From positions 310,001-374,000 of the forward strand of contig JASTWF010000259.1 of NCBI GenBank assembly GCA_030390025.1: 64,000 bases of DNA. The letters are read 5' to 3'. Made by a program: the position numbers and the translations under genes. Each line of letters begins with the position of its first letter. Positions within the stretch are counted from its first letter, which is position 1. Below, in pieces: positions 1 through 64,000 of this stretch. The notes beneath the pieces are model-generated. The model ran no database searches. It saw only the letters and a program-made list of their open reading frames with translations, and was not told where the DNA came from. The DNA comes from Squalus acanthias. Its lineage: Eukaryota.

Positions 1-1035
1 AGAACGCTTACCCGCAGATCCGAGGCTGAATGCCCCTGGCTGCTGAAGTGTTCCCCGACTGGGAGGCAACCCTCCTGCCTGGCGATTGTTGCGCGGTGTC
101 CGTTCATACGTTGTCTCAGTGTCTGCATGGTCTCGCCGATGTACCATGCTCTGGAGCATCCTTTACTGCAACGTATCAGGTAGACAACGTTGGCCGAGTC
201 AAAAGTACCATCGTTCGCAGCAGATTACCCATCTTTCAGGAGAACAGCAACCAAGACACCACACAACCCTGCCACGGCAACCTCTGCAAGACATGCCAAA
301 TCATGGACACAGATACCATCATTACACGTGAGGACACTACCCACCAGGTACACGGTACATACTCATGTGACTCGGCCAACGTTGTCTACCTGATACGTTG
401 CAGTAAAGGATGCTCCAGAGCATGGTACATCGGCGAGACCATGCAGACACTGAGACAACGTATGAACGGACACCGCACAACAATCGCCAGGCAGGAGGGT
501 TGCCTCCCAGTTGGGGAACACTTCAGCAGCCAGGGGCATTCAGCCTCGGATCTGCGGGTAAGCGTTCTCCAAGGCGGCCTTCGAGATACACGACAGCGCA
601 AAATCATAGAGCAGAAACTGATAGCCAAGTTCCACACTCATGAGGATGGCCTCAATCGCGATATCGGGTTCATGTCACGATACAGAACGTGACTTGACAT
701 CATGGCCGGTCTTCCCAGGTGTTTTTATTTTTAAAAGACTAACACAACAACACAAATTGACAGGATATGCAGCCAGCAGGTGGTTTGACACGTTGGACCC
801 GTTGGGACACATCTCATTGTCTTGGCTGTGCTCTTTGTTGTAGGGAATAATGTGAATAGATTTTGTCTGGGTTTAAATTGTGAATTCTGGGAGATTCTCT
901 CATCGCTAACTTACCTGACGAAGGAGCGAACTGCTTCGAAAGCTTGTAAAATTAAATAAATCTGTTGGACTATAACCTGGTGTTGTGCGACTTCTCATTT
1001 TTGTCCACCCCAGTCCAACGCCGGCATCTCCACAT
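1..1035 (+). mobile_element. Penelope-like element 3' part (GIY-YIG endonuclease region and pLTR), preceded by an inverted partial copy
   Basis: ORF 30-692 contains CKTC...C.SANVVYLIRC..C..WYIGETMQTLRQRMNGHR..., typical of a PLE GIY-YIG domain. 1-201 is the reverse complement of 368-568. Hammerhead motif at 911-949. Confidence 0.85.
911..949 (+). ncRNA. minimal type I hammerhead ribozyme motif (PLE-type)
   Basis: ttac-CTGACGA-a-ggagc gaact gcttc-GAAA-gct-t-gtaa: conserved core, stem I ttac/gtaa, stem II and palindromic AAGCTT stem III. Confidence 0.7.
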
Positions 1036-1779
1036 ATATATATGGATATATAATATATATATTACATCTCTGTATGAGTGTATGTCAAATATTTGTACAT
1101 ATCGATCTCTCTATTTCTCCCTTTATCTATATCGCTACCTATCCACCCACCATTCCTACTTACAGATGACTGTGAGGAGAAAGCTCAGTATAAAACCCAC
1201 CTCACCACCCAATCCTCTATTTCTTTTACCTGTAATAAGTGTTCATGTTAAAAGGAAAGACGCCATTGGTTTGGTGCACGACCCGATCTTTATTCACTCA
1301 AAATGCTAAACTTTGACTTTCTTGTGGATCAATCTTCAGATAAACAGTTACAAAAACAGAAAAGATGGCGACACGTCCCATTTGAAACTGAACAGTAATT
1401 GCTTGTGGTGAAACTTTTATTCCAGTCTCGTTTCATTCTGTCTCTGACTATAAGCTACTTTATCCCCGAACCACTCTAGCCCAGTATTGGGAAGGCCCGC
1501 GATATGGCCTCTTCTATCATGTTGTTAGACTGTAAGTAGAATTGCAATGATCAACTCTCTGTAAAACCCTCACCCATTTAATGGTTTAAAAACTTCGCCC
1601 ATATCTAGCGAGAGTCTCCCAGTAACTCCTTCATCACCTTACACGGGATACACTAAAGTAGCTTGTTTGATATATAATCCTTCTCTCAACTCTAGTTTCC
1701 AACCTCTATTTTCCGCTCTTGCTTACTTGCCTCTTTTTCACGTGTGGTTTGGTGCCAGTTTGTCTTGGTTGCTTTGATT

Positions 1780-2022
1780 CTCCACTCTGAGTCAGGAGCT
1801 CATGGATTCGAGCCCAACTCCAGAGACCTGAGCACAGAATCTAGGCCGATTTCCCAGCGACAGTACAGCGGGAGTGCTGCACTGTCAGAGGTGCCGTCTT
1901 TCTGATGAGGCATGAAACCGAGGCCGCGTCTGCCTGTTCAGGTGAAGGTTAAAGGTCTCACGGTCATTACTGGAGAAGAGCAGAGGAGTTCTCTCCGGTG
2001 TCCTGGGACCAACCTTCCTCCT
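1780..2022 (+). mobile_element. DeuSINE-family (SacSINE1/AmnSINE1-like) SINE, 3'-truncated
   Basis: tRNA-like head followed by gggagtgctgcactgtc.gaggtgccgtcttt..gatgag...aaaccgaggcc core, recognised from memory. It abuts the truncated 5' end of the V pseudogene. Confidence 0.7.
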
Positions 2023-2026
2023 TCAT

Positions 2027-2235
2027 CTAATCACCTGCCCTTTCTCTGGTGGCTTTTGGGATTATAATTTCCAAAATGGGTATTTCTTCAGACAAACCCA
2101 GACCGGGACAGAGTGGGTGGATCTCGAGCGGAGGGCCATTTGTTGAGTCGATGAACTTCGCAGAAACGAGGATTTTCCGGGAAATTCGGGATGTGCGAGT
2201 TGAAGACTGTAAAGCTGAGTGCCGGTACTGCACCA
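2027..2235 (+). pseudogene. VNAR-type (IgNAR/NAR-TCR-like) variable segment pseudogene
   Basis: Frame A gives LITCPFSGGFWDYNFQNGYFFRQTQTGTEWV (Cys at 2036). After a frameshift at ~2120, frame B gives ISSGGPFVESMNFAETRIFREIRDVRVED-CKAECRYCT. This matches the VNAR pattern ISxGGRxVEsvN...IRDlRVED..YxCKA with no CDR2. The xATYY motif is deleted, leader and FR1 are missing, and an RSS follows directly. Confidence 0.8.
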
Positions 2236-2273
2236 CACAGTGATGGGCCTCGGCTTCCCGCGATACAAACACT
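2236..2273 (+). other. recombination signal sequence, 23-type (22-nt spacer), of the VNAR-type V
   Basis: CACAGTG (2236-2242) + 22 nt + ACAAACACT (2265-2273). Confidence 0.85.
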
Positions 2274-2455
2274 CTCACTGCAGATTGTCACAGAAATAAG
2301 TGAAGAAGCGGAGTTAATCTGCCGTTAAACCCACAGTTCCGCCTCGCACCGTTTGCCCCACAGTCTAGTTTATAATCAGATTGGATTATTGCAGTTAACA
2401 CCTTGAGTTTTGTAAATGTCGAGTGTGTGCGGATGGTGTCGTCTTTCCTGGGATT

Positions 2456-2750
2456 CTTAGAATCATAGAAATTTACGGCACAGAAGGAGGCCATTCGGCC
2501 CATCGTGACTGTGCCGGCCGAAATGAGCTCTCCAGCCTAATCCCACTTTCCAGCTGTTGTTCCGTAGCCCTGTAGGTTAGCGCACTTCAAATGCATATCC
2601 AAGTACATTTTAAATGTGATGGGGGTTTCTGCCTCTACCACCCTTACAGGCAGTGAGTTCCAGACCCCCATCACCCTCTGGGTGAAAACAGTTCTGCTCA
2701 ATTCCCCTGTAATCCTTCTACCAATTACTTTAAATCTATGGCCCCTGGTG
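2456..2750 (-). mobile_element. CR1 LINE 3' end fragment
   Basis: tagaatcatagaa tail, gaggccattcggccc 3'UTR and caccctctgggtgaaaa ORF2 end, shared with other copies in the window. Confidence 0.75.
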
Positions 2751-3348
2751 TTGTTTTAAACAATCTTCTGTTGTTCAGGTGAGTAGTAAAGAATTCAGTC
2801 TTATGGTTACAATCACTTTATTTTTTCTACTTTAACATAAAAGGCAATCTAAAAGCGGAGTGTAATTCCTTCAGAGGATAAGGCAGTTTACAAGTGGAGT
2901 TCTGTCAGCAGTTCCGAGTGTCGCCCTGCACTCCAGGAGGTTTCTCTCTCTTTTCTCTCTCTAATGATGCCAATCACCTTTTTTCGCTCTATATTGAATG
3001 AACTAAACATGAACACCTTTCAGAAGCTGAATTAGCCGAGTTTCATCCGCCAAAAAGCCCTACTTTTTTCCGATAGGTTACCTCTGAGCAAAGTGTTTTA
3101 TACCCCTCTTTGTCTCCTGGCTTCATCTTCGGGCCCTTGCTATCTCCTTACCTTTCCTTATATGTTCTATGCCCCTTATCAATTCCCTCACACGACGTAA
3201 TGGTTTGGTGTCAATGAATGGCGATTGGGAATGACTGACCCCAGTTACAAGTCCCCAACACCTGATGGGATCCTGTTCTAACAGCTGGAACCGGGAACCG
3301 CGGTCCCCGCCGTGTAACTAATGTCCCCCCATCTCACCGAGTCCCGGG

Positions 3349-3376
3349 GGATTTGATGCTGACTTGAAACACTGTG
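3349..3376 (+). other. degenerate 12-RSS 5' of the J-like segment
   Basis: GGATTTGAT (6/9 match to GGTTTTTGT) + 12 nt + perfect CACTGTG (3370-3376). Confidence 0.6.
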
Positions 3377-3436
3377 TTTACTGGGGTTATTGTGATTCTG
3401 TGGATGGATCCGGGACGGTAGTGACTGTCACAGCAG
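3377..3436 (+). pseudogene. NAR-type J segment, possibly D-J fused (YWGYCDSVDGSGTVVTVTA)
   Basis: Open 60-nt segment with a GxGT motif lacking the W/F, as in NAR J (D-G-S-G-T-V-V-T-V). Ends in a phase-1 donor G|GTAAGT. Called a pseudogene only because its partner V is broken. Confidence 0.75.
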
Positions 3437-3936
3437 GTAAGTGACTCCAAACCCCGTCGTGTCACAGACTGTCCCGGTTAATGTTCATCGTCAGTTTATT
3501 GTTGTGATCAGTATCACCTCAATCCCCTTCAAATTAAAACAGAGCGGTTTTCTTAGGGTGGTTTCATTGCAGTTTTAGATTGGGGAGCAGAATAACAACC
3601 GGGGTCGAGTCCGGAGAGAGGTAGTGTGAGACCCCACACGGAGCAGGCAGTCTGGGGGGTTTTACCCCATCTGGAGCATCATTGGTTTAACGGGGACCTC
3701 GGGGGATCCAATGAATATCCCGGAGTCTCACTCTGATCCCCAGTTGGTTTAAATGAGCGCCGATTGTCGACACTTCGGCCTCCGCTCTCGGTGTTAACCG
3801 TGACTGAGGGAGCTCTGCCTGTCCCTGTGAGCAGGACAGGGGGTCACAGAGCTCCGTCCTTGGCAGGAGATTCCAGTCCGAGCCGGGCAGTAGCAATGAG
3901 GTACCGGGAGATTGAACCCAACACTACAGCGGACCT

Positions 3937-4200
3937 TATACAAAAGCAAAATACTGCGGATGCTGGAAATCTGAAAAAAAACAGAAAATGCTGGAAATGC
4001 TCAGCAGGTCCGGCAGCATCTGTGGAGAGAGAAACAGAGTTAACGTTTCAGGTCGATGACCTTTCGTCAGAACTGGAAAAAGCTGGAGATGGAACAGGCA
4101 GGGAAAGGGGGGAGGGGAGGAAAGAACAAAAGGGAAGGTCTGTGATAGGATGGAAGGCAGGAGAGATTAAGAGAGGAAAGGGATGATGGTAATGGGACAA
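3937..4200 (-). mobile_element. Penelope-like pLTR fragment (second family)
   Basis: aaaatactgcggatgctggaaatctg... terminus, purine-rich body and a hammerhead motif on the minus strand. Confidence 0.6.
4038..4074 (-). ncRNA. minimal type I hammerhead ribozyme motif
   Basis: Minus strand reads agtt-CTGACGA-a-aggtc atc gacct-GAAA-cgt-t-aact. Confidence 0.7.
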
Positions 4201-4211
4201 GTTCACTGCCT

Positions 4212-4952
4212 TCCGATTCCTGCAGCGGCCCGTCCGGTTCCTGCAGCCCGATACCTACAGCGGCCGGTCCGATACCTGCAGCCCGACACCTACAGCGGCC
4301 CTTCCGATTCCTGCAGCCCGATACCTGCAGCGGCCCGTCCGATACCTACAGCGGCCGGTCGGATACCTACAGCAACCCGTCCGATACCTACAGCGGCCGG
4401 TCCGATACCTGCAGCCCGATACCTGCAGCGGCCCGTCCGATACCTGCAGCCCGATACCTGCAGCGGCCCGTCCGATACCGACAGCGTCCCGTCTGATACC
4501 TACAGCGGCCGGTCGGATACCTGCAGCGGCCCGTCCGATACCGACAGCGGCCGGTCCGATACCGACAGCGGCCGGTCCGATACCGACAGCGGCCGGTCCG
4601 ATACCGACAGCGGCCGGTCCGATACCGACAGCGGCCGGTCCGATACCTACAGCGGCCAGTCCGATTCCTGCAGCGGCCCGTCCGATACCGACAGCGGCCC
4701 GTCCGATACCGACAGCGGCCCGTCCGATACCGACAGCGGCCGGTCCGATTCCTGCAGCGGCCCGTCCGATACCTGCAGCAGCCCGTCCGATACCTACAGC
4801 GGCCCGTCCGATACCCGCAGCGGCCCGTCCGATACCTACAGCAGCCCGTCCGATACCTGCAGCCCGATACCTACAGCAGCCGGTCCGATACCTGCAGCCC
4901 GATACCTGCAGCGTCCCGTCCGATACCTGCAGCGGCCCGTCCGATACCTGAA
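4212..4952. repeat. GC/CpG-rich minisatellite, 21-bp unit (cagcggcccgtccgatacctg) with 13-bp variants
   Basis: Direct tandem repeats that explain the SGPSDTD-repeat ORFs. Confidence 0.95.
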
Positions 4953-5186
4953 GCGGCAGAAAAACTGGAGCACAACATGGCGGGGCTTCAGATACAAGAG
5001 TTCCGCCTGTAGGTCTAGATGGCATTTCATTATTGGGCACTCAGTGACTGAAATTAATTGTATTGTATCTGACATTTATTCCAATTGCCTTTGTACAAAC
5101 ATTTTTCACCATGTTTCTCGTCTAAGTCGAAGTATAAAAGTTTTGCACTAAAAACACTTCTATATTTTTATATTGTTAGATATTTC

Positions 5187-5465
5187 CTAATAAATCAATA
5201 GTGAATTCAGGAGGAACTTCTTTACCCAGAGAGTGGTCAGAATATGGAACTCGCTACCACAAGGAGCAGTTGAACCGAATAACATCGATACATTTAAGGG
5301 GAATCTAGATAAGTAGGTGAGGGAGAAAGGAATAGAAGGATATGTTGATGGAGTGAGATGGACTAGGGGTGGGAGGAGGCTCGTGTGGAGCAGTAATACC
5401 GGCATGGACCGATTGGGCCCAATGGCCTGTTTCTGTGCTCTGCATTCTGTGTGATGCTGTGTAAT
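5187..5465 (+). mobile_element. CR1 LINE 3' end fragment
   Basis: aacttctttacccagagagtgg (NFFTQRV) followed by 3'UTR. Confidence 0.75.
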
Positions 5466-6214
5466 ATTTAATGTTCATGTTTGAGAGATCGGATTGCAGT
5501 AATTTATCTGTATCCCTGGTTACTGTTAACTGAAACAACACTGGGCAGTGAGCGAGTGAGGGCGAGGTTCTAATGTTCCTATAAAGGAGAGCAGGAACAC
5601 CCGAGGGAACAAGTACAGACTGGAGGGAAGCCCATTTAGAACCAGCAAGAAATCATTCACCGAAAGGGAGAGAAATATCGGACTTCACCGGCCGGGCGGG
5701 GGTGTGGAGACACCGGTCTCTGGGCCGTTCAAAGCACAATCCGACACCGGGGCAGTGAGATTTACTGGAGGGACGGGCTGCGATTGGGAACCGGCCCTTT
5801 TCTCAGCTTTGGATTTCTTACACTCCTGAGAAAAGACAGCAGCAGCAATCCACACATTTCTGGAAAGATAGAACAGGCGGGGTTCTTTTGTTTGGAAAAG
5901 AGAAGAAAACGAGGAGACCTGATGGAGGTGATTAAAATTAGGCTGTAACTATTTGTAACACCAATGTTCTGATTGGTCCCCTTGGAGGACAAGACCAGAT
6001 TTCTGATTGGGCCCTTTGGCGGACAAGACACGCCCAGCAGTTTGTCTGGAATGTGTAATTAGATCCCGCCTGCCTGAGTAATCAAGATCTTTGCAATGTG
6101 TAATTTGATTCATTCATTGACAGCCAGGCTACAGAGCTCACAGGGCCAACATTACTGCTTTCAGAGAACAGACAAGACTCACCCTCCCGGGTTAGGAGAA
6201 CTCACACTGCCGAC

Positions 6215-6510
6215 TTAGATAGGAAGGAGTGAGGCCATGCAGGGATTTCAACATGAGGATGAGAATTTTAAAATCAAAGTGTTGGTGGACAATATTCCAC
6301 CTAATTATTTTTGTGGGGGGTGGGGGGTGTATGCGGTCCCTTTAACGGGCTGTGCCGGACCTCCAGACAGCTGCGTGGCCGCACAGGGGCGCTGGGTGAA
6401 TGGGACTTGCTCCGTGTTAGGATACAAGCAGCAGAGTTTTGGATGAGTTCAAGTTCATTGCGGGTGGAATATGGGAGACTGCCCAGGAGAACATTGGAAT
6501 AATTGAGTCC
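6215..6510 (-). mobile_element. L2-type LINE fragment
   Basis: LNYSNVLLGSLP...LELIQNSAACILTRSK is the L2 ORF2 C-terminal motif. A related copy lies at ~34320-34620. Confidence 0.65.
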
Positions 6511-6556
6511 GGCATATAACACATAAATATAATGTTATGCAAGTTCCAGACCTTAA

Positions 6557-6975
6557 CACGGTGGCATAGTGGTTAGCACTGCTGCCTCACAGCGCCAGAG
6601 ACCCGGGTTCGAATCTGACCTCGGGTGACTGTCTGTGTGGAGTTTGCACATTCTCCCCGTGTCTGCGTGGGTTTCCTCCGGGTGCTCCGGTTTCCTCCCA
6701 CAATCCAAAAATGTGCGGGTTAGGTTGATTTGGCTATGATAAATTGACCCTTAGTGTTAAGGGGGGATTAAATATGTGGGGTTATGGGGATAGGATGGGA
6801 TATGTTAGGGGGAATTAAATACGTGGGGTTACGGGGGTAGGGTGGGATATGTGTACTGTGGGGATTAAAGCAAGGACAGGGTACTGGATTTGGATGATCA
6901 GCCATGATCGTATTGAATGGTGGAGCAGGCTCGATGGGCCGAATGGCCTACTCCTGCTTCTAGATTCTATGTTTC
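6557..6975 (+). mobile_element. V-SINE (HE1-like) with tRNA-derived head and CR1-like tail
   Basis: A/B boxes (ggtggcatagtggttagc...gggttcgaatc) and V-domain tggagtttgcacattctccccgtgtctgcgtgggtttcctccggg. Confidence 0.8.
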
Positions 6976-7532
6976 TTTTCTCCCCGAGTTTCTGACCTTC
7001 TCCCCCCTCCGAACCCCTCCCTCTCCCCTCGATCCCCTCTCTCCTCTCCCCCCGATCCCCTATCTCCTCTCCCCAGATCCCCGCTTCGATCCCCTCTCTT
7101 CTCTGACATTGCGATCTGACTGGGATTACAAACTCCTGTTAGGTGCCAATTATGGCTGCATGAGATAGTAAGGCTGGAAAAACAGCACCGCCGAAGGTCC
7201 GCTTTGATTCATTATTCTCTTGTTCTTTCGAGCCCTAGTTACAGAGGGACAGTATTTGGGGTAAACGCACGGATGTCCAGCATTCAACCAAGGATGGCAG
7301 TCAAAATTTTCGCCTCCCAATATCATTATCCTCTGCAAGTGTTCGGGTCCACCGCCACCCCTGGCCCGTAAATCCCGCCCACTCGTTGCGCCATCGGCAA
7401 TTAGAACCAAATTCGAGCGCTCCCCAAGACTACCCCTTTGATTCCCTCTCCCCCGCGCCCCCCCCCCCCCACCCCCCACCACCGCTTCGTTCCCCTGCTA
7501 CAAATACTTGAACATGGTGGGGATTACAGACA

Positions 7533-7574
7533 CACAGTGATACAGAGCACAGGGAGAGAAGGTGTACAAATATT
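7533..7574 (+). other. orphan V-type RSS-like element with over-long (26-nt) spacer
   Basis: CACAGTG atacagagcacagggagagaaggtgt ACAAATATT. Confidence 0.45.
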
Positions 7575-8338
7575 CTGCACGGATGTATTCTCAATTCATC
7601 TTAGAATTTTAACGCACAGAAACAAGTGATAAGCCCATCAAGTCTGCACTTTCCTTCCCGCTCTTCACACAATTTAATAGTTATCTCTTTCCAGCCCCCT
7701 ATCCAATTACCCTGTTAAAATAATTCCTGCAGATATTCCACATTTTCCCCTCATTCAATGGAAAGAATTGTTTTTTTCACCATATAAATGAATCTTTTGC
7801 CGAGTCATATTTCACACTAGGGGTTATATTTATTGTCCGCCTGTTTCCACAAGGACCAGTAGAGTTTCTTCTTTCCTTTTCTTTGGTTCAATCCGTCTTA
7901 CACCGATTGGGCTGATGAGTGGTCTCCACCTCCTGGGATTTCACGGATTCGGTGTCCAATCTGCTCAGAGATTCTCTCCGCTCAGCAGAGCACCCGCAGT
8001 CTGTCCGGACCAACAACCCGGCCAGCTCTCGGCTGAAGGAGGATGGGTTTGGATTCAGTGAGTTAATGACTCGGCCATGGAGGGCTACGGCTCCCACAAT
8101 TCACAGCGGCAGTGAACAGGCCCATTGTGACACAGGCCGTGCTGCACTCTGGGAGAACTGTCCACACATGCGCAGCTCACCAACCGCTTTAATGGCAACG
8201 TTTTTGTTCTCTCGCGCGCCAAACTTTCAATTTTATCGATTAAGATCAAACGGTTATTTTGATGGAAAATGAAATACATTTTATTTTCAATCGAGCCGTT
8301 TTACTTAAATAAACAGCAGACATGCGCAGCGTTTCAAC

Positions 8339-8520
8339 GTCACACCAATATGGTCGACTGGACGTCACACAACACGGCCGACTGCTCGTCAAACCAACAT
8401 GGTCCATGATGGTCACATCAACATGGCCGATTGTATGTCACACAAACATGGTCCACGATCGTCACACCAACATTGCCCTGCAGTTGATGACGCCACAATC
8501 CATCAGCACGTCACAGCAAC
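8339..8520. repeat. degenerate ~24-25 bp tandem repeat (gtcacaccaacatggtc...)
   Basis: About 7 units starting gtcaca/gtcaaa, several containing caacatgg. Confidence 0.75.
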
Positions 8521-9644
8521 TTTATTGGCTGTTTCCCCCATTGATTCAGGGTCAGGAGATCACCGGCCGTCTCCAGCTTCCGCTCAGAGCTAAATAGCCC
8601 CAGTTTGCTGCCCCTGTGACCCGTGACTCAGTCCTCTGACCCGGATTGTGGGTGGGCGGGGGTGCGGCAGCACGGAGCCTCTTAAACGGGCCCTGCAGTC
8701 CATGAGAATCACCGAGCCCGGAGTCAGTGAGAGCCTGGGAACAGGGCAGAGAGACGAGGGTGATATAAGAGGAGATGGCGGCCCCGGATAGGGGAGTGGT
8801 GAGAGATTGTAGTAGAGACTGAGTTTAAACACCAACTCCATACATTCCCAATCTCCCTTCTTCCCTCTCTTAACCCGATGTCATATTCAACTACAGGAGA
8901 CCTCACGCCTGAATTGCAGGAGTTTCTAGGAAAAACAAAACCACATAGAAGGAAAATGCTGGAAGATACTCGGGCCTGGCCAGAAACCTCTGGAGATGTT
9001 CAGGTGGCACGGAGACACCGAACTAATCTGATGAGACGGTGAAGGATGTGGAGAGAAAGTTCAAGGAAACAGGGAGCAAAGATCTGAAGGTCACTGCTGA
9101 TCTCTGGTGGTGTTCAGTGAGTTCAGGGAGATGGTATAAGAGGGAATGGAGCAGAGCAGGGAGAAATGTTGTCAGGAAAACAGGAGACAGAGGGCCAGGG
9201 TTAATGGGTGTAGCTGAGATTGGAAAAGGCTTGGAAGTGGTTACCCCAGTGCAGGACCTACTTTTCTCCTTGGCCTGTGTGAACCATTTGAACTCGGGTC
9301 TCCTTTAAAGCGGCTAATTCAAAACAAAAATACATCCCACTGGTGCCCACCCGAGAGGAGGGCTCCACTCGCACACCTGGCCTGAACAAATCTAAAATTA
9401 TATTCCATTAGAATTGGATTGTATCACAACCTTTATCTAATTGTACCCACCGGGCGCAGAAGTCTCCAAATGTGTCTGTGGACATCGCGAGATCCCTCAT
9501 CTCCTCTCCCTCAAATACTGTCTAAAAGCTGGAGAACGTGTGTGTATAACAGAACAGGAGGAAAGAGGCTGTGTGTCAGATAGGCCCCAGGTTCTGGGAA
9601 TCATCCCCAGGGTTTGTGCTCCCTGGTGAGTCTGTGTCAGATAT

Positions 9645-9772
9645 CTAGCCCGTGTTGTACCTGCCTTGGGAATGTTTGATGGGACAGTGTAGAGGGAGCT
9701 TTGCTCTATCTAACCCGTGCTGTACCTGCCCCGGGAGTGTTTGATGGGACAGTTCAAAGGGAGTTTTACTCT
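9645..9772 (-). repeat. two units of the 67-bp satellite
   Basis: Reverse complement of the unit seen at 22765-23410. Confidence 0.85.
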
Positions 9773-10149
9773 GCCATGTGTTGTTCTCTATCAGGCTGTG
9801 ATGGAGCAGAGCATACAGCAGTGCTTGTTAATAGAACCTGGCATGTGACTGTGACAGAGCATAATATTGGAAGAGACTGCGAGGTGAGCCTGGTCGTTGT
9901 GCAGTCATTCCGCCTCTGGGTCTTGACATGAAAAGGCAGGGGTAAAGGTGTCGTTACTCTGATGGAACACTGGGTGGCGCAGTAGCTGCTTATCCGAAGG
10001 GACTTGGGTTCAAACACAACCCAGACAGGACGGGTGAAAAATACTGTCAGGGAAATAAAGCAAAGTGTGATAGGGAAAATGGAGCGGTGTGGAGGGGCCT
10101 TGGCGGAAGGAATTCAGCAAAGTCCAAGTAGTCCATTTGTCATTCCAGA

Positions 10150-10155
10150 TTTATT
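10150..10155 (-). terminator. candidate polyadenylation signal for membrane IgM
   Basis: AATAAA on the minus strand ~460 nt after the TM2 stop. Confidence 0.55.
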
Positions 10156-10611
10156 AACAATTTTACAGAGAACAATTTACAGAGAAGTTTTTAAAAAGTG
10201 AACACAAAGTGAATATAAAAACTGAGCGTCACATTGAGACCTGAACACAGGCGGTCTGAGCTGCCAGTTATCTGTACAACTGTAACAGACACCAGGGAGA
10301 GAAAACAGGGGCTCAGCATAAAGGGAAGGGAACAATTGTCAATTACGAATGAGAAAAGTGACTTATTTACACATGAAATATTCAAACAACGGTGAAACTC
10401 TGAGATACATTTCCATTATAGCCACGATGATCTCACACATTTCAAACAGAGAGACGGAAATCCCGGTTCTGATTTTCTCAGCTACAGATTCGGATCTATT
10501 AACTGAAGGCATTTGACTCTGAGAATCACCAAGATGATATATTTTATTTTCATGACACAGAGATGTTAATAAACAGATGAGGAAAATCCACGGCGTCCGA
10601 AATTCAACCGT

Positions 10612-10620
10612 TCACTTGAC
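10612..10620 (-). CDS. IGHM: IgM TM2 exon (VK-stop)
   Basis: ttttacag|GTC AAG TGA completes the KVK cytoplasmic tail. Confidence 0.93.
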   Translation of the reverse strand, partial: VK

Positions 10621-10760
10621 CTGTAAAAGAGGGATAAAAGAATGAAGCAGAGATTTAGTGGTTTGGGGCATTTATCTCAGGGTTTTTATCAATGAAACTT
10701 TTAGAGATTTGTTAAACCGCTTCAGTCAGATCGAAGTGTGAGTGGATTGAATCTTCTCAC

Positions 10761-10888
10761 CTTCACTAGAGTGACGGCAGCGCTGTAGGCCATGCTCAGG
10801 AAGAACAGGATGATGAATGTGGAAGCGGTTGTCCAGATGTTGCCGCTCTCTTCCTCATAGTCTTCAATCAAGAATTGGTCTGAGGAAT
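10761..10888 (-). CDS. IGHM: IgM TM1 exon
   Basis: tag|(D)SSDQFLIEDYEEESGNIWTTASTFIILFFLSMAYSAAVTLVK|gtgag: acidic spacer and CART motif, phase 1 to 0. Confidence 0.96.
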
Positions 10889-11529
10889 CTACGGGGAAGT
10901 AGAGGCGGAAATATATTCAGATCCTTTATTAATCCAAGATATCATAATATTATTATATATTCTCTTCTTTTCCTTAAGGTATAAGTTTGTTCCCTAATTT
11001 AATTTTCAATGTATATCTTGTGTTAAGTTAATCACTCTCAGCAATCTATCTCTGTTCCTAACTCCACAGTCGCTCTTTCTTTAGAATCCTCCTGTAGTCC
11101 GTGTTGGAAAAAACGACAGTTTTTTCTTCAATGTCACACGCTAATTGATTTTGCATCAATTTCGTACAATCTATCATTCGGGAATAATATGATAAAATAT
11201 CGAGGGAGGTTTACTGATTGATATCGATTATTTTAACGATAGGTTTAGATAGCTACTTATTTGGAGACTGTCAAGGGGTCTGGGTAAGAGATCAGATGTG
11301 ATTTATAATCTTGTTTATTTATTTGTTATGGCAATGCTCTGAACATAATTAACTTGTATCAGTTTCCAACAAGAACATTGATTCAGTGTATGTGTAGGAC
11401 CAGAATAGAGAAATGTGAGATGTTATGGTATCAGGAATTATTCATTCAGAACAATCGTTGGAAACTGTGTTCGTTCAAAAAGTGCATTTTAATTCTACAA
11501 TCGTCTATAGCCTGAGGTTTTTTCGCGCA

Positions 11530-12320
11530 TTCGTGTTTGCGTATGTGTGTCTGACAATCTCTTGTTTTGTTTTAGTCTGTGTTTGTGTGTTAATGTGTGT
11601 GTTGCTGTGTAAGTGTGTGTGTGTGTGTTCAAGTGTAATTGTGTGTGTGTTGATGTGTAAGTGTGTGTGTGTTTGTAATTCTATATATGTGTATTTATGT
11701 GTAAGTGTGTGATTATGTGTGTGTGCGTGTATTTTTGTCAGTTTGTGTATATTTATGTGTGAGTCTTTGTATAAGTGTGTGTGTTTATTTGTAATTGTGT
11801 GTTTGTGTGTAAGTTTATTTGTAAGTGTGTTTATGTTTAATTGTGTGTTTGTTTTTGTGTATGTGCGTCCATGTGTGTGCTCATGTTTATGTTTATGGTT
11901 ATGTGTAAGTGTTTGTGTATGTTCAGGTGTAAGCGTGTGAGTGTTTCTGTGTAATTGTGTGTGTTTGTATGTAAATGTGTGTTTGTATGTAAGTGTGTGT
12001 GTTTGTGTTCATGTTTGAGTTTATGGGTGTGTAAGTGTGTGTGTGTTAATGCATGTGTTTGTGTGTGTTTTGTTTAAGGGTGTGCGCGTGTGTATTTCCG
12101 GTACTGTTCAAAGTTTCAGAGAGTACCAATAACTGGGTCTGACAATGACGGTGTGTATTATATTCTGGGTATGTGTAATATTCTATGTCAATATGTTAAT
12201 GCGTGTGTTTATGTGTAAGTCTGTGTGTGTTTATGTGTAAGTGTGCACTTACACAAAACACACACACTTACACAAAATCGCAAACGCACTTGCACATAAA
12301 CACACACACTCACTTTACAC
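11530..12320. repeat. degenerate (TG)n-rich low-complexity tract with a short inverted (CA) tail
   Basis: Directly visible. Confidence 0.9.
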
Positions 12321-12646
12321 GCATTCTTCCCCGCTCTGTGTAAATGTGTTCTGTGTGAGACGCAATGTGACGTCAACCGATGGGCCTCAAACCATCAGGG
12401 ACAGAACGGTGAGAAACCCGCAGAGGATTCAATCACCAGTTCAAATTTGGACTATTAAAATTCAATCTGTTAGTTTATGAATAACAGGGACAGATTTACT
12501 CCAAACACTAGTTAAAGATAAGTTGTTAAATAAATATTTATTTTACAATATGATTCTCATCCGGCAACTTTAACGTTTTTAGACTGTGAGTTAAAGCTGA
12601 CTTTTTACTGATGGCAACTAAGTTCATATAATAGAGATTGGTTCAC

Positions 12647-13877
12647 CTCCCCTCTCTCTGGTGGGGGAGTGGGGGGTACAGTGGGTTAACAATTGCCCTT
12701 TCTCCTCTCTCTGGTGGGGGAGTGGGGGGTACAGGGGGTTAACAATTACCCTTTCCCCTCTCTCTGGTGGGGAGTGGGGGGTACAGTGGGTTAACAATTG
12801 CCCTTTCCCCTCTCTCTGGTGGGGGAGTGGGGGTACAGTGGGTTAACAATTACCCTTTCCCCTCTCTCTGGTGGGGGAGTGGGGGGTACAGTGGGTTAAC
12901 AATTGCCCTTTCCCCTCTCTCTGGTGGGGGAGTGGGAGGTACAGCGGGTTAACAATTACCCTTTCCCCTCTCTCTGGTGGGGGAGTGGGGGTACAGTGGG
13001 TTAACAATTACCCTTTCCCCTCTCTCTGGTGGGGGAGTGAGAGGTACAGTGGGTTAACAATTGCCCTTTCCCCTCTCTCTGTTTCCCCTCTCTCTGGTGG
13101 GGGAGTGGGAGGTACAGTGGGTTAACAATTGCCCTTTCCCCTCTCTCTGGTGGGGGAGTGGGGGTACAGTGGGTTAACAATTGCCCTTTCCCCTCTCTCT
13201 GGTGGGGGAGTGGGGGTACAGTGTGTTAACAATTGCCCTTTCCCCTCTCTCTGGTGGGGGAGTGGGGGTACAGTGGGTTAACAATTGCCCTTTTCCCTCT
13301 CTCTGGTGGGGGAGTGGGGGTACAGTGGGTTAACAATTACCCTTTCCCCTCTCTCTGGTGGGGGAGTGAGAGGTACAGTGGGTTAACAATTGCCCTTTCC
13401 ACTCTCTCTGTTTCCCCTCTCTCTGGTGGGGGAGTGGGAGGTACAGTGGGTTAACAATTGCCCTTTCCCCTCTCTCTGGTGGGGGAGTGGGGGTACAGTG
13501 GGTTAACAATTGCCCTTTCCCCTCTCTCTGGTGGGGGAGTGGGGGTACAGTGTGTTAACAATTGCCCTTTCCCCTCTCTCTGGTGGGGGAGTGGGGGTAC
13601 AGTGTGTTAACAATTGCCCTTTCCACTCTCTCTGGTGGGGGAGTGGGGGTACAGTGTGTTAACAATTGCCCTTTCCCCTCTCTCTGGTGGGGGAGTGGGG
13701 GTACAGTGTGTTAACAATTGCCCTTTCCCCTCTCTCTGGTGGGGGAGTGGGGGTACAGTGTGTTAACAATTGCCCTTTCCCCTCTCTCTGGTGGGGGAGT
13801 GGGGGTACAGTGTGTTAACAATTGCCCTTTCCACTCTCTCTGTTTCCCCTCTCTCTGGTGGGGGAGTGGGGGTACAG
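12647..13877. repeat. 52-bp minisatellite in the CH4-TM1 intron
   Basis: Unit ccctttcccctctctctggtgggggagtgggggtacagtgggttaacaattg, ~22-23 near-identical copies. Confidence 0.97.
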
Positions 13878-14266
13878 TTCGTGTTCGTGTGTGGTCCTTA
13901 TTTCAGATCCCAGAGGTTGCGATGCTGTAAAATTAAACTGGCCCCAATTCTGAAGGGATGAACAACACGAGAAACAGCGACACCGAGATCTAAATGTGCT
14001 GCGTTTGTTTGTCGGAAATGGAAACTTTTTGATTCCCCCCAGCGGGAGGAAAGTTGCTGAAGTGACTTTGAGGAATCCTGCCATGAAAGAGCTTCAGTCT
14101 GTCTCTAACCCGTGGTGTATCTGAGCTGGGAGCGCTGGCTGTACAAGCCTTGGGCCCGAGACCGGCAAATATCCTGCTTCAGATAAACAGCCCTCCCCTT
14201 GGCAAAAATGGGAAACAAAATTAATTGAGCGGCTGTGTGTGTAACTGACGATTGGAAGAAAAGGCC

Positions 14267-14282
14267 TTTATTGGTTTTTATT
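14267..14282 (-). terminator. tandem polyadenylation signals for secretory IgM
   Basis: AATAAA at 14277-14282 and 14267-14272, within 45 nt of the stop. Confidence 0.85.
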
Positions 14283-14310
14283 CAAGAACTGAAATGCAAT
14301 CGAGAGATTC

Positions 14311-14702
14311 TCATTGACAAGAATTGACGGTGTCCATCAGAACAAGGGAAATGTTGACAAAACTGGGTTTACCGCTGGATTTATTAACCGTTCTGTTGAT
14401 GATCTTCAAGGGGATCGCTTCATGTCCCACCACACAGGAGTAAGAAGCGCCGCTGGCCCACTCCTCCGCTGCAATGGATAACAGGCTGTACATGAAGAAG
14501 GAACTGCTGCCGTTCTCCGCCATCACCTCGGTGTTCTTGTAGTTGCCGGAATTCACCGGCTTGTCATTGACGGTCCACTTGACGAAGATCTCTCGGGGGG
14601 AGAAACCTCTCACTAAGCAGGTGAGGCTGACGAACCTCTGAGCGGAGACTTCTTCTGCCGGGGGCAGGAGGACAGACACGGACGGTTCCCGCGGATGTTT
14701 AG
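14311..14702 (-). CDS. IGHM: IgM CH4 exon plus secretory tailpiece (14311-14372)
   Basis: cag|(A)[17 protein letters not shown]...[17 protein letters not shown]...YSCVVGHE. Internal donor AGCG|GTAAA at 14373/14372. Tailpiece [20 protein letters not shown] has the N-glycan sequon and penultimate Cys. Confidence 0.98.
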
Positions 14703-15220
14703 CTGCAGAACAATTACAATAAAGGTCAATAAACTGGAGAATTCCAGAGACAATGAAACCGGCGGTTAGATGTGAGAGAAATGTGCTTTGCGCTGAATTT
14801 TAAAGGATTCCCTTTTCCCCCTCTGTGTCCTGTCCGGTTTTCCAGCCCGGAGCAGAGGGGGATACAATCCTTCTCTCTGGGAGCTTGAAGAGTTGGACTG
14901 GAAAATTATATAGAATTTACATCACAGAAACAGACCATTCGGCCCAACTGGTCAATGCCGCTGTTTATGCACCACACGAGACTCCTCCCACCTTACTTCA
15001 TCTAACACTAATAACATATCCTTCTATTCATTTTCCCCTCATGTACTTATCCAGCTTCCCCTGAAATGTACCATCTCGGGTCCCAGAGGGTTTAGTTAGT
15101 GGAATTACCAATTGAATTATCAGAGCAGTGCATTAAAACACTGAATAGAATGAATTGGGCCGTGCACAACACCGGAAATAGTCACAGAGTCTCACTTATT
15201 GCTACAATCTCACCGCTCAC

Positions 15221-15529
15221 CTTTTTCCTTGTGGATGGAATCTCTTATAGGAGTCGGCATATCCTGATGGCTCACCACGCAGTAGAACTCATCCCCACTC
15301 AGCCAGGCTTGTGTCGAGATGTTTAAGTTGCTGATCACGCTGTTGGGAGCCTCTCCGGGTTGGACGGCAATCTCTGATTTCAAAGTCTCCTTTTCTCGGG
15401 TCCAGGACACGTTGACTCCATAAGGAGCATTAGACACGACGCAGGTTAAGGTCACCGTCGCCTCCAGTAAGACCTGTTCTAGTGACGGTTGCGGAAGAGT
15501 GATTTCTGGATCGTTGCATGAGGAACCAT
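15221..15529 (-). CDS. IGHM: IgM CH3 exon
   Basis: cag|(D)[29 protein letters not shown]...VSW...FYCVVSHQD...HKEK G|gtgag; 309 nt, phase 1-1. Confidence 0.97.
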
Positions 15530-16233
15530 CTGTGAACAGAAATGAAAGTCAAGCAAAGCTCCATCTTCAGAATCAGGACACCAGTATTCAGCCTTCACTC
15601 TCTCAGGGAGAATAAATCACCTTTGAGATATTAACCTCTCACTGTTGCTTAAACACCATCGTTATTGGAAAGACAACGAATTGACAACGATTCCGGGAGA
15701 CTCTTTAACATTTCCTGTGTAGTTGCTCCCAGAGCCTCCTGTAATGGGCTGTGAAGCAAATACCCGGCGTAAAAAATGAATAAATTCGGGCGCAATTGTG
15801 TTACGCACTGAATAGCGCTCTTCCTGAAATCCCTTGCTCCTTTTCGCCCGTCTATAGATCCTTGTGCCCGAACGCATTCCCACTCATTATAATGGCTCCG
15901 CCCCCAGGGTCAAGAGCTCTACACGAAAATTACACTCGTTCAAAACGAGTGTCAAATGAAATCCAGGATTTTAGGTGCAACTGGAAACAAAGTTAATTTT
16001 TTGGTGTCTTGTTGCGAATTTGGGGGCGATGAAAATGTGCAGGAACCAGTTGCAGCCCCTGTCAGAGGAGAAGTGAAAGGTCGGGAGAATGGAGTTCCAA
16101 GGGGTCTTTGTGGTGGTGAATAATGTGTAATGCCGATGTGAAGTAGTTTCTTCATCTCTGTCATTAGTGAGCACTTAACATGTCTGGTGAGAGACAGTCA
16201 GAAGGAAATATGACCGCAGGGCAGTAATAGCAA

Positions 16234-16775
16234 CATAGGAACAGGAGTAGGCCATTCAGCCCATCCAGCCTGTTCCGCCATTCAATGAGATCATGGCTGA
16301 TCTACACCTCAACACCATCTACCCGCCTTGTTTCTGTAACCCTTGATACCCTTGCCTAACAAAAATCTATCAATCGCAGTTTTGAAATTCTCCGTTGACC
16401 CCCAGCCTCAACAGCTTTTGCGGCGAGCGAGTTCCAGATTTCCACTGTCCTTTGTGTGAAGAAGTGCTTCCTGACATCACCCCTGAACGGCTCGGTTCTA
16501 ATTTTAAGGTTATGCCCCTTGTTCTGGACTCCCGCACCAGAGGAAATAGTTTCTCTCTATCTCCCCTATCAATTCCATTTATCAACTTAAACACCTCAAT
16601 TAGATCACCTCTTAATCTTCTATACTCAAAGGAATATAAACCAATTCTGTGCAACCTCTCCTCATAATTTAACCATTTTAGCCCTGGTACGTTTCGGGTG
16701 AATTTGCGTTGCATCCCCTCTAAAGCCAGTATATCCATCCTGATGCGCGGTGCCCAGAATTGAACGCAGTTCTCT
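16234..16775 (-). mobile_element. CR1 LINE 3' fragment
   Basis: LENCVQFWAP...YEERL..LYSFEYRRLRGDLIEVFK. Confidence 0.9.
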
Positions 16776-16974
16776 AAATAGGGAAGATGTCCTTTCCAGC
16801 AGTGCGTCCCGAGACAGTTACCAGTAAAGGGTTCCAGACACCTACTGCCGCTCCGAATATGATCAGCCAACTCAGGATTAACCTGAGACCAAGGACACCT
16901 CATGCACTCTCTGACATCAGAGCAGAGGAAACCTTCTTTGGCGAGGTTATGGAATCCTGAGCCATGAGGAATCC

Positions 16975-17388
16975 TGATTCAGAGGATCGTGGGTTCAAGT
17001 CGCACTCCAGATACTTGAACACAAAATGTGAGCTGACACTCCCAGTGCAGCACTGAGGGAGCGCTGCATTGTCGTCTTCTGGATCAGACGTTAAACCGAC
17101 GTCTGCTCTCTCAGTTGGACATAAACGATCCGATGGCTCTATTTGGAGGAAGAGCGGGGCAGTTCTCCCAGGTGGCCTGGCCAATACCTATCCATCACCA
17201 AATAATAAGATTATTTGATCATTATCACATTGTTGTTTGTGGGACCTTACTGTCTGCAAATTGGCCGCCGCGATTTCTACATTACAACAGTGACCACATT
17301 TCAGGAAGTACTTCCTTGGCAGTAAAGCGCTTTGGGACGTCCAGAGGTCGGGAAAGGCGCTATGTAAAGGCAGTTCTTTCTTTTATTT
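16975..17388 (+). mobile_element. DeuSINE-family SINE, near full length
   Basis: B-box gggttcaagtc, Deu core and L2-like tail gaaaggcgctatgtaaag. Confidence 0.75.
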
Positions 17389-17688
17389 TATATCGGAAGA
17401 AAACACAAACAGCATGATTGTAAATTAGAAATAGAGCTTTCTCAGGGTAAACCTGAGACTGAGGACACCTCACTCACTGTCTGACATCACAGCTGAGGGA
17501 AACCTTTGGCGAAATGCTGGAATCCTGAACCGTGAGGAACCCTGAGTCAGCACTGACATCGGAAGGAAACACAAACTGTGTGATTGGAAATTAGAAATAT
17601 TTCTGTGCTTTTTACGAATTCCAATAAAATTGCTGGCAGAGATCAGCGGTCAGAATGGTCTGGGACTTCTCGGGATTGTGTCTCTTAC

Positions 17689-18000
17689 CCGGAGATCTGG
17701 TGATGTTTCGGCTTTGGGTGACCCCTTGATGAGAGACCTGGCAGGTATAGACCGAGCCAGCGAACCATTCCCCGGCGGGGAATGTCAGCCGACTGGTCGC
17801 CGAGAAGTTCCCGTTCACTTCAAAGACAGGAGAGGTGACGAAGCCCGAATCCATGAGTTGTCCTTTCTTCAGCCAATGCACGGTCATTGAGTTTGGACGG
17901 AAATCGATGATTGAACACACGGCGGTTGCAGACCTGCTGCTGATGATTTCTTCACTGGAACTTAGGGTGAGGATCACAGTTGGATGATGTACCACACGAT
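17689..18000 (-). CDS. IGHM: IgM CH2 exon
   Basis: cag|(D)[11 protein letters not shown]...[10 protein letters not shown]...VHWLK...YTCQVSH...RSP G|gtaag; 312 nt, phase 1-1. Confidence 0.97.
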
Positions 18001-18074
18001 CTGCAAGAAAATACATTTTATTGGGATTATTTGTTGCAATCCAAACAATTAAGAATTGTAAAGTGTTTTTTTAC

Positions 18075-18740
18075 ATAGAATCTACAAAACAGAAACAGGC
18101 CACTCGGCCCAACAGGTCGGTGTTTATGCTCCACATGAGCCTCCTCTCTCCCTACTTCATCTCCCTCATCAACATAACCTTCTATTCCTTTCTCCCTCCT
18201 GTACTTATCTAGATTCCCCTGAAACACATCTATGCTATTCGCCTCAACTACTCCATGTGGTAGCGAGTTCCACATTCTACCCACTCTCTGGGTAAAGAAG
18301 TTTCTCCTGAATTCCCTATTGATTTATTAGTGATAATCTTATATTTATGGCCCCTAGTATCGGGCTCCTCCTCAAGCAGAAATATTGTCTCTACGTCTAA
18401 CCTTACAAACCCCTTCAGAATTTTAAAGACCTCTATTCGGTCAACCCTCAGACTTCTCGTTTCTAGAGAAAAGATCCCAAACCCGTTCAATCATTCCTGA
18501 CGGTTACAATTTTTCTTTCTGGTATCGTCCTTGTAAATCTTTTTTGCACTTCTCCAGTGCCTCTGTATCATTCTTATAATATGGAGACCAGACCTGTACA
18601 CAGTACACTAAGTGTGATATGGAAACCAAAACTATAGGCAGTACACTCAGTGTTATATGGAGACCAGACCTGTACACAGTACTCTAAGTCTGGTCTAACC
18701 AAAGTTGTATAGAAGTTGAACATAGCTTCTCTGCTTTTCA
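18075..18740 (-). mobile_element. CR1 LINE 3' fragment
   Basis: FSLETRSLRVDRIEVFKILKG motif and 3'UTR. Confidence 0.85.
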
Positions 18741-18770
18741 CAGTTTCCCCCTGTATCCCACAACACTAAC

Positions 18771-19070
18771 CTGGCATTTGGACGCTCCAGTCCGACCCAC
18801 TTCGTCGAACCTGGCAGTAGATGGCGCTGCTCCCCACCTCTGACTCGGTGATGGTTAACTGGCTGCTCAGGGTGTAGGTTCCCTGCTTGTTGAACACTGA
18901 CGGGTAGGTCTTCAATCCAGTGTTGATCGGCTCTTTATCTTTACTCCAGGAAAGGCTGGTGATTTCCGGGAAGTAGTCCATCGCCAAACAGCCGAACGTG
19001 ACGGGGCCGCCGGTGTTGGGTTGTTCACAGGTGGAGAGCAGGGCGTAGAGGGTGGGAGGAGACTGTGTCG
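18771..19070 (-). CDS. IGHM: IgM CH1 exon
   Basis: cag|(A)[17 protein letters not shown]...[10 protein letters not shown]...SW...YCQVRR...MP G|gttag; 300 nt, with the light-chain-bonding Cys present. Confidence 0.97.
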
Positions 19071-20859
19071 CTGGGAAAGAATGGCCCATTGAACAAGTTA
19101 GATTCGGTAATCCGTGCTTATAACATAACCAAACAACTCGAAATGTGACTACAGGATGAACTAATTCCATCATTTGCCGAACAAAACCTAGATCAGCATT
19201 TGAGTTTCTGTGAATTGTGAGACCCGACGTGAAATGCCTTCATGTGACTCCAGTCTTGTACATAAGAAAAGTCAGGAGTCTGAAAGGGGCATTCTGTCCA
19301 TGAAGCCCCTTTATATCGAGTGAATGCCGGAATATTGTATCGTGGACTTCCTCCAGCTCTTGATCCCCTGTTATGGAACACACCTCACACCCCAACCACA
19401 TTCACATTAGATTCTTTCACATTCTGTCCACTGAGCTCCTCCCTACATCCTTTTGCTGTCAGCCTCTTATTATCAGCACAGAATCAGGCCATTCCATGAT
19501 ATCAAAGTGTCGTCATCTCTCCATTGTAAGATGCTGCCTTAAAACCTACCTCTTTGACCAAGCTTTTGGTCAACTGTCAGAGTAAATACCAACCATACTA
19601 AAGAATAAAATGATATCTCCTTATGTGGCTCGGTATCAGATTGTATCTGCTGACGCTCCTGTGAATCGTCTTGGGACGTTTTACTACGTTAAAGGCGCTA
19701 TATAAATGCAAGTTGTTGTTTTCAGGGGATAGACTTGTTTGAATAGCGGTGGGATTAGTTCTCCTAATCACACAACTCCTACAGCTAGATCTACTAGTTG
19801 TATTACCTTTAAAACACATCCCAGCATGTTTATAAAGCATGACCAGAATTATAAAATAATACAACTTTACACCACAGAAGGAGGCTATTCGGCAAATCAC
19901 GCCTCTGAAAGATCTCTCCACCAATCCCGTGCACCTTCCAATTCCCAATCTTCTCAACTGTACAATTTTATCGAGCTATTATGGATTCTGCATGCAGCCC
20001 TCTTTCTGATAGGACATCCCATGTTCAACAGCCCCCTGTGTAGAAAAGTAGAATAATACCCTCTCCCTTCATTCTGTTGCTGCTGATTTTCAATCAGTGC
20101 CATTTACTCACCAACTCACCGACCCGGGAAATATGTTTCCCGAATCCCTTCATAAAACCCTTCATAATTCCAAACCCCTCTATCAGACCTCATCTAAATC
20201 TTCTTTGTTCCCATGACAATAAAGGACGTTTACAATAAATGGTTGAAGTCTCGTTTAAAATGTGAACTGAATAATTCAGCGCACAGATTTGAATAGGGAA
20301 CTTTTGCACAGCCTGGTTTCTAAGATTCAAGCTTTAGATGAATCGGGATTGATTCGAGTTCTCTCTTTCCTTCTCAGAATTGGAGGAAGAGCGATGCAGT
20401 GTGACTTGAGCTCTATCCCATTCTACTGAATGGATGTCTCCTGACTTTCCTCCTCCCACTCACCCAAATAAATAAACCGAATTAAATACGATTCCCAAAG
20501 CCGGTTATATGGAACGATGCTCTTTAAATGCTCCATTGCATTTTCCAAATTACTTTCCAACCTCCCACCAGTGAGAACAGGCGCTGCTTTCTGGGTCGTT
20601 ACAGTCACTTCTTGTTGCTGTTTGTACCGAAAATAATCTAAACATCGGGACAGGTTTCTTCTCTAAATATCTAATATTGGCAATCCTTAAACATTATAAA
20701 TCGATTGGTTATCAGCGGGTTCTATGTAAGGAAGGACAAACAATAACTAATGTGCTGACTGCTGATGTGGGAAACTCTGCCTTCTGGTTTGTGCGGATAA
20801 CTCAAACACCTGCGGCTTATTGGTCAGATACTGAAAGCTCGGTCTACAGTGTGAAGTAA

Positions 20860-22020
20860 CAGAGAGGGTTGATGATGGTGTTGCAGTAGATGTTGTACAT
20901 ACATACTTTCAAATGGCATTTTATAAAGTATCTCATAAAAGACTTATTCGGAAAATAGAAACACATTAAAGGATGGAGGTAACTTGGGTATGTAATTGGC
21001 TGAGGGAGAGGAGGCAGAGAGTAGTGGTGAACGGATGTTTTTCTGACTGGAGAGAAGTATGCAGTGGGGTCCCCCTTGGGTCGGTATTAGGACCATTGCT
21101 TTTCATGTTTTATATATCAATTACCTGGACCTGTTTATAGGGAGTATAGTTTCCAAGTTCGCAGATGATGCAAAACTTGGCAACGTAGTAACTCGGGAGG
21201 AGGATAGCAGTGGACTTCAGGAGGATATAGACAGACTGGTGAAATGGGCAGACATGTGGCCGATGCAGTTTAATGCAGATAAGTGTGAAGTGATGCACTT
21301 TGGGAGGAACAACAGGGAGACACAGTATAATCTAACTGGCACTATTTTGTGGGGAATGCAAGAGCAGAGGGACCTGTGCTGCATATTCACAAATCTGTGA
21401 AGGTGGCAGGGCAAGTTGATCAGGTGGTTACGGACGTGTGTGGGATACTTGTCATTGTAAAAGGAGCATTGAATAGAAAAACAAGGAAGTCCTGCTAAAC
21501 CTTTACAAATCACTGTTTAGGCATCAGCTGGAGTAGTGTATTCAATTCTGACAATCACAATTTAGAAAGGATGACAAGGCCTTGGAGAGGGTTCAGCCGA
21601 GGTTGACCAGGATGATGCCAGGAATGAGAGACTTCAGCTATGCGGAGAGATTGGATAAGCTGGGATTGTTCCTTGGAGCAGAGAAGGTTAAGGGGAGTCC
21701 TAATAGAGGTGTTCAAAATTGTGAGAGGTTTTGTCAGAGCATGTCGGGAGGAACGGTTTCCTCTGGTGAGTATGTCGGTAACCAAAGGTCACAGATTTAA
21801 AATAATTGCCAAAAGAACTAGAGGGGAAATGAGGGTAATTGTATTTCAAACAGAGGGTTGTTAAGTTCCGGAATGCACGAGGCAACTGGACATGTTCTTG
21901 AAGAGACTCAGTGGAGGGTTACAAGGAAAAAGCTGGGATTTGATTGGACAGCTCTTTCAGAGCCAGCACAGGCAAGACGGGCCGAATGGCCCCTTCTGTG
22001 CTCTGAGATTCTGTGATTCT
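20860..22020 (+). mobile_element. decayed CR1 LINE (RT to 3'UTR)
   Basis: SKFADDAKL, KWADMWPMQFNADKCEVMHFG and ERVQ.R.TRM motifs with frameshifts. Confidence 0.9.
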
Positions 22021-22764
22021 ACACGGCTCAGCGGAATTAGTTCTTCCCGATTTAATGGAAGGAAACGCTTCATAATGTTGAACACCTCTATCAGATCTAT
22101 TTTATTGTTTGTTATAATACAAGAGGATATTTAAAATAAAGGAACTGAGGAATTTGACACAAATGATTCAATCGGATACCGTCACAGAGTCTTAAAGCTT
22201 ATTGTGAATGACGACTCATCGCAGGCTGACTGTTTCTCTTTAAATGTTTCACAGAGGTGCGGCTCAGTGACTGTGAGCCTTGTGCTGTGACCCAGTCCAA
22301 TAGCTGCACCTCACCCGAGTTTGTCCCGGCCTGGTACCTTTTTAAAAACAATTGAACAAAATAATGCTTTCAAACATAAGGTTCCCATGATGGTTATTTG
22401 GAGCGGGAGTCTCGACATTCTCCATTTAAATTGTCAAAATAACTCCCAGCCTCCCATCAGATCAGAACAGGCGCTGCTTTCTGGAGCGTTACCGTCACTT
22501 CCTGAAACTGTTTGTTCTGAAAGTGAGCTCAGGAACAGGCCAATCTCATTCAATCATTATCTGATACTCAAAATGTTTAAAGTTTATCAATTCATTAAAA
22601 AATGGGCAGTTTTATTTGCAATGAGGTTAAACTCAATTAATGCGCGGTTGTTTCATCGGAGCAATGGAAAGTTTTATATTTATATATCTGGCTGGAGAAC
22701 TCACACTTTATTAGTTGGATGCACATTAAGGTTCCTTGAACAACACGGGACAAAGCACTCACAG

Positions 22765-23410
22765 ATCTGTTACAGTACAGATACAGAGTAAAGCTCCCTC
22801 TGCACTGCCCTGCCATCCGCTGTACCCTCAGGTATAGGAAGGGATTGATTCCGAGCAACGCCAAGTCTGCACAGCACTGTCAAACACTCCGGGTAAGGCA
22901 CCGTACTGGTTAAATACAGAGTAAAGCCCCATCTACATTGCACAATCAAACACGCCCAAGGCAGGTACAACACGGGTTAGATACAGAGTAAATTCTGCCT
23001 CTACACTGAACCATCAAAGATTCACGGGGCATAACAGCACGGGTTAGATACAGAGTAAAGCTCCGTCTACACTGTCCCATCAAACACTCCCAGGGCAGGT
23101 ACAGCACGGGTTAGATACAGAGTAAAGCTCCCTCTACACTGTCCCATCAAACACTCCCAGGGCAGGTACAGCACGGGTTTTGATACAGCATAAAGTTCCC
23201 TCTACACTGTCCCATCAAACACTCCCAGGCCGGTACAGCACGGGTTAGGTACAGAGTAAAGCTCCCTCTACACTGTCCCATCAAACACTCCCAGGGCAGG
23301 TACAGCACGGGTTAGATACAGAGTAAAGCTCCCTCTACAATGTCCCATCAAACACTCCCAGGGCAGGTACGGCACGGGTGAGAAACTGATTCAAGCTCCT
23401 TCTACAGTTT
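22765..23410 (+). repeat. 67-bp satellite, ~9 units, in the J-CH1 intron
   Basis: Unit gggcaggtacagcacgggttagatacagagtaaagctccctctacactgtcccatcaaacactccca, period 67 (23041 to 23108). Confidence 0.95.
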
Positions 23411-26400
23411 GCCAGAAGTGTTTCTGAAATGCTCCTTCTGATTGTCACAAACTGGGTTACTGATCCCATTTCTGAGACGCCTCCTCAAACTTAAAGTCAA
23501 ACTATCGCATTTCTCACAGATACAAGCTTCTCAAATAACTGAGTCGAATTGTACTCCATGAAACACAAGAGAACAAACCAGCAGGTTTACAACCAGTCAG
23601 GAGGACTCCTGATTCTCACACAGTGAGCAGGCGCACAGAAACAGAACAGACACAAACGGTGCAACAATCGTGCTCTCAGCAGATAGATCTGTTCACTCTG
23701 TCAATTTCAATGAAGCTGATTTCTAATTGATCTCTTGTCAATTTCCGACCACCTCAAGTCTGCACGTTTTCTGAAATTAAACTGATATTAATTTGAAAAA
23801 CTCTCTTCGACTTCCAACCATTTCTCCCTCCCTGTCTACAATCTTACAAACAAATAAGATTTAGCTTCCCTGAAAACTAGTTTACTGAAATAATTCACAT
23901 TCCAGGGTAATTTGCTGCATAAAACAGGGACTCCGTGACAGAGTAAGAATTTAACGAACTAGGAACCACTGGGTTAATATAATTTCATAATTAAATATAA
24001 CCGGTAAAATCATCGAGGCAAAACACGAAGTTAATTCATTAAAATCTGCGGCGACACCTTCTCGAGCTGAGCACAGCTGAGTAAGACATGTATTGTTTCT
24101 AAATTAATTTTAGACATAATTTAAAATTCTCTCCAACCCTTGAGATTTTGCAGTAACTGTAATCCTGTCCAGTATACAACGCAATTGTGGGAGGTCATTT
24201 ATGTTTAATAAATTCGCACTCATATTATATTCTAAGTTAATATTGATGTTAGCTGCATTATAATAAAATTAGTTGATATTAATTTTAATCCTGTTTCTGC
24301 CTGGTAACTTGTGAACTTATAGGGTTTCAATTAAATTAACATGACACTTATCAATATTAAAATATTAAAAATCATATTAATAGATAAAGACATTCAGACA
24401 AATATATTACTTTTACTTAAATCAAATCACATTTGAATAGTTTAAAATGGTCACTAACTTCTAATACATTCCCGCTCTCTATCTACACTCTTGTAAACTC
24501 TGCATGTTTCTGAACTCTCTGATACAACATAAACTCCATCTTTTCTCAGAGTGGATTTCACATGATGGATTTAGGAGTGGACTATTTTAAATAGTTCAAA
24601 GTCTGGCCGTGGTCACATCTCACTAACTACCGATGGACTGTAACACCGTGTGTTTACTAAAGCAGGGCTCTCGAGTTTAAACATTGTCCTCAATCTTAAC
24701 TATAAATACTATTTTCGTGAATTAAAAGACAACCGGCCAGTTTGCAGTCAGTAACAGAGACTCCGCTATTTAATAACAGACAATCTTTTTATACTTTACT
24801 CCCGTAATTCACACAATTCCCGTAAATTAATTATTAAATATATTCTGCTATTTATTGAAAATCAGTTCCAGAATGATCAGTGTAAAACTGGCGGAGAACA
24901 AATCAATCAGACCATCTGCGACACTGAAATTTAATGAGCAAATGGAGGAGAGATTTTGTTGATCAATTTAACATTAATGAGAATTAAACATAACTCTCAG
25001 ATGTAATCTGTTCACTGTCTATAATTCTATCCCGTATACAGCACAGCTATGGGAGACAGGATGTTGTTATTAAATTCAAAACTAATATTAACCTTTTGTA
25101 ATTAAATTAATCTGCTTGAATGTCAATGGGTTATTTGTCTGTCTCCAGCCTTACGCAGTCTGCACCTTCCGTGAATTTAAATAGAATCATATGAACAATT
25201 CTTTGACTGCCAGCGACCGCTCAGCCTATGATCTTACAAACTGTTTAAGATTAGTTTAGTGATAATTGTCTCGCTATCAAACAACAAATAATATTGAAGG
25301 AATAACATGGTTTCCGCTGCACAGTAAGAATTTAATAACCCGGCAGATTTATTACATTTACAAACTGCAATTTATACTCGCATTTAATGCATAATTAAAT
25401 ACAATCTGTCATTCATCTGTGTGAAACAGGGAGATAACAATTAATTTCAAACCCTCATTAAACTGAACACTGCGGTGGAATCAGTCTGCTGTTATTAAAA
25501 TAATTTCAGACATAATCAGAAATTGTCTCCAGCCTCTAAAATTCTCCGCTCAGGTTAATTGTGACCAGTGCACAGCAGAATTGTGGAAGGCGAATAATGT
25601 TTAATACATTAATATTAATACTACAGCATATTTAGTGATATTGGGCAATATTACCGCATTATAATCGTTTGAGTTATATTAATTTAACTCTCCTTCAACC
25701 TGCAAATTGTTAATTATATAATTCGTAATTTCAGTAACATTTCACCTATTAAATGTGAGCACCGTAAACCATAGATTAATAGTTGAATCTGTAATTCTCA
25801 CTTAAATAAAAACATGCATTAAATTATTTTTAATGATTTTTGATTTATAAAACCTACTTGTTGTCTGCCTACAATCATCTTTCAAACAGTTTTAAACAGA
25901 TCAGAAAACCTGCAGCAGTTCGATGTCACCGAGATTAAACATTGCAGAAACTCCAAACAGTTTCACAAACTTTAGCTTATTCAAAGTAACCCAGGCACAC
26001 ACTCTCCTCAGCAGATAAACAGCAAATCACATCACTGAGGGGCTGAATCCCGCAACAGAACGTTTTGTGGAGAAGCAGCTTCATTCTATAAACCCTTTCA
26101 GCAGAATCAAATGTAACATTGCAAAAAAATCTCAATACAGAATCCAGCGAACCCATCTATCACTGAACGAATTAATTATTGAAATAAACAAAAATATAAA
26201 ATAATGACAGCGGAATTGTGAGTAGACGGATCAGGTTTAATAAATTACTATTGATATCGGATATTGTTGTAACATTGGGTGATATTACTACATATGATAA
26301 CTTTATTTATATTAAGTTAAATCTCATTCAGGCTACAAATGTGTTAATTATGTAATTATTAATTACAGTAACATTTCAGGTATTGAATATGACCGTTGGT

Positions 26401-26893
26401 GAACATTAGATTAATAGATGATAATGTAAATATCACAAATAAAAATACATTAAAATATCTTAAGATTATTTTTGACCGCTAGAGCTTTCTATTTTCTGCC
26501 TACAATCTTATTTCAAACACATTTAGTCACATAATGTTTACATTTGATCAGAAAACCAGCAACCATTAGATGTCACCGAGATTAAACATTGTAGAAACGC
26601 CAAACAGTTCAACAACCGTTGGGTATTTAAAGTAACCCAGGCTCACAGTCTCATCAGCAGATAAACACCAAACCACATCAATCAGGGGCTCAATCCCTCA
26701 ATAACACTTTTTCTGAAGAAACTGTTTAAATCTATTATCCCTTTGCAGCAGAATCAAATGAAACAGAGCAAAAAATCTCAATACAGAATCCACCGAACCC
26801 AAGTTTCAGTGAATGAATGAATTATTGAAATAAACAGAAATATAAAATAAAGGCACGAATACAACAGTTGCTGAAAGAGTGAATGTTTCTTAC

Positions 26894-26941
26894 CTGCAGT
26901 CACCGTCACCATGGTGCCTTGGCCCCAGTAGTCGAGTTCGT
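26894..26941 (-). CDS. IGHJ: IgH J segment (ELDYWGQGTMVTVTA)
   Basis: WGQG motif, phase-1 donor G|gtaag and an upstream 23-RSS. Confidence 0.97.
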
Positions 26942-26980
26942 CACAGTGTTCCATTCCCCGGGCTGGGTCACACAATAACC
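26942..26980 (-). other. JH 23-RSS
   Basis: Plus strand CACAGTG (26942-26948) + 23 nt + ACAATAACC (26972-26980). Confidence 0.95.
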
Positions 26981-27304
26981 GGCTCTGTGTAAAACAGACA
27001 GAAATCCAACATTAGTTTAAATATTCACATCCCAGAGGAAAAGTAAAGTCACGATGGATCTTCATAAAATGATAAATGTGTCAATGGATACTTTTCACTC
27101 TTTATAAATTCCCTGATCCTTTATATTTCACAGAGTAACCCTTGAACAGTTAATGAAATCATCAACTGATCAATGATTAATTATCACAGTTTATCCATAT
27201 TAAACTGTGCTAGTGGACAGTGCTGGACACAAATAGGACTTCACTGCATCTACAGTTGGATTGTGAAAGCGACACTGACCCAGACTCACACAATTAGTGC
27301 TGAG

Positions 27305-27373
27305 GGTTTTTGTATTGACAGTAACTGCTGTGCCACCCAGTATACCACAGTGAGACACGCCGTGCCAAATACT
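27305..27373 (-). other. D2 segment (27333-27345, gtatactgggtgg) flanked by 12-RSS on both sides
   Basis: 3' RSS CACAGCA-12-ACAAAAACC (27305-27332); 5' RSS CACAGTG-12-CCAAATACT (27346-27373). Confidence 0.95.
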
Positions 27374-27687
27374 CCAGCGGACTGTTAACTGTAAAATACA
27401 GAGATGAAATTCCACAGCGCTCCTAAAAACCCTGATTCCGACTCCCCTAAGAGTGCATCAGTGAGATATTTCAGTTTGTGCTGGTCATTATCTTTATAAA
27501 AGGGATTGGAACACTTCTCAAGCCTCTGTGCAGATTTAGCACGACAATCAACACTAATAAAGCAAAACACTTTTATAAATTGTTATAAATCTATGTTACT
27601 TTTACCCATTATTTTAATTTAAGCCTCATTTTCTCCGCCGCTCCTGCCGTGGCAGTGATCGCAGGTGTGAGCAAACTCCCTGTCTGG

Positions 27688-27767
27688 GGTTTTTGTATGA
27701 GGAGCTCGCTCTGTACAGCACCGTGACCCCCTGTTGTACCACAGTGACAGGAACCCGCACAAATACT
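27688..27767 (-). other. D1 segment (27726-27739, gtacaacagggggt) with 5' 12-RSS and 3' 22-RSS
   Basis: 3' RSS CACGGTG-22-ACAAAAACC (27688-27725); 5' RSS CACAGTG-12-ACAAATACT (27740-27767). Confidence 0.95.
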
Positions 27768-28157
27768 GCACTCACTCCCTGTTCAGTGCCGCCTCTCAAC
27801 ATTCACTTCAAATAGACATTCACTTCTGATCTAGTTTAGAATTTATCCAACAGTTTACACAACGTAATAGAAAGTGAACACAGTCCCAACCAACTCCCTC
27901 CAGGTATCAATCATATTGAAACGAGCATTAACTCCAGCTCTGCCATTGCTGACACTGTGAACAGTAAACATGAGCACAGCCAAAACCTCTCCTCAGTACA
28001 TCGGTTACTGTGCTAGATTTTTACCATTGAATTTTCAGTGTGTTGATTCAGTAAGAAGCGGCGTGTGGTCTGGTTCTGAGCAATGCTGTTAAGATCGCGT
28101 TTAATACAATTACTGACCGTCAGTTTATGATGGAAGTTGTTGAATGTCCCCTCGTTC

Positions 28158-28196
28158 TGTTCTTGTACGGGTCCAGCCCTGGTTCCTCTCGCTGTG
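28158..28196 (-). other. VH 23-RSS
   Basis: CACAGCG + 23 nt + ACAAGAACA. Confidence 0.93.
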
Positions 28197-28501
28197 GTCT
28201 CTTGCACAGTAATAGATGGCGGTGTCTTCGGTCCTCAGGTTCTTCATGTCCAAAGCGAAGATGCTGTTTGAATTGTCTTTGGACGCAGTAAATCGGCTCT
28301 GGATCCCTGGGGCGTAATACTCGTTCGATGAACTGTGATAGTTAACCAGCCACTCCAGCCCCTGTCCGGGAACCTGTCGGACCCAGCTCATCCAGGTGCT
28401 ACTAAGAGTGAACCCGCTGGTTTTACAGGTCAGTCTCAGGGAGCCTCCGGGACTCCTGGTCTCTGCCTCTGGCTGAGTCAACACGACATCCGACTGGACA
28501 C
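28197..28501 (-). CDS. IGHV: IgH V segment exon
   Basis: cag|(G)[13 protein letters not shown]...LTCKTSGF...[13 protein letters not shown]...RFTASKD...[10 protein letters not shown]; open frame with canonical Cys/Trp/Cys. Confidence 0.98.
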
Positions 28502-28628
28502 CTGTAAAAACAATCAAAAACCCCGAGGATTAATCCTGGTGAAATGATTCCTGACTCTGTAACATTCCAGAGAGAGACTAACACTGAGACAGTAACAGTG
28601 AGAGACTTGGACAATAAAAACTACTCAC

Positions 28629-28674
28629 CGGATAAGAAAGCCAGCAACAGACTGAGAGAAATCGCCGACCTCAT
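28629..28674 (-). CDS. IGHV: IgH leader exon (MRSAISLSLLLAFLS G)
   Basis: 46-nt ATG-initiated hydrophobic exon, G|gtgag donor and a 127-nt intron to V. Confidence 0.95.
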
Positions 28675-28766
28675 CCTCCTGGCAATGTGTGGGAAATGGT
28701 TCTGACAAGAACTCACTGAGCAAACCCGCTCCCGGACTGTTGTATTGCGGTCCCAGTGACCGGCAG

Positions 28767-28847
28767 TTAAATACCCGGTAGAAGGGGGCGAGGTTACAGG
28801 CGCCGCCTATTGATTCCCTGATAGAGGCGGCTACTGGATCCACGTCA
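28767..28847 (-). promoter_or_regulatory. VH promoter: TATA-like TATTTAA, GC-rich segment and CRE-like TGACGTGG
   Basis: TATTTAA at 28767-28773 and TGACGTGG at 28840-28847; no ATGCAAAT octamer seen nearby. Confidence 0.65.
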
Positions 28848-30517
28848 CACCTTCCACATCACCAACAGAATGGACTTATATCTTTACACTAGTTTATTGT
28901 TAAAGGTGGACCCTGTATCTGTATCCAGGGATAGTTATTTGTCTGTATGGTTACAATGCAATATGTTACTTGATACTAAATGGTGATATTGCTGTCGTGA
29001 GTGTGTTTAGTAATAATTAATTACATCGTGGATTGTAAATTAAATCCCTTTATTTCCACACTCTTTCAGAGGGGATGTGAATCTCTAAAATGAAATTACA
29101 TTATTGGGTCTAAATTACCTCCAGTACGTGTTTCTCTATCTCTCGCTATCTATCCCCGCACTCTGTACCAGTACAGTATGACCTATAATATGAATTGTTA
29201 TTGATTTATGTAACTGAATGCGGGAGGTGGGTAATGTGATTCTATTTCCAATGTGGATGGCTATAGCTACACGATTTGGGTCCGGAGTTGAGTAGAAAGC
29301 CCTCACATTATACAAAGGTCTCTGATTGCATTTCTCTCACTGCCCCTGAGTCTGTGACACAGTCCTTTGAAAATTATTTGTAAAATTGCTCCGCTTGCCT
29401 GATAAATAAGGAGTGAGCTGACAGAGAAACAGAAGAATTTTGGGGCCCGCCCGCTTCAGATCAGCTTTTGGTAAAGAGAAGCTGGTGAATCAGAACCGAT
29501 AACGCGATCAGCAAACCCCGGCATCCAAATCCTTGCAGCAAACTTTAATAGCGACCGACTGTGTAACATACACTGGTATCAGGAACACAGTATATCAGGA
29601 CATAGCGGTATGTTACAGAATATCACAAGAATAAATGCTTCATCTCCCGCTGAAACAGATCACAAACTGGGCATTTCTCTGCCCATTGGTAGCCGGGCTC
29701 TGAGAGGGCTTGTTTAGGAATTCAAATCAGCACAAATTAAACTGCACAGTGCGCGGCTGCTAATCGGTAATAAGGGAGCCCTTAGTTTCAATCAGGCTCA
29801 CAACTCTGAGAATATTCAAGGAAGTGCAGCGGGTTCGAGGCAATTCCACCGATTGTTTTATTTACTTTGCGATTCCCACTGATCTCATTACAGTGTGGGT
29901 GTGGGGTCATTAAAATCTCTCTCCAGCACTTCGTGCAGTGCTGAATAAACCGACTGAATTATCCAGAATTATCTTCATTAGGAATTTTTTAATTAATTAG
30001 CATATGGATCAATTTACTTTTTCTGATCATATTTTATAATATTGTGAGCAAGGAATTTACCGAAAATCATTCTTTAGATGTTATACCATGTAAAATGTTT
30101 ATTTCTTGTAAGCGCGCTGCTGAATAATTTAATGTTCAAATAGTTAAATCCCATCTTGTTTCCCAATTCATATTCACGCCAATCTGCCCCACACAGTATT
30201 TGGCAGCAGCCCAGCCGACTGCCGTCAGGGAGGCTCGAACACCCAATGTCATTTACAGGAAGCATCTGGGGTTCTGTGCAGTGAATCAAAGATCTGTTTC
30301 CTCACTACTGACCGCTTGGCTGAAAGCCAACTTCAAACCCTTAACATTGTGAGTGAGGCCTATTGATAAACAAATCTGCCCAGCAACAGTACTGGAGTCA
30401 ATTTTAATTATTCAGTTGTGTAACTGTGTCTAAAGGTTCCCATCTCTCAGGATAGGAAATATATCCAGTGTCTCAGACAACCTATCAGTAGCAGCAGTCA
30501 GCTGGAGGGTCTGTCCA

Positions 30518-30675
30518 NNNNNNNNNNNNNNNNNNNNNNNNNNNNNNNNNNNNNNNNNNNNNNNNNNNNNNNNNNNNNNNNNNNNNNNNNNNNNNNNNNN
30601 NNNNNNNNNNNNNNNNNNNNNNNNNNNNNNNNNNNNNNNNNNNNNNNNNNNNNNNNNNNNNNNNNNNNNNNNNNN
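30518..30675. other. assembly gap (158 N)
   Basis: Run of n. Confidence 1.
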
Positions 30676-30727
30676 AGGACCTCAGAGAGAGGATACATTC
30701 TGAAATAAATAAGTATGCGTGTTTGCA

Positions 30728-30835
30728 TGGATGGATAGATGGATGTAGCGATGCAGGAATAGATGGATTGTTAGATGTCTGAATTTTTAGTAATGGGTCG
30801 ATGAACGGATTAATGGATGGATGGATGGATGGATG
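30728..30835. repeat. degenerate (GGAT)n microsatellite
   Basis: Directly visible. Confidence 0.8.
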
Positions 30836-32924
30836 GGCCTGAAAGTTGCTGTTAGAACATAAGAACATAAGAAATAGGAGCAGGAGTAGGCCATTCGGCC
30901 CTTCGAGCCTGCCCCACCATTCAATAAGATCATGGCAGATCTGATCTTGGCCTCAACGCCACTTTCCCGCTAGCTCCCCATAACCCTTGACTCGCCTGTA
31001 GCTCAGATATATGTCTACATTCTCATCTTTGTGAGTGTCTACTTCCTAACACGAGGCAGCCCCTTTACATTTGTGTCAGTATGGCGCCTCCAGTCCTTCC
31101 TGATTTTCTGTATCATTTCACTCCATACAGTGTCCATTTCTAACCAGCTGAACATCACGAAGAGAAGCCTGAAGGTATCCACACGGTACCGATGGTCCTT
31201 CTGTGGTGATGGGGAATCTCCATCTCAAAGATATAAAGCGAGCACATATCAGGGCTGAGAAGAGACAAGTGTAATATTTGGAACATGTGGTCCTTTCATG
31301 TATAACAAAGCACTCAATATATCCTCAGCCGAATTACTTCAATCAATGCGGAAACATAGCAGATCAACGGGTACATAATTTTTCCCCTTCCCTACCTAAA
31401 TCCTTGCTCCTCTGTGAGACTGGTGCAGTCACACCATTCTGAACACACGGATAAAAGGAGCATGAACTGTGACTTTCTTTACCGCCATATAGTCATTGTA
31501 AGTCATTGCCTCAGTGAAATATGTCCCGTGGGTTTTGGACATTGTGGCCGCAAATTGAAATGCTCTTAACTCCTTTAACCGCACTCCCCAGAGCCTTTCC
31601 ATTCAGTCCATTCATTCACTGAATGAATTGTTCACCAGTTGGGCGGGTAAGGTCAGTACATCACTGAGATGTGCTCAGGTTGATGGGGTCACTGTGATGG
31701 AGATATATGGTTAGAGTGGACATGGTACATCATGCAGACAGAGCTGAGTCGGTGAAGTTGCTGAATATGGTGATTTGAATGACAATTTTGGACAAGTTAT
31801 AGGCTCAATGTTCTATGACATGAGGTTAAAGCAGACTCTTATTTCTCAAAAGGTTGTATTTTTTTGTGCGAGTTGTTTAGGTTCGTGGAGAGCTGGTTTA
31901 GGGATATAAAGAATGGAATGAGGTGCCATTATGGCCATTTTTAGAAATTACTTATCCACGCAATTTTCTGGTCCAAATGTACAGCTTCAAACCCTTCCTT
32001 AATGTCCCAAAGTGCTTTAAAATGAATTGTTAATATTGAAGTGTTATTGTTGATGTGATTTTCCGCGAATGGCTCCGAGGTGACTGATTTCTGATTGACC
32101 CCCTCCCCCTTGTATAAGAGGCGCTCTCCCATAATCGACGGATTATTAATGTGGTTTGTGCACAGTTCCCAATCCCGCTCAATACCCCACACTCAGGAGT
32201 AACAAACTGTCTCTGCGCCAACTAACAGAAATAGCGACAGATGGACGGAGAGAGATTTCCGGACCCATTGGTATTTCCCAGGCCGCCACATTACTAAACA
32301 AATGATATTTCTCAATACTGTCGGCCTTCATCATGTTTTCCAAACCACAGATATTTCTCAATCCATTGATGGGTTCAATCTATTGATAGTTCCCCAACCA
32401 TCAACTTTCTCAAACAATTGATATCTTGCAATCGATTGATGTTTCTCGACCAATCAATGATTCCCAAACCTTTCAGGACTCCCAATAGATTGACGTTTAA
32501 CAATCTATTAATGATCACCAATCCTTAACAATTCACGATCCATTGATGTTTCGTTTAATAAAATAAGAGAGTTCGCCCACATATCCTGTGTTTTTTTTCC
32601 TTTACCCGTGGCGGTTCTGGTTTGCCTGCTAAGCGGTTGGACTTTTAGTAAAATTCCCAGAATGGCCTTGTGATTCCGGTGTCGGATTCAGGGTCACAGC
32701 TGCAGTCAGTGTCTGTACTACCGGCCATACTGTACAACTGCAGTGAATATCTGAGCGGTCCGGACTCAGTCTGAGTTGCCTCTCTATCTACAATGGAAGT
32801 TGAGCCGTTGAATGCCTGGGGTTCCATTTACCTATTTCTTGTTGATCTATTTGTTAATTAGTAACGGGCATTGATCATTAGTAATTGGTGTAAATAAGGG
32901 AGTGTTGGATTGAGTCGGTAAATC

Positions 32925-33557
32925 CTAGAATCCTAGAATGATACAGCTGAGAAGGAGGCCATTCAGTCCCTCCTGACTGCACCAGCGCTTTGAAAGATCT
33001 ATCCAATTAGTCCCACTCCCCACTGCTGTTTCCCCAGAAACCTGCAATGTTTTTCCATTTGAAGTAATTATCCAATTCCCTTTTGAATGTTACTGTTGAA
33101 TCTGCTTCCACCACCTATCAGGCAGTGCATTCCAAATCACAACAACTAACTACTTAATTCCCCCACCCTCATATCGCCACTGGTTCATGATCTTGAATAT
33201 CTCTATCAAATCTCCCCTTGATCTTCTCTGCTCTCAGAAGAACAACCCCAGTTTCTCCAATCTCTCCACCTAACCGAAGTATTTCATCCCTGGTACCATG
33301 CTAGTAAATTTCTTCTGCACCCTCTACAAGACCTTGATATCCTTCCTAATACCTGGTATCCAGAATCACACACGACTCCAGCTGGGGCCTAACCAAGTGT
33401 TTTACAAAGGTTTAGCAAAGCTTCATTGCTTTTGTACTCTATGCCTTTATTTATAAAGCCAAGAATCCGGTATTCCCTTTAAACAGCCTATGAACTTACT
33501 CCCCCAGGTACCTCTGATCCTGCACCCCATTAAAATTGTGACAATTAGTTTAGATTG
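32925..33557 (-). mobile_element. decayed CR1 LINE 3' fragment
   Basis: tagaatcctagaat tail and similarity to the reverse complement of 34810-35355. Confidence 0.75.
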
Positions 33558-34317
33558 TCAGGGTCTAGTGTAATACACCAGATACATGAACTGGTGCAAA
33601 ACAAACGGAGACATGGGCTTGTGTAATGTAAACAAAGGCATCTTCTAGTGTAGCAATAACTGAGACAGGGCCGAGTGTAATATAAACAGAGACATGGTCT
33701 AGTGCAGTAATAACTGAGACAGGGCCTAGTGTAATATAAACAGAGACATGGTCTAGTGCAGTAATAACTGAGACAGGGCCTAGTGTAATATAAACAGAGA
33801 CATGGTCTAGTGCAGTAATAACTGAGACAGGGCCTAGTGTAATATAAACAGAGACATGGTCTAGTGCAGTAATAACTGAGACAGGGCCTAGTGTAATATA
33901 AACAGAGACATGGTCTAGTGCAGTAATAACTGAGACAGGGCCTAGTGTAATATAAACAGAGACATGGTCTAGTGCAGTAATAACTGAGACAGTGCCTTGT
34001 GTAATATAAACAGAGACATGGTCTAGTGCAGTAATAACTCAGACAGGGCCTAGTTTAATATAAGTAGAGACATGGTCTAGTGCAGTAATAACTGAGACAG
34101 GGCCTAGTGTAATATAGACAGAGACATGGTCTAGTGCAGTAATAACTGAGACAGGGCCTAGTTTAATATAAGTAGAGACATGGTCTAGTGCAGTAATAAC
34201 TGAGACAGGGCCAGTGTAATATAAACAGAGACATGGTCTAGTGCAGTAATAACTGAGACAGGGCCTTGTGTAATATAAGTAGAGACATGGTCCAGTGTAG
34301 TAATAACTGAGGCAGAG
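33558..34317 (-). repeat. 27-bp minisatellite organised as a 54-bp dimer, opposite orientation to the arrays at 36025+
   Basis: (gagacatggtctagtgcagtaataact gagacagggcctagtgtaatataaaca)n. Confidence 0.95.
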
Positions 34318-34809
34318 TTTAGGGCCTCAACAGATGAAGGCGTGCCGCCAATGGTGTGGCACAGGGCGTGGGGTTGTACAAAAGGCCAGTATTGTAAGAT
34401 GGCAGAAACCTCGCAGTGTTGTAGGGATGGAGGAGTTTACAGAGATATGGAGCAGCGAGGATATGGTGGAATTTTATAACAAGTCTGGAGAGTTTTAAAA
34501 TCCAGGTGTTGCCGGACCAGGAGTCAATGTAGGTCAGTGAGCACAGGGGTGATGGGTGAACGGGACTTGGTGCGAGTTAGGATGCGGGCAGCAGAGTTTT
34601 GGATGAGCTGCAATTGATGGAGTTTAGTATTATAACTGCTGGGCTGGTTGGCCCACTGTTAGAGTGCTGTGTGCAGTGCCTGACGTCACATTATAGGAAG
34701 GGCATTAAAGTTCTAGAGACTGTAACAGCTCAGATTCACTGGGACAGCCCTAGAAAGGGTAGCTACGGTAATGATGAGAGATTTCAGATTTTCATTTAAG
34801 CTGAAGGAG

Positions 34810-35358
34810 AAATAAAGATTGAATTTACTTCAATCCACCCATTAGGAAGGATATCAAGGTCTTGGAGCGGGTGCAGAGGAGATTTACTAGAATTGTACCA
34901 GGGATGAGGGACTTCAGTTATGTAGAGAGACTGGAGAAGCTGGGGTTGTTCTCCTTAGAGCAGAGAGGGTTAAAGGGAATTTAATAGAACTGTTGAAAAT
35001 CATAAAGGGTTTTGATAGAGTTGATAGTGAGATAATGTTTCCACTGGCAGCAGTGTCGGTAACCAGAGGACACAGATTTAGGATAATTGGCAAAAAAACA
35101 GCGGAGATCTGAGGAGAATTTTTTGCAGCGAGTTGTTATGATCTGGATTGCACTGCCTGAAAGGGTGGCGGAAGCAGATTCAACAGCATCTTTCAAAAGG
35201 GAATTGGATAAATACTTGAAAGGAAACATTTACAGGGCTTTGGAGACAGAACAGGAGAGTGGAAGTAATTGGACAGCTCATTCAAAGAGCTGGAACAGGC
35301 ACAGGCACGATGGGCCGAGTGGCCTCCTTCTGTGCCATAGATCCCAGGATTCTGTGAA
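34810..35358 (+). mobile_element. CR1 LINE 3' fragment
   Basis: NFLQRVVMIWIALPERVAEADS...FKRELDKYL. Confidence 0.85.
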
Positions 35359-36024
35359 TTGAAATTGCACAAATCACAAGTTCTGTAATTGAAATCTTGA
35401 AGTTGCTATTTGTGATATTAGGTTGTGGACGCTTAATGGTGACGGTAATAACCGATGTTATTATAAAATAGTGGATATAAAATGTCACCTGAGCCCATTA
35501 AGCATTTTAGTAGCAGCTTGGCTAAAGTGACTTTATTCTGGTTTCAGAATCAGTAGATTGTGGAATTCACCTCATCTTCAGCACCTGAGCACCTTAACTA
35601 GGTGTCCAATCGGTGCAGCACTGAAAATGAACTACTTTTCCTGAACCAATAATCTCACCCCGCCCGCCGCACCTTGTCTGTTGAGGTGGACATTAAAGCT
35701 CCCAGGGCCCCACACTGTGTCCGGGTCAACATTCCTCCCTTCAACAAAGTTCAACAGAAATACATTAACAGGAATCGAGACACTTTGCTCTTTTGCTGAT
35801 CTTTCTGTGCGCGAATCGGCCACGTTCACCTGTAATTAGTTGCACTTTAAATCCTTTGGGAGTTACCGCAGAATGTGATGAGGTGGTACATCAATGCAAG
35901 GTGTTTCTTGATGCATTAGTATCAGAAACAGTAACTGACATCATCATTTCCCAATAGGAGCAATGGCAAACCTTGGTCACCAGGTGGCAGCGAAACTCGA
36001 TTGATTACCTTACACTGAACAGGT

Positions 36025-39000
36025 GCTGCCTCAGTTATTACTGCACTAGAAACTGCCTCAGTTAATACTGCAATAGACCCTGTCCCTATTTATATTACTC
36101 TGCCTCAGTTATTACTGCACTAGAATCTGCCTCAGTTAATACTGCAATAGACCCTGTCCCTATTTATATTACTCTGCCTCAGTTATTACTGCACTAGAAC
36201 CTGCCTCAGTTAATACTGCAATAGACCCTGTCCCTATTTATATGACTCTGCCTCAGTTATTACTGCACTAGAACCTGTCCCAATATATATTGCATTAGAC
36301 CCTGTCTCAGTTATTATTGCACCAGACCCTGTCTCAGTTATTATTGCACCAGACCCTGTCTCTGTTTATATTACACAAGACCCTGTCTCTGTTTATATTA
36401 CACTAGACCCTGTCTCAGTTTATATTACACAGGACCCTGTCTCAGTTATTACTGCACTAGGCCCTGTCTCTGTTTATATCACACGAGATCCTGTCTCTGT
36501 TTATATTACACTAGGCCCTGTCTCTGTTTATATTACACTAGACCCTGTCTCTGTTTATATTACAAGAAGGGTAGTAGGGATAAACCAGGGAATTACAGGC
36601 CAGTGAGCCTAACATCCGTGGGAGCGAAATTAGTGGAAAAAATTCTGAGGGACAGAATTAGTCTCCACTTGGAGAGGCAAGGATTAATCAAGGATAGTCA
36701 GCATGGCGTTGTCAGGGGGAGAACATGTCTAACCAATTTGATTGAATTTTTCGAGGGGGTGACTAGGTGTGTGGATGAGGGTAGTGCAGTTGATGTAGTC
36801 TACATGGACTTCAGTAAGGCTTTTGACAAAGTCCCAAATGAGAGACTGGTCAAGAAGGTAAGAGCCCATGGGATCCAGGGCAACTTGGCACATTGGATCC
36901 AAAATTGGCTTAGTGGCAGGAGGCAGAGGGTGATGGTCGAAGGTTGTTTTTGTGACTGGAAGCCTGTGTCCAGTGGTGTATCGCAGGGATCGGTGCTGGG
37001 TCCTTTGCTGTTTGTAGTGTACATTAATGATTTAGATATGAATGTAGGAGGTATGATCAGTAAGTTCGCAGATGACACGAAAATTGGTGGAGTGGTAAAT
37101 AGCGAGGAGGGAAGCCTCAGGCTACAGGACGATATAGACGGGATGGTTAGATGGGCAGAACAGTGGCAAATGGAATTTAACCCTGAAAAGTGTGAGGTGA
37201 TGCATTTTGGGAGGACTAACAAGGCAAGGGAATACACAATGAATGGTAGGACCCTAGGAAGGACAGAGGATCAGAGAGACCTTGGTGTGCATGTACATAG
37301 ATCCCTGAAGGCAGCAGGACAGGTAGATAAGGTGGTTAAACAGGCATATGGGATACTTGCCTTCATTAGCCGAGGCATAGAATATAAGAGCAGGGAGGTT
37401 ATGATCGAGCTCTACAAAACGCTAGTTAGGCCACAGCTGGAATACTTTGTGCAGTTCTGGTCGCCACACTATAGGAAGGATGTGATTGCATTGGAGAGGG
37501 TGCAGAGGAGATTCACCAGGATGTTACCTGGGCTGGAGCGCTTCAGCTATGAAGAGAGACTGGTCAGGCTTGGGTTGTTTTCCTTAGAGCAGAGAAGGCT
37601 GAGGGGGGACCTGATTGAGGTGTACAAAATTATGAGGGGCATAGATAGGGTAGATAGAAAGGAACTTTTCCCCTTAGTAGAGGGGTCAATAACCAGGGGG
37701 CATAGTTTCAGGGTAAGGGGCAGGAGGTTTAGAGGGGATTTGAGGAAAAACGTTTTCACCCAGAGGGTGGTTGGAATCTGGAACTCACTGCCTGAAAGGC
37801 TGGTAGAGGCAGGAACCCTCACAACATTCAAGAAGCATTTAGATGAGCACTTGAAACGCCATAGCATACAAGGCTACGGACCAAGTGCTGGAAAATGAGA
37901 TTAGAATAGACAGGGCTTGATGGGCGTCGCGGAAACGATGGGCCGAAGGGCCTCTTTCTGTGCTGTATAACTCTATGACACGACACTGGACCCTGTCTCT
38001 GTTTATATTACGCTAGACTCTGTCTCTGTTTATATTTACACTAGACCCTGTCCCTGTTTATATTGCACTAATCCCTGTCTCTGTTTATATTACATGAGAT
38101 CCTGTCTCTGTTTATAGTACACCAGATCCTGTCTCTGTTTATATTACACTAGACCCTGGCTCTGTTTATATTAGACTAGATCCTGTCTCTGTTTATATTC
38201 CACTCGACCCTGCATCAGTTATTACTGCACTATGCCCTGTCTCTGTTTACATTACACTAGAGCCTGTCTCTGTTTACATTATATTAGACCCTGTCTCTGT
38301 TCCTATTACACTAGACACTGTCTCTGTTTATATTACACTGGACCCTGTCTCTGTTTATATTACACTAGACCCTGTCTCTGTTTATATTACACTGGACCCT
38401 GTCTCTGTTTAGATTACACTGGACCATGTCTCAGTTTATGTTACACTGTACCCGGCATCAGTTATTACTGCACTAGACGCTGTCTCTTTTCATATTACAC
38501 AAGACCCTGTCTCTGTTTATATTACACTAGACCCTGTCTCTGTTTAGATTACACTAGACTCTGTCTCTGTTTAGATTACACTAGACTCTGTCTCTGTTTA
38601 CATTACGCTAGATCCTGTCTCTGTTTATATTACACTAGAGCCTGTTTCTGTTTATATTACACTGGACCCTGTCTCAGTTTATGTTACACCAGACCCGGCA
38701 TCAGTTATTACTGCACTAGACCCTGTCTCTGTTTATATTACACTAGACGCTGTCTCTGTTTATATTACACTTGTCCCTGTTGCTGTTTATATTACATTAG
38801 GCCCTGTCTCTGTTGATATTACACTAGATTCTGTCTCTGTTTATATTCCACTCGACCCTGCTTCAGTTATTACTGCACTATGCCCTGTCTCTGTTTATAT
38901 TACATTAGAGCCTGTCTCTGTTTACATTATACTCGACCCAGTCTCTGTTTATATTACACTAGACCCTGTCTCTGTTTATATTACACTAGACGCTGTCTCT

Positions 39001-39400
39001 GTTTATATTACACTAGACGCTGTTTCTGTTTATATTACACTAGACCCTGTCTCTGTTTATATTACACTAGACGTTGTCTCTGTTTATATTACACTGGACC
39101 CTGTCTCTGTTTATATTACACTAGACCCTGTCTCTGTTTATATTGCACTAGACGCTGTCTCTGTTTATATTACACTAGACCTTGTCTCTGTTTATATTAC
39201 ACTGGACCATGTCTCAGTGTATATTACACTGGACCATGTCTCACATATTACTGCACCAGCTCCTGTCTCTGTTTATATTCCACTCGACCCTGCATCAGTT
39301 ATTACTGCACTAGACCCTCTCTCTGTTTATATTACACTAGACCCTGTCTCTGTTTATATTACAGTAGATCATGTCTCAGTTATTACTGCACTCGTCCAAC
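36025..39400 (+). repeat. 27-bp minisatellite (tagaccctgtctctgtttatattacac)n interrupted by a CR1
   Basis: Tandem units at 36025-36563 and 37980-39400; source of the YYTRPCLCL ORFs. Confidence 0.95.
36564..37979 (+). mobile_element. 5'-truncated young CR1 LINE with an uninterrupted RT/C-terminal ORF2 (36603-37898)
   Basis: NYRPVSLTS, DFSKAFDKV, QGSVLGPLLF, FADD and LEQRRLRGDLIEVYK in one 431-aa frame. Confidence 0.97.
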
Positions 39401-39479
39401 TCTCTATTTGGGGCAAACTCTGTGTTAAAGTTTACTAATTCACACTTGTATTGTTCTGTGCCAATTGATCGCAGTTTTT

Positions 39480-40085
39480 AATGTTAAGGATTGTTTTTCC
39501 TGCAGTATTTTCTATTGAGCTTCCACGTCACCCACTGATTGTGCGACAGAGCCTGGAACCGTGACCTCACAGCACCGCCGGATGGGCGGCCGCCGGGTCC
39601 TAATGTTCACCCATTCATTAACGCACATATGGTTAAGAGGAATAACTGAAAAGAGCGGAGAGAATGTGTTTGTTTTATATATGTGTGTGTGTGTGTGATT
39701 GCATTAATTTTTGCAAGTTCATTCTACAAAGATAAATGATTATCTTCAGCAGTTATTTTTCTGCATTTTATTTTCTTTTATTTAAAATGAAATTGCAGAT
39801 GCTTTAATATCTTTAACATTTATTGATAACCCATTCTCTGAGTGCTCTTGGTTATAAAGTGATGTCACAATGACCAGTCCGTTACCAAGGCGAGCCTGTC
39901 TGTCCGCAGTATTCAGTTGGGAAGGGAAGTAAATCAGAGCGAGGATAATGAGCAGCTCCCCACCAGACTCTGCGCTTTATTGTCAAGTGATCACCTCAGC
40001 ATCACACAGAATCTCCTGATATACACCTCGAGTGTGTGATGATTGTCGTAAGAAATGGAAAACATTAAAATCTACATTTACCTGA
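39480..40085. repeat. segmental duplication block A, copy 1 (paralogue ~51330-51950)
   Basis: Colinear shared sequence, e.g. gacagagcctggaaccgtgacctcacagcacc and agcctgtctgtccgcagtattcagttgggaaggg. Confidence 0.92.
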
Positions 40086-43000
40086 TATCGCTCTACACTG
40101 TCCCATCAAACACACCCCGGGCAGGTACAGCACGGGTTAGATACTGAATAAATCTCCCTCTATACTGGCTCATCAAACACTCCCAGGGCAGGTACAGCAC
40201 GGTTTCGATACAGAGGAAAGCTACCTCTATCTTGCCCCATAAAACCCTCCCAGGGCAGGTACAGTACAGGTTAGATACAGAGTAAAGCACCCTCGACTCT
40301 AGCTCATCAAACACTCCCAGGGCAAGTGATGCCGTGTTAGGTACAAAGTAAATCTGCCTCTGCACTGTCCCATCAAACAATCCCAGGGCCGGTATAGCAC
40401 AGGTAAGATAACGAGCATAGCTCCCTCTACAATCACTCCCAGGACAGGTACAGCACGGGTTAGATACAGAGTAAAGCTCCCTCTACACTGTCCCATCAAT
40501 CACTCCCAGGACAGGTACAGCACACGTTAGAAACAGAGTAAAGCTCCCTCTACACTGTCCCATCAAACACTCCCAGGGCAGGTACAGCACGGGTTAGATA
40601 CAGAGTAAAGCTCCCTCTACACTGTCCCATCAAACACTCCCAGGGCAGGTACAGCACGGGTTAGATACAGAGTAAAGTTCCCTCTACACTGTCCCATCAA
40701 ACACTCCCAGGGCAGGAACAGCACGGGTTAGATACAGTGTAAAGCTCCTTCTACACTGACCCATCAAACACACCCAGAGCAGGTACAGTACGAGTTAAAT
40801 ACAGAATAAAGCTCCCTCTACAATGTCCCATCAAACACACCCAGAGCAGGTACAGTATGAGTTAGATACAGAATAAAACTCGCTCTACACTGTCCCATCA
40901 CTCACACCCAGGGCAGGTACTGTACGAGTTAGATACAGAATAAAACTCCCTCTACACTCTCCCCTCAAACACTCACAGGGCAGGTACAGCACGGGTTAGT
41001 TACAGAGTAAAGCTCCTTCTACCATGTCCCATCAAACACTCCCAGTTCAAGTACAGTACAGGTTAGATACAGATTAATGCTCCCTCTTCACTCTCCCATC
41101 AATACACCCAGGACAGGTACAGCACAGGTTACATGTAAGGAAAGCTCCCTCTACACTGTCCCATCAAACACTCACAGAGCTGGTACAGTTCGGGTTAGAT
41201 ACTGAATAAAACTCCCTCTACACTGGCTCATCAATCACTCCCAGGGAAGGTACAGTACAGTTTAGATACAGAGTAAAGCTCCCTCTGCACTGTCCCATCA
41301 ATCACACCCAGGGCAGGTGCAGCAGGGGTTAGATACAGAGTAAAGTTCCCTCTACCCTGCACCATAAACCCTCCCAGGGCAGGTACAGTACAGGTTAGAT
41401 ACAAAATAAAGCTCCCTCTACACTGTCCCAACAAACACTCCCAGGACAGGCACAGCACTGTTTAGATACAGAGTAAAGCTCCCTCTACCCCGTCCCATCA
41501 AACACTGCCAGGGCAGGGACAGCCGGGTAAGAATCAGTGTAAAGCTCGCGCTACACTGTCCCATCAAACACTCCCAGGGTGGGTACAGTACGGGTTAGAA
41601 ATGGGGTAAAGCTCCCTCTACACTGTCCCATCAAACACTCCCAGGGCAGGTACAGCACGGGTTAGATACAGATTAAACCTCCCTCTACACTGTCCCATCA
41701 AACACTCCCAGGGCAGGTACAGCACGGGTTAGATACAGATTAAACCTCCCTCTACACTGTCCCATCAAACACTCCCGGAGCTGGTGCAGGCCGGTTTAGA
41801 TACAAAGTAAATCTCCCGCTATACTGTCCTATCAAAATTATCTAGGCAGGTGCAGCACGAGTTAGATACATATAAAGCTCCCTCTACACTGTCGCATAAA
41901 ACGCTCCCAGAGCAGGTGCAGCACGGGCTAGATACAGAGTAAACCTACATTTACACTGTCCCATCAAATACGAGTCCAACACCGGCATCTCCGCATCATG
42001 ACCATCAAATACTCCCAGGGCTGGCACAGCACGGGTTAGATACAGAGTAAAGCTCCCTCCACACTGACCCACCAAACATTCCCAGGGCAGATACAGTGCT
42101 GTACATGCCTGGGAGTGTTTGATGGGACAGTGTACAGGGAGTTTCTTTCTGTCTAATCCGTGCTGTACCTGCCCTCTGAGTGTTTGATGGGAGAGTGCAG
42201 AGGGAGCTTTTCTTTAAATCTAACCCTTGCTGTAGCTGTGCTGGGACTGTTTGTTGGGACATTGTAGAGGGAACTTTACTCTGTATCTAACCTGTGCTAT
42301 ACCTGCCCTGGCTGTGTTTGATCGGACAGTGTAGACGGAGCTTTACCTTATTTCTAACCATTACTGTGCCTGCCCTGGGAGTGTTTGATGCGACAGTGTT
42401 TAGGGATATTTACGGTGTATCTAACCCGTATTTTACCTGCACTAGAAATGTTTGATAGGAAAGTGTAGATGGAGCTATGTTCTATATCTAACCTGGGCTG
42501 TACTAGCTCTGGGAGTATTTGATGGGAGAGTGTAGAGGGAGCATTACTCTGTATGTAACACGTGCTGTACCTACACTATCCCGTCAAACATTCCCAGGGT
42601 AGGCACAGTACGGGTCAGATATAGGGTAAAGCTCCTTCTACACTGTCCCATCAAATACTGCCAGGGCAGGTACAGCACCTGTTTGATACGGAGCAAAGCT
42701 CCCTCATCACTCTCCCATCAAACACTCCCAGAGCTGGTACAGCACGGGTTAGATACAAAGTAAAACTCCCTCTACACTATCCCTTCAAACACTCCCGGGG
42801 CAGGTAAAAGACGAGTTAGATACACAGCAAAGCTCCCTCTACACTGTACCGACAAACATTCCCAGGGCAGGCACAGCACTGGTTAGAGATATGGTAAAGT
42901 TCCCGCTACACTGTCCCATCAAACACTCCCAGGGCAGGTACAGCACGGGTTCGTAACAGAATAAAACTCCTTATTCACTCTCCCATCAAACACTCCCAGG

Positions 43001-43189
43001 GCAGCTACAGCACGGGTAGATACAGACTAAAGCTCCCTCCATACTGTCCCATCAAACACTCCCAGGGCAGGTTCAGCACACGTTAGATACAGAGTAAATC
43101 TCCCTCTACACTATCCAATCAAACACTACCAGGCATTTTACAGTACGGGTTAGATACAGATTTACTCTCTATCTAACGTGTGCTGTACT

Positions 43190-44455
43190 TACATAAGAAC
43201 ATAACAACTTTAGAAATAGGAGCAGGAATAGGTCACTTGGCCCCTCGAGCCTGCTCCGCCATTCAATAAGATCATGGCTGATCTTGGGCTCAAAGCCACT
43301 TCCCCGCCCGCTACCCGTAACCCTTCACTCCCTTATCTTGCAAAAAATTGTCTATCTCCACCGTAAATGTATTTAATGACCCAGCCTCCATAGCCCTCTG
43401 CGGCAGAGAATTCCACAAATTTACGACCCTCTGAGAGAAGAAGTTCCTCCTCATCTCAGTTCTAAAAGGGCGACCCTTTATTCTGAATCTATGCCCCCGA
43501 GTTCGAGGAACTTGTCATCTTTTAGTCCCATTATTTTACCAAGTACTTTTTCCTTAGTGATAGTGATTGTCTTTAGTTCCCCCCTCCCTGTAGCCCCTTG
43601 ATTATCCATTATTGGGATGTTGTTAGTGTCTTCTACCGTGAAGATAGATACAAAATATTTGTTCAGAGTCTCTGCCATTTCCCTGTTCCCCATTATTAAT
43701 TCCCCAGTCTCATCCTCTAAGGGACCAAAGTTTACTTTAGCTACCCTCTTCCTCTTTATATACCTGTAGAAGCTGTGACTATCTGTTCTAATGTTTCTTG
43801 CCAGTTTACTCTCATAATTCATCTTCTCTCTCTTTATTATTTTTTTAGTCATCAATTGCAGGTTTTAAAAAATGGCCCAATCCTCTGGTCTCCCACCAAT
43901 CTTGGCAACATTGTATGCCTTCGTTTTCAATTTGATACCATCCTTTACTTCCTTCATTAGCAACGGATGGTGCTCCCTTCTCTTAAAATCTTTCTTTCTC
44001 ACTGGAATATATTTTTGTTGAGAGTTATGAAATATCTCCTTAAATGTCCGCCACTGCATTTCAACGTCTTACACTTTAATTTATTTGTCCAGTCCAGTTT
44101 AGCCAGTTCTGCCCTCATGCCATTATAATTGTCTTTGTTTAAGATCAGGACACTGGTTTGAGATACAACTTTCTCACCCTCCAACTGGATTTGAAATTGA
44201 ACCATGCTATCATCACTCTTTCCTAGAGGATCCTTCACTATGAGATCATTTATTAATTCTGTCTCATTACACAGTACCAGATCCAAGATAGCCTGCTCCC
44301 TGGTTCGTTCCATTACATACTGTTCTAGGAAACCATCCCGGATGCACTCTATGAACTCCTCCTCAAGGCTACCATGGCCAATTTGATTTGTCCAATCAAT
44401 ATGGAGATTAAAATCACCCATGATTATTACCGTACCTTTTTTACAGGCCTCCATT
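43190..44455 (-). mobile_element. internally deleted CR1 LINE (3' end fused to the endonuclease region)
   Basis: IIMGDFN...EQAILDLVLCN...LGKSD (APE domain) joined at ~43505 to the 3' terminus. Confidence 0.88.
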
Positions 44456-46352
44456 ATATGCCCAGGGAGTGTTGATGGGACAGTGTACAGTCACCTTTAC
44501 TCTCCATGTATTCCGTGCTGTACCTGCCCTGGGAGTGTTTGATGGGACAGTGCAGAGGGAGCTTTACTCTGTATTTAACCCGTGCTGTACCTGCCCTGGG
44601 AGTGTTTGATGGGACAGAGTAGAGGGAGCTTTACTCTGTATCTAACCCGTGCTACAGCTGCTCAGGAAATGTTTGGTGGGACAGTATAGAGCGAGCTTTA
44701 CTCTGTATCTAACCCGTGCTGTACCTGCCCCGGGAGCGTTTGATGGGATAGCGTACAGGGAGCTTTACCTTATTTCTAACCCGTACTGTGCCTGCCCTGG
44801 GAATGTTTGTCGGGACAGTGTAGAGCGAGATTTACTCTGTATCTAACCCGGCTGTACCTGCCCTGGGAGTGTTTGATGGGACAGTGTACCGGGAGCTTTA
44901 CTCCATTTCTAACCCATACTGTGCCGACGCTGGGAATGTTTGACGGAACAATGTAGGTACAGCACAGGTTAGATACAGAGTAAAGCTCCCTCTACACTGT
45001 CCAATCAAACACTCCCAGGGCTGGTACAGCATGGGTTATATACAGAGTGAAGCTCCCTCTGCACTGTCCCATCAAACACTCCCAGGGCAGGTACAGCACG
45101 GGTTAGATACAAAGTAAAGCTCCCTCTACACTGTCCCATCAAACACTCCAAGGGCAGGTACAGCATGGGTTAGATACAGAGTAAAGCTCCCTCTACACTG
45201 TCCCATTAAACACTACCAAGGTAGGTACAACATCAGTTAAATACTGAGTAAAGCTCCCACTACACTGTCCCATCAAAAATTCTCAGTGCAGGTACAGCAC
45301 GGGCTAGATCCAGCGTAAAGCTCCCTACACGCTGTCCCATCAAATACTCCAGGACAGGTACAGCACGGGTTAGATACAGAGTTAAGCTCCCTCTACACTG
45401 TCCCATCAAACACTCCCAGGGCAGGTACAGCACGGATTAGATACAGAGTCAAGCTCCCTCTACACTGTCCCATCAAACACTCCCAGGGCAGGTACAGCAC
45501 GGGTTATAAACAGAATAAAACTCTCTCTACACTCGCCCATAAAACTCTCCCAGGTCAGGTTCAGCACGGGTTAGATACAGAATAAATCTCCCTCTACACT
45601 GTCCCATCAATAACTCCCAGATCTGGTACAGCATGATTTGATACAGAATAAAGCTCCATCTAAACTGTCCCATTAAACACTTCTAGGGCAGATACAGCAC
45701 GGGTTAGATACAGAGTAAAGCTCCTTCTACACTGTCCCATCAAACACTCCCAGGGCAGGTACAGCACGGGTTAGATGCAGAGTAAAGCTCCCTCTGCACT
45801 GTCCCATCAAACACTCCCAGAGCTGGTACAGCACGGTTTTGATACAGAGTAAAGCTCCAGCTAAACTGTCCCATCAAACACTTCCAGGGCAGGTGCAGCG
45901 CGGGTCAGATACAGAGTAAAGCACCCCTACACTGCCGCATCAAACAGTCCCAGGGTAGTTGCAGCACGGGTTAGATACAGGGTAAAGCTCCCTGCATACT
46001 GTCCCATCAAACACTCCCAAGGCTGGTTCAGCACGCGTTAGATTCAGAAGAAATCTTCCTCTACACTGCCCCATCAAACACTGCCGAGGGCATGTACAGC
46101 ACGGGTTAGATACTGAGTAAATCTCCGCTACACTGTCCCATCAAACACAGCCAGGACAGGTACAGCACGGGTTAGATACTGAGTAAAGCTCCCTCTGCAC
46201 TGTCCCATCAAAGACTCCCAGGACAGGTACAGAGCGTGTTAGATACAGAGTAAAGCTCCCTTTCCACTGTCCCATCAAACGTTCCTAGGGCAGGTATAGC
46301 ACGGGTAAGATACAGAGTAAAGCTCCCTCTACTCTGTCCCATCAAATACTGG

Positions 46353-46586
46353 TCATGATGCGGAGATGCCGGTGTTGGACTGGGGTGGACAAAATTGAGA
46401 GGTCGCACAACACCAGGTTATAGTCCAACAGTTTTATTTGAAATCACAAGCTTTCGGAGCTATCGATCGCCCCTTCCTCGCCTACTTCACCTGAGGAAGG
46501 GGCGATCGATAGCTCCGAAAGCTTGTGATTTCAAATAAAACTGTTGGACTATAACCTGGTGTTGTGCGACCTCTCAATTTTGTCCA
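46353..46586. mobile_element. head-to-head Penelope pLTR ends forming a 94-bp perfect inverted repeat
   Basis: 46386-46479 is the reverse complement of 46493-46586 with a 13-nt loop; hammerhead motif starts at 46487. Confidence 0.88.
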
Positions 46587-46734
46587 TCAAATACTCCCAG
46601 GGAAGGCACAGAACGGGTTAGATACAGAGTAAAGCTCCCTTTCCACTGTCTCATCAAACGTTCATCGGGCAGGTATAGCACGGGTTAGATACAGAGTAAT
46701 GCACCCTCTACACTGTCCCATCAAACACTCCCAG

Positions 46735-47860
46735 CTCATTTCATGCACAGGTCACATTTTAGATTAAATCTCCCTCTGCGCACCATAATCAATTTGGTTC
46801 GAGGTCTGTAAATAGGGCTGAGGGATGACTTTTGTGAGACATTGACATCTTGTTTTGGGGTAAAGACAATGATCCATTCTTGAGAGGCAAGACAGAAGGT
46901 GGAAATAGGAGAGAGAGGCAGAGAGGGAGATGATACAGGAAATCTCCACACACACATTTGTGATGTCACTATGTACGGTGACTTGTGGGAATCTTTCCCC
47001 ATTCTGAACATGGATATCATCTTTACTTTATTCTCCTATAACTTAGAGAAATGTCTCAAAAATCAATTGTTGCTGGAATCCGTTGAGACATTTGCATTTC
47101 TCTCTTTATTTCTGTTCTGTGTTGATGGGGAAATATTTATTGTGTTTCTGTCGCTCAATACTCGAATCTGATACTTCTATTTCTGTGTTTATTTACATAA
47201 ACGCCTCACTGGTTTCCATGAAGTGTTCATGGCAGCAAAACCAGATCAAACAAAGTCAACTTAATGATTCGTTTCAACTCACAACAAGGGTTTATTTTAA
47301 GAATATTGACAGTTGGAACAAAATGAATAGAAATATCTCGAACAGTGACGTTAGCTTCAGTTTTGTTCAATTACAACAGATGTGATTTATAACAAAGGAA
47401 AAAATATTAAAATTAATAATTCAGTTCTGAAAGTTCTGCTGCTGAAATCAATGGGACATCTGTGAACAGGCTGGTGTTCCACTGGATGTCCATTTAGTGG
47501 AAGCTTCAACCCATTGAAACTAAACAAGTTAAAACAGTGAGCAGAGGAGTGTCCTACAATCGCAGTAATGTCTGAGCTTTTAACATATCGCCACTTGGAT
47601 TTAAAAATGTTGTCATTTAGAAAGAACTTGCATTTATATAGCGCCTTTCACTGCCTCAGGACGTTCCAAAGAGCTTTACAGACAATGAGAACTTTGGAAA
47701 TATAGTCACTGTTGTAAAGTAGGAAATGCTGCAGCCAATTTGCGCACAGCAAGATCCCACACACAGCAAGGAGATATTGACCAAAATATCTGTGTTTAGT
47801 GATTTTGGTTGAGGGATAAATATTAACCAGGACACCAGGGCGAACTCCCCTGCTCTTCTT
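46735..47860. repeat. segmental duplication block B, copy 1 (paralogue ~60210-61240)
   Basis: Near-identical colinear sequence, including a shared minus-strand DeuSINE 3' end. Confidence 0.95.
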
Positions 47861-48650
47861 TAAAATAGTGCCACAGGATCTTTTATATTCACTTGATAAA
47901 GCAGACCGAGCCTCGGTTTAACGTCTCATCTGAAAGGTGGCTCCTCCGACAGTGCAGCACTCCCTCAGCACTGCACTGGGAGTGTCGGCCTAGATTATGG
48001 GCGGACTTAGAGACACATGACAACGGAAAATCATCGAGCAGAAACTGATAGCCAAGTTCCGCACTCATGAGGACGGCCTCAACCGGGATCTTGGGTTTAT
48101 GTCACGATACATGACGTAGAGTCATCCAGACTCGAGTCGTCGTTGGCTTGTTCACAGATGTGATTCCCAGTAAAAAAGTAAAAATTTTAAAGTTTATCGT
48201 TTTCCATACCGACTGCAGCTTTTGACACATTAGACCCCCTGTAACCCCACCTCATTGTCTCAGTTGTATCTTGCTATGTCTTTGATGTGGTGCCTTCCTG
48301 GCTGACCTGATTGTTTATCTGCCGAGGTGTGACAAAAGGCAGTCAGGAGGATTAAATGTAGTCGTCTGCCATTGTAAGTTACACATGCATTGTTCTCTAT
48401 CTATATATGCTTTGTCGATTTTGTATTCCTTTACTTCACCTGACGAAGGAGCAGCCGCTCCGAAAGCTTGTGATTTCAAATAAAACTGTTGGACTATAAC
48501 CTGGTGTTGTGCGACTTCTCACTTTTGTCCACCCCAGTCCAACACCGGCATCTCCGCATCATAGATTATGGGCTCAGGCCTCTGGTGTGGGCTTGAACCT
48601 ATGACCTTCAGACTCAGAGGCGAGAGTGATCCCACTGAGCCGAGGCTGTT
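47620..48650 (-). mobile_element. DeuSINE-family SINE split by a Penelope insertion
   Basis: Tail at 47620, core to 48002 and head at 48562-48650. Confidence 0.8.
48003..48561 (+). mobile_element. 5'-truncated Penelope-like element with a 12-bp target-site duplication
   Basis: Homologous to ~585-690 and ~910-1035; TSD tagattatgggc at 47991-48002 and 48562-48573; hammerhead motif at 48436-48473. Confidence 0.88.
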
Positions 48651-48929
48651 AACATATCACAGCTTGTATTTTAAAATGTTGCCATTAAGCTCAGTGTGTC
48701 TAAAGTTCAGGGCCTGAGCCCAGTCTTACACCGATCCGTTTAATTGTCAGGGCCTGGTTCTCTTATCTTGCCTGGGATGTTATTCCCGCACTGTTGTAAC
48801 AGTGCACGGGATTTCCACTGTGTCCATATAAAAGTGTCAGAGGTTCCGCAAAGGAACATCTGGGAGTGCCCGAGGCAGAAGGACTCACAGAACTTGAGTT
48901 TTACTCTGCGTGAGGTTCACCGTCAGAGC

Positions 48930-49410
48930 AGCTGGAAGCTGGGATTGTTCTCCTTAGAGCCGAGAATGTTCAGGGGAGATTTAATAGATGTGTTCAAAAT
49001 TATGAAGGGTTTAGATAGAGAAAATAAAGAGAAACAGTTTCCAATGGCTGAAGGGTCGATAACCGGAAGGCACAGATTTAAGGTGATTGGAGAAAGAACC
49101 AGAGGCGATATGAGGAAAAACGTCTTTACACAACGAGTGGTTGGGATTTGGAATGTACTGCCTGATAGGCTGGTGGATACAGATTCAATAATAACCTTCA
49201 AAATGGAATTGGATAAAAACTTGAAGGAAAAAATATTCAGGGATATGGGGAAAGAGCGGGGTGGGCGGGGTGAGATTAACTGCATTGCTCTTTTAAAGAG
49301 CCAGCACAGACTCAATGGGCTGAATTGCCTCCTTCTGTGCTGTGTTAGTCTATGATTCTATGGAACTGTTTCCACTGGTAGAAGGGTCAGTAAATAGAGG
49401 GCACAGATTT
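48930..49410 (+). mobile_element. CR1 LINE 3' fragment
   Basis: KLGLFSLEPRMFRGDLIDVFKIMKG...FTQRVV. Confidence 0.88.
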
Positions 49411-50230
49411 ATCAGCTATTACTGCACAAGACCATGTCTCAGTTTATATTACAGTCGGCCCTGTCTCTGTTTATATTACTGCACAAGACCATGTCTCAGT
49501 TTATATTACACTAGACCCTGTCTCTTTTTATATTACACTAGACCCTTTCTCTGTTTATATTACACTAGACCCTGTCTCTGTTTGTATTACACTCGACCCT
49601 GTCTCTGTTTATATTACACTAGACCCTGTCTCTGTTTATATTACACTAGACCCTGTCTCTGCTTATATTACACTAGACTCTGCCACTGCTTATATTACAC
49701 TAGACTCTGTCACTGTTTATATTACACTAGACCCTGTCTCTGTTTATATTACACTAGACCCTGTCTCTGTTTATACTACACAAGGCCCTGTCTCTGCTTA
49801 TATTACACTAGACTCTGTCACTGTTTATATTACACTAGACCCTGTCTCTGTTTATATTATACTAGACCCTGTCTCTGTTTATATTACACTAGACTCTGTC
49901 TCTGTTTATATTACACTAGACCCTGTCTCTGTTTATATTACACTAGACCCTGTCTCTGTTTATATTACACTAGACCCTGTCTCTGTTTATATTACACTAG
50001 ACCCTATCTCTGTTTATATTACACTAGACCCTATCTCTGTTTATATTACACTAGACCCTATCTCTGTTTATATTACACTAGACCCTGTCTCTGTTTATAT
50101 TACACTAGACTCTCTCTCAGTTTATGTTACACTAGACCCTGTCTCAGTTATTACAGCACTAGACCCTGTCTCTGTTTACATTACACTAGACCATGTCTGC
50201 GTTATTACTGTTATGGACCATTTCTCTGTT
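49410..50230 (+). repeat. 27-bp minisatellite
   Basis: Same unit as 36025-39400. Confidence 0.96.
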
Positions 50231-51329
50231 AGATGGATAGACAGGTATTAATAAAGATAAAATACATATATGTGATGTAAGCAATTAGGGGACCAAGTGA
50301 TATACAAGGTCGACGCTTAGCTGCACTACAGATGACAGACTTCGAGTGATGGTTCAAAACGGTCTTTATTCACAGGCCTGGGCAGAACCTTCTTGGATCC
50401 GACTCCAACGACAGCTTAGTAAATTACATTTTTATACATAATCTTATCAGTCTCATCCTGCCCTAGGGGCGGGTACAAATTTATCCATCATGGTGTCTAG
50501 TATTCCATTATATCCATTACTTCTACCGCGTGACATTTTTACGCTTTCTTCCCACATTCTGCAGTCAATCATGTTTTTGCTTAATTGACTTATCCCAACC
50601 CCTCTATCATCGTGGCCTTCTTTCTTATCTATTCGTGTAGTCTGAGAGTCACAATCTCTTCAAAACACAGATTCTGACCTTGTGACCTGCTCATGTACTT
50701 CTGCAAAGCAAGCATAGTATAATTAGTTCAACCTTGACTTCGATGTAAGCCATTTTGTCTTCTGGCCAGCCATGTTGTAGCTTCACAAACAAGCGAAGGC
50801 CACCTCAGGCCACATCGTCACTCAATCCTTATGTATGTTATCTTGTATGCGTGTTATCCTGCCTTGCTGAGTAGGTATCCTCCCTAATTTTCCCACGAGT
50901 CATACTCTGCAGCTGACTCTGCAGTTTAATTTCCCACCATCTTAGTCTTGTCTAATGAATACAGACCTGTCTACCGTTTAACTCAGGGCATGGATTAATT
51001 TGCCACCTCCACCCTGTACATTGATGCTATGTTATACATATTCTAACATTAACCTAAAGTATGATATTAATTTTGGTTACTGCAATATGTGAGTGGGTGG
51101 GAGGATGCAATCATTTATGGTTGGAAGCATAAGTTTATTGTTGTTAATAGCTATCAGCAGCTGTGTGTAATTTCTAATTGATCGGGTATTTTGTCGGTAA
51201 TATTTGTGTTGAAATGATGGGGTGAATCTTGTGACAAGCTCCCAGAGAAGAGCTGGGATTGAGGGACAGGACTAAAGGTGAGCAATAGTGCACTGCACTT
51301 TGATCTACTTAGTGGCAAGCGCTGTTGTG

Positions 51330-51950
51330 TTAAAGATTACTTTATTTTTCCTGCAGTATTTTCTATTGATCTTTCGCGGGACCCACTGATTGTGTGACAG
51401 AGCCTGGAACCGTGACCTCACAGCACCGGCGTATGGGCTGCCGCGGGGTCCTAATGTCCACCGTTTCAAAATCTCTCATCTGGTTAAGAGGAACAACTGA
51501 ATAGAGCGCACACAAGAAGTGTTTGCTGTATATATGTGTGATGTGTGTGTGTGTGTGTATACAAAACACATTTTTGTCAATGTTTGCAAGTGCATTCCAC
51601 AAAAAATGATTATGTTCACCAGTTATTTTTCACCATTTTATTTTATTTTATTCAAAATGTAATTTCTGATCGTTTAATTCCTTCAAATTTTATTGATAAC
51701 ACATTCTCTGAGTGCTCTTGTTTAGAAAGTGATGTCACAATGACCATTCCGTTACCATGGTGAGCCTGTCTGTCCGCAGTATTCAGTTGGGAAGGGAATG
51801 AAATCACACCGAGGATAATGAGCAGCCACCCACCAGTCTCTGTGGTTTATTGTCCAGTGATCACCTCAACATCACACAGAATCTCCTGATATATACCTCG
51901 AGTGTGTAATAACGTTGTGCAATTGATGGTCAAAATAAAAATGTACCTAT
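51330..51950. repeat. segmental duplication block A, copy 2
   Basis: Paralogous to 39480-40085. Confidence 0.92.
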
Positions 51951-51979
51951 CCCTGTTTCCCTCTACACTGTCCCATCAG

Positions 51980-52908
51980 ATCAAAGCTCTGCAGTCCTGC
52001 CACATCCAGCCGTGAATGGTGGTGGACCATTAAACAACTAACGGGAGGAGGAGGCCCCAGGAATGTCCCCATCCTCAATGATGGTGGAGCCCAGCACACG
52101 AGTGCAAAAGTGTTTGCAGCCATCTTCAGCCAGAAATGCCAAGTGGATGATCGACATCGGCCGACTCCTGAGGTCCCCACCATCACAGAAGCCAGTCTTC
52201 AGCCAATTCGATTCACTCCACGTGATATCAAGAAACGTTTGAGCGCACTGGATTCAGCAAAGGCTATGGGCCCCAACAACATCCGGGCTATCGTGCTGAA
52301 AACTCGTGCTCCAGAACGAGCCGCGCCTCGAGCCAAGCTGCTCCAGTACAGCTACAACAATGGAATCTATCCGACAATGTGGAAAACTGCCCAGGTATGT
52401 CCTGTCCACAACAAGTAGGAATAATCCAATCTGGCCAATTACCGCCCGATCAGTCTACTCTCAATCATCATCAAAGTGATGGAAGGTGTCAACGACTGTG
52501 TTATCAAGCAGCACTTATTCACCAATAACCTGCTCACTGATGCCCAGTTTGGGTTCGGCCACGACCACTCAGCTCCCGACCTCATTACAATCTTGGTCCA
52601 AACATGGACAAAGGAGCTGAATTCCAGAGGTGAGGTGAGAGTAACTGCCCTTGACATCAAGGCAGCATTTAACCGAGTGTGGCATCAAGGAGCCCCAGTA
52701 AAACAGAAGTCAATGGGAATGGGGGGGGAAACGCTCCACTGGCTGGAGTCATACCAAGCACAAAGGAAGATGGTTGTGGTGATTGAAGGTCAATCATCAC
52801 AAACCCAGGACATCGCTGCAGGAGTTCCTCAGGGCAGTGACCTAAGCCCAACCATCTTCAGCTGCTTCATCAATGAACTTTCCTCCAACATAAGGTCAGA
52901 AATGGGGA
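51980..52908 (+). mobile_element. non-LTR retrotransposon RT fragment (CR1/L2 group, distinct family)
   Basis: KAMGP..I, NYRPISLLS, QFGF, ALDIKAAFNRVWH and GVPQGSDLSPTIF; internal stop. Confidence 0.88.
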
Positions 52909-55900
52909 CTGCACAGGTTAGATACAGAGTAAAGCTCACACTAAACTCTCCCATCAAAGACTCCCAGGCAGGTACAGCACGGCTTAGATACAGAGTGATT
53001 TTCCATCTACACTGTCCGACCAAACACGCCCAGTGCAGTTACATCACGGATTAGATACAAAGTAAAGCTCCCTATAAATTGTCCCACCACACATACCGAG
53101 GGCAGGGACAGCACGGGTTAGATACAGAGTAAAGCTCCCTCTACACGCTCACATCAAACACTCCCACGGCAGGGACAGCACAGGTTAGATTCAGAATAAA
53201 GCTCCCACTACACTGTCCCATAAAAGACTCCCAGTGCAGGTACTGCACGAATGGGATACAGAGTAAAACTTCCTTTACAATGTCCCATCAAATACCCAGG
53301 GCTGGTACAGTACAGGTTAGATACAGAGTAAAGCTCCCTCTACACTGTCCCATCTAACAAGCCATGTGCAGGTACAGCATGATTTAGAAATAGAATAAAG
53401 CTCCCTCTACACTGTCCCAACATACAGTCCCAGAGCAGGGACAGCAGGGGTCAGATACAGATTAAAGCTCCCTGTACACTCTCCCATCAAAAACTCCCAA
53501 GGCAGTTACACCACGGATTAGATACAGAGTAAAGCTCCCTCTACACTGTCCCATCAAACACTCCCAGGGCAGGTACAGCACGGTATCGATACAGAGTAAA
53601 GCTCCCTCTACACTGTCACATCAAACACAACCAGGGCAGGTCCAGCACGGGTTAGATACAGAGTAAAGCTCCCTCTACACTGACCCATCAAACACTTCGA
53701 GGGCAGGTACAGCATGGGTTAGATACAGAGTAAAGCTCGCTCTACACTGTCCCATTAAACACTCCAAGGGCAGGTACAGCACAGGTTAGATACAGAGTAA
53801 ATCTCCCTCTAAACTGTCCCATTAAACACTCCCGGTGCAGTTACAGTACAGGTTAGATACAGAGTAAAGATCCCTCTACATTGTACCATCAAACAGGCCG
53901 AGTGCAGGTACAGTCCGGGTTAGATGCAGAGTAAAGCTCCCTCTACACTGTCCCATCACACACTCCCGGGGCAGTGACAACACGGGTTAGCTACAAATTA
54001 AAGCTCCCCCTGCACTGTCGCATCACACATTCCCAGCCCAGGGACAGCAAGGTTTAGATACAGAGCAAAGCACCCTCCAAACTGACCCAACACACATACC
54101 CAAGGCAGGGACAGCACGAGTTAGATATTGAGTAAAGCTCGCTCTACAGTGTCCCATTACACACTCTCAGGGCAGGTACAGCACGGGTTAGATACAGAGT
54201 AAAGCTCCAACTACACTGTCCCATCAAACACTCTCCGGACAGGTACAGCACGGGGTAGATACAGAGTAAAGCTCGTTCTACACTGTACCATCAAACACTC
54301 CCAGGGCAGGTGCACTACAGGTTAGTTACAGAGTAAAGCTTCCTCTACACTTTCCCATGAAACACTCTCAGGGCAGGTACTGCATGGGTTAGATACATAG
54401 TAAAGCTCCCGCTACACTGTCATATCAAACACTCACAGGGCAGTACAGCACAGGTTATATACAGAGTTAAGCTCGCTATACACTGTCCCATCAACACTCC
54501 CAGGGCAGGGTACAGCACGGGTTTATACAGAGTAAAGCTCCCTCTAAACCTGTTCCATCAAACACTCCAGGGCAGGTAAAGCACGGGTTAGATACAGAGG
54601 TAAAGCTCCCATCACACTGTCCCCATCAAACCTCGCACGGCAGGGTACAGCACGATTGATACAGGAGACAGTTTTGTTTTACAATGGTCCCATCAAACAC
54701 ACCAGGATTGGTAAAGCATGGGGTTGATACAGAATAAAACTCCGTCTAAACCGTCGCATCACACAATCCCAGGGTCAAGGATAGCAAGGGATAGATACAG
54801 AGTAAAGCCTCCCTCTACGCTGTCCCATCAAACACTCCCAGGGCAGGTACAGCAAGGGGAGGATACAGAGTAAAGCTCCAACTGTACTGTCCCATCAAAA
54901 TCTCTCAGGGCAGGTACTGCATGAGTTATATACAGAGTAAAGCTCCCTCTACACTTTCCCACCCAACACTCCCAGGGCAGGTACATCACAGGTTAGATAC
55001 ATAGTAAAGCTCCCACTACACTGTCCCATCAGACGGTCTCAGGGCAGGTACTGCATGGGTTATATACAGAGTAAAGGTCCCTCTTTACTGTTCCATCACA
55101 CACTCCCATGGCAGATGCACTACAGGTTAGATCCAGAGTAAAGCTACCTCTACACTGTCCCATCAATGATTCAGAGGGCTGGTACAGCAAGGGTTATATA
55201 CAGAGTAATGCTCCCTCTACACTGTCCCATCAATGATTCAGAGGGCTGGTACAGCAAGGGTTATATACAGAGTAATGCTCCCTCTACACTGTCCCAACAA
55301 TGATTCACGGGGCAGGTACTGCAAGGTTTATATACAGAGTAAAGGTCCCACTACACTGTCCCACCAAACACTCTCAGATCAGGTACTGCATGGGTTAGAT
55401 ACAGAGTAAAGCTCCCTCTGCACTGTCCCATCAAACACTCTCAGGGCAGGTACTGCATGGGTTAGATACAGAGTAAAGCTTCCTCTACACTGTCCCATCA
55501 AAAATTCCCAAGGCAGGTACAGCACGGATTGATACAGAGTCAAGCTTTCTTTACAATGTCCCAGGACAGGTAATGCAAGAGTTAGATACAGAGTAAAGCT
55601 CACTCTATACTGTCCCATCAAACAATCCCAGGGCAGGTGCACTACACGTTAGATACAGAATAAAGCTCCCTCTGCACTGTCCCATCAAACACACCCAGGA
55701 CAGGTAAAGCATGGGTTAGATACAGAATAAAGCTCCCTCTAAACTGTTGTGTCACATAATCCCAGGTCAGGGATAGCAAGGGTTACATACATAAAGCTGA
55801 CTCTACACTGTCCCATCAAACATTGACAGGGCAGGTACTGGTCGGGATAGATACAGAGTAAATCTCCCTCTACACTGTCCCATTAAACACTCCCGGTGCA

Positions 55901-58900
55901 GTTACAGTACAGGTTAGATACAGAGTAAAGATCCCTCTACACTGTCCCATCACACACTCCCGGGGCAGTGACAACACGGGTTAGCTACAAATTAAAGCTC
56001 CCCCTGCACTGTCGCATCACACATTCCCAGCCCAGGGACAGCAAGGTTTAGATACAGAGCAAAGCACCCTCCAAACTGACCCAACACACATACCCAAGGC
56101 AGGGACAGCACGAGTTAGATATTGAGTAAAGCTCGCTCTACAGTGTCCCATTACACACTCTCAGGGCAGGTACAGCACGGGTTAGATACAGAGTAAAGCT
56201 CCAACTACACTGTCCCATCAAACACTCTCCGGACAGGTACAGCACGGGGTAGATACAGAGTAAAGCTCGTTCTACACTGTACCATCAAACACTCCCAGGG
56301 CAGGTGCACTACAGGTTAGATACAGAGTAAAGCTCCCTCTGCACTGTCCCATCAAACACACCCAGGACAGGTAAAGCATGGGTTAGATACAGAATAAAGC
56401 TCCCTCTAAACTGTTGTGTCACATAATCCCAGGTCAGGGATAGCAAGGGTTACATACATAAAGCTGACTCTACACTGTCCCATCAAACATTGACAGGGCA
56501 GGTACTGGTCGGGATAGATACAGAGCAAAGCTCCCTCTACAATGTCCCATCAAACACTCCCACGGCAGGTACAGCACCGGTGAGATACAGAATAAAGCCC
56601 ACTCTATACTGTCTCATCAAACACTCCCATGGACGATACTGCACGGGTTAGATACAGAGTAAAGCTCCCTCTTCACTGTCCCACCAAACACTCCCAAGGC
56701 AGCTACAGCAAGGGCAGGATACAGAGTAAAGCTCCAACTATACTGTCCTCTCGAATTCTCTCAGGGCAGGTACTGCATGGGTTAGATACAGAGTAAAGCT
56801 CCCTCTACACTGTCACATCAAACACTCTTAGGGCAGGTACTGCATGGGTAATATACAGAGTAAAGCTCCCTCTTCTCTGTCCCATCCAACACTCCCAGGG
56901 CAGGTACAGCACGGGTTAGATACAGAGTTAAGCTCCCTCTAAACTGAGCAATTAAATACTCCCAGGGCAGGTACTGCACGAGTTAGATACAGAGTAAAGC
57001 TCCCTCTACACTGTCCCATCAAACACTCCCAAGGCAGGTACAGCACGGGTACGATACAAAGTAAAGCTCCCTCTAAACTGAGCCATTAAATACTCCCAGG
57101 GCAGGTACAGTACGATTTAGATACAGAGTAAAGCTTTCTTTACAATGTCCCTTCAAACACACCCAGGGCTGGGACAGCAGGTGTTAGCTACAGAATATAG
57201 CTCCATCTACACTTTCCCATCCAACATTCCAACGTCAAAGACAGCAAGGGTTCGATACAGAGTAAAGCTTCCTCCACACTTTCCCATGAAACACTCTCAG
57301 GGCAGGTACTGCATGGGTTAGATACAGAGTAAAGCTCTCCCAACACTGTCACATCCAAAACTCCCAGGGCAGGTACAGCACCTATTAGACACAAAGTAAA
57401 GCTTGCTCTACACTGTTCCATCAAACTTTCCCAGGGCAGGTACAGCACTGGTTAGATACAGAGATAAGCTCCCTCTACACTCTCCCATCAAACACACCCA
57501 GGGCAGGTACAGCACGGGTTAGATACAGAGTAAAGCTCCCTCTGGATCAGTAAATTTGCTGATGACACCAAGATTGGTGGAGTAGTGGATGAGGTGGAGG
57601 GCTGTTGTAGGCTGCAAAGAGACATTGATGGGATGCAGAGCTGGGCCGAAAAATGGCAGATGGAATTTAACCCTGATAAGTGCGAGGTGATTCATTTTGG
57701 TAGGGCAAATTTGAATAAGGATTACAGGGTCAACGGCAGGGTTCTGAGGAACGTGGAGGAACAGAGGGATCTGGGGGTTCATATCCACAGATCTCTGAAG
57801 GTTGCCACTCAAGTGGTAAGAGCAGTAAAGAAGGCCTATAGTGTGTTAGCGTTTATTAACAAGGGGTTTGAGTTTAAGAACCGTGAGGTTATGCTACAAC
57901 TGTACAGGACCTTGGTGAGACCACATTTGGAATATTGTGTGCAGTTCTGGTCGCCTCACTATAGGAAGGACGTGGAAGCATTGGAGAGGGTGCAAAGGAG
58001 ATTTACCAGGATGCTGCCTGGTTTGGGGGGGAGGTCTTATGAGGAAAGATTGAGGGAGTTAGGGCTTTTCTCTTTGGAGCGGAGGAGGATGAGAGGCGAC
58101 TTAATAGAGGTTTATAAGATGATGAGGGGGATAGATAGAGTGGATGTTCAGAGACTATTTCCTCGGGTGGATGTAGCTGTTACAAGGGGGCATAACTATA
58201 AGGTGCATGGGGGGAGATATAGAAGGGATGTCCGAGGTAGATTCTTTACTCAGAGAGTGGTTGGGGTGTGGAATGGACTGCCTGCTGTGATAGTGGAGTC
58301 GGACACTTTAGGAACTTTCAAGCGGTTATTGGATAAGCACATGGAGCACACCAGAATGATAGGGAGTGGGATAGCTTGATCTTGGTTTCGGACAATGCTC
58401 GGCACAACATCGAGGGCCGAAGGGCCTGTACTGTGCTGTACTGTTCTATGTATCTATGTAAACTGTTCCATCAAACACTCCCAGGGCAGGTCAAGCACGG
58501 GTTAGATACAGATTAAAGCTCCCTCTACACTGTCAAATCAAACACTCGCACGGCAGGTACAGCACGGGTTAGATACAGAGTAAAGCCCCCTCTAAACCAT
58601 CGCATCAGACACTCCCAGGGCAGATGCACTACAGGTTAGATACAGAGTAAAGCTAACTCTTTACTGCTCCATCACACATACTCAGGGCAGGTTAGATACA
58701 GAGTAATGCTCGCTCTACACTGTTCCATCAATGATTCAGAGGGCTGGTACAGCAAGGGTTAGATACAGAGTAAAGCTGCCTCTACACTGTCCCATCCAAC
58801 ACTCCCAGGGCAGGTACAGCACTGGTTAGATACATAGTAAAGCTCCCTCTACACTGTCATATCAAACACTCACAGGGCAGGTACAGCGCAGGTTAGATAC

Positions 58901-60210
58901 AGAGTAAAGCTCCCTCTACACTGCTCCATCAAATACGCCACGGCAGGTACAGCACGGGTTAGATACAGAGTAAAGCTCCCTCTAAACTGCTCCATCAAAC
59001 ACTCCCTGGGCAGGTACAGCGCGGGTTAGATACAGAGTAAACTCCCTCTACACTGTCCCATCAAACACTCGCACGGCAGGTACAGCACGGGTTAGATACA
59101 GAATAAAGCTTACTCTGCACTGTCCGGTCAAACACTCCCAGGGCAGGTACAGCACGAAGTATATACAGAGCAAAGCTTCCTTTACAATGCCATTCAAACA
59201 GACCCAAGGCAGGGAAAGCACGGGTTGTCTACAGTATACAGCTCCATCTACACTTTCCTATCCCACATTCCAAGGTCAGGTACTGCATGGGTTAGATACA
59301 GAGTAATGGTTACTCGACACTGTCCCATCAAACATTCACAGGGCAGGTACTGAACGGGGCAGATACAGAGTAAAGCTCCCTCTACACTGTCCCATCAAAC
59401 ACTCCCAGGGCAGGTACAGCACGGGTTAGATCCAGAGTAAAGCTTCCTCTGCACTGCCCCATCAAACACTCCCAGGCCAGGTACAGCACGGGCTAGATCC
59501 AGAGTAAAGCTTCCTCTACACTGTCCCATCAAACGCTCTCAGGGAAGGTACAGCACGGGATATATACAGAGTAATGCTCCCTCTACACTGTCCCATCAAA
59601 CACTCCCACGGCAGGGACAGCACGGGCTAGAACCAGGGTAAAGCTCCCTGTACACTGTCCCATCAAACACTCCCAGGGCAGGTACAGCACGGGTTAGATC
59701 CAGAGTAAATCTTCCTCTACACTGTCCCATCAAACACTCCCAGGGCAGGTACAGCACGGATTGATACAGAGTCAAGCTTTCTTTACAATGTCCCATCAAA
59801 CACACCCAGGACAGGTACAGCACAGGTTAGACACAAAATAAAGCTCCCTCTAAACTGTTGTGTCACATAATCCCAGGTCAGGGATAGCAAGGGTTACATA
59901 CAGAGTAAAGCTGACTCTACACTGTCCCATCAAACATTGACAGGGCAGGTACAGCACGGGCTAGATCCAGAGTAAAGCTTCCTCTACATTGTCCCATCAA
60001 ACGCTCTCAGGGCAGGTACAGCACGGGATATATACAGAGCAATGCTCCCTCTACACTGTCCCATCAAACACTCCCACGGCAGGGACAGCACGGGTTAGAT
60101 ACAGAGTAAAGCTCACTCTATACTGTCCCATCAAACAATCCCAGGGCAGGTGCACTACACGTTAGATACAGAATAAAGCTCCCTCTACAGTGTGCCATCA
60201 AACATTCCCA
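52909..60210 (+). repeat. 67-bp satellite array
   Basis: Tandem units, interrupted by a CR1 at 57544-58459. Confidence 0.96.
57544..58459 (+). mobile_element. 5'-truncated young CR1 LINE
   Basis: ISKFADDTK followed by an open 264-aa frame, inserted inside a satellite unit. Confidence 0.96.
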
Positions 60211-61240
60211 GTTTATCTAATGTATAGGATACATTTTATATTAAAGCTCTCTCTGCGCACTCCAATCAATTTGGTTCGAGGCCTATGAATAGGGTTGAGG
60301 GATCACTTTTGTGAGACATTGACATCTTGTTTTGGAGTAAAGACAATGATCCATTCTTGAGAGGCAAGGCAGAAGGTGGAAATAGGAGAGAGAGGCAGAG
60401 AGGGAGAGGATACAGGAAATCTCCACACATACATTTGTGATGTCACTATGTACGGTGACTTGTGGGAATCTTTCCCCATTCTGAACATGGATTTAATCTT
60501 TACTTTTTTCTCCTATAACTTAGAGAAATGTCCCAAAAACAATTGTTGCTGGAATTCGTTGAGACATTTGCATTTCTCTCTTTATTTCTGTTCTATGTTG
60601 GTGGGGAAACATTTATTGTGTTTCTGTCGCTCAATACTCTAATCTGGGACTTTTATTTCTGTGTTTATTTACATAAACGCCTCACTGGTTTCCATGAAGT
60701 GTTCATGGCAGCAAAACCAGATCAACAAAGTCACTAATTGATTCGTTTCAACTCACAACAAGGGTTTATTTTAAGAATATTGACATTTGGTACAAAATGA
60801 ATAGAAATATCTCGAAACAGTGACATTGGATTCAGTTTTGTTCAATTAAAACAGATGTGATTTATAACTGAGGAAAAAATATTAAAATTAAGAATTCAGT
60901 TCTGAAAGTTCTGCTGCTGAAATCAATGGGACATCTCTGAACAGGCTGGTGTTCCACTGGATGTCCATTTAGTGGAAGCTTCAACCCATTGAAATGTTGA
61001 CATTTTAAAAGAACTTGCATTTATATAGCGCCTTTCACTTCCTCAGGACGTCCCAAAGCGCTTTACAGACAATGAAGAACTTTGGAAGTATAGTCACTGT
61101 TGTAAAGTAGGAAATGCTGCAGCCAATTTGCGCACAGCAAGCTCCCACAAACAGTAAGGCGATATTGACCAAAATATCTGTGTTTAGTGATTATGGTTGA
61201 TGGATAAATATTCATCAACATACCAGGGCGAACTCCACCG
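60210..61240. repeat. segmental duplication block B, copy 2
   Basis: Paralogous to 46735-47860. Confidence 0.95.
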
Positions 61241-61304
61241 CTGTTATAGAGTCATAGATTCATACAGACATAACGGCACAAAAAGAGGCCATTCGGCCCA
61301 TCAA

Positions 61305-63842
61305 GTCCCTCTACAATCTCCCATCCAACAGTCCCAGGACAGGTACAGCACGGGTTAGATACAGAGTGATGCTCCATCTACATTATCAGATCAAACACTC
61401 CCAGTGCAGGCCCAGCACGGATTAGATATAGAATAAAGCTCTCACTACACTGTCCCATAACACACTTTCAGTGCAGGGACAACATGGGTTTGAACAGAGT
61501 AAACCTCCCTCTACAATGTAGCATCAAACACTCCCAGGGCAGGTAAAGTACAGGTTAGATACAGAGTAAAGCTTCCTCTACACTGTCCCATCAAATTCTC
61601 CCAGGGCAGGTGCAGCACGGGTTAGATACAGAGTAAAGCTCCCTCTACACTGTCCCATCAAATACTCCCAGGGCAGGGACACCCCGGGTAAGCTACAAGG
61701 TAAAGCTCCCTCTACACTGTCCCATCAAACACTCCCAGGGCAGGTACAGCACGGGTTAGATACAGAGTAAAGCTCCCTCTACACTGTCCCATCAAATACT
61801 CCCAGGGCAGGGACACCCCGGGTAAGCTACAAGGTAAAGCTCCCTCTACACTGTCCCATCAACCACTCCCAGGGCAGGTACAGCACGGGTTAGATACAGA
61901 GTAAAGCTCCCTGTACACTGTCCCATCAAACACTCCCAGGGCAGGTAAAGTATAGGTTAGATACAGAGTAAAGCTCCCTATACACTGTCCCATCAAACAC
62001 TCCCAGGGCAGGTACAGCACGGGTTACAGACAGAGTAAAGCTCCCTCTACACTGTCCCATCAAACACTCCCAGGGCAGGTAAAGTACAGGTTAGATACAG
62101 AGTAAAGCTCCCTCTACACTGTCCCATCAAACACTCCCTGGGCAGGTACAGCACGGGTTAGATACAGAGTAAAGCTCCCTCTATCTCACCCATCAAACAC
62201 TCCCAGGGCAGGGACACCCCGGGTTAGCTACAGGGTAAAGCTCCTTCATCACTGTCCAAAATCACACACCCACGGCAGGGACAGCATGGGTTAGAGACAG
62301 TGTAAATCTCACTCTACACAGCCCCATAAAACACTCCCATGACAGCTACAGCGTTGGTTACACACAGAGTAAAGCTCCCTCTACACTGTCCCATCCAACA
62401 TTTCCAGGGCAGATACAGCACGGGTTAGATACAGAGTAAAGCTCCCTCTACACTGTCCCAAATCACACACACAGGCCAGGGACAGCACGAGTTAGATACA
62501 AAGTAAAGCTCTCTCTACACTGTCCCATCAAACACTCCCAGGGCAGGTACTGCACGAGTTAGATACAGTGTAAAGCACCCTCTACAATGTCCCATCAAAC
62601 ACTACCAGGGCAGCTACATCACGGGTGAGATATCGAATAAAGCTACCTCCGTACTGTCCCGTCAAACACACCTAGGACACGTATAGCACGAGTTAAATGC
62701 AGAATCATGCTCCCTCTACACTCTCCCAACAAACACTGGCAGCAGGGGTTAGATACAGAGTAAACATCTGTCTACGCTGTCCCATCAGAGAATCCCAGGG
62801 CAGGGACACCATGGGTTCGATGAAAAGTAAAGCTCCCTTTACACTTACCCATCAAACACTCCCAGGGCAGGGACAGCACGGGTTAGATACACCTTAAAGC
62901 TCCCTCTACACTGTCCCATCAAACACTCCCAGTGCAGGGAAAGCACGGGTTAGCTAAAGAGTAAAGCTCCCCTTACACTGTTCCAAATCACACACCCAGT
63001 GCAGGGACAGCAAGGGTCGAATACAGAGTAAATCTCCCTCTATACTGTCCCATCAAACACTCCCATGGTAGGTATAGCACAGGATAGATACAAAGCAAAG
63101 CTCCCTCTACACGGTCCCATCAAACACTCCAAGGCCTGGTACAGCACGGGTTAGTTACAGAGTAAAGCTCCCTCTACATTGTCCCATCAAACACTCCCAG
63201 GGCAGGTACAGTAAGACTTAGATACAGAGTAAAGACCCCTCTACATTTTCCCATCCAAAACTCCCAGGGCAGGGACAGCACGAGTTAGATACCGAGTAAA
63301 GCTCCCTTTACACTGTCCCAAATCACACACCCAGGCCAGGGACAGCACGAGTTAGATAACGCGTAAAGCTCCCTCGACACTGTCCCATCAATCACTCCCA
63401 GGGCAGGTACAGAACGGGTTAGATACACTTTAAAGCTCGCTGTATACTGTCCCATCCAACACTCCCAGGACAGGTAAAGCACGGTTTAGATACAGAGTAA
63501 ATCTCCCTCTACACTGTCCCATCAAACACTCCCAGGGCAGGTACAGTGCAGTTTAGATACAGAGTAAAGCTCCTTCTACACTGTCCCAGCAAAGTCTCCC
63601 AGTGCAGGTACAGTACAGGTTAGATACAGAGTAAATCCCCCTTTACACTGTCCCAGCAAAGTCTCCCAGTGCAGGTACAGCACGGGTTAGATACACAGTA
63701 AAAGACCCTCTACACTGTCCGATCAAACACTCCCAGGGCAGGTAAAGTACAGGTTAGATACAGAGTAAAGCTCCCTCTGCACTGTCCCAACAAACACTCC
63801 CAGGCCAGGTACAGCACGGTTTCGATACAGAGTAAAGCTCAC
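61305..63842 (+). repeat. 67-bp satellite array
   Basis: Tandem units. Confidence 0.96.
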
Positions 63843-64000
63843 AGAATCATAGAATCCCCACAGTGCAGATAGAGGCCATTTCGGCCCATCGAGCCTGCAC
63901 CGACACATATCCCACCCTATCCCTGTAACCCCACGTATTTAATCCCCCTAACACTAAGGGTCAATTTATCATAGCCAAATCAACCTAACCCGCACACCTT
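63843..64000 (-). mobile_element. V-SINE (HE1-like) 3' end
   Basis: 63950-63995 is the reverse complement of ~6712-6760; agaatcatagaatc tail. Confidence 0.8.

Follow-up and report, generated by a model that had tools for sequence, protein, structure and literature searches.

The window analysed here is a stretch of 64,000 nucleotides of the Squalus acanthias genome (assembly GCA_030390025.1, contig JASTWF010000259.1, positions 310,001 to 374,000 of the forward strand). It holds antigen-receptor segments on both strands: a germline IgM cluster on the minus strand (28674-10612), with all frames open and canonical splice sites, and a V remnant and a J segment on the plus strand. The features are listed below, with positions counted from the first letter of the window.

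1745-2035, plus strand: 3'-truncated SINE abutting the V remnant (alignment, self-BLAST)
2036-2235, plus strand: V pseudogene remnant assigned to the NAR family, 200 bases (translations)
2236-2273, plus strand: V RSS, with heptamer CACAGTG (2236-2242), a 22-base spacer and nonamer ACAAACACT (2265-2273)
3349-3376, plus strand: J RSS, with nonamer GGATTTGAT (3349-3357), a 12-base spacer and heptamer CACTGTG (3370-3376)
3377-3436, plus strand: J coding segment, 60 bases, open frame YWGYCDSVDGSGTVVTVTA, GT donor at 3437
4248-4957, strand not applicable: 21-base minisatellite, about 36 copies, 710 bases, within the 7-kb spacer between J and the IgM cluster
28674-28629, minus strand: IgM leader
28501-28197, minus strand: VH exon (Pfam V-set, 6.6e-16)
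28196-28158, minus strand: VH 23-RSS
27739-27726, minus strand: D1, with 5' 12-RSS at 27767-27740 and 3' 22-RSS at 27725-27688
27345-27333, minus strand: D2, with a 12-RSS on both sides (whole unit 27305-27373)
26941-26894, minus strand: JH, with 23-RSS at 26980-26942
19070-18771, minus strand: Cmu1 (Pfam C1-set, 3.5e-13)
18000-17689, minus strand: Cmu2 (Pfam C1-set, 9.9e-17)
15529-15221, minus strand: Cmu3 (Pfam C1-set, 1.2e-09)
14702-14314, minus strand: Cmu4 with secretory tail (Pfam C1-set, 1.8e-22), internal membrane-splice donor at 14372
10888-10761, minus strand: TM1
10620-10612, minus strand: TM2, ending VK-stop

The IgM cluster is complete, as the original prediction had stated: its exons are open and six of six expected RSSs are present. 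The standard RSS layout of shark IgM is Leader-VH(23) / (12)D1(22-23) / (12)D2(12) / (23)JH, and this order is found here, followed by Cmu1-4 and TM1-2 as in a shark IgM minicluster. The VH shares 78% identity with a VH of Heterodontus francisci, 77% with one of Chiloscyllium punctatum, and 73-74% with Scyliorhinus VHs. An RSS scan returned six sites with a perfect heptamer and an acceptable nonamer, five of which flank the V, J or IgM segments, while one (23619) flanks nothing. A hidden second V was sought at the RSS-like sites 23619, 35713, 63694, 16140 and 20853, and no V-like frames were found there.

The V remnant runs roughly from the first Cys and CDR1 to the end of FR3. It reads in two overlapping frames (2033-2143 and 2115-2234, here pieces A and B), with one frameshift near 2114-2123 in the translations and three Cys close to the 3' end. 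On its 5' side lies the SINE, with a self-BLAST match at 1832-2006, whose likeness in alignment to a second copy at 48140-47600 on the minus strand extends to about 2035 and then ends. Because SINE homology reaches the point where the V starts, the leader and FR1 are absent; the missing 5' half was also sought upstream (681-1840), where no FR1-like frame was found. The RSS on the other side has a perfect heptamer and a nonamer matching at seven of nine positions. The V remnant is dead and encodes nothing, in agreement with the expectation that the V is broken and its products non-functional.

Its family was assigned from piece B, for which all 12 PDB matches (phmmer, E<=10) are of the shark VNAR type, with E-values of 0.14-1.4, the best of them (0.14) spanning about 30 residues. 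These matches are in register with the remnant over the conserved FR3 block, whose last residue is the Cys immediately preceding the heptamer. More than 13,380 conventional V-domain sequences in PDB match the neighbouring VH, and zero of them match the V remnant. The distance from the position of the WYRK motif to the Cys is 44-48 residues, against 60 in the VH of the window, and is thus 12-16 residues shorter; a short domain without the C''/CDR2 stretch is a NAR trait. Taken as sequence evidence, this supports placing the V remnant in the NAR family, with a match that is weak in absolute terms. At the WYRK position the remnant has FFRQ, with no Trp. The canonical Trp of this motif is reported absent from NAR-TcR V (PMC1845163), and its absence here leans toward the NAR-TcR type, although it could also reflect pseudogene drift. 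The PDB matches cannot separate IgNAR from NAR-TcR, because PDB has IgNAR V and no listed match is named NAR-TcR.

Other searches with the V remnant gave no match. Pfam assigned no family to either piece, piece A had no PDB match, and piece B had zero matches in an exhaustive search against 1.84 billion representatives. A word-indexed protein search with the 70-aa frame containing piece B gave no candidate, and the ESM Atlas gave no lead (top score 0.77, unnamed clusters). A profile of 76 VH homologues, run against 1704 ORF pieces, found the IgM VH alone, the V remnant being absent among the best 30 listed, the last of which had an E-value of 26. A light-chain or TCR V was considered and rejected on the PDB result, all matches being VNAR-type. 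A decayed copy of the IgM cluster was likewise rejected, since blastn shows no similarity between the V/J flanks and that cluster.

The J segment lies 1.1 kb downstream of the V on the same strand. Its RSS nonamer matches at six of nine positions, and its translation ends in GSGTVVTVTA. At 60 bases it is longer than the JH of the IgM cluster (48 bases) and its 5' part looks D-like, so that it is possibly a germline D-J fusion. No RSS-flanked D segment was found between V and J (2243-3376) with up to two heptamer and up to four nonamer mismatches allowed. The PDB matches of the J are FR4 of heavy-chain V domains, and none of the 19 is a VNAR. The J therefore appears generically heavy-chain-like and its sequence does not allow a NAR type to be assigned, so that its earlier description as NAR-type is not borne out.

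From the J donor to the TM2 stop there are 7176 bases, tail-to-tail, which agrees with the claim that a plus-strand V(22-RSS) and (12-RSS)J lie about 7 kb past TM2 of a minus-strand IgM cluster. This spacer contains no recognizable partner for the pair. Outside the minisatellite, which makes up five further ORFs, none of the 14 plus-strand ORFs of at least 75 aa at 3.7-9.9 kb belongs to a Pfam family, C1-set included, and the only C1-set exons in the window are the four Cmu exons on the opposite strand. No V-set or VH-like ORF that could be a supporting V-delta was found on the plus strand at 3.4-10.4 kb outside 6623-6688 by Pfam or the VH profile, nor was any V-type RSS with a V-like frame found in the same interval. 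The minisatellite was considered as an RSS array and rejected, as it is not RSS-like. The idea of a NAR-TCR-like cassette thus stands in part: the V is of the NAR family, while the supporting V-delta that belongs to such a cassette was not found. Likewise, neither IgNAR C exons nor a V-delta lie beside the pair among the plus-strand ORFs examined, and the pair does not amount to an IgNAR cluster.

We interpret V and J as a decayed orphan pair of NAR-family segments, set tail-to-tail with an intact germline IgM minicluster whose last exon is 7.2 kb away, and we give this reading a probability of roughly 0.75. The pair is in our judgement an ordinary pseudogene relic. Its probable source is a V-(D)-J unit of the NAR-TcR type, an IgNAR minicluster being the less likely one. 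Its D segments may have been fused or lost through RAG activity in the germline, and the leader, FR1 and the downstream exons would have been taken away afterwards by deletions and transposon insertions. The surviving RSSs could still be cut by RAG, giving V-to-J deletion, V-to-D1/D2 inversion or VH-to-J inversion; none of these products would be productive, and partners 25 kb away should lose out to the signals that stand close together inside the IgM cluster. Joining in the germline and rearrangement within clusters have both been described in sharks (PMC4279169).

Three other explanations concern what the pair is and whether it belongs here. It is possible, if rather doubtful, that V and J are left from an IgNAR minicluster that kept its V and a germline-fused D-J, the five C exons being deleted or lying past an assembly error. 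The sole sequence matches are IgNAR V domains, the J is long with a D-like 5' part, and among the seven IgNAR clusters of the bamboo shark three are incomplete and some carry D segments that are already joined, with 22-base spacers also present (PMC8692893). Against this origin, the WYRK Trp is absent, no C1-set exon follows on the plus strand, and clusters of different IgH isotypes reportedly do not mix (PMC12227049). The adjacency of the pair to the IgM cluster is that of the assembly only, and a wrong join across the repeat-rich 3.5-10.4 kb interval, with its 710-base minisatellite and its SINE and satellite fragments, would make that adjacency an artefact. We consider this improbable: the best DNA sequencing runs do contain just 0.48 of the words sampled from 1990-3480, yet positions 1-30517 are free of N, the first N run starting at 30518, and neither composition nor sequence marks a join. 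That the V-like stretch is a chance ORF beside an RSS-like motif, and no V at all, is hardly credible. Every E-value does exceed 0.1, and matches in Pfam, the Atlas and the large library are absent; however, all 12 matches come from one rare family and stay in register up to the Cys that precedes a perfect heptamer, a 22-base spacer and a nonamer, and 1.1 kb downstream, also on the plus strand, lies a J that has a splice donor and a 12-RSS compatible with the V signal.

A further reading holds that the V/J cassette is, or was until recently, an active substrate for V(D)J recombination by inversion with the IgM cluster, mediating or recording an exchange of V domains between B- and T-cell receptors. 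The geometry put forward for it holds. The V RSS and the 5' RSSs of D1 and D2 are each found at higher coordinates than the coding end they adjoin. The topology of the inversion and the 12/23 compatibility (V to D1/D2, VH to J) are as claimed, as geometry only, and D1 begins precisely at the claimed break point of 27739. Orientation and compatibility are just what the reaction would need, and the heptamers are perfect. In addition, the layout resembles that of TCR beta/delta, where an inverted V also follows the C exons, and sharks are firmly known to trans-rearrange IgH V to TCR delta (both PMC12227049). Yet no product is possible from a V without leader, promoter or FR1 and with a frameshift, and shark IgH rearrangement is almost exclusively intra-cluster (PMC4279169). 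A signal-joint footprint is not above chance in the window (one match with two mismatches, equalled in 26 of 100 shuffles). The sequencing runs listed are in contig form, in which rare variants are dropped, and none with a meaningful share is recorded as RNA. We therefore regard this reading as very unlikely: with the V lacking leader and FR1 and frameshifted, there is no indication of inversion now or in the past, and the suggestion that it keeps a record of V-domain movement is, for this locus, conjecture. We hold it equally far-fetched that the NAR-type V/J, inverted as it lies behind Cmu, might be the fossil of a RAG-inversion plan able to bring a single-domain V onto an Ig D-J-C, the plan of an inverted V after C that TCR beta and delta retain. 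If it were, the locus would be a physical trace of a NAR V moving between TCR delta and IgH, and in Squalus acanthias or related sharks NAR-V/Cmu chains might still be produced wherever the layout survives intact.

Several known systems invite comparison with the decayed orphan pair. In the shark TCR delta locus, V-(D)-J cassettes of NAR-TcR were reportedly described by Criscitiello et al. in 2006. As in those cassettes, the V here is of the NAR family, lacks the WYRK Trp and lies in Ig/TCR-mixed territory, and the pair has a J of its own, whose splice donor is in the phase by which a J is spliced to the next exon (PMC1845163, PMC3457774, PMC12227049). The V of such a cassette carries a leader and an a-b loop Cys. 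The pair differs in having neither a leaderless supporting V-delta downstream nor a D, and in that its V is a pseudogene with the 5' half gone. With the IgNAR minicluster (V-D1-D2-D3-J-C1-5; PMC8692893) it shares a V that matches IgNAR V, 22/12 signals and a long J. It differs from that minicluster in lacking a free D (three are expected) and the five C exons with secretory and TM tails, in the absent WYRK Trp, and in lying beside an IgM cluster, outside the IgNAR group.

TRBV30/31 and TRDV3/5 are inverted V genes behind the C exons of TCR beta/delta, which are joined by inversion. The V remnant resembles the inverted V of these loci (PMC12227049) in its opposite orientation past the last C and in a 23-class signal facing the 12-signals of D. 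Joining to an IgM D would need inversion, because the V is opposite in orientation and lies beyond the last C exon. A functional inverted V is intact and expressed, and the TCR beta/delta genes are the locus's own; the V remnant, unlike these, is a truncated and frameshifted pseudogene of a foreign family with its own J.

A final parallel is with the stray V exons that in elasmobranchs occur from one IgH cluster to the next, in genomes where IgM, IgW, IgNAR, NARTCR V and TCR alpha/delta are linked (PMC12227049). Here too, a lone V segment adjoins an IgH minicluster in an Ig/TCR-linked genome, and the general Ig/TCR linkage invoked in the original prediction is already published in the same source. 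The stray V exons described there are of TCR alpha/delta type and intermediate, and a V of NAR type that has its own J and adjoins IgM does not appear in the text of its section 6. Little can be learned about mechanism from a locus with a dead V and no joint on record; as a marker, it allows other IgM clusters of the genome to be screened for a similar neighbour whose V is intact. Should the adjacency be real, it would be a further case of antigen-receptor segments of different families within RAG reach in sharks, the kind of mixed neighbourhood that has already been invoked for IgH-V/TCR-delta chimaeras and for the transfer of NAR V between TCR delta and IgH (PMC12227049).

In our analysis, the plus-strand NAR-family V remnant (2036-2235) and J most probably represent a dead orphan V-J relic that lies next to a working IgM cluster, a reading that we hold at about three chances in four. 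The original prediction was accurate in placing a V and a J beside an IgM cluster, and the parts and their signals were located as follows.

Features of the plus-strand pair and of the minus-strand IgM cluster
2033-2143, plus strand, frame A of the V remnant, ...CPFSGGFWDYNFQNGYFFRQTQTGTEW...
2115-2234, plus strand, frame B of the V remnant, GWISSGGPFVESMNFAETRIFREIRDVRVEDCKAECRYCT
2236-2273, plus strand, V remnant signal (perfect heptamer, 22-base spacer, nonamer 7/9)
3349-3376, plus strand, J signal (nonamer 6/9, 12-base spacer, perfect heptamer)
3377-3436, plus strand, J coding, 60 bases, YWGYCDSVDGSGTVVTVTA, then a GT donor
28674-28629, minus strand, leader
28501-28197, minus strand, VH exon, Pfam V-set 6.6e-16
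28196-28158, minus strand, VH 23-spacer signal
27739-27726, minus strand, D1, 12-spacer signal 5', 22-spacer signal 3'
27345-27333, minus strand, D2, 12-spacer signal on each side
26941-26894, minus strand, JH, 23-spacer signal
19070-18771, minus strand, Cmu1, C1-set
18000-17689, minus strand, Cmu2, C1-set
15529-15221, minus strand, Cmu3, C1-set
14702-14314, minus strand, Cmu4, C1-set
10888-10761, minus strand, TM1
10620-10612, minus strand, TM2

The germline IgM minicluster is complete, with every frame open and AG/GT borders at all introns, and its signals follow the textbook shark IgM layout. All four Cmu exons match C1-set (E 3.5e-13 to 1.8e-22). The DNA of the window comes from an elasmobranch; for the VH exon, identity is 78% with a Heterodontus francisci VH, 77% with a gene model of Chiloscyllium punctatum, and 73-74% with models of Scyliorhinus torazame. 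Part of the Cmu4-TM1 intron is occupied by a 52-base tandem array (12648-13842, ~22 copies, 89% matches), and 1.8 kb upstream of the leader there is the sole N run of the window, of 158 bases (30518-30675).

On the plus strand, the 200 bases 5' of the V signal read as the C-terminal half of a V domain, split over two frames by one frameshift near 2114-2123. Homology to another SINE copy in the window reaches ~2035, just upstream of the remnant, and then stops, so that the V is left without leader, intron, and FR1; no FR1 or leader frame was found farther upstream. Searched against all PDB sequences, frame B matched VNARs in four of four cases, and with three residues added all 12 matches at E<=10 were VNAR-type (11 named NAR or VNAR, and one 'Antigen receptor' with the same motif), although the E-values are weak (best 0.14). 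The alignment keeps register over a conserved block, I-S-x-G-G through V-E-D, and in HMMER the middle Cys (AEC) falls on the canonical one. As a control, the VH of the window had matches to 13,380 different PDB sequences (E<=0.001); conventional V domains are therefore plentiful there, yet none matches the remnant. In addition, the WYRK position lies 44-48 residues from the Cys in the remnant versus 60 in the VH, a short form as in NAR domains. In a profile of 76 VH homologues the remnant was not among the 30 matches listed (last E 26). Frame A had no match in PDB, nor did the remnant in Pfam, the ESM Atlas, a word-indexed search, or a search of 1.84 billion proteins.

The J begins 1141 bases downstream of the remnant, and no D-like segment was found between them, even at relaxed signal thresholds. 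A scan of the whole window for heptamers without mismatch that have an acceptable nonamer gave six sites, five of which flank annotated segments (the other, 23619, flanks nothing), so the signals are not background. The 12-base spacer sets this J apart from the IgM JH with its 23-base spacer. Its family cannot be typed from its sequence: of its 19 PDB matches (E 0.24-9.9), most are to FR4 of heavy chains and nanobodies, three are light-chain-type entries, one is unrelated, and none is a VNAR. The 5' part of this long J (3377-3405) has the run TACTGGG in common with D2 and TACTGGGG in common with the start of JH; these runs would fit a D-J or J-like fusion.

Two origins may be considered for the pair, a NAR-TcR cassette and an IgNAR minicluster. 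A NAR-TcR cassette requires that a supporting V-delta, without leader, follow the J, and an IgNAR cluster requires D segments and five C exons; none of these was found for the pair. Within the window, all 14 plus-strand ORFs of at least 75 aa at 3.7-9.9 kb, apart from five formed by a 21-base minisatellite, lack a Pfam family, and a VH profile run on 1704 ORF pieces of at least 25 aa outside 6623-6688 found the IgM VH only. Of the NAR or NAR-TCR-like cassette originally predicted, the NAR-family V stands, while the J is untypable and no V-delta was found. For IgNAR, bamboo shark is reported to have three of seven clusters incomplete, some clusters with pre-joined D segments, and 22-base spacers (PMC8692893). 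The remnant has FFRQ at the position of the WYRK Trp, and NAR-TcR V is reported to lack this Trp (PMC1845163). Its absence leans towards the NAR-TcR type, while pseudogene drift could give the same; overall, we consider NAR-TcR somewhat more likely than IgNAR.

The 7.2 kb from J to TM2 hold minisatellite, SINE and satellite fragments, and unique sequence; one satellite fragment (9637-9774) has as many as 207 matches across the window. Past the IgM cluster, 28.9-64 kb contain nothing but fragments of LINEs and satellite arrays with units of 27 and 67 bases. Of the 67-base arrays (22880-23406, 40091-46350, 52911-63840; 8 to ~70 copies), one is in the JH-Cmu1 intron, which is 7.6 kb long, and the remainder occupy most DNA upstream of the cluster. 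A LINE reverse-transcriptase ORF (36246-37895, 550 aa, RVT_1 4.7e-32) has 27-base minisatellites on its flanks (36266-36564, 37983-39381, 49425-50198; 11-52 copies) and runs through one of them. A near-identical frame of 93-95 aa at 46884-47168 and 60361-60639 indicates a duplicated segment, ~13.5 kb apart, in the satellite region. At the window start, an open frame of 220 aa (30-689) matches no Pfam family (E<=10) and looks like the endonuclease end of a retroelement of the Penelope type.

The original prediction also proposed V(D)J joining by inversion between the pair and the IgM cluster, and its geometry is correct. The V signal and the D1 and D2 5' signals each adjoin their coding ends on the side of higher coordinates, so that all three share one direction and would be joined by inversion. 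Inversion of 2236-27739 (or 2236-27345) would set D1-D2-JH-Cmu in sense behind the V, a 22/23 spacer pairing with a 12, and the VH and J signals are likewise of the same direction and compatible. Layout and signals permit the scenario, but it is otherwise unsupported and we regard it as very improbable: the remnant is unable to make a domain, signals within the cluster are 300-450 bases apart versus 25 kb to the foreign partner, and shark rearrangement is almost exclusively within one cluster according to a review (PMC4279169), which also covers RAG-mediated germline joining. A scan for fused heptamer pairs, the expected footprint of germline inversion, stood at chance level (one match, two mismatches; at least one in 26 of 100 shuffles). 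The match, a heptamer-to-heptamer-like string, lies between VH and D1 (27953-27966). Across 22 sequencing runs in contig form, the best contains 0.48 of the sampled words, those of two other organisms contain about a quarter, and those recorded as RNA at most 0.05.

We found no description in the literature, supplementary tables aside, of a NAR-type V and J inverted behind an IgM cluster. PMC12227049 has NARTCR V segments on its map, places TCR-type or intermediate-type V exons between IgH clusters, and proposes a move of NAR V between TCR delta and an IgW cluster. From the view of the IgM cluster, the plus-strand V is an inverted V past the C exons, and the TCR beta and delta loci are noted to have the same plan of an inverted V beyond C (PMC12227049).
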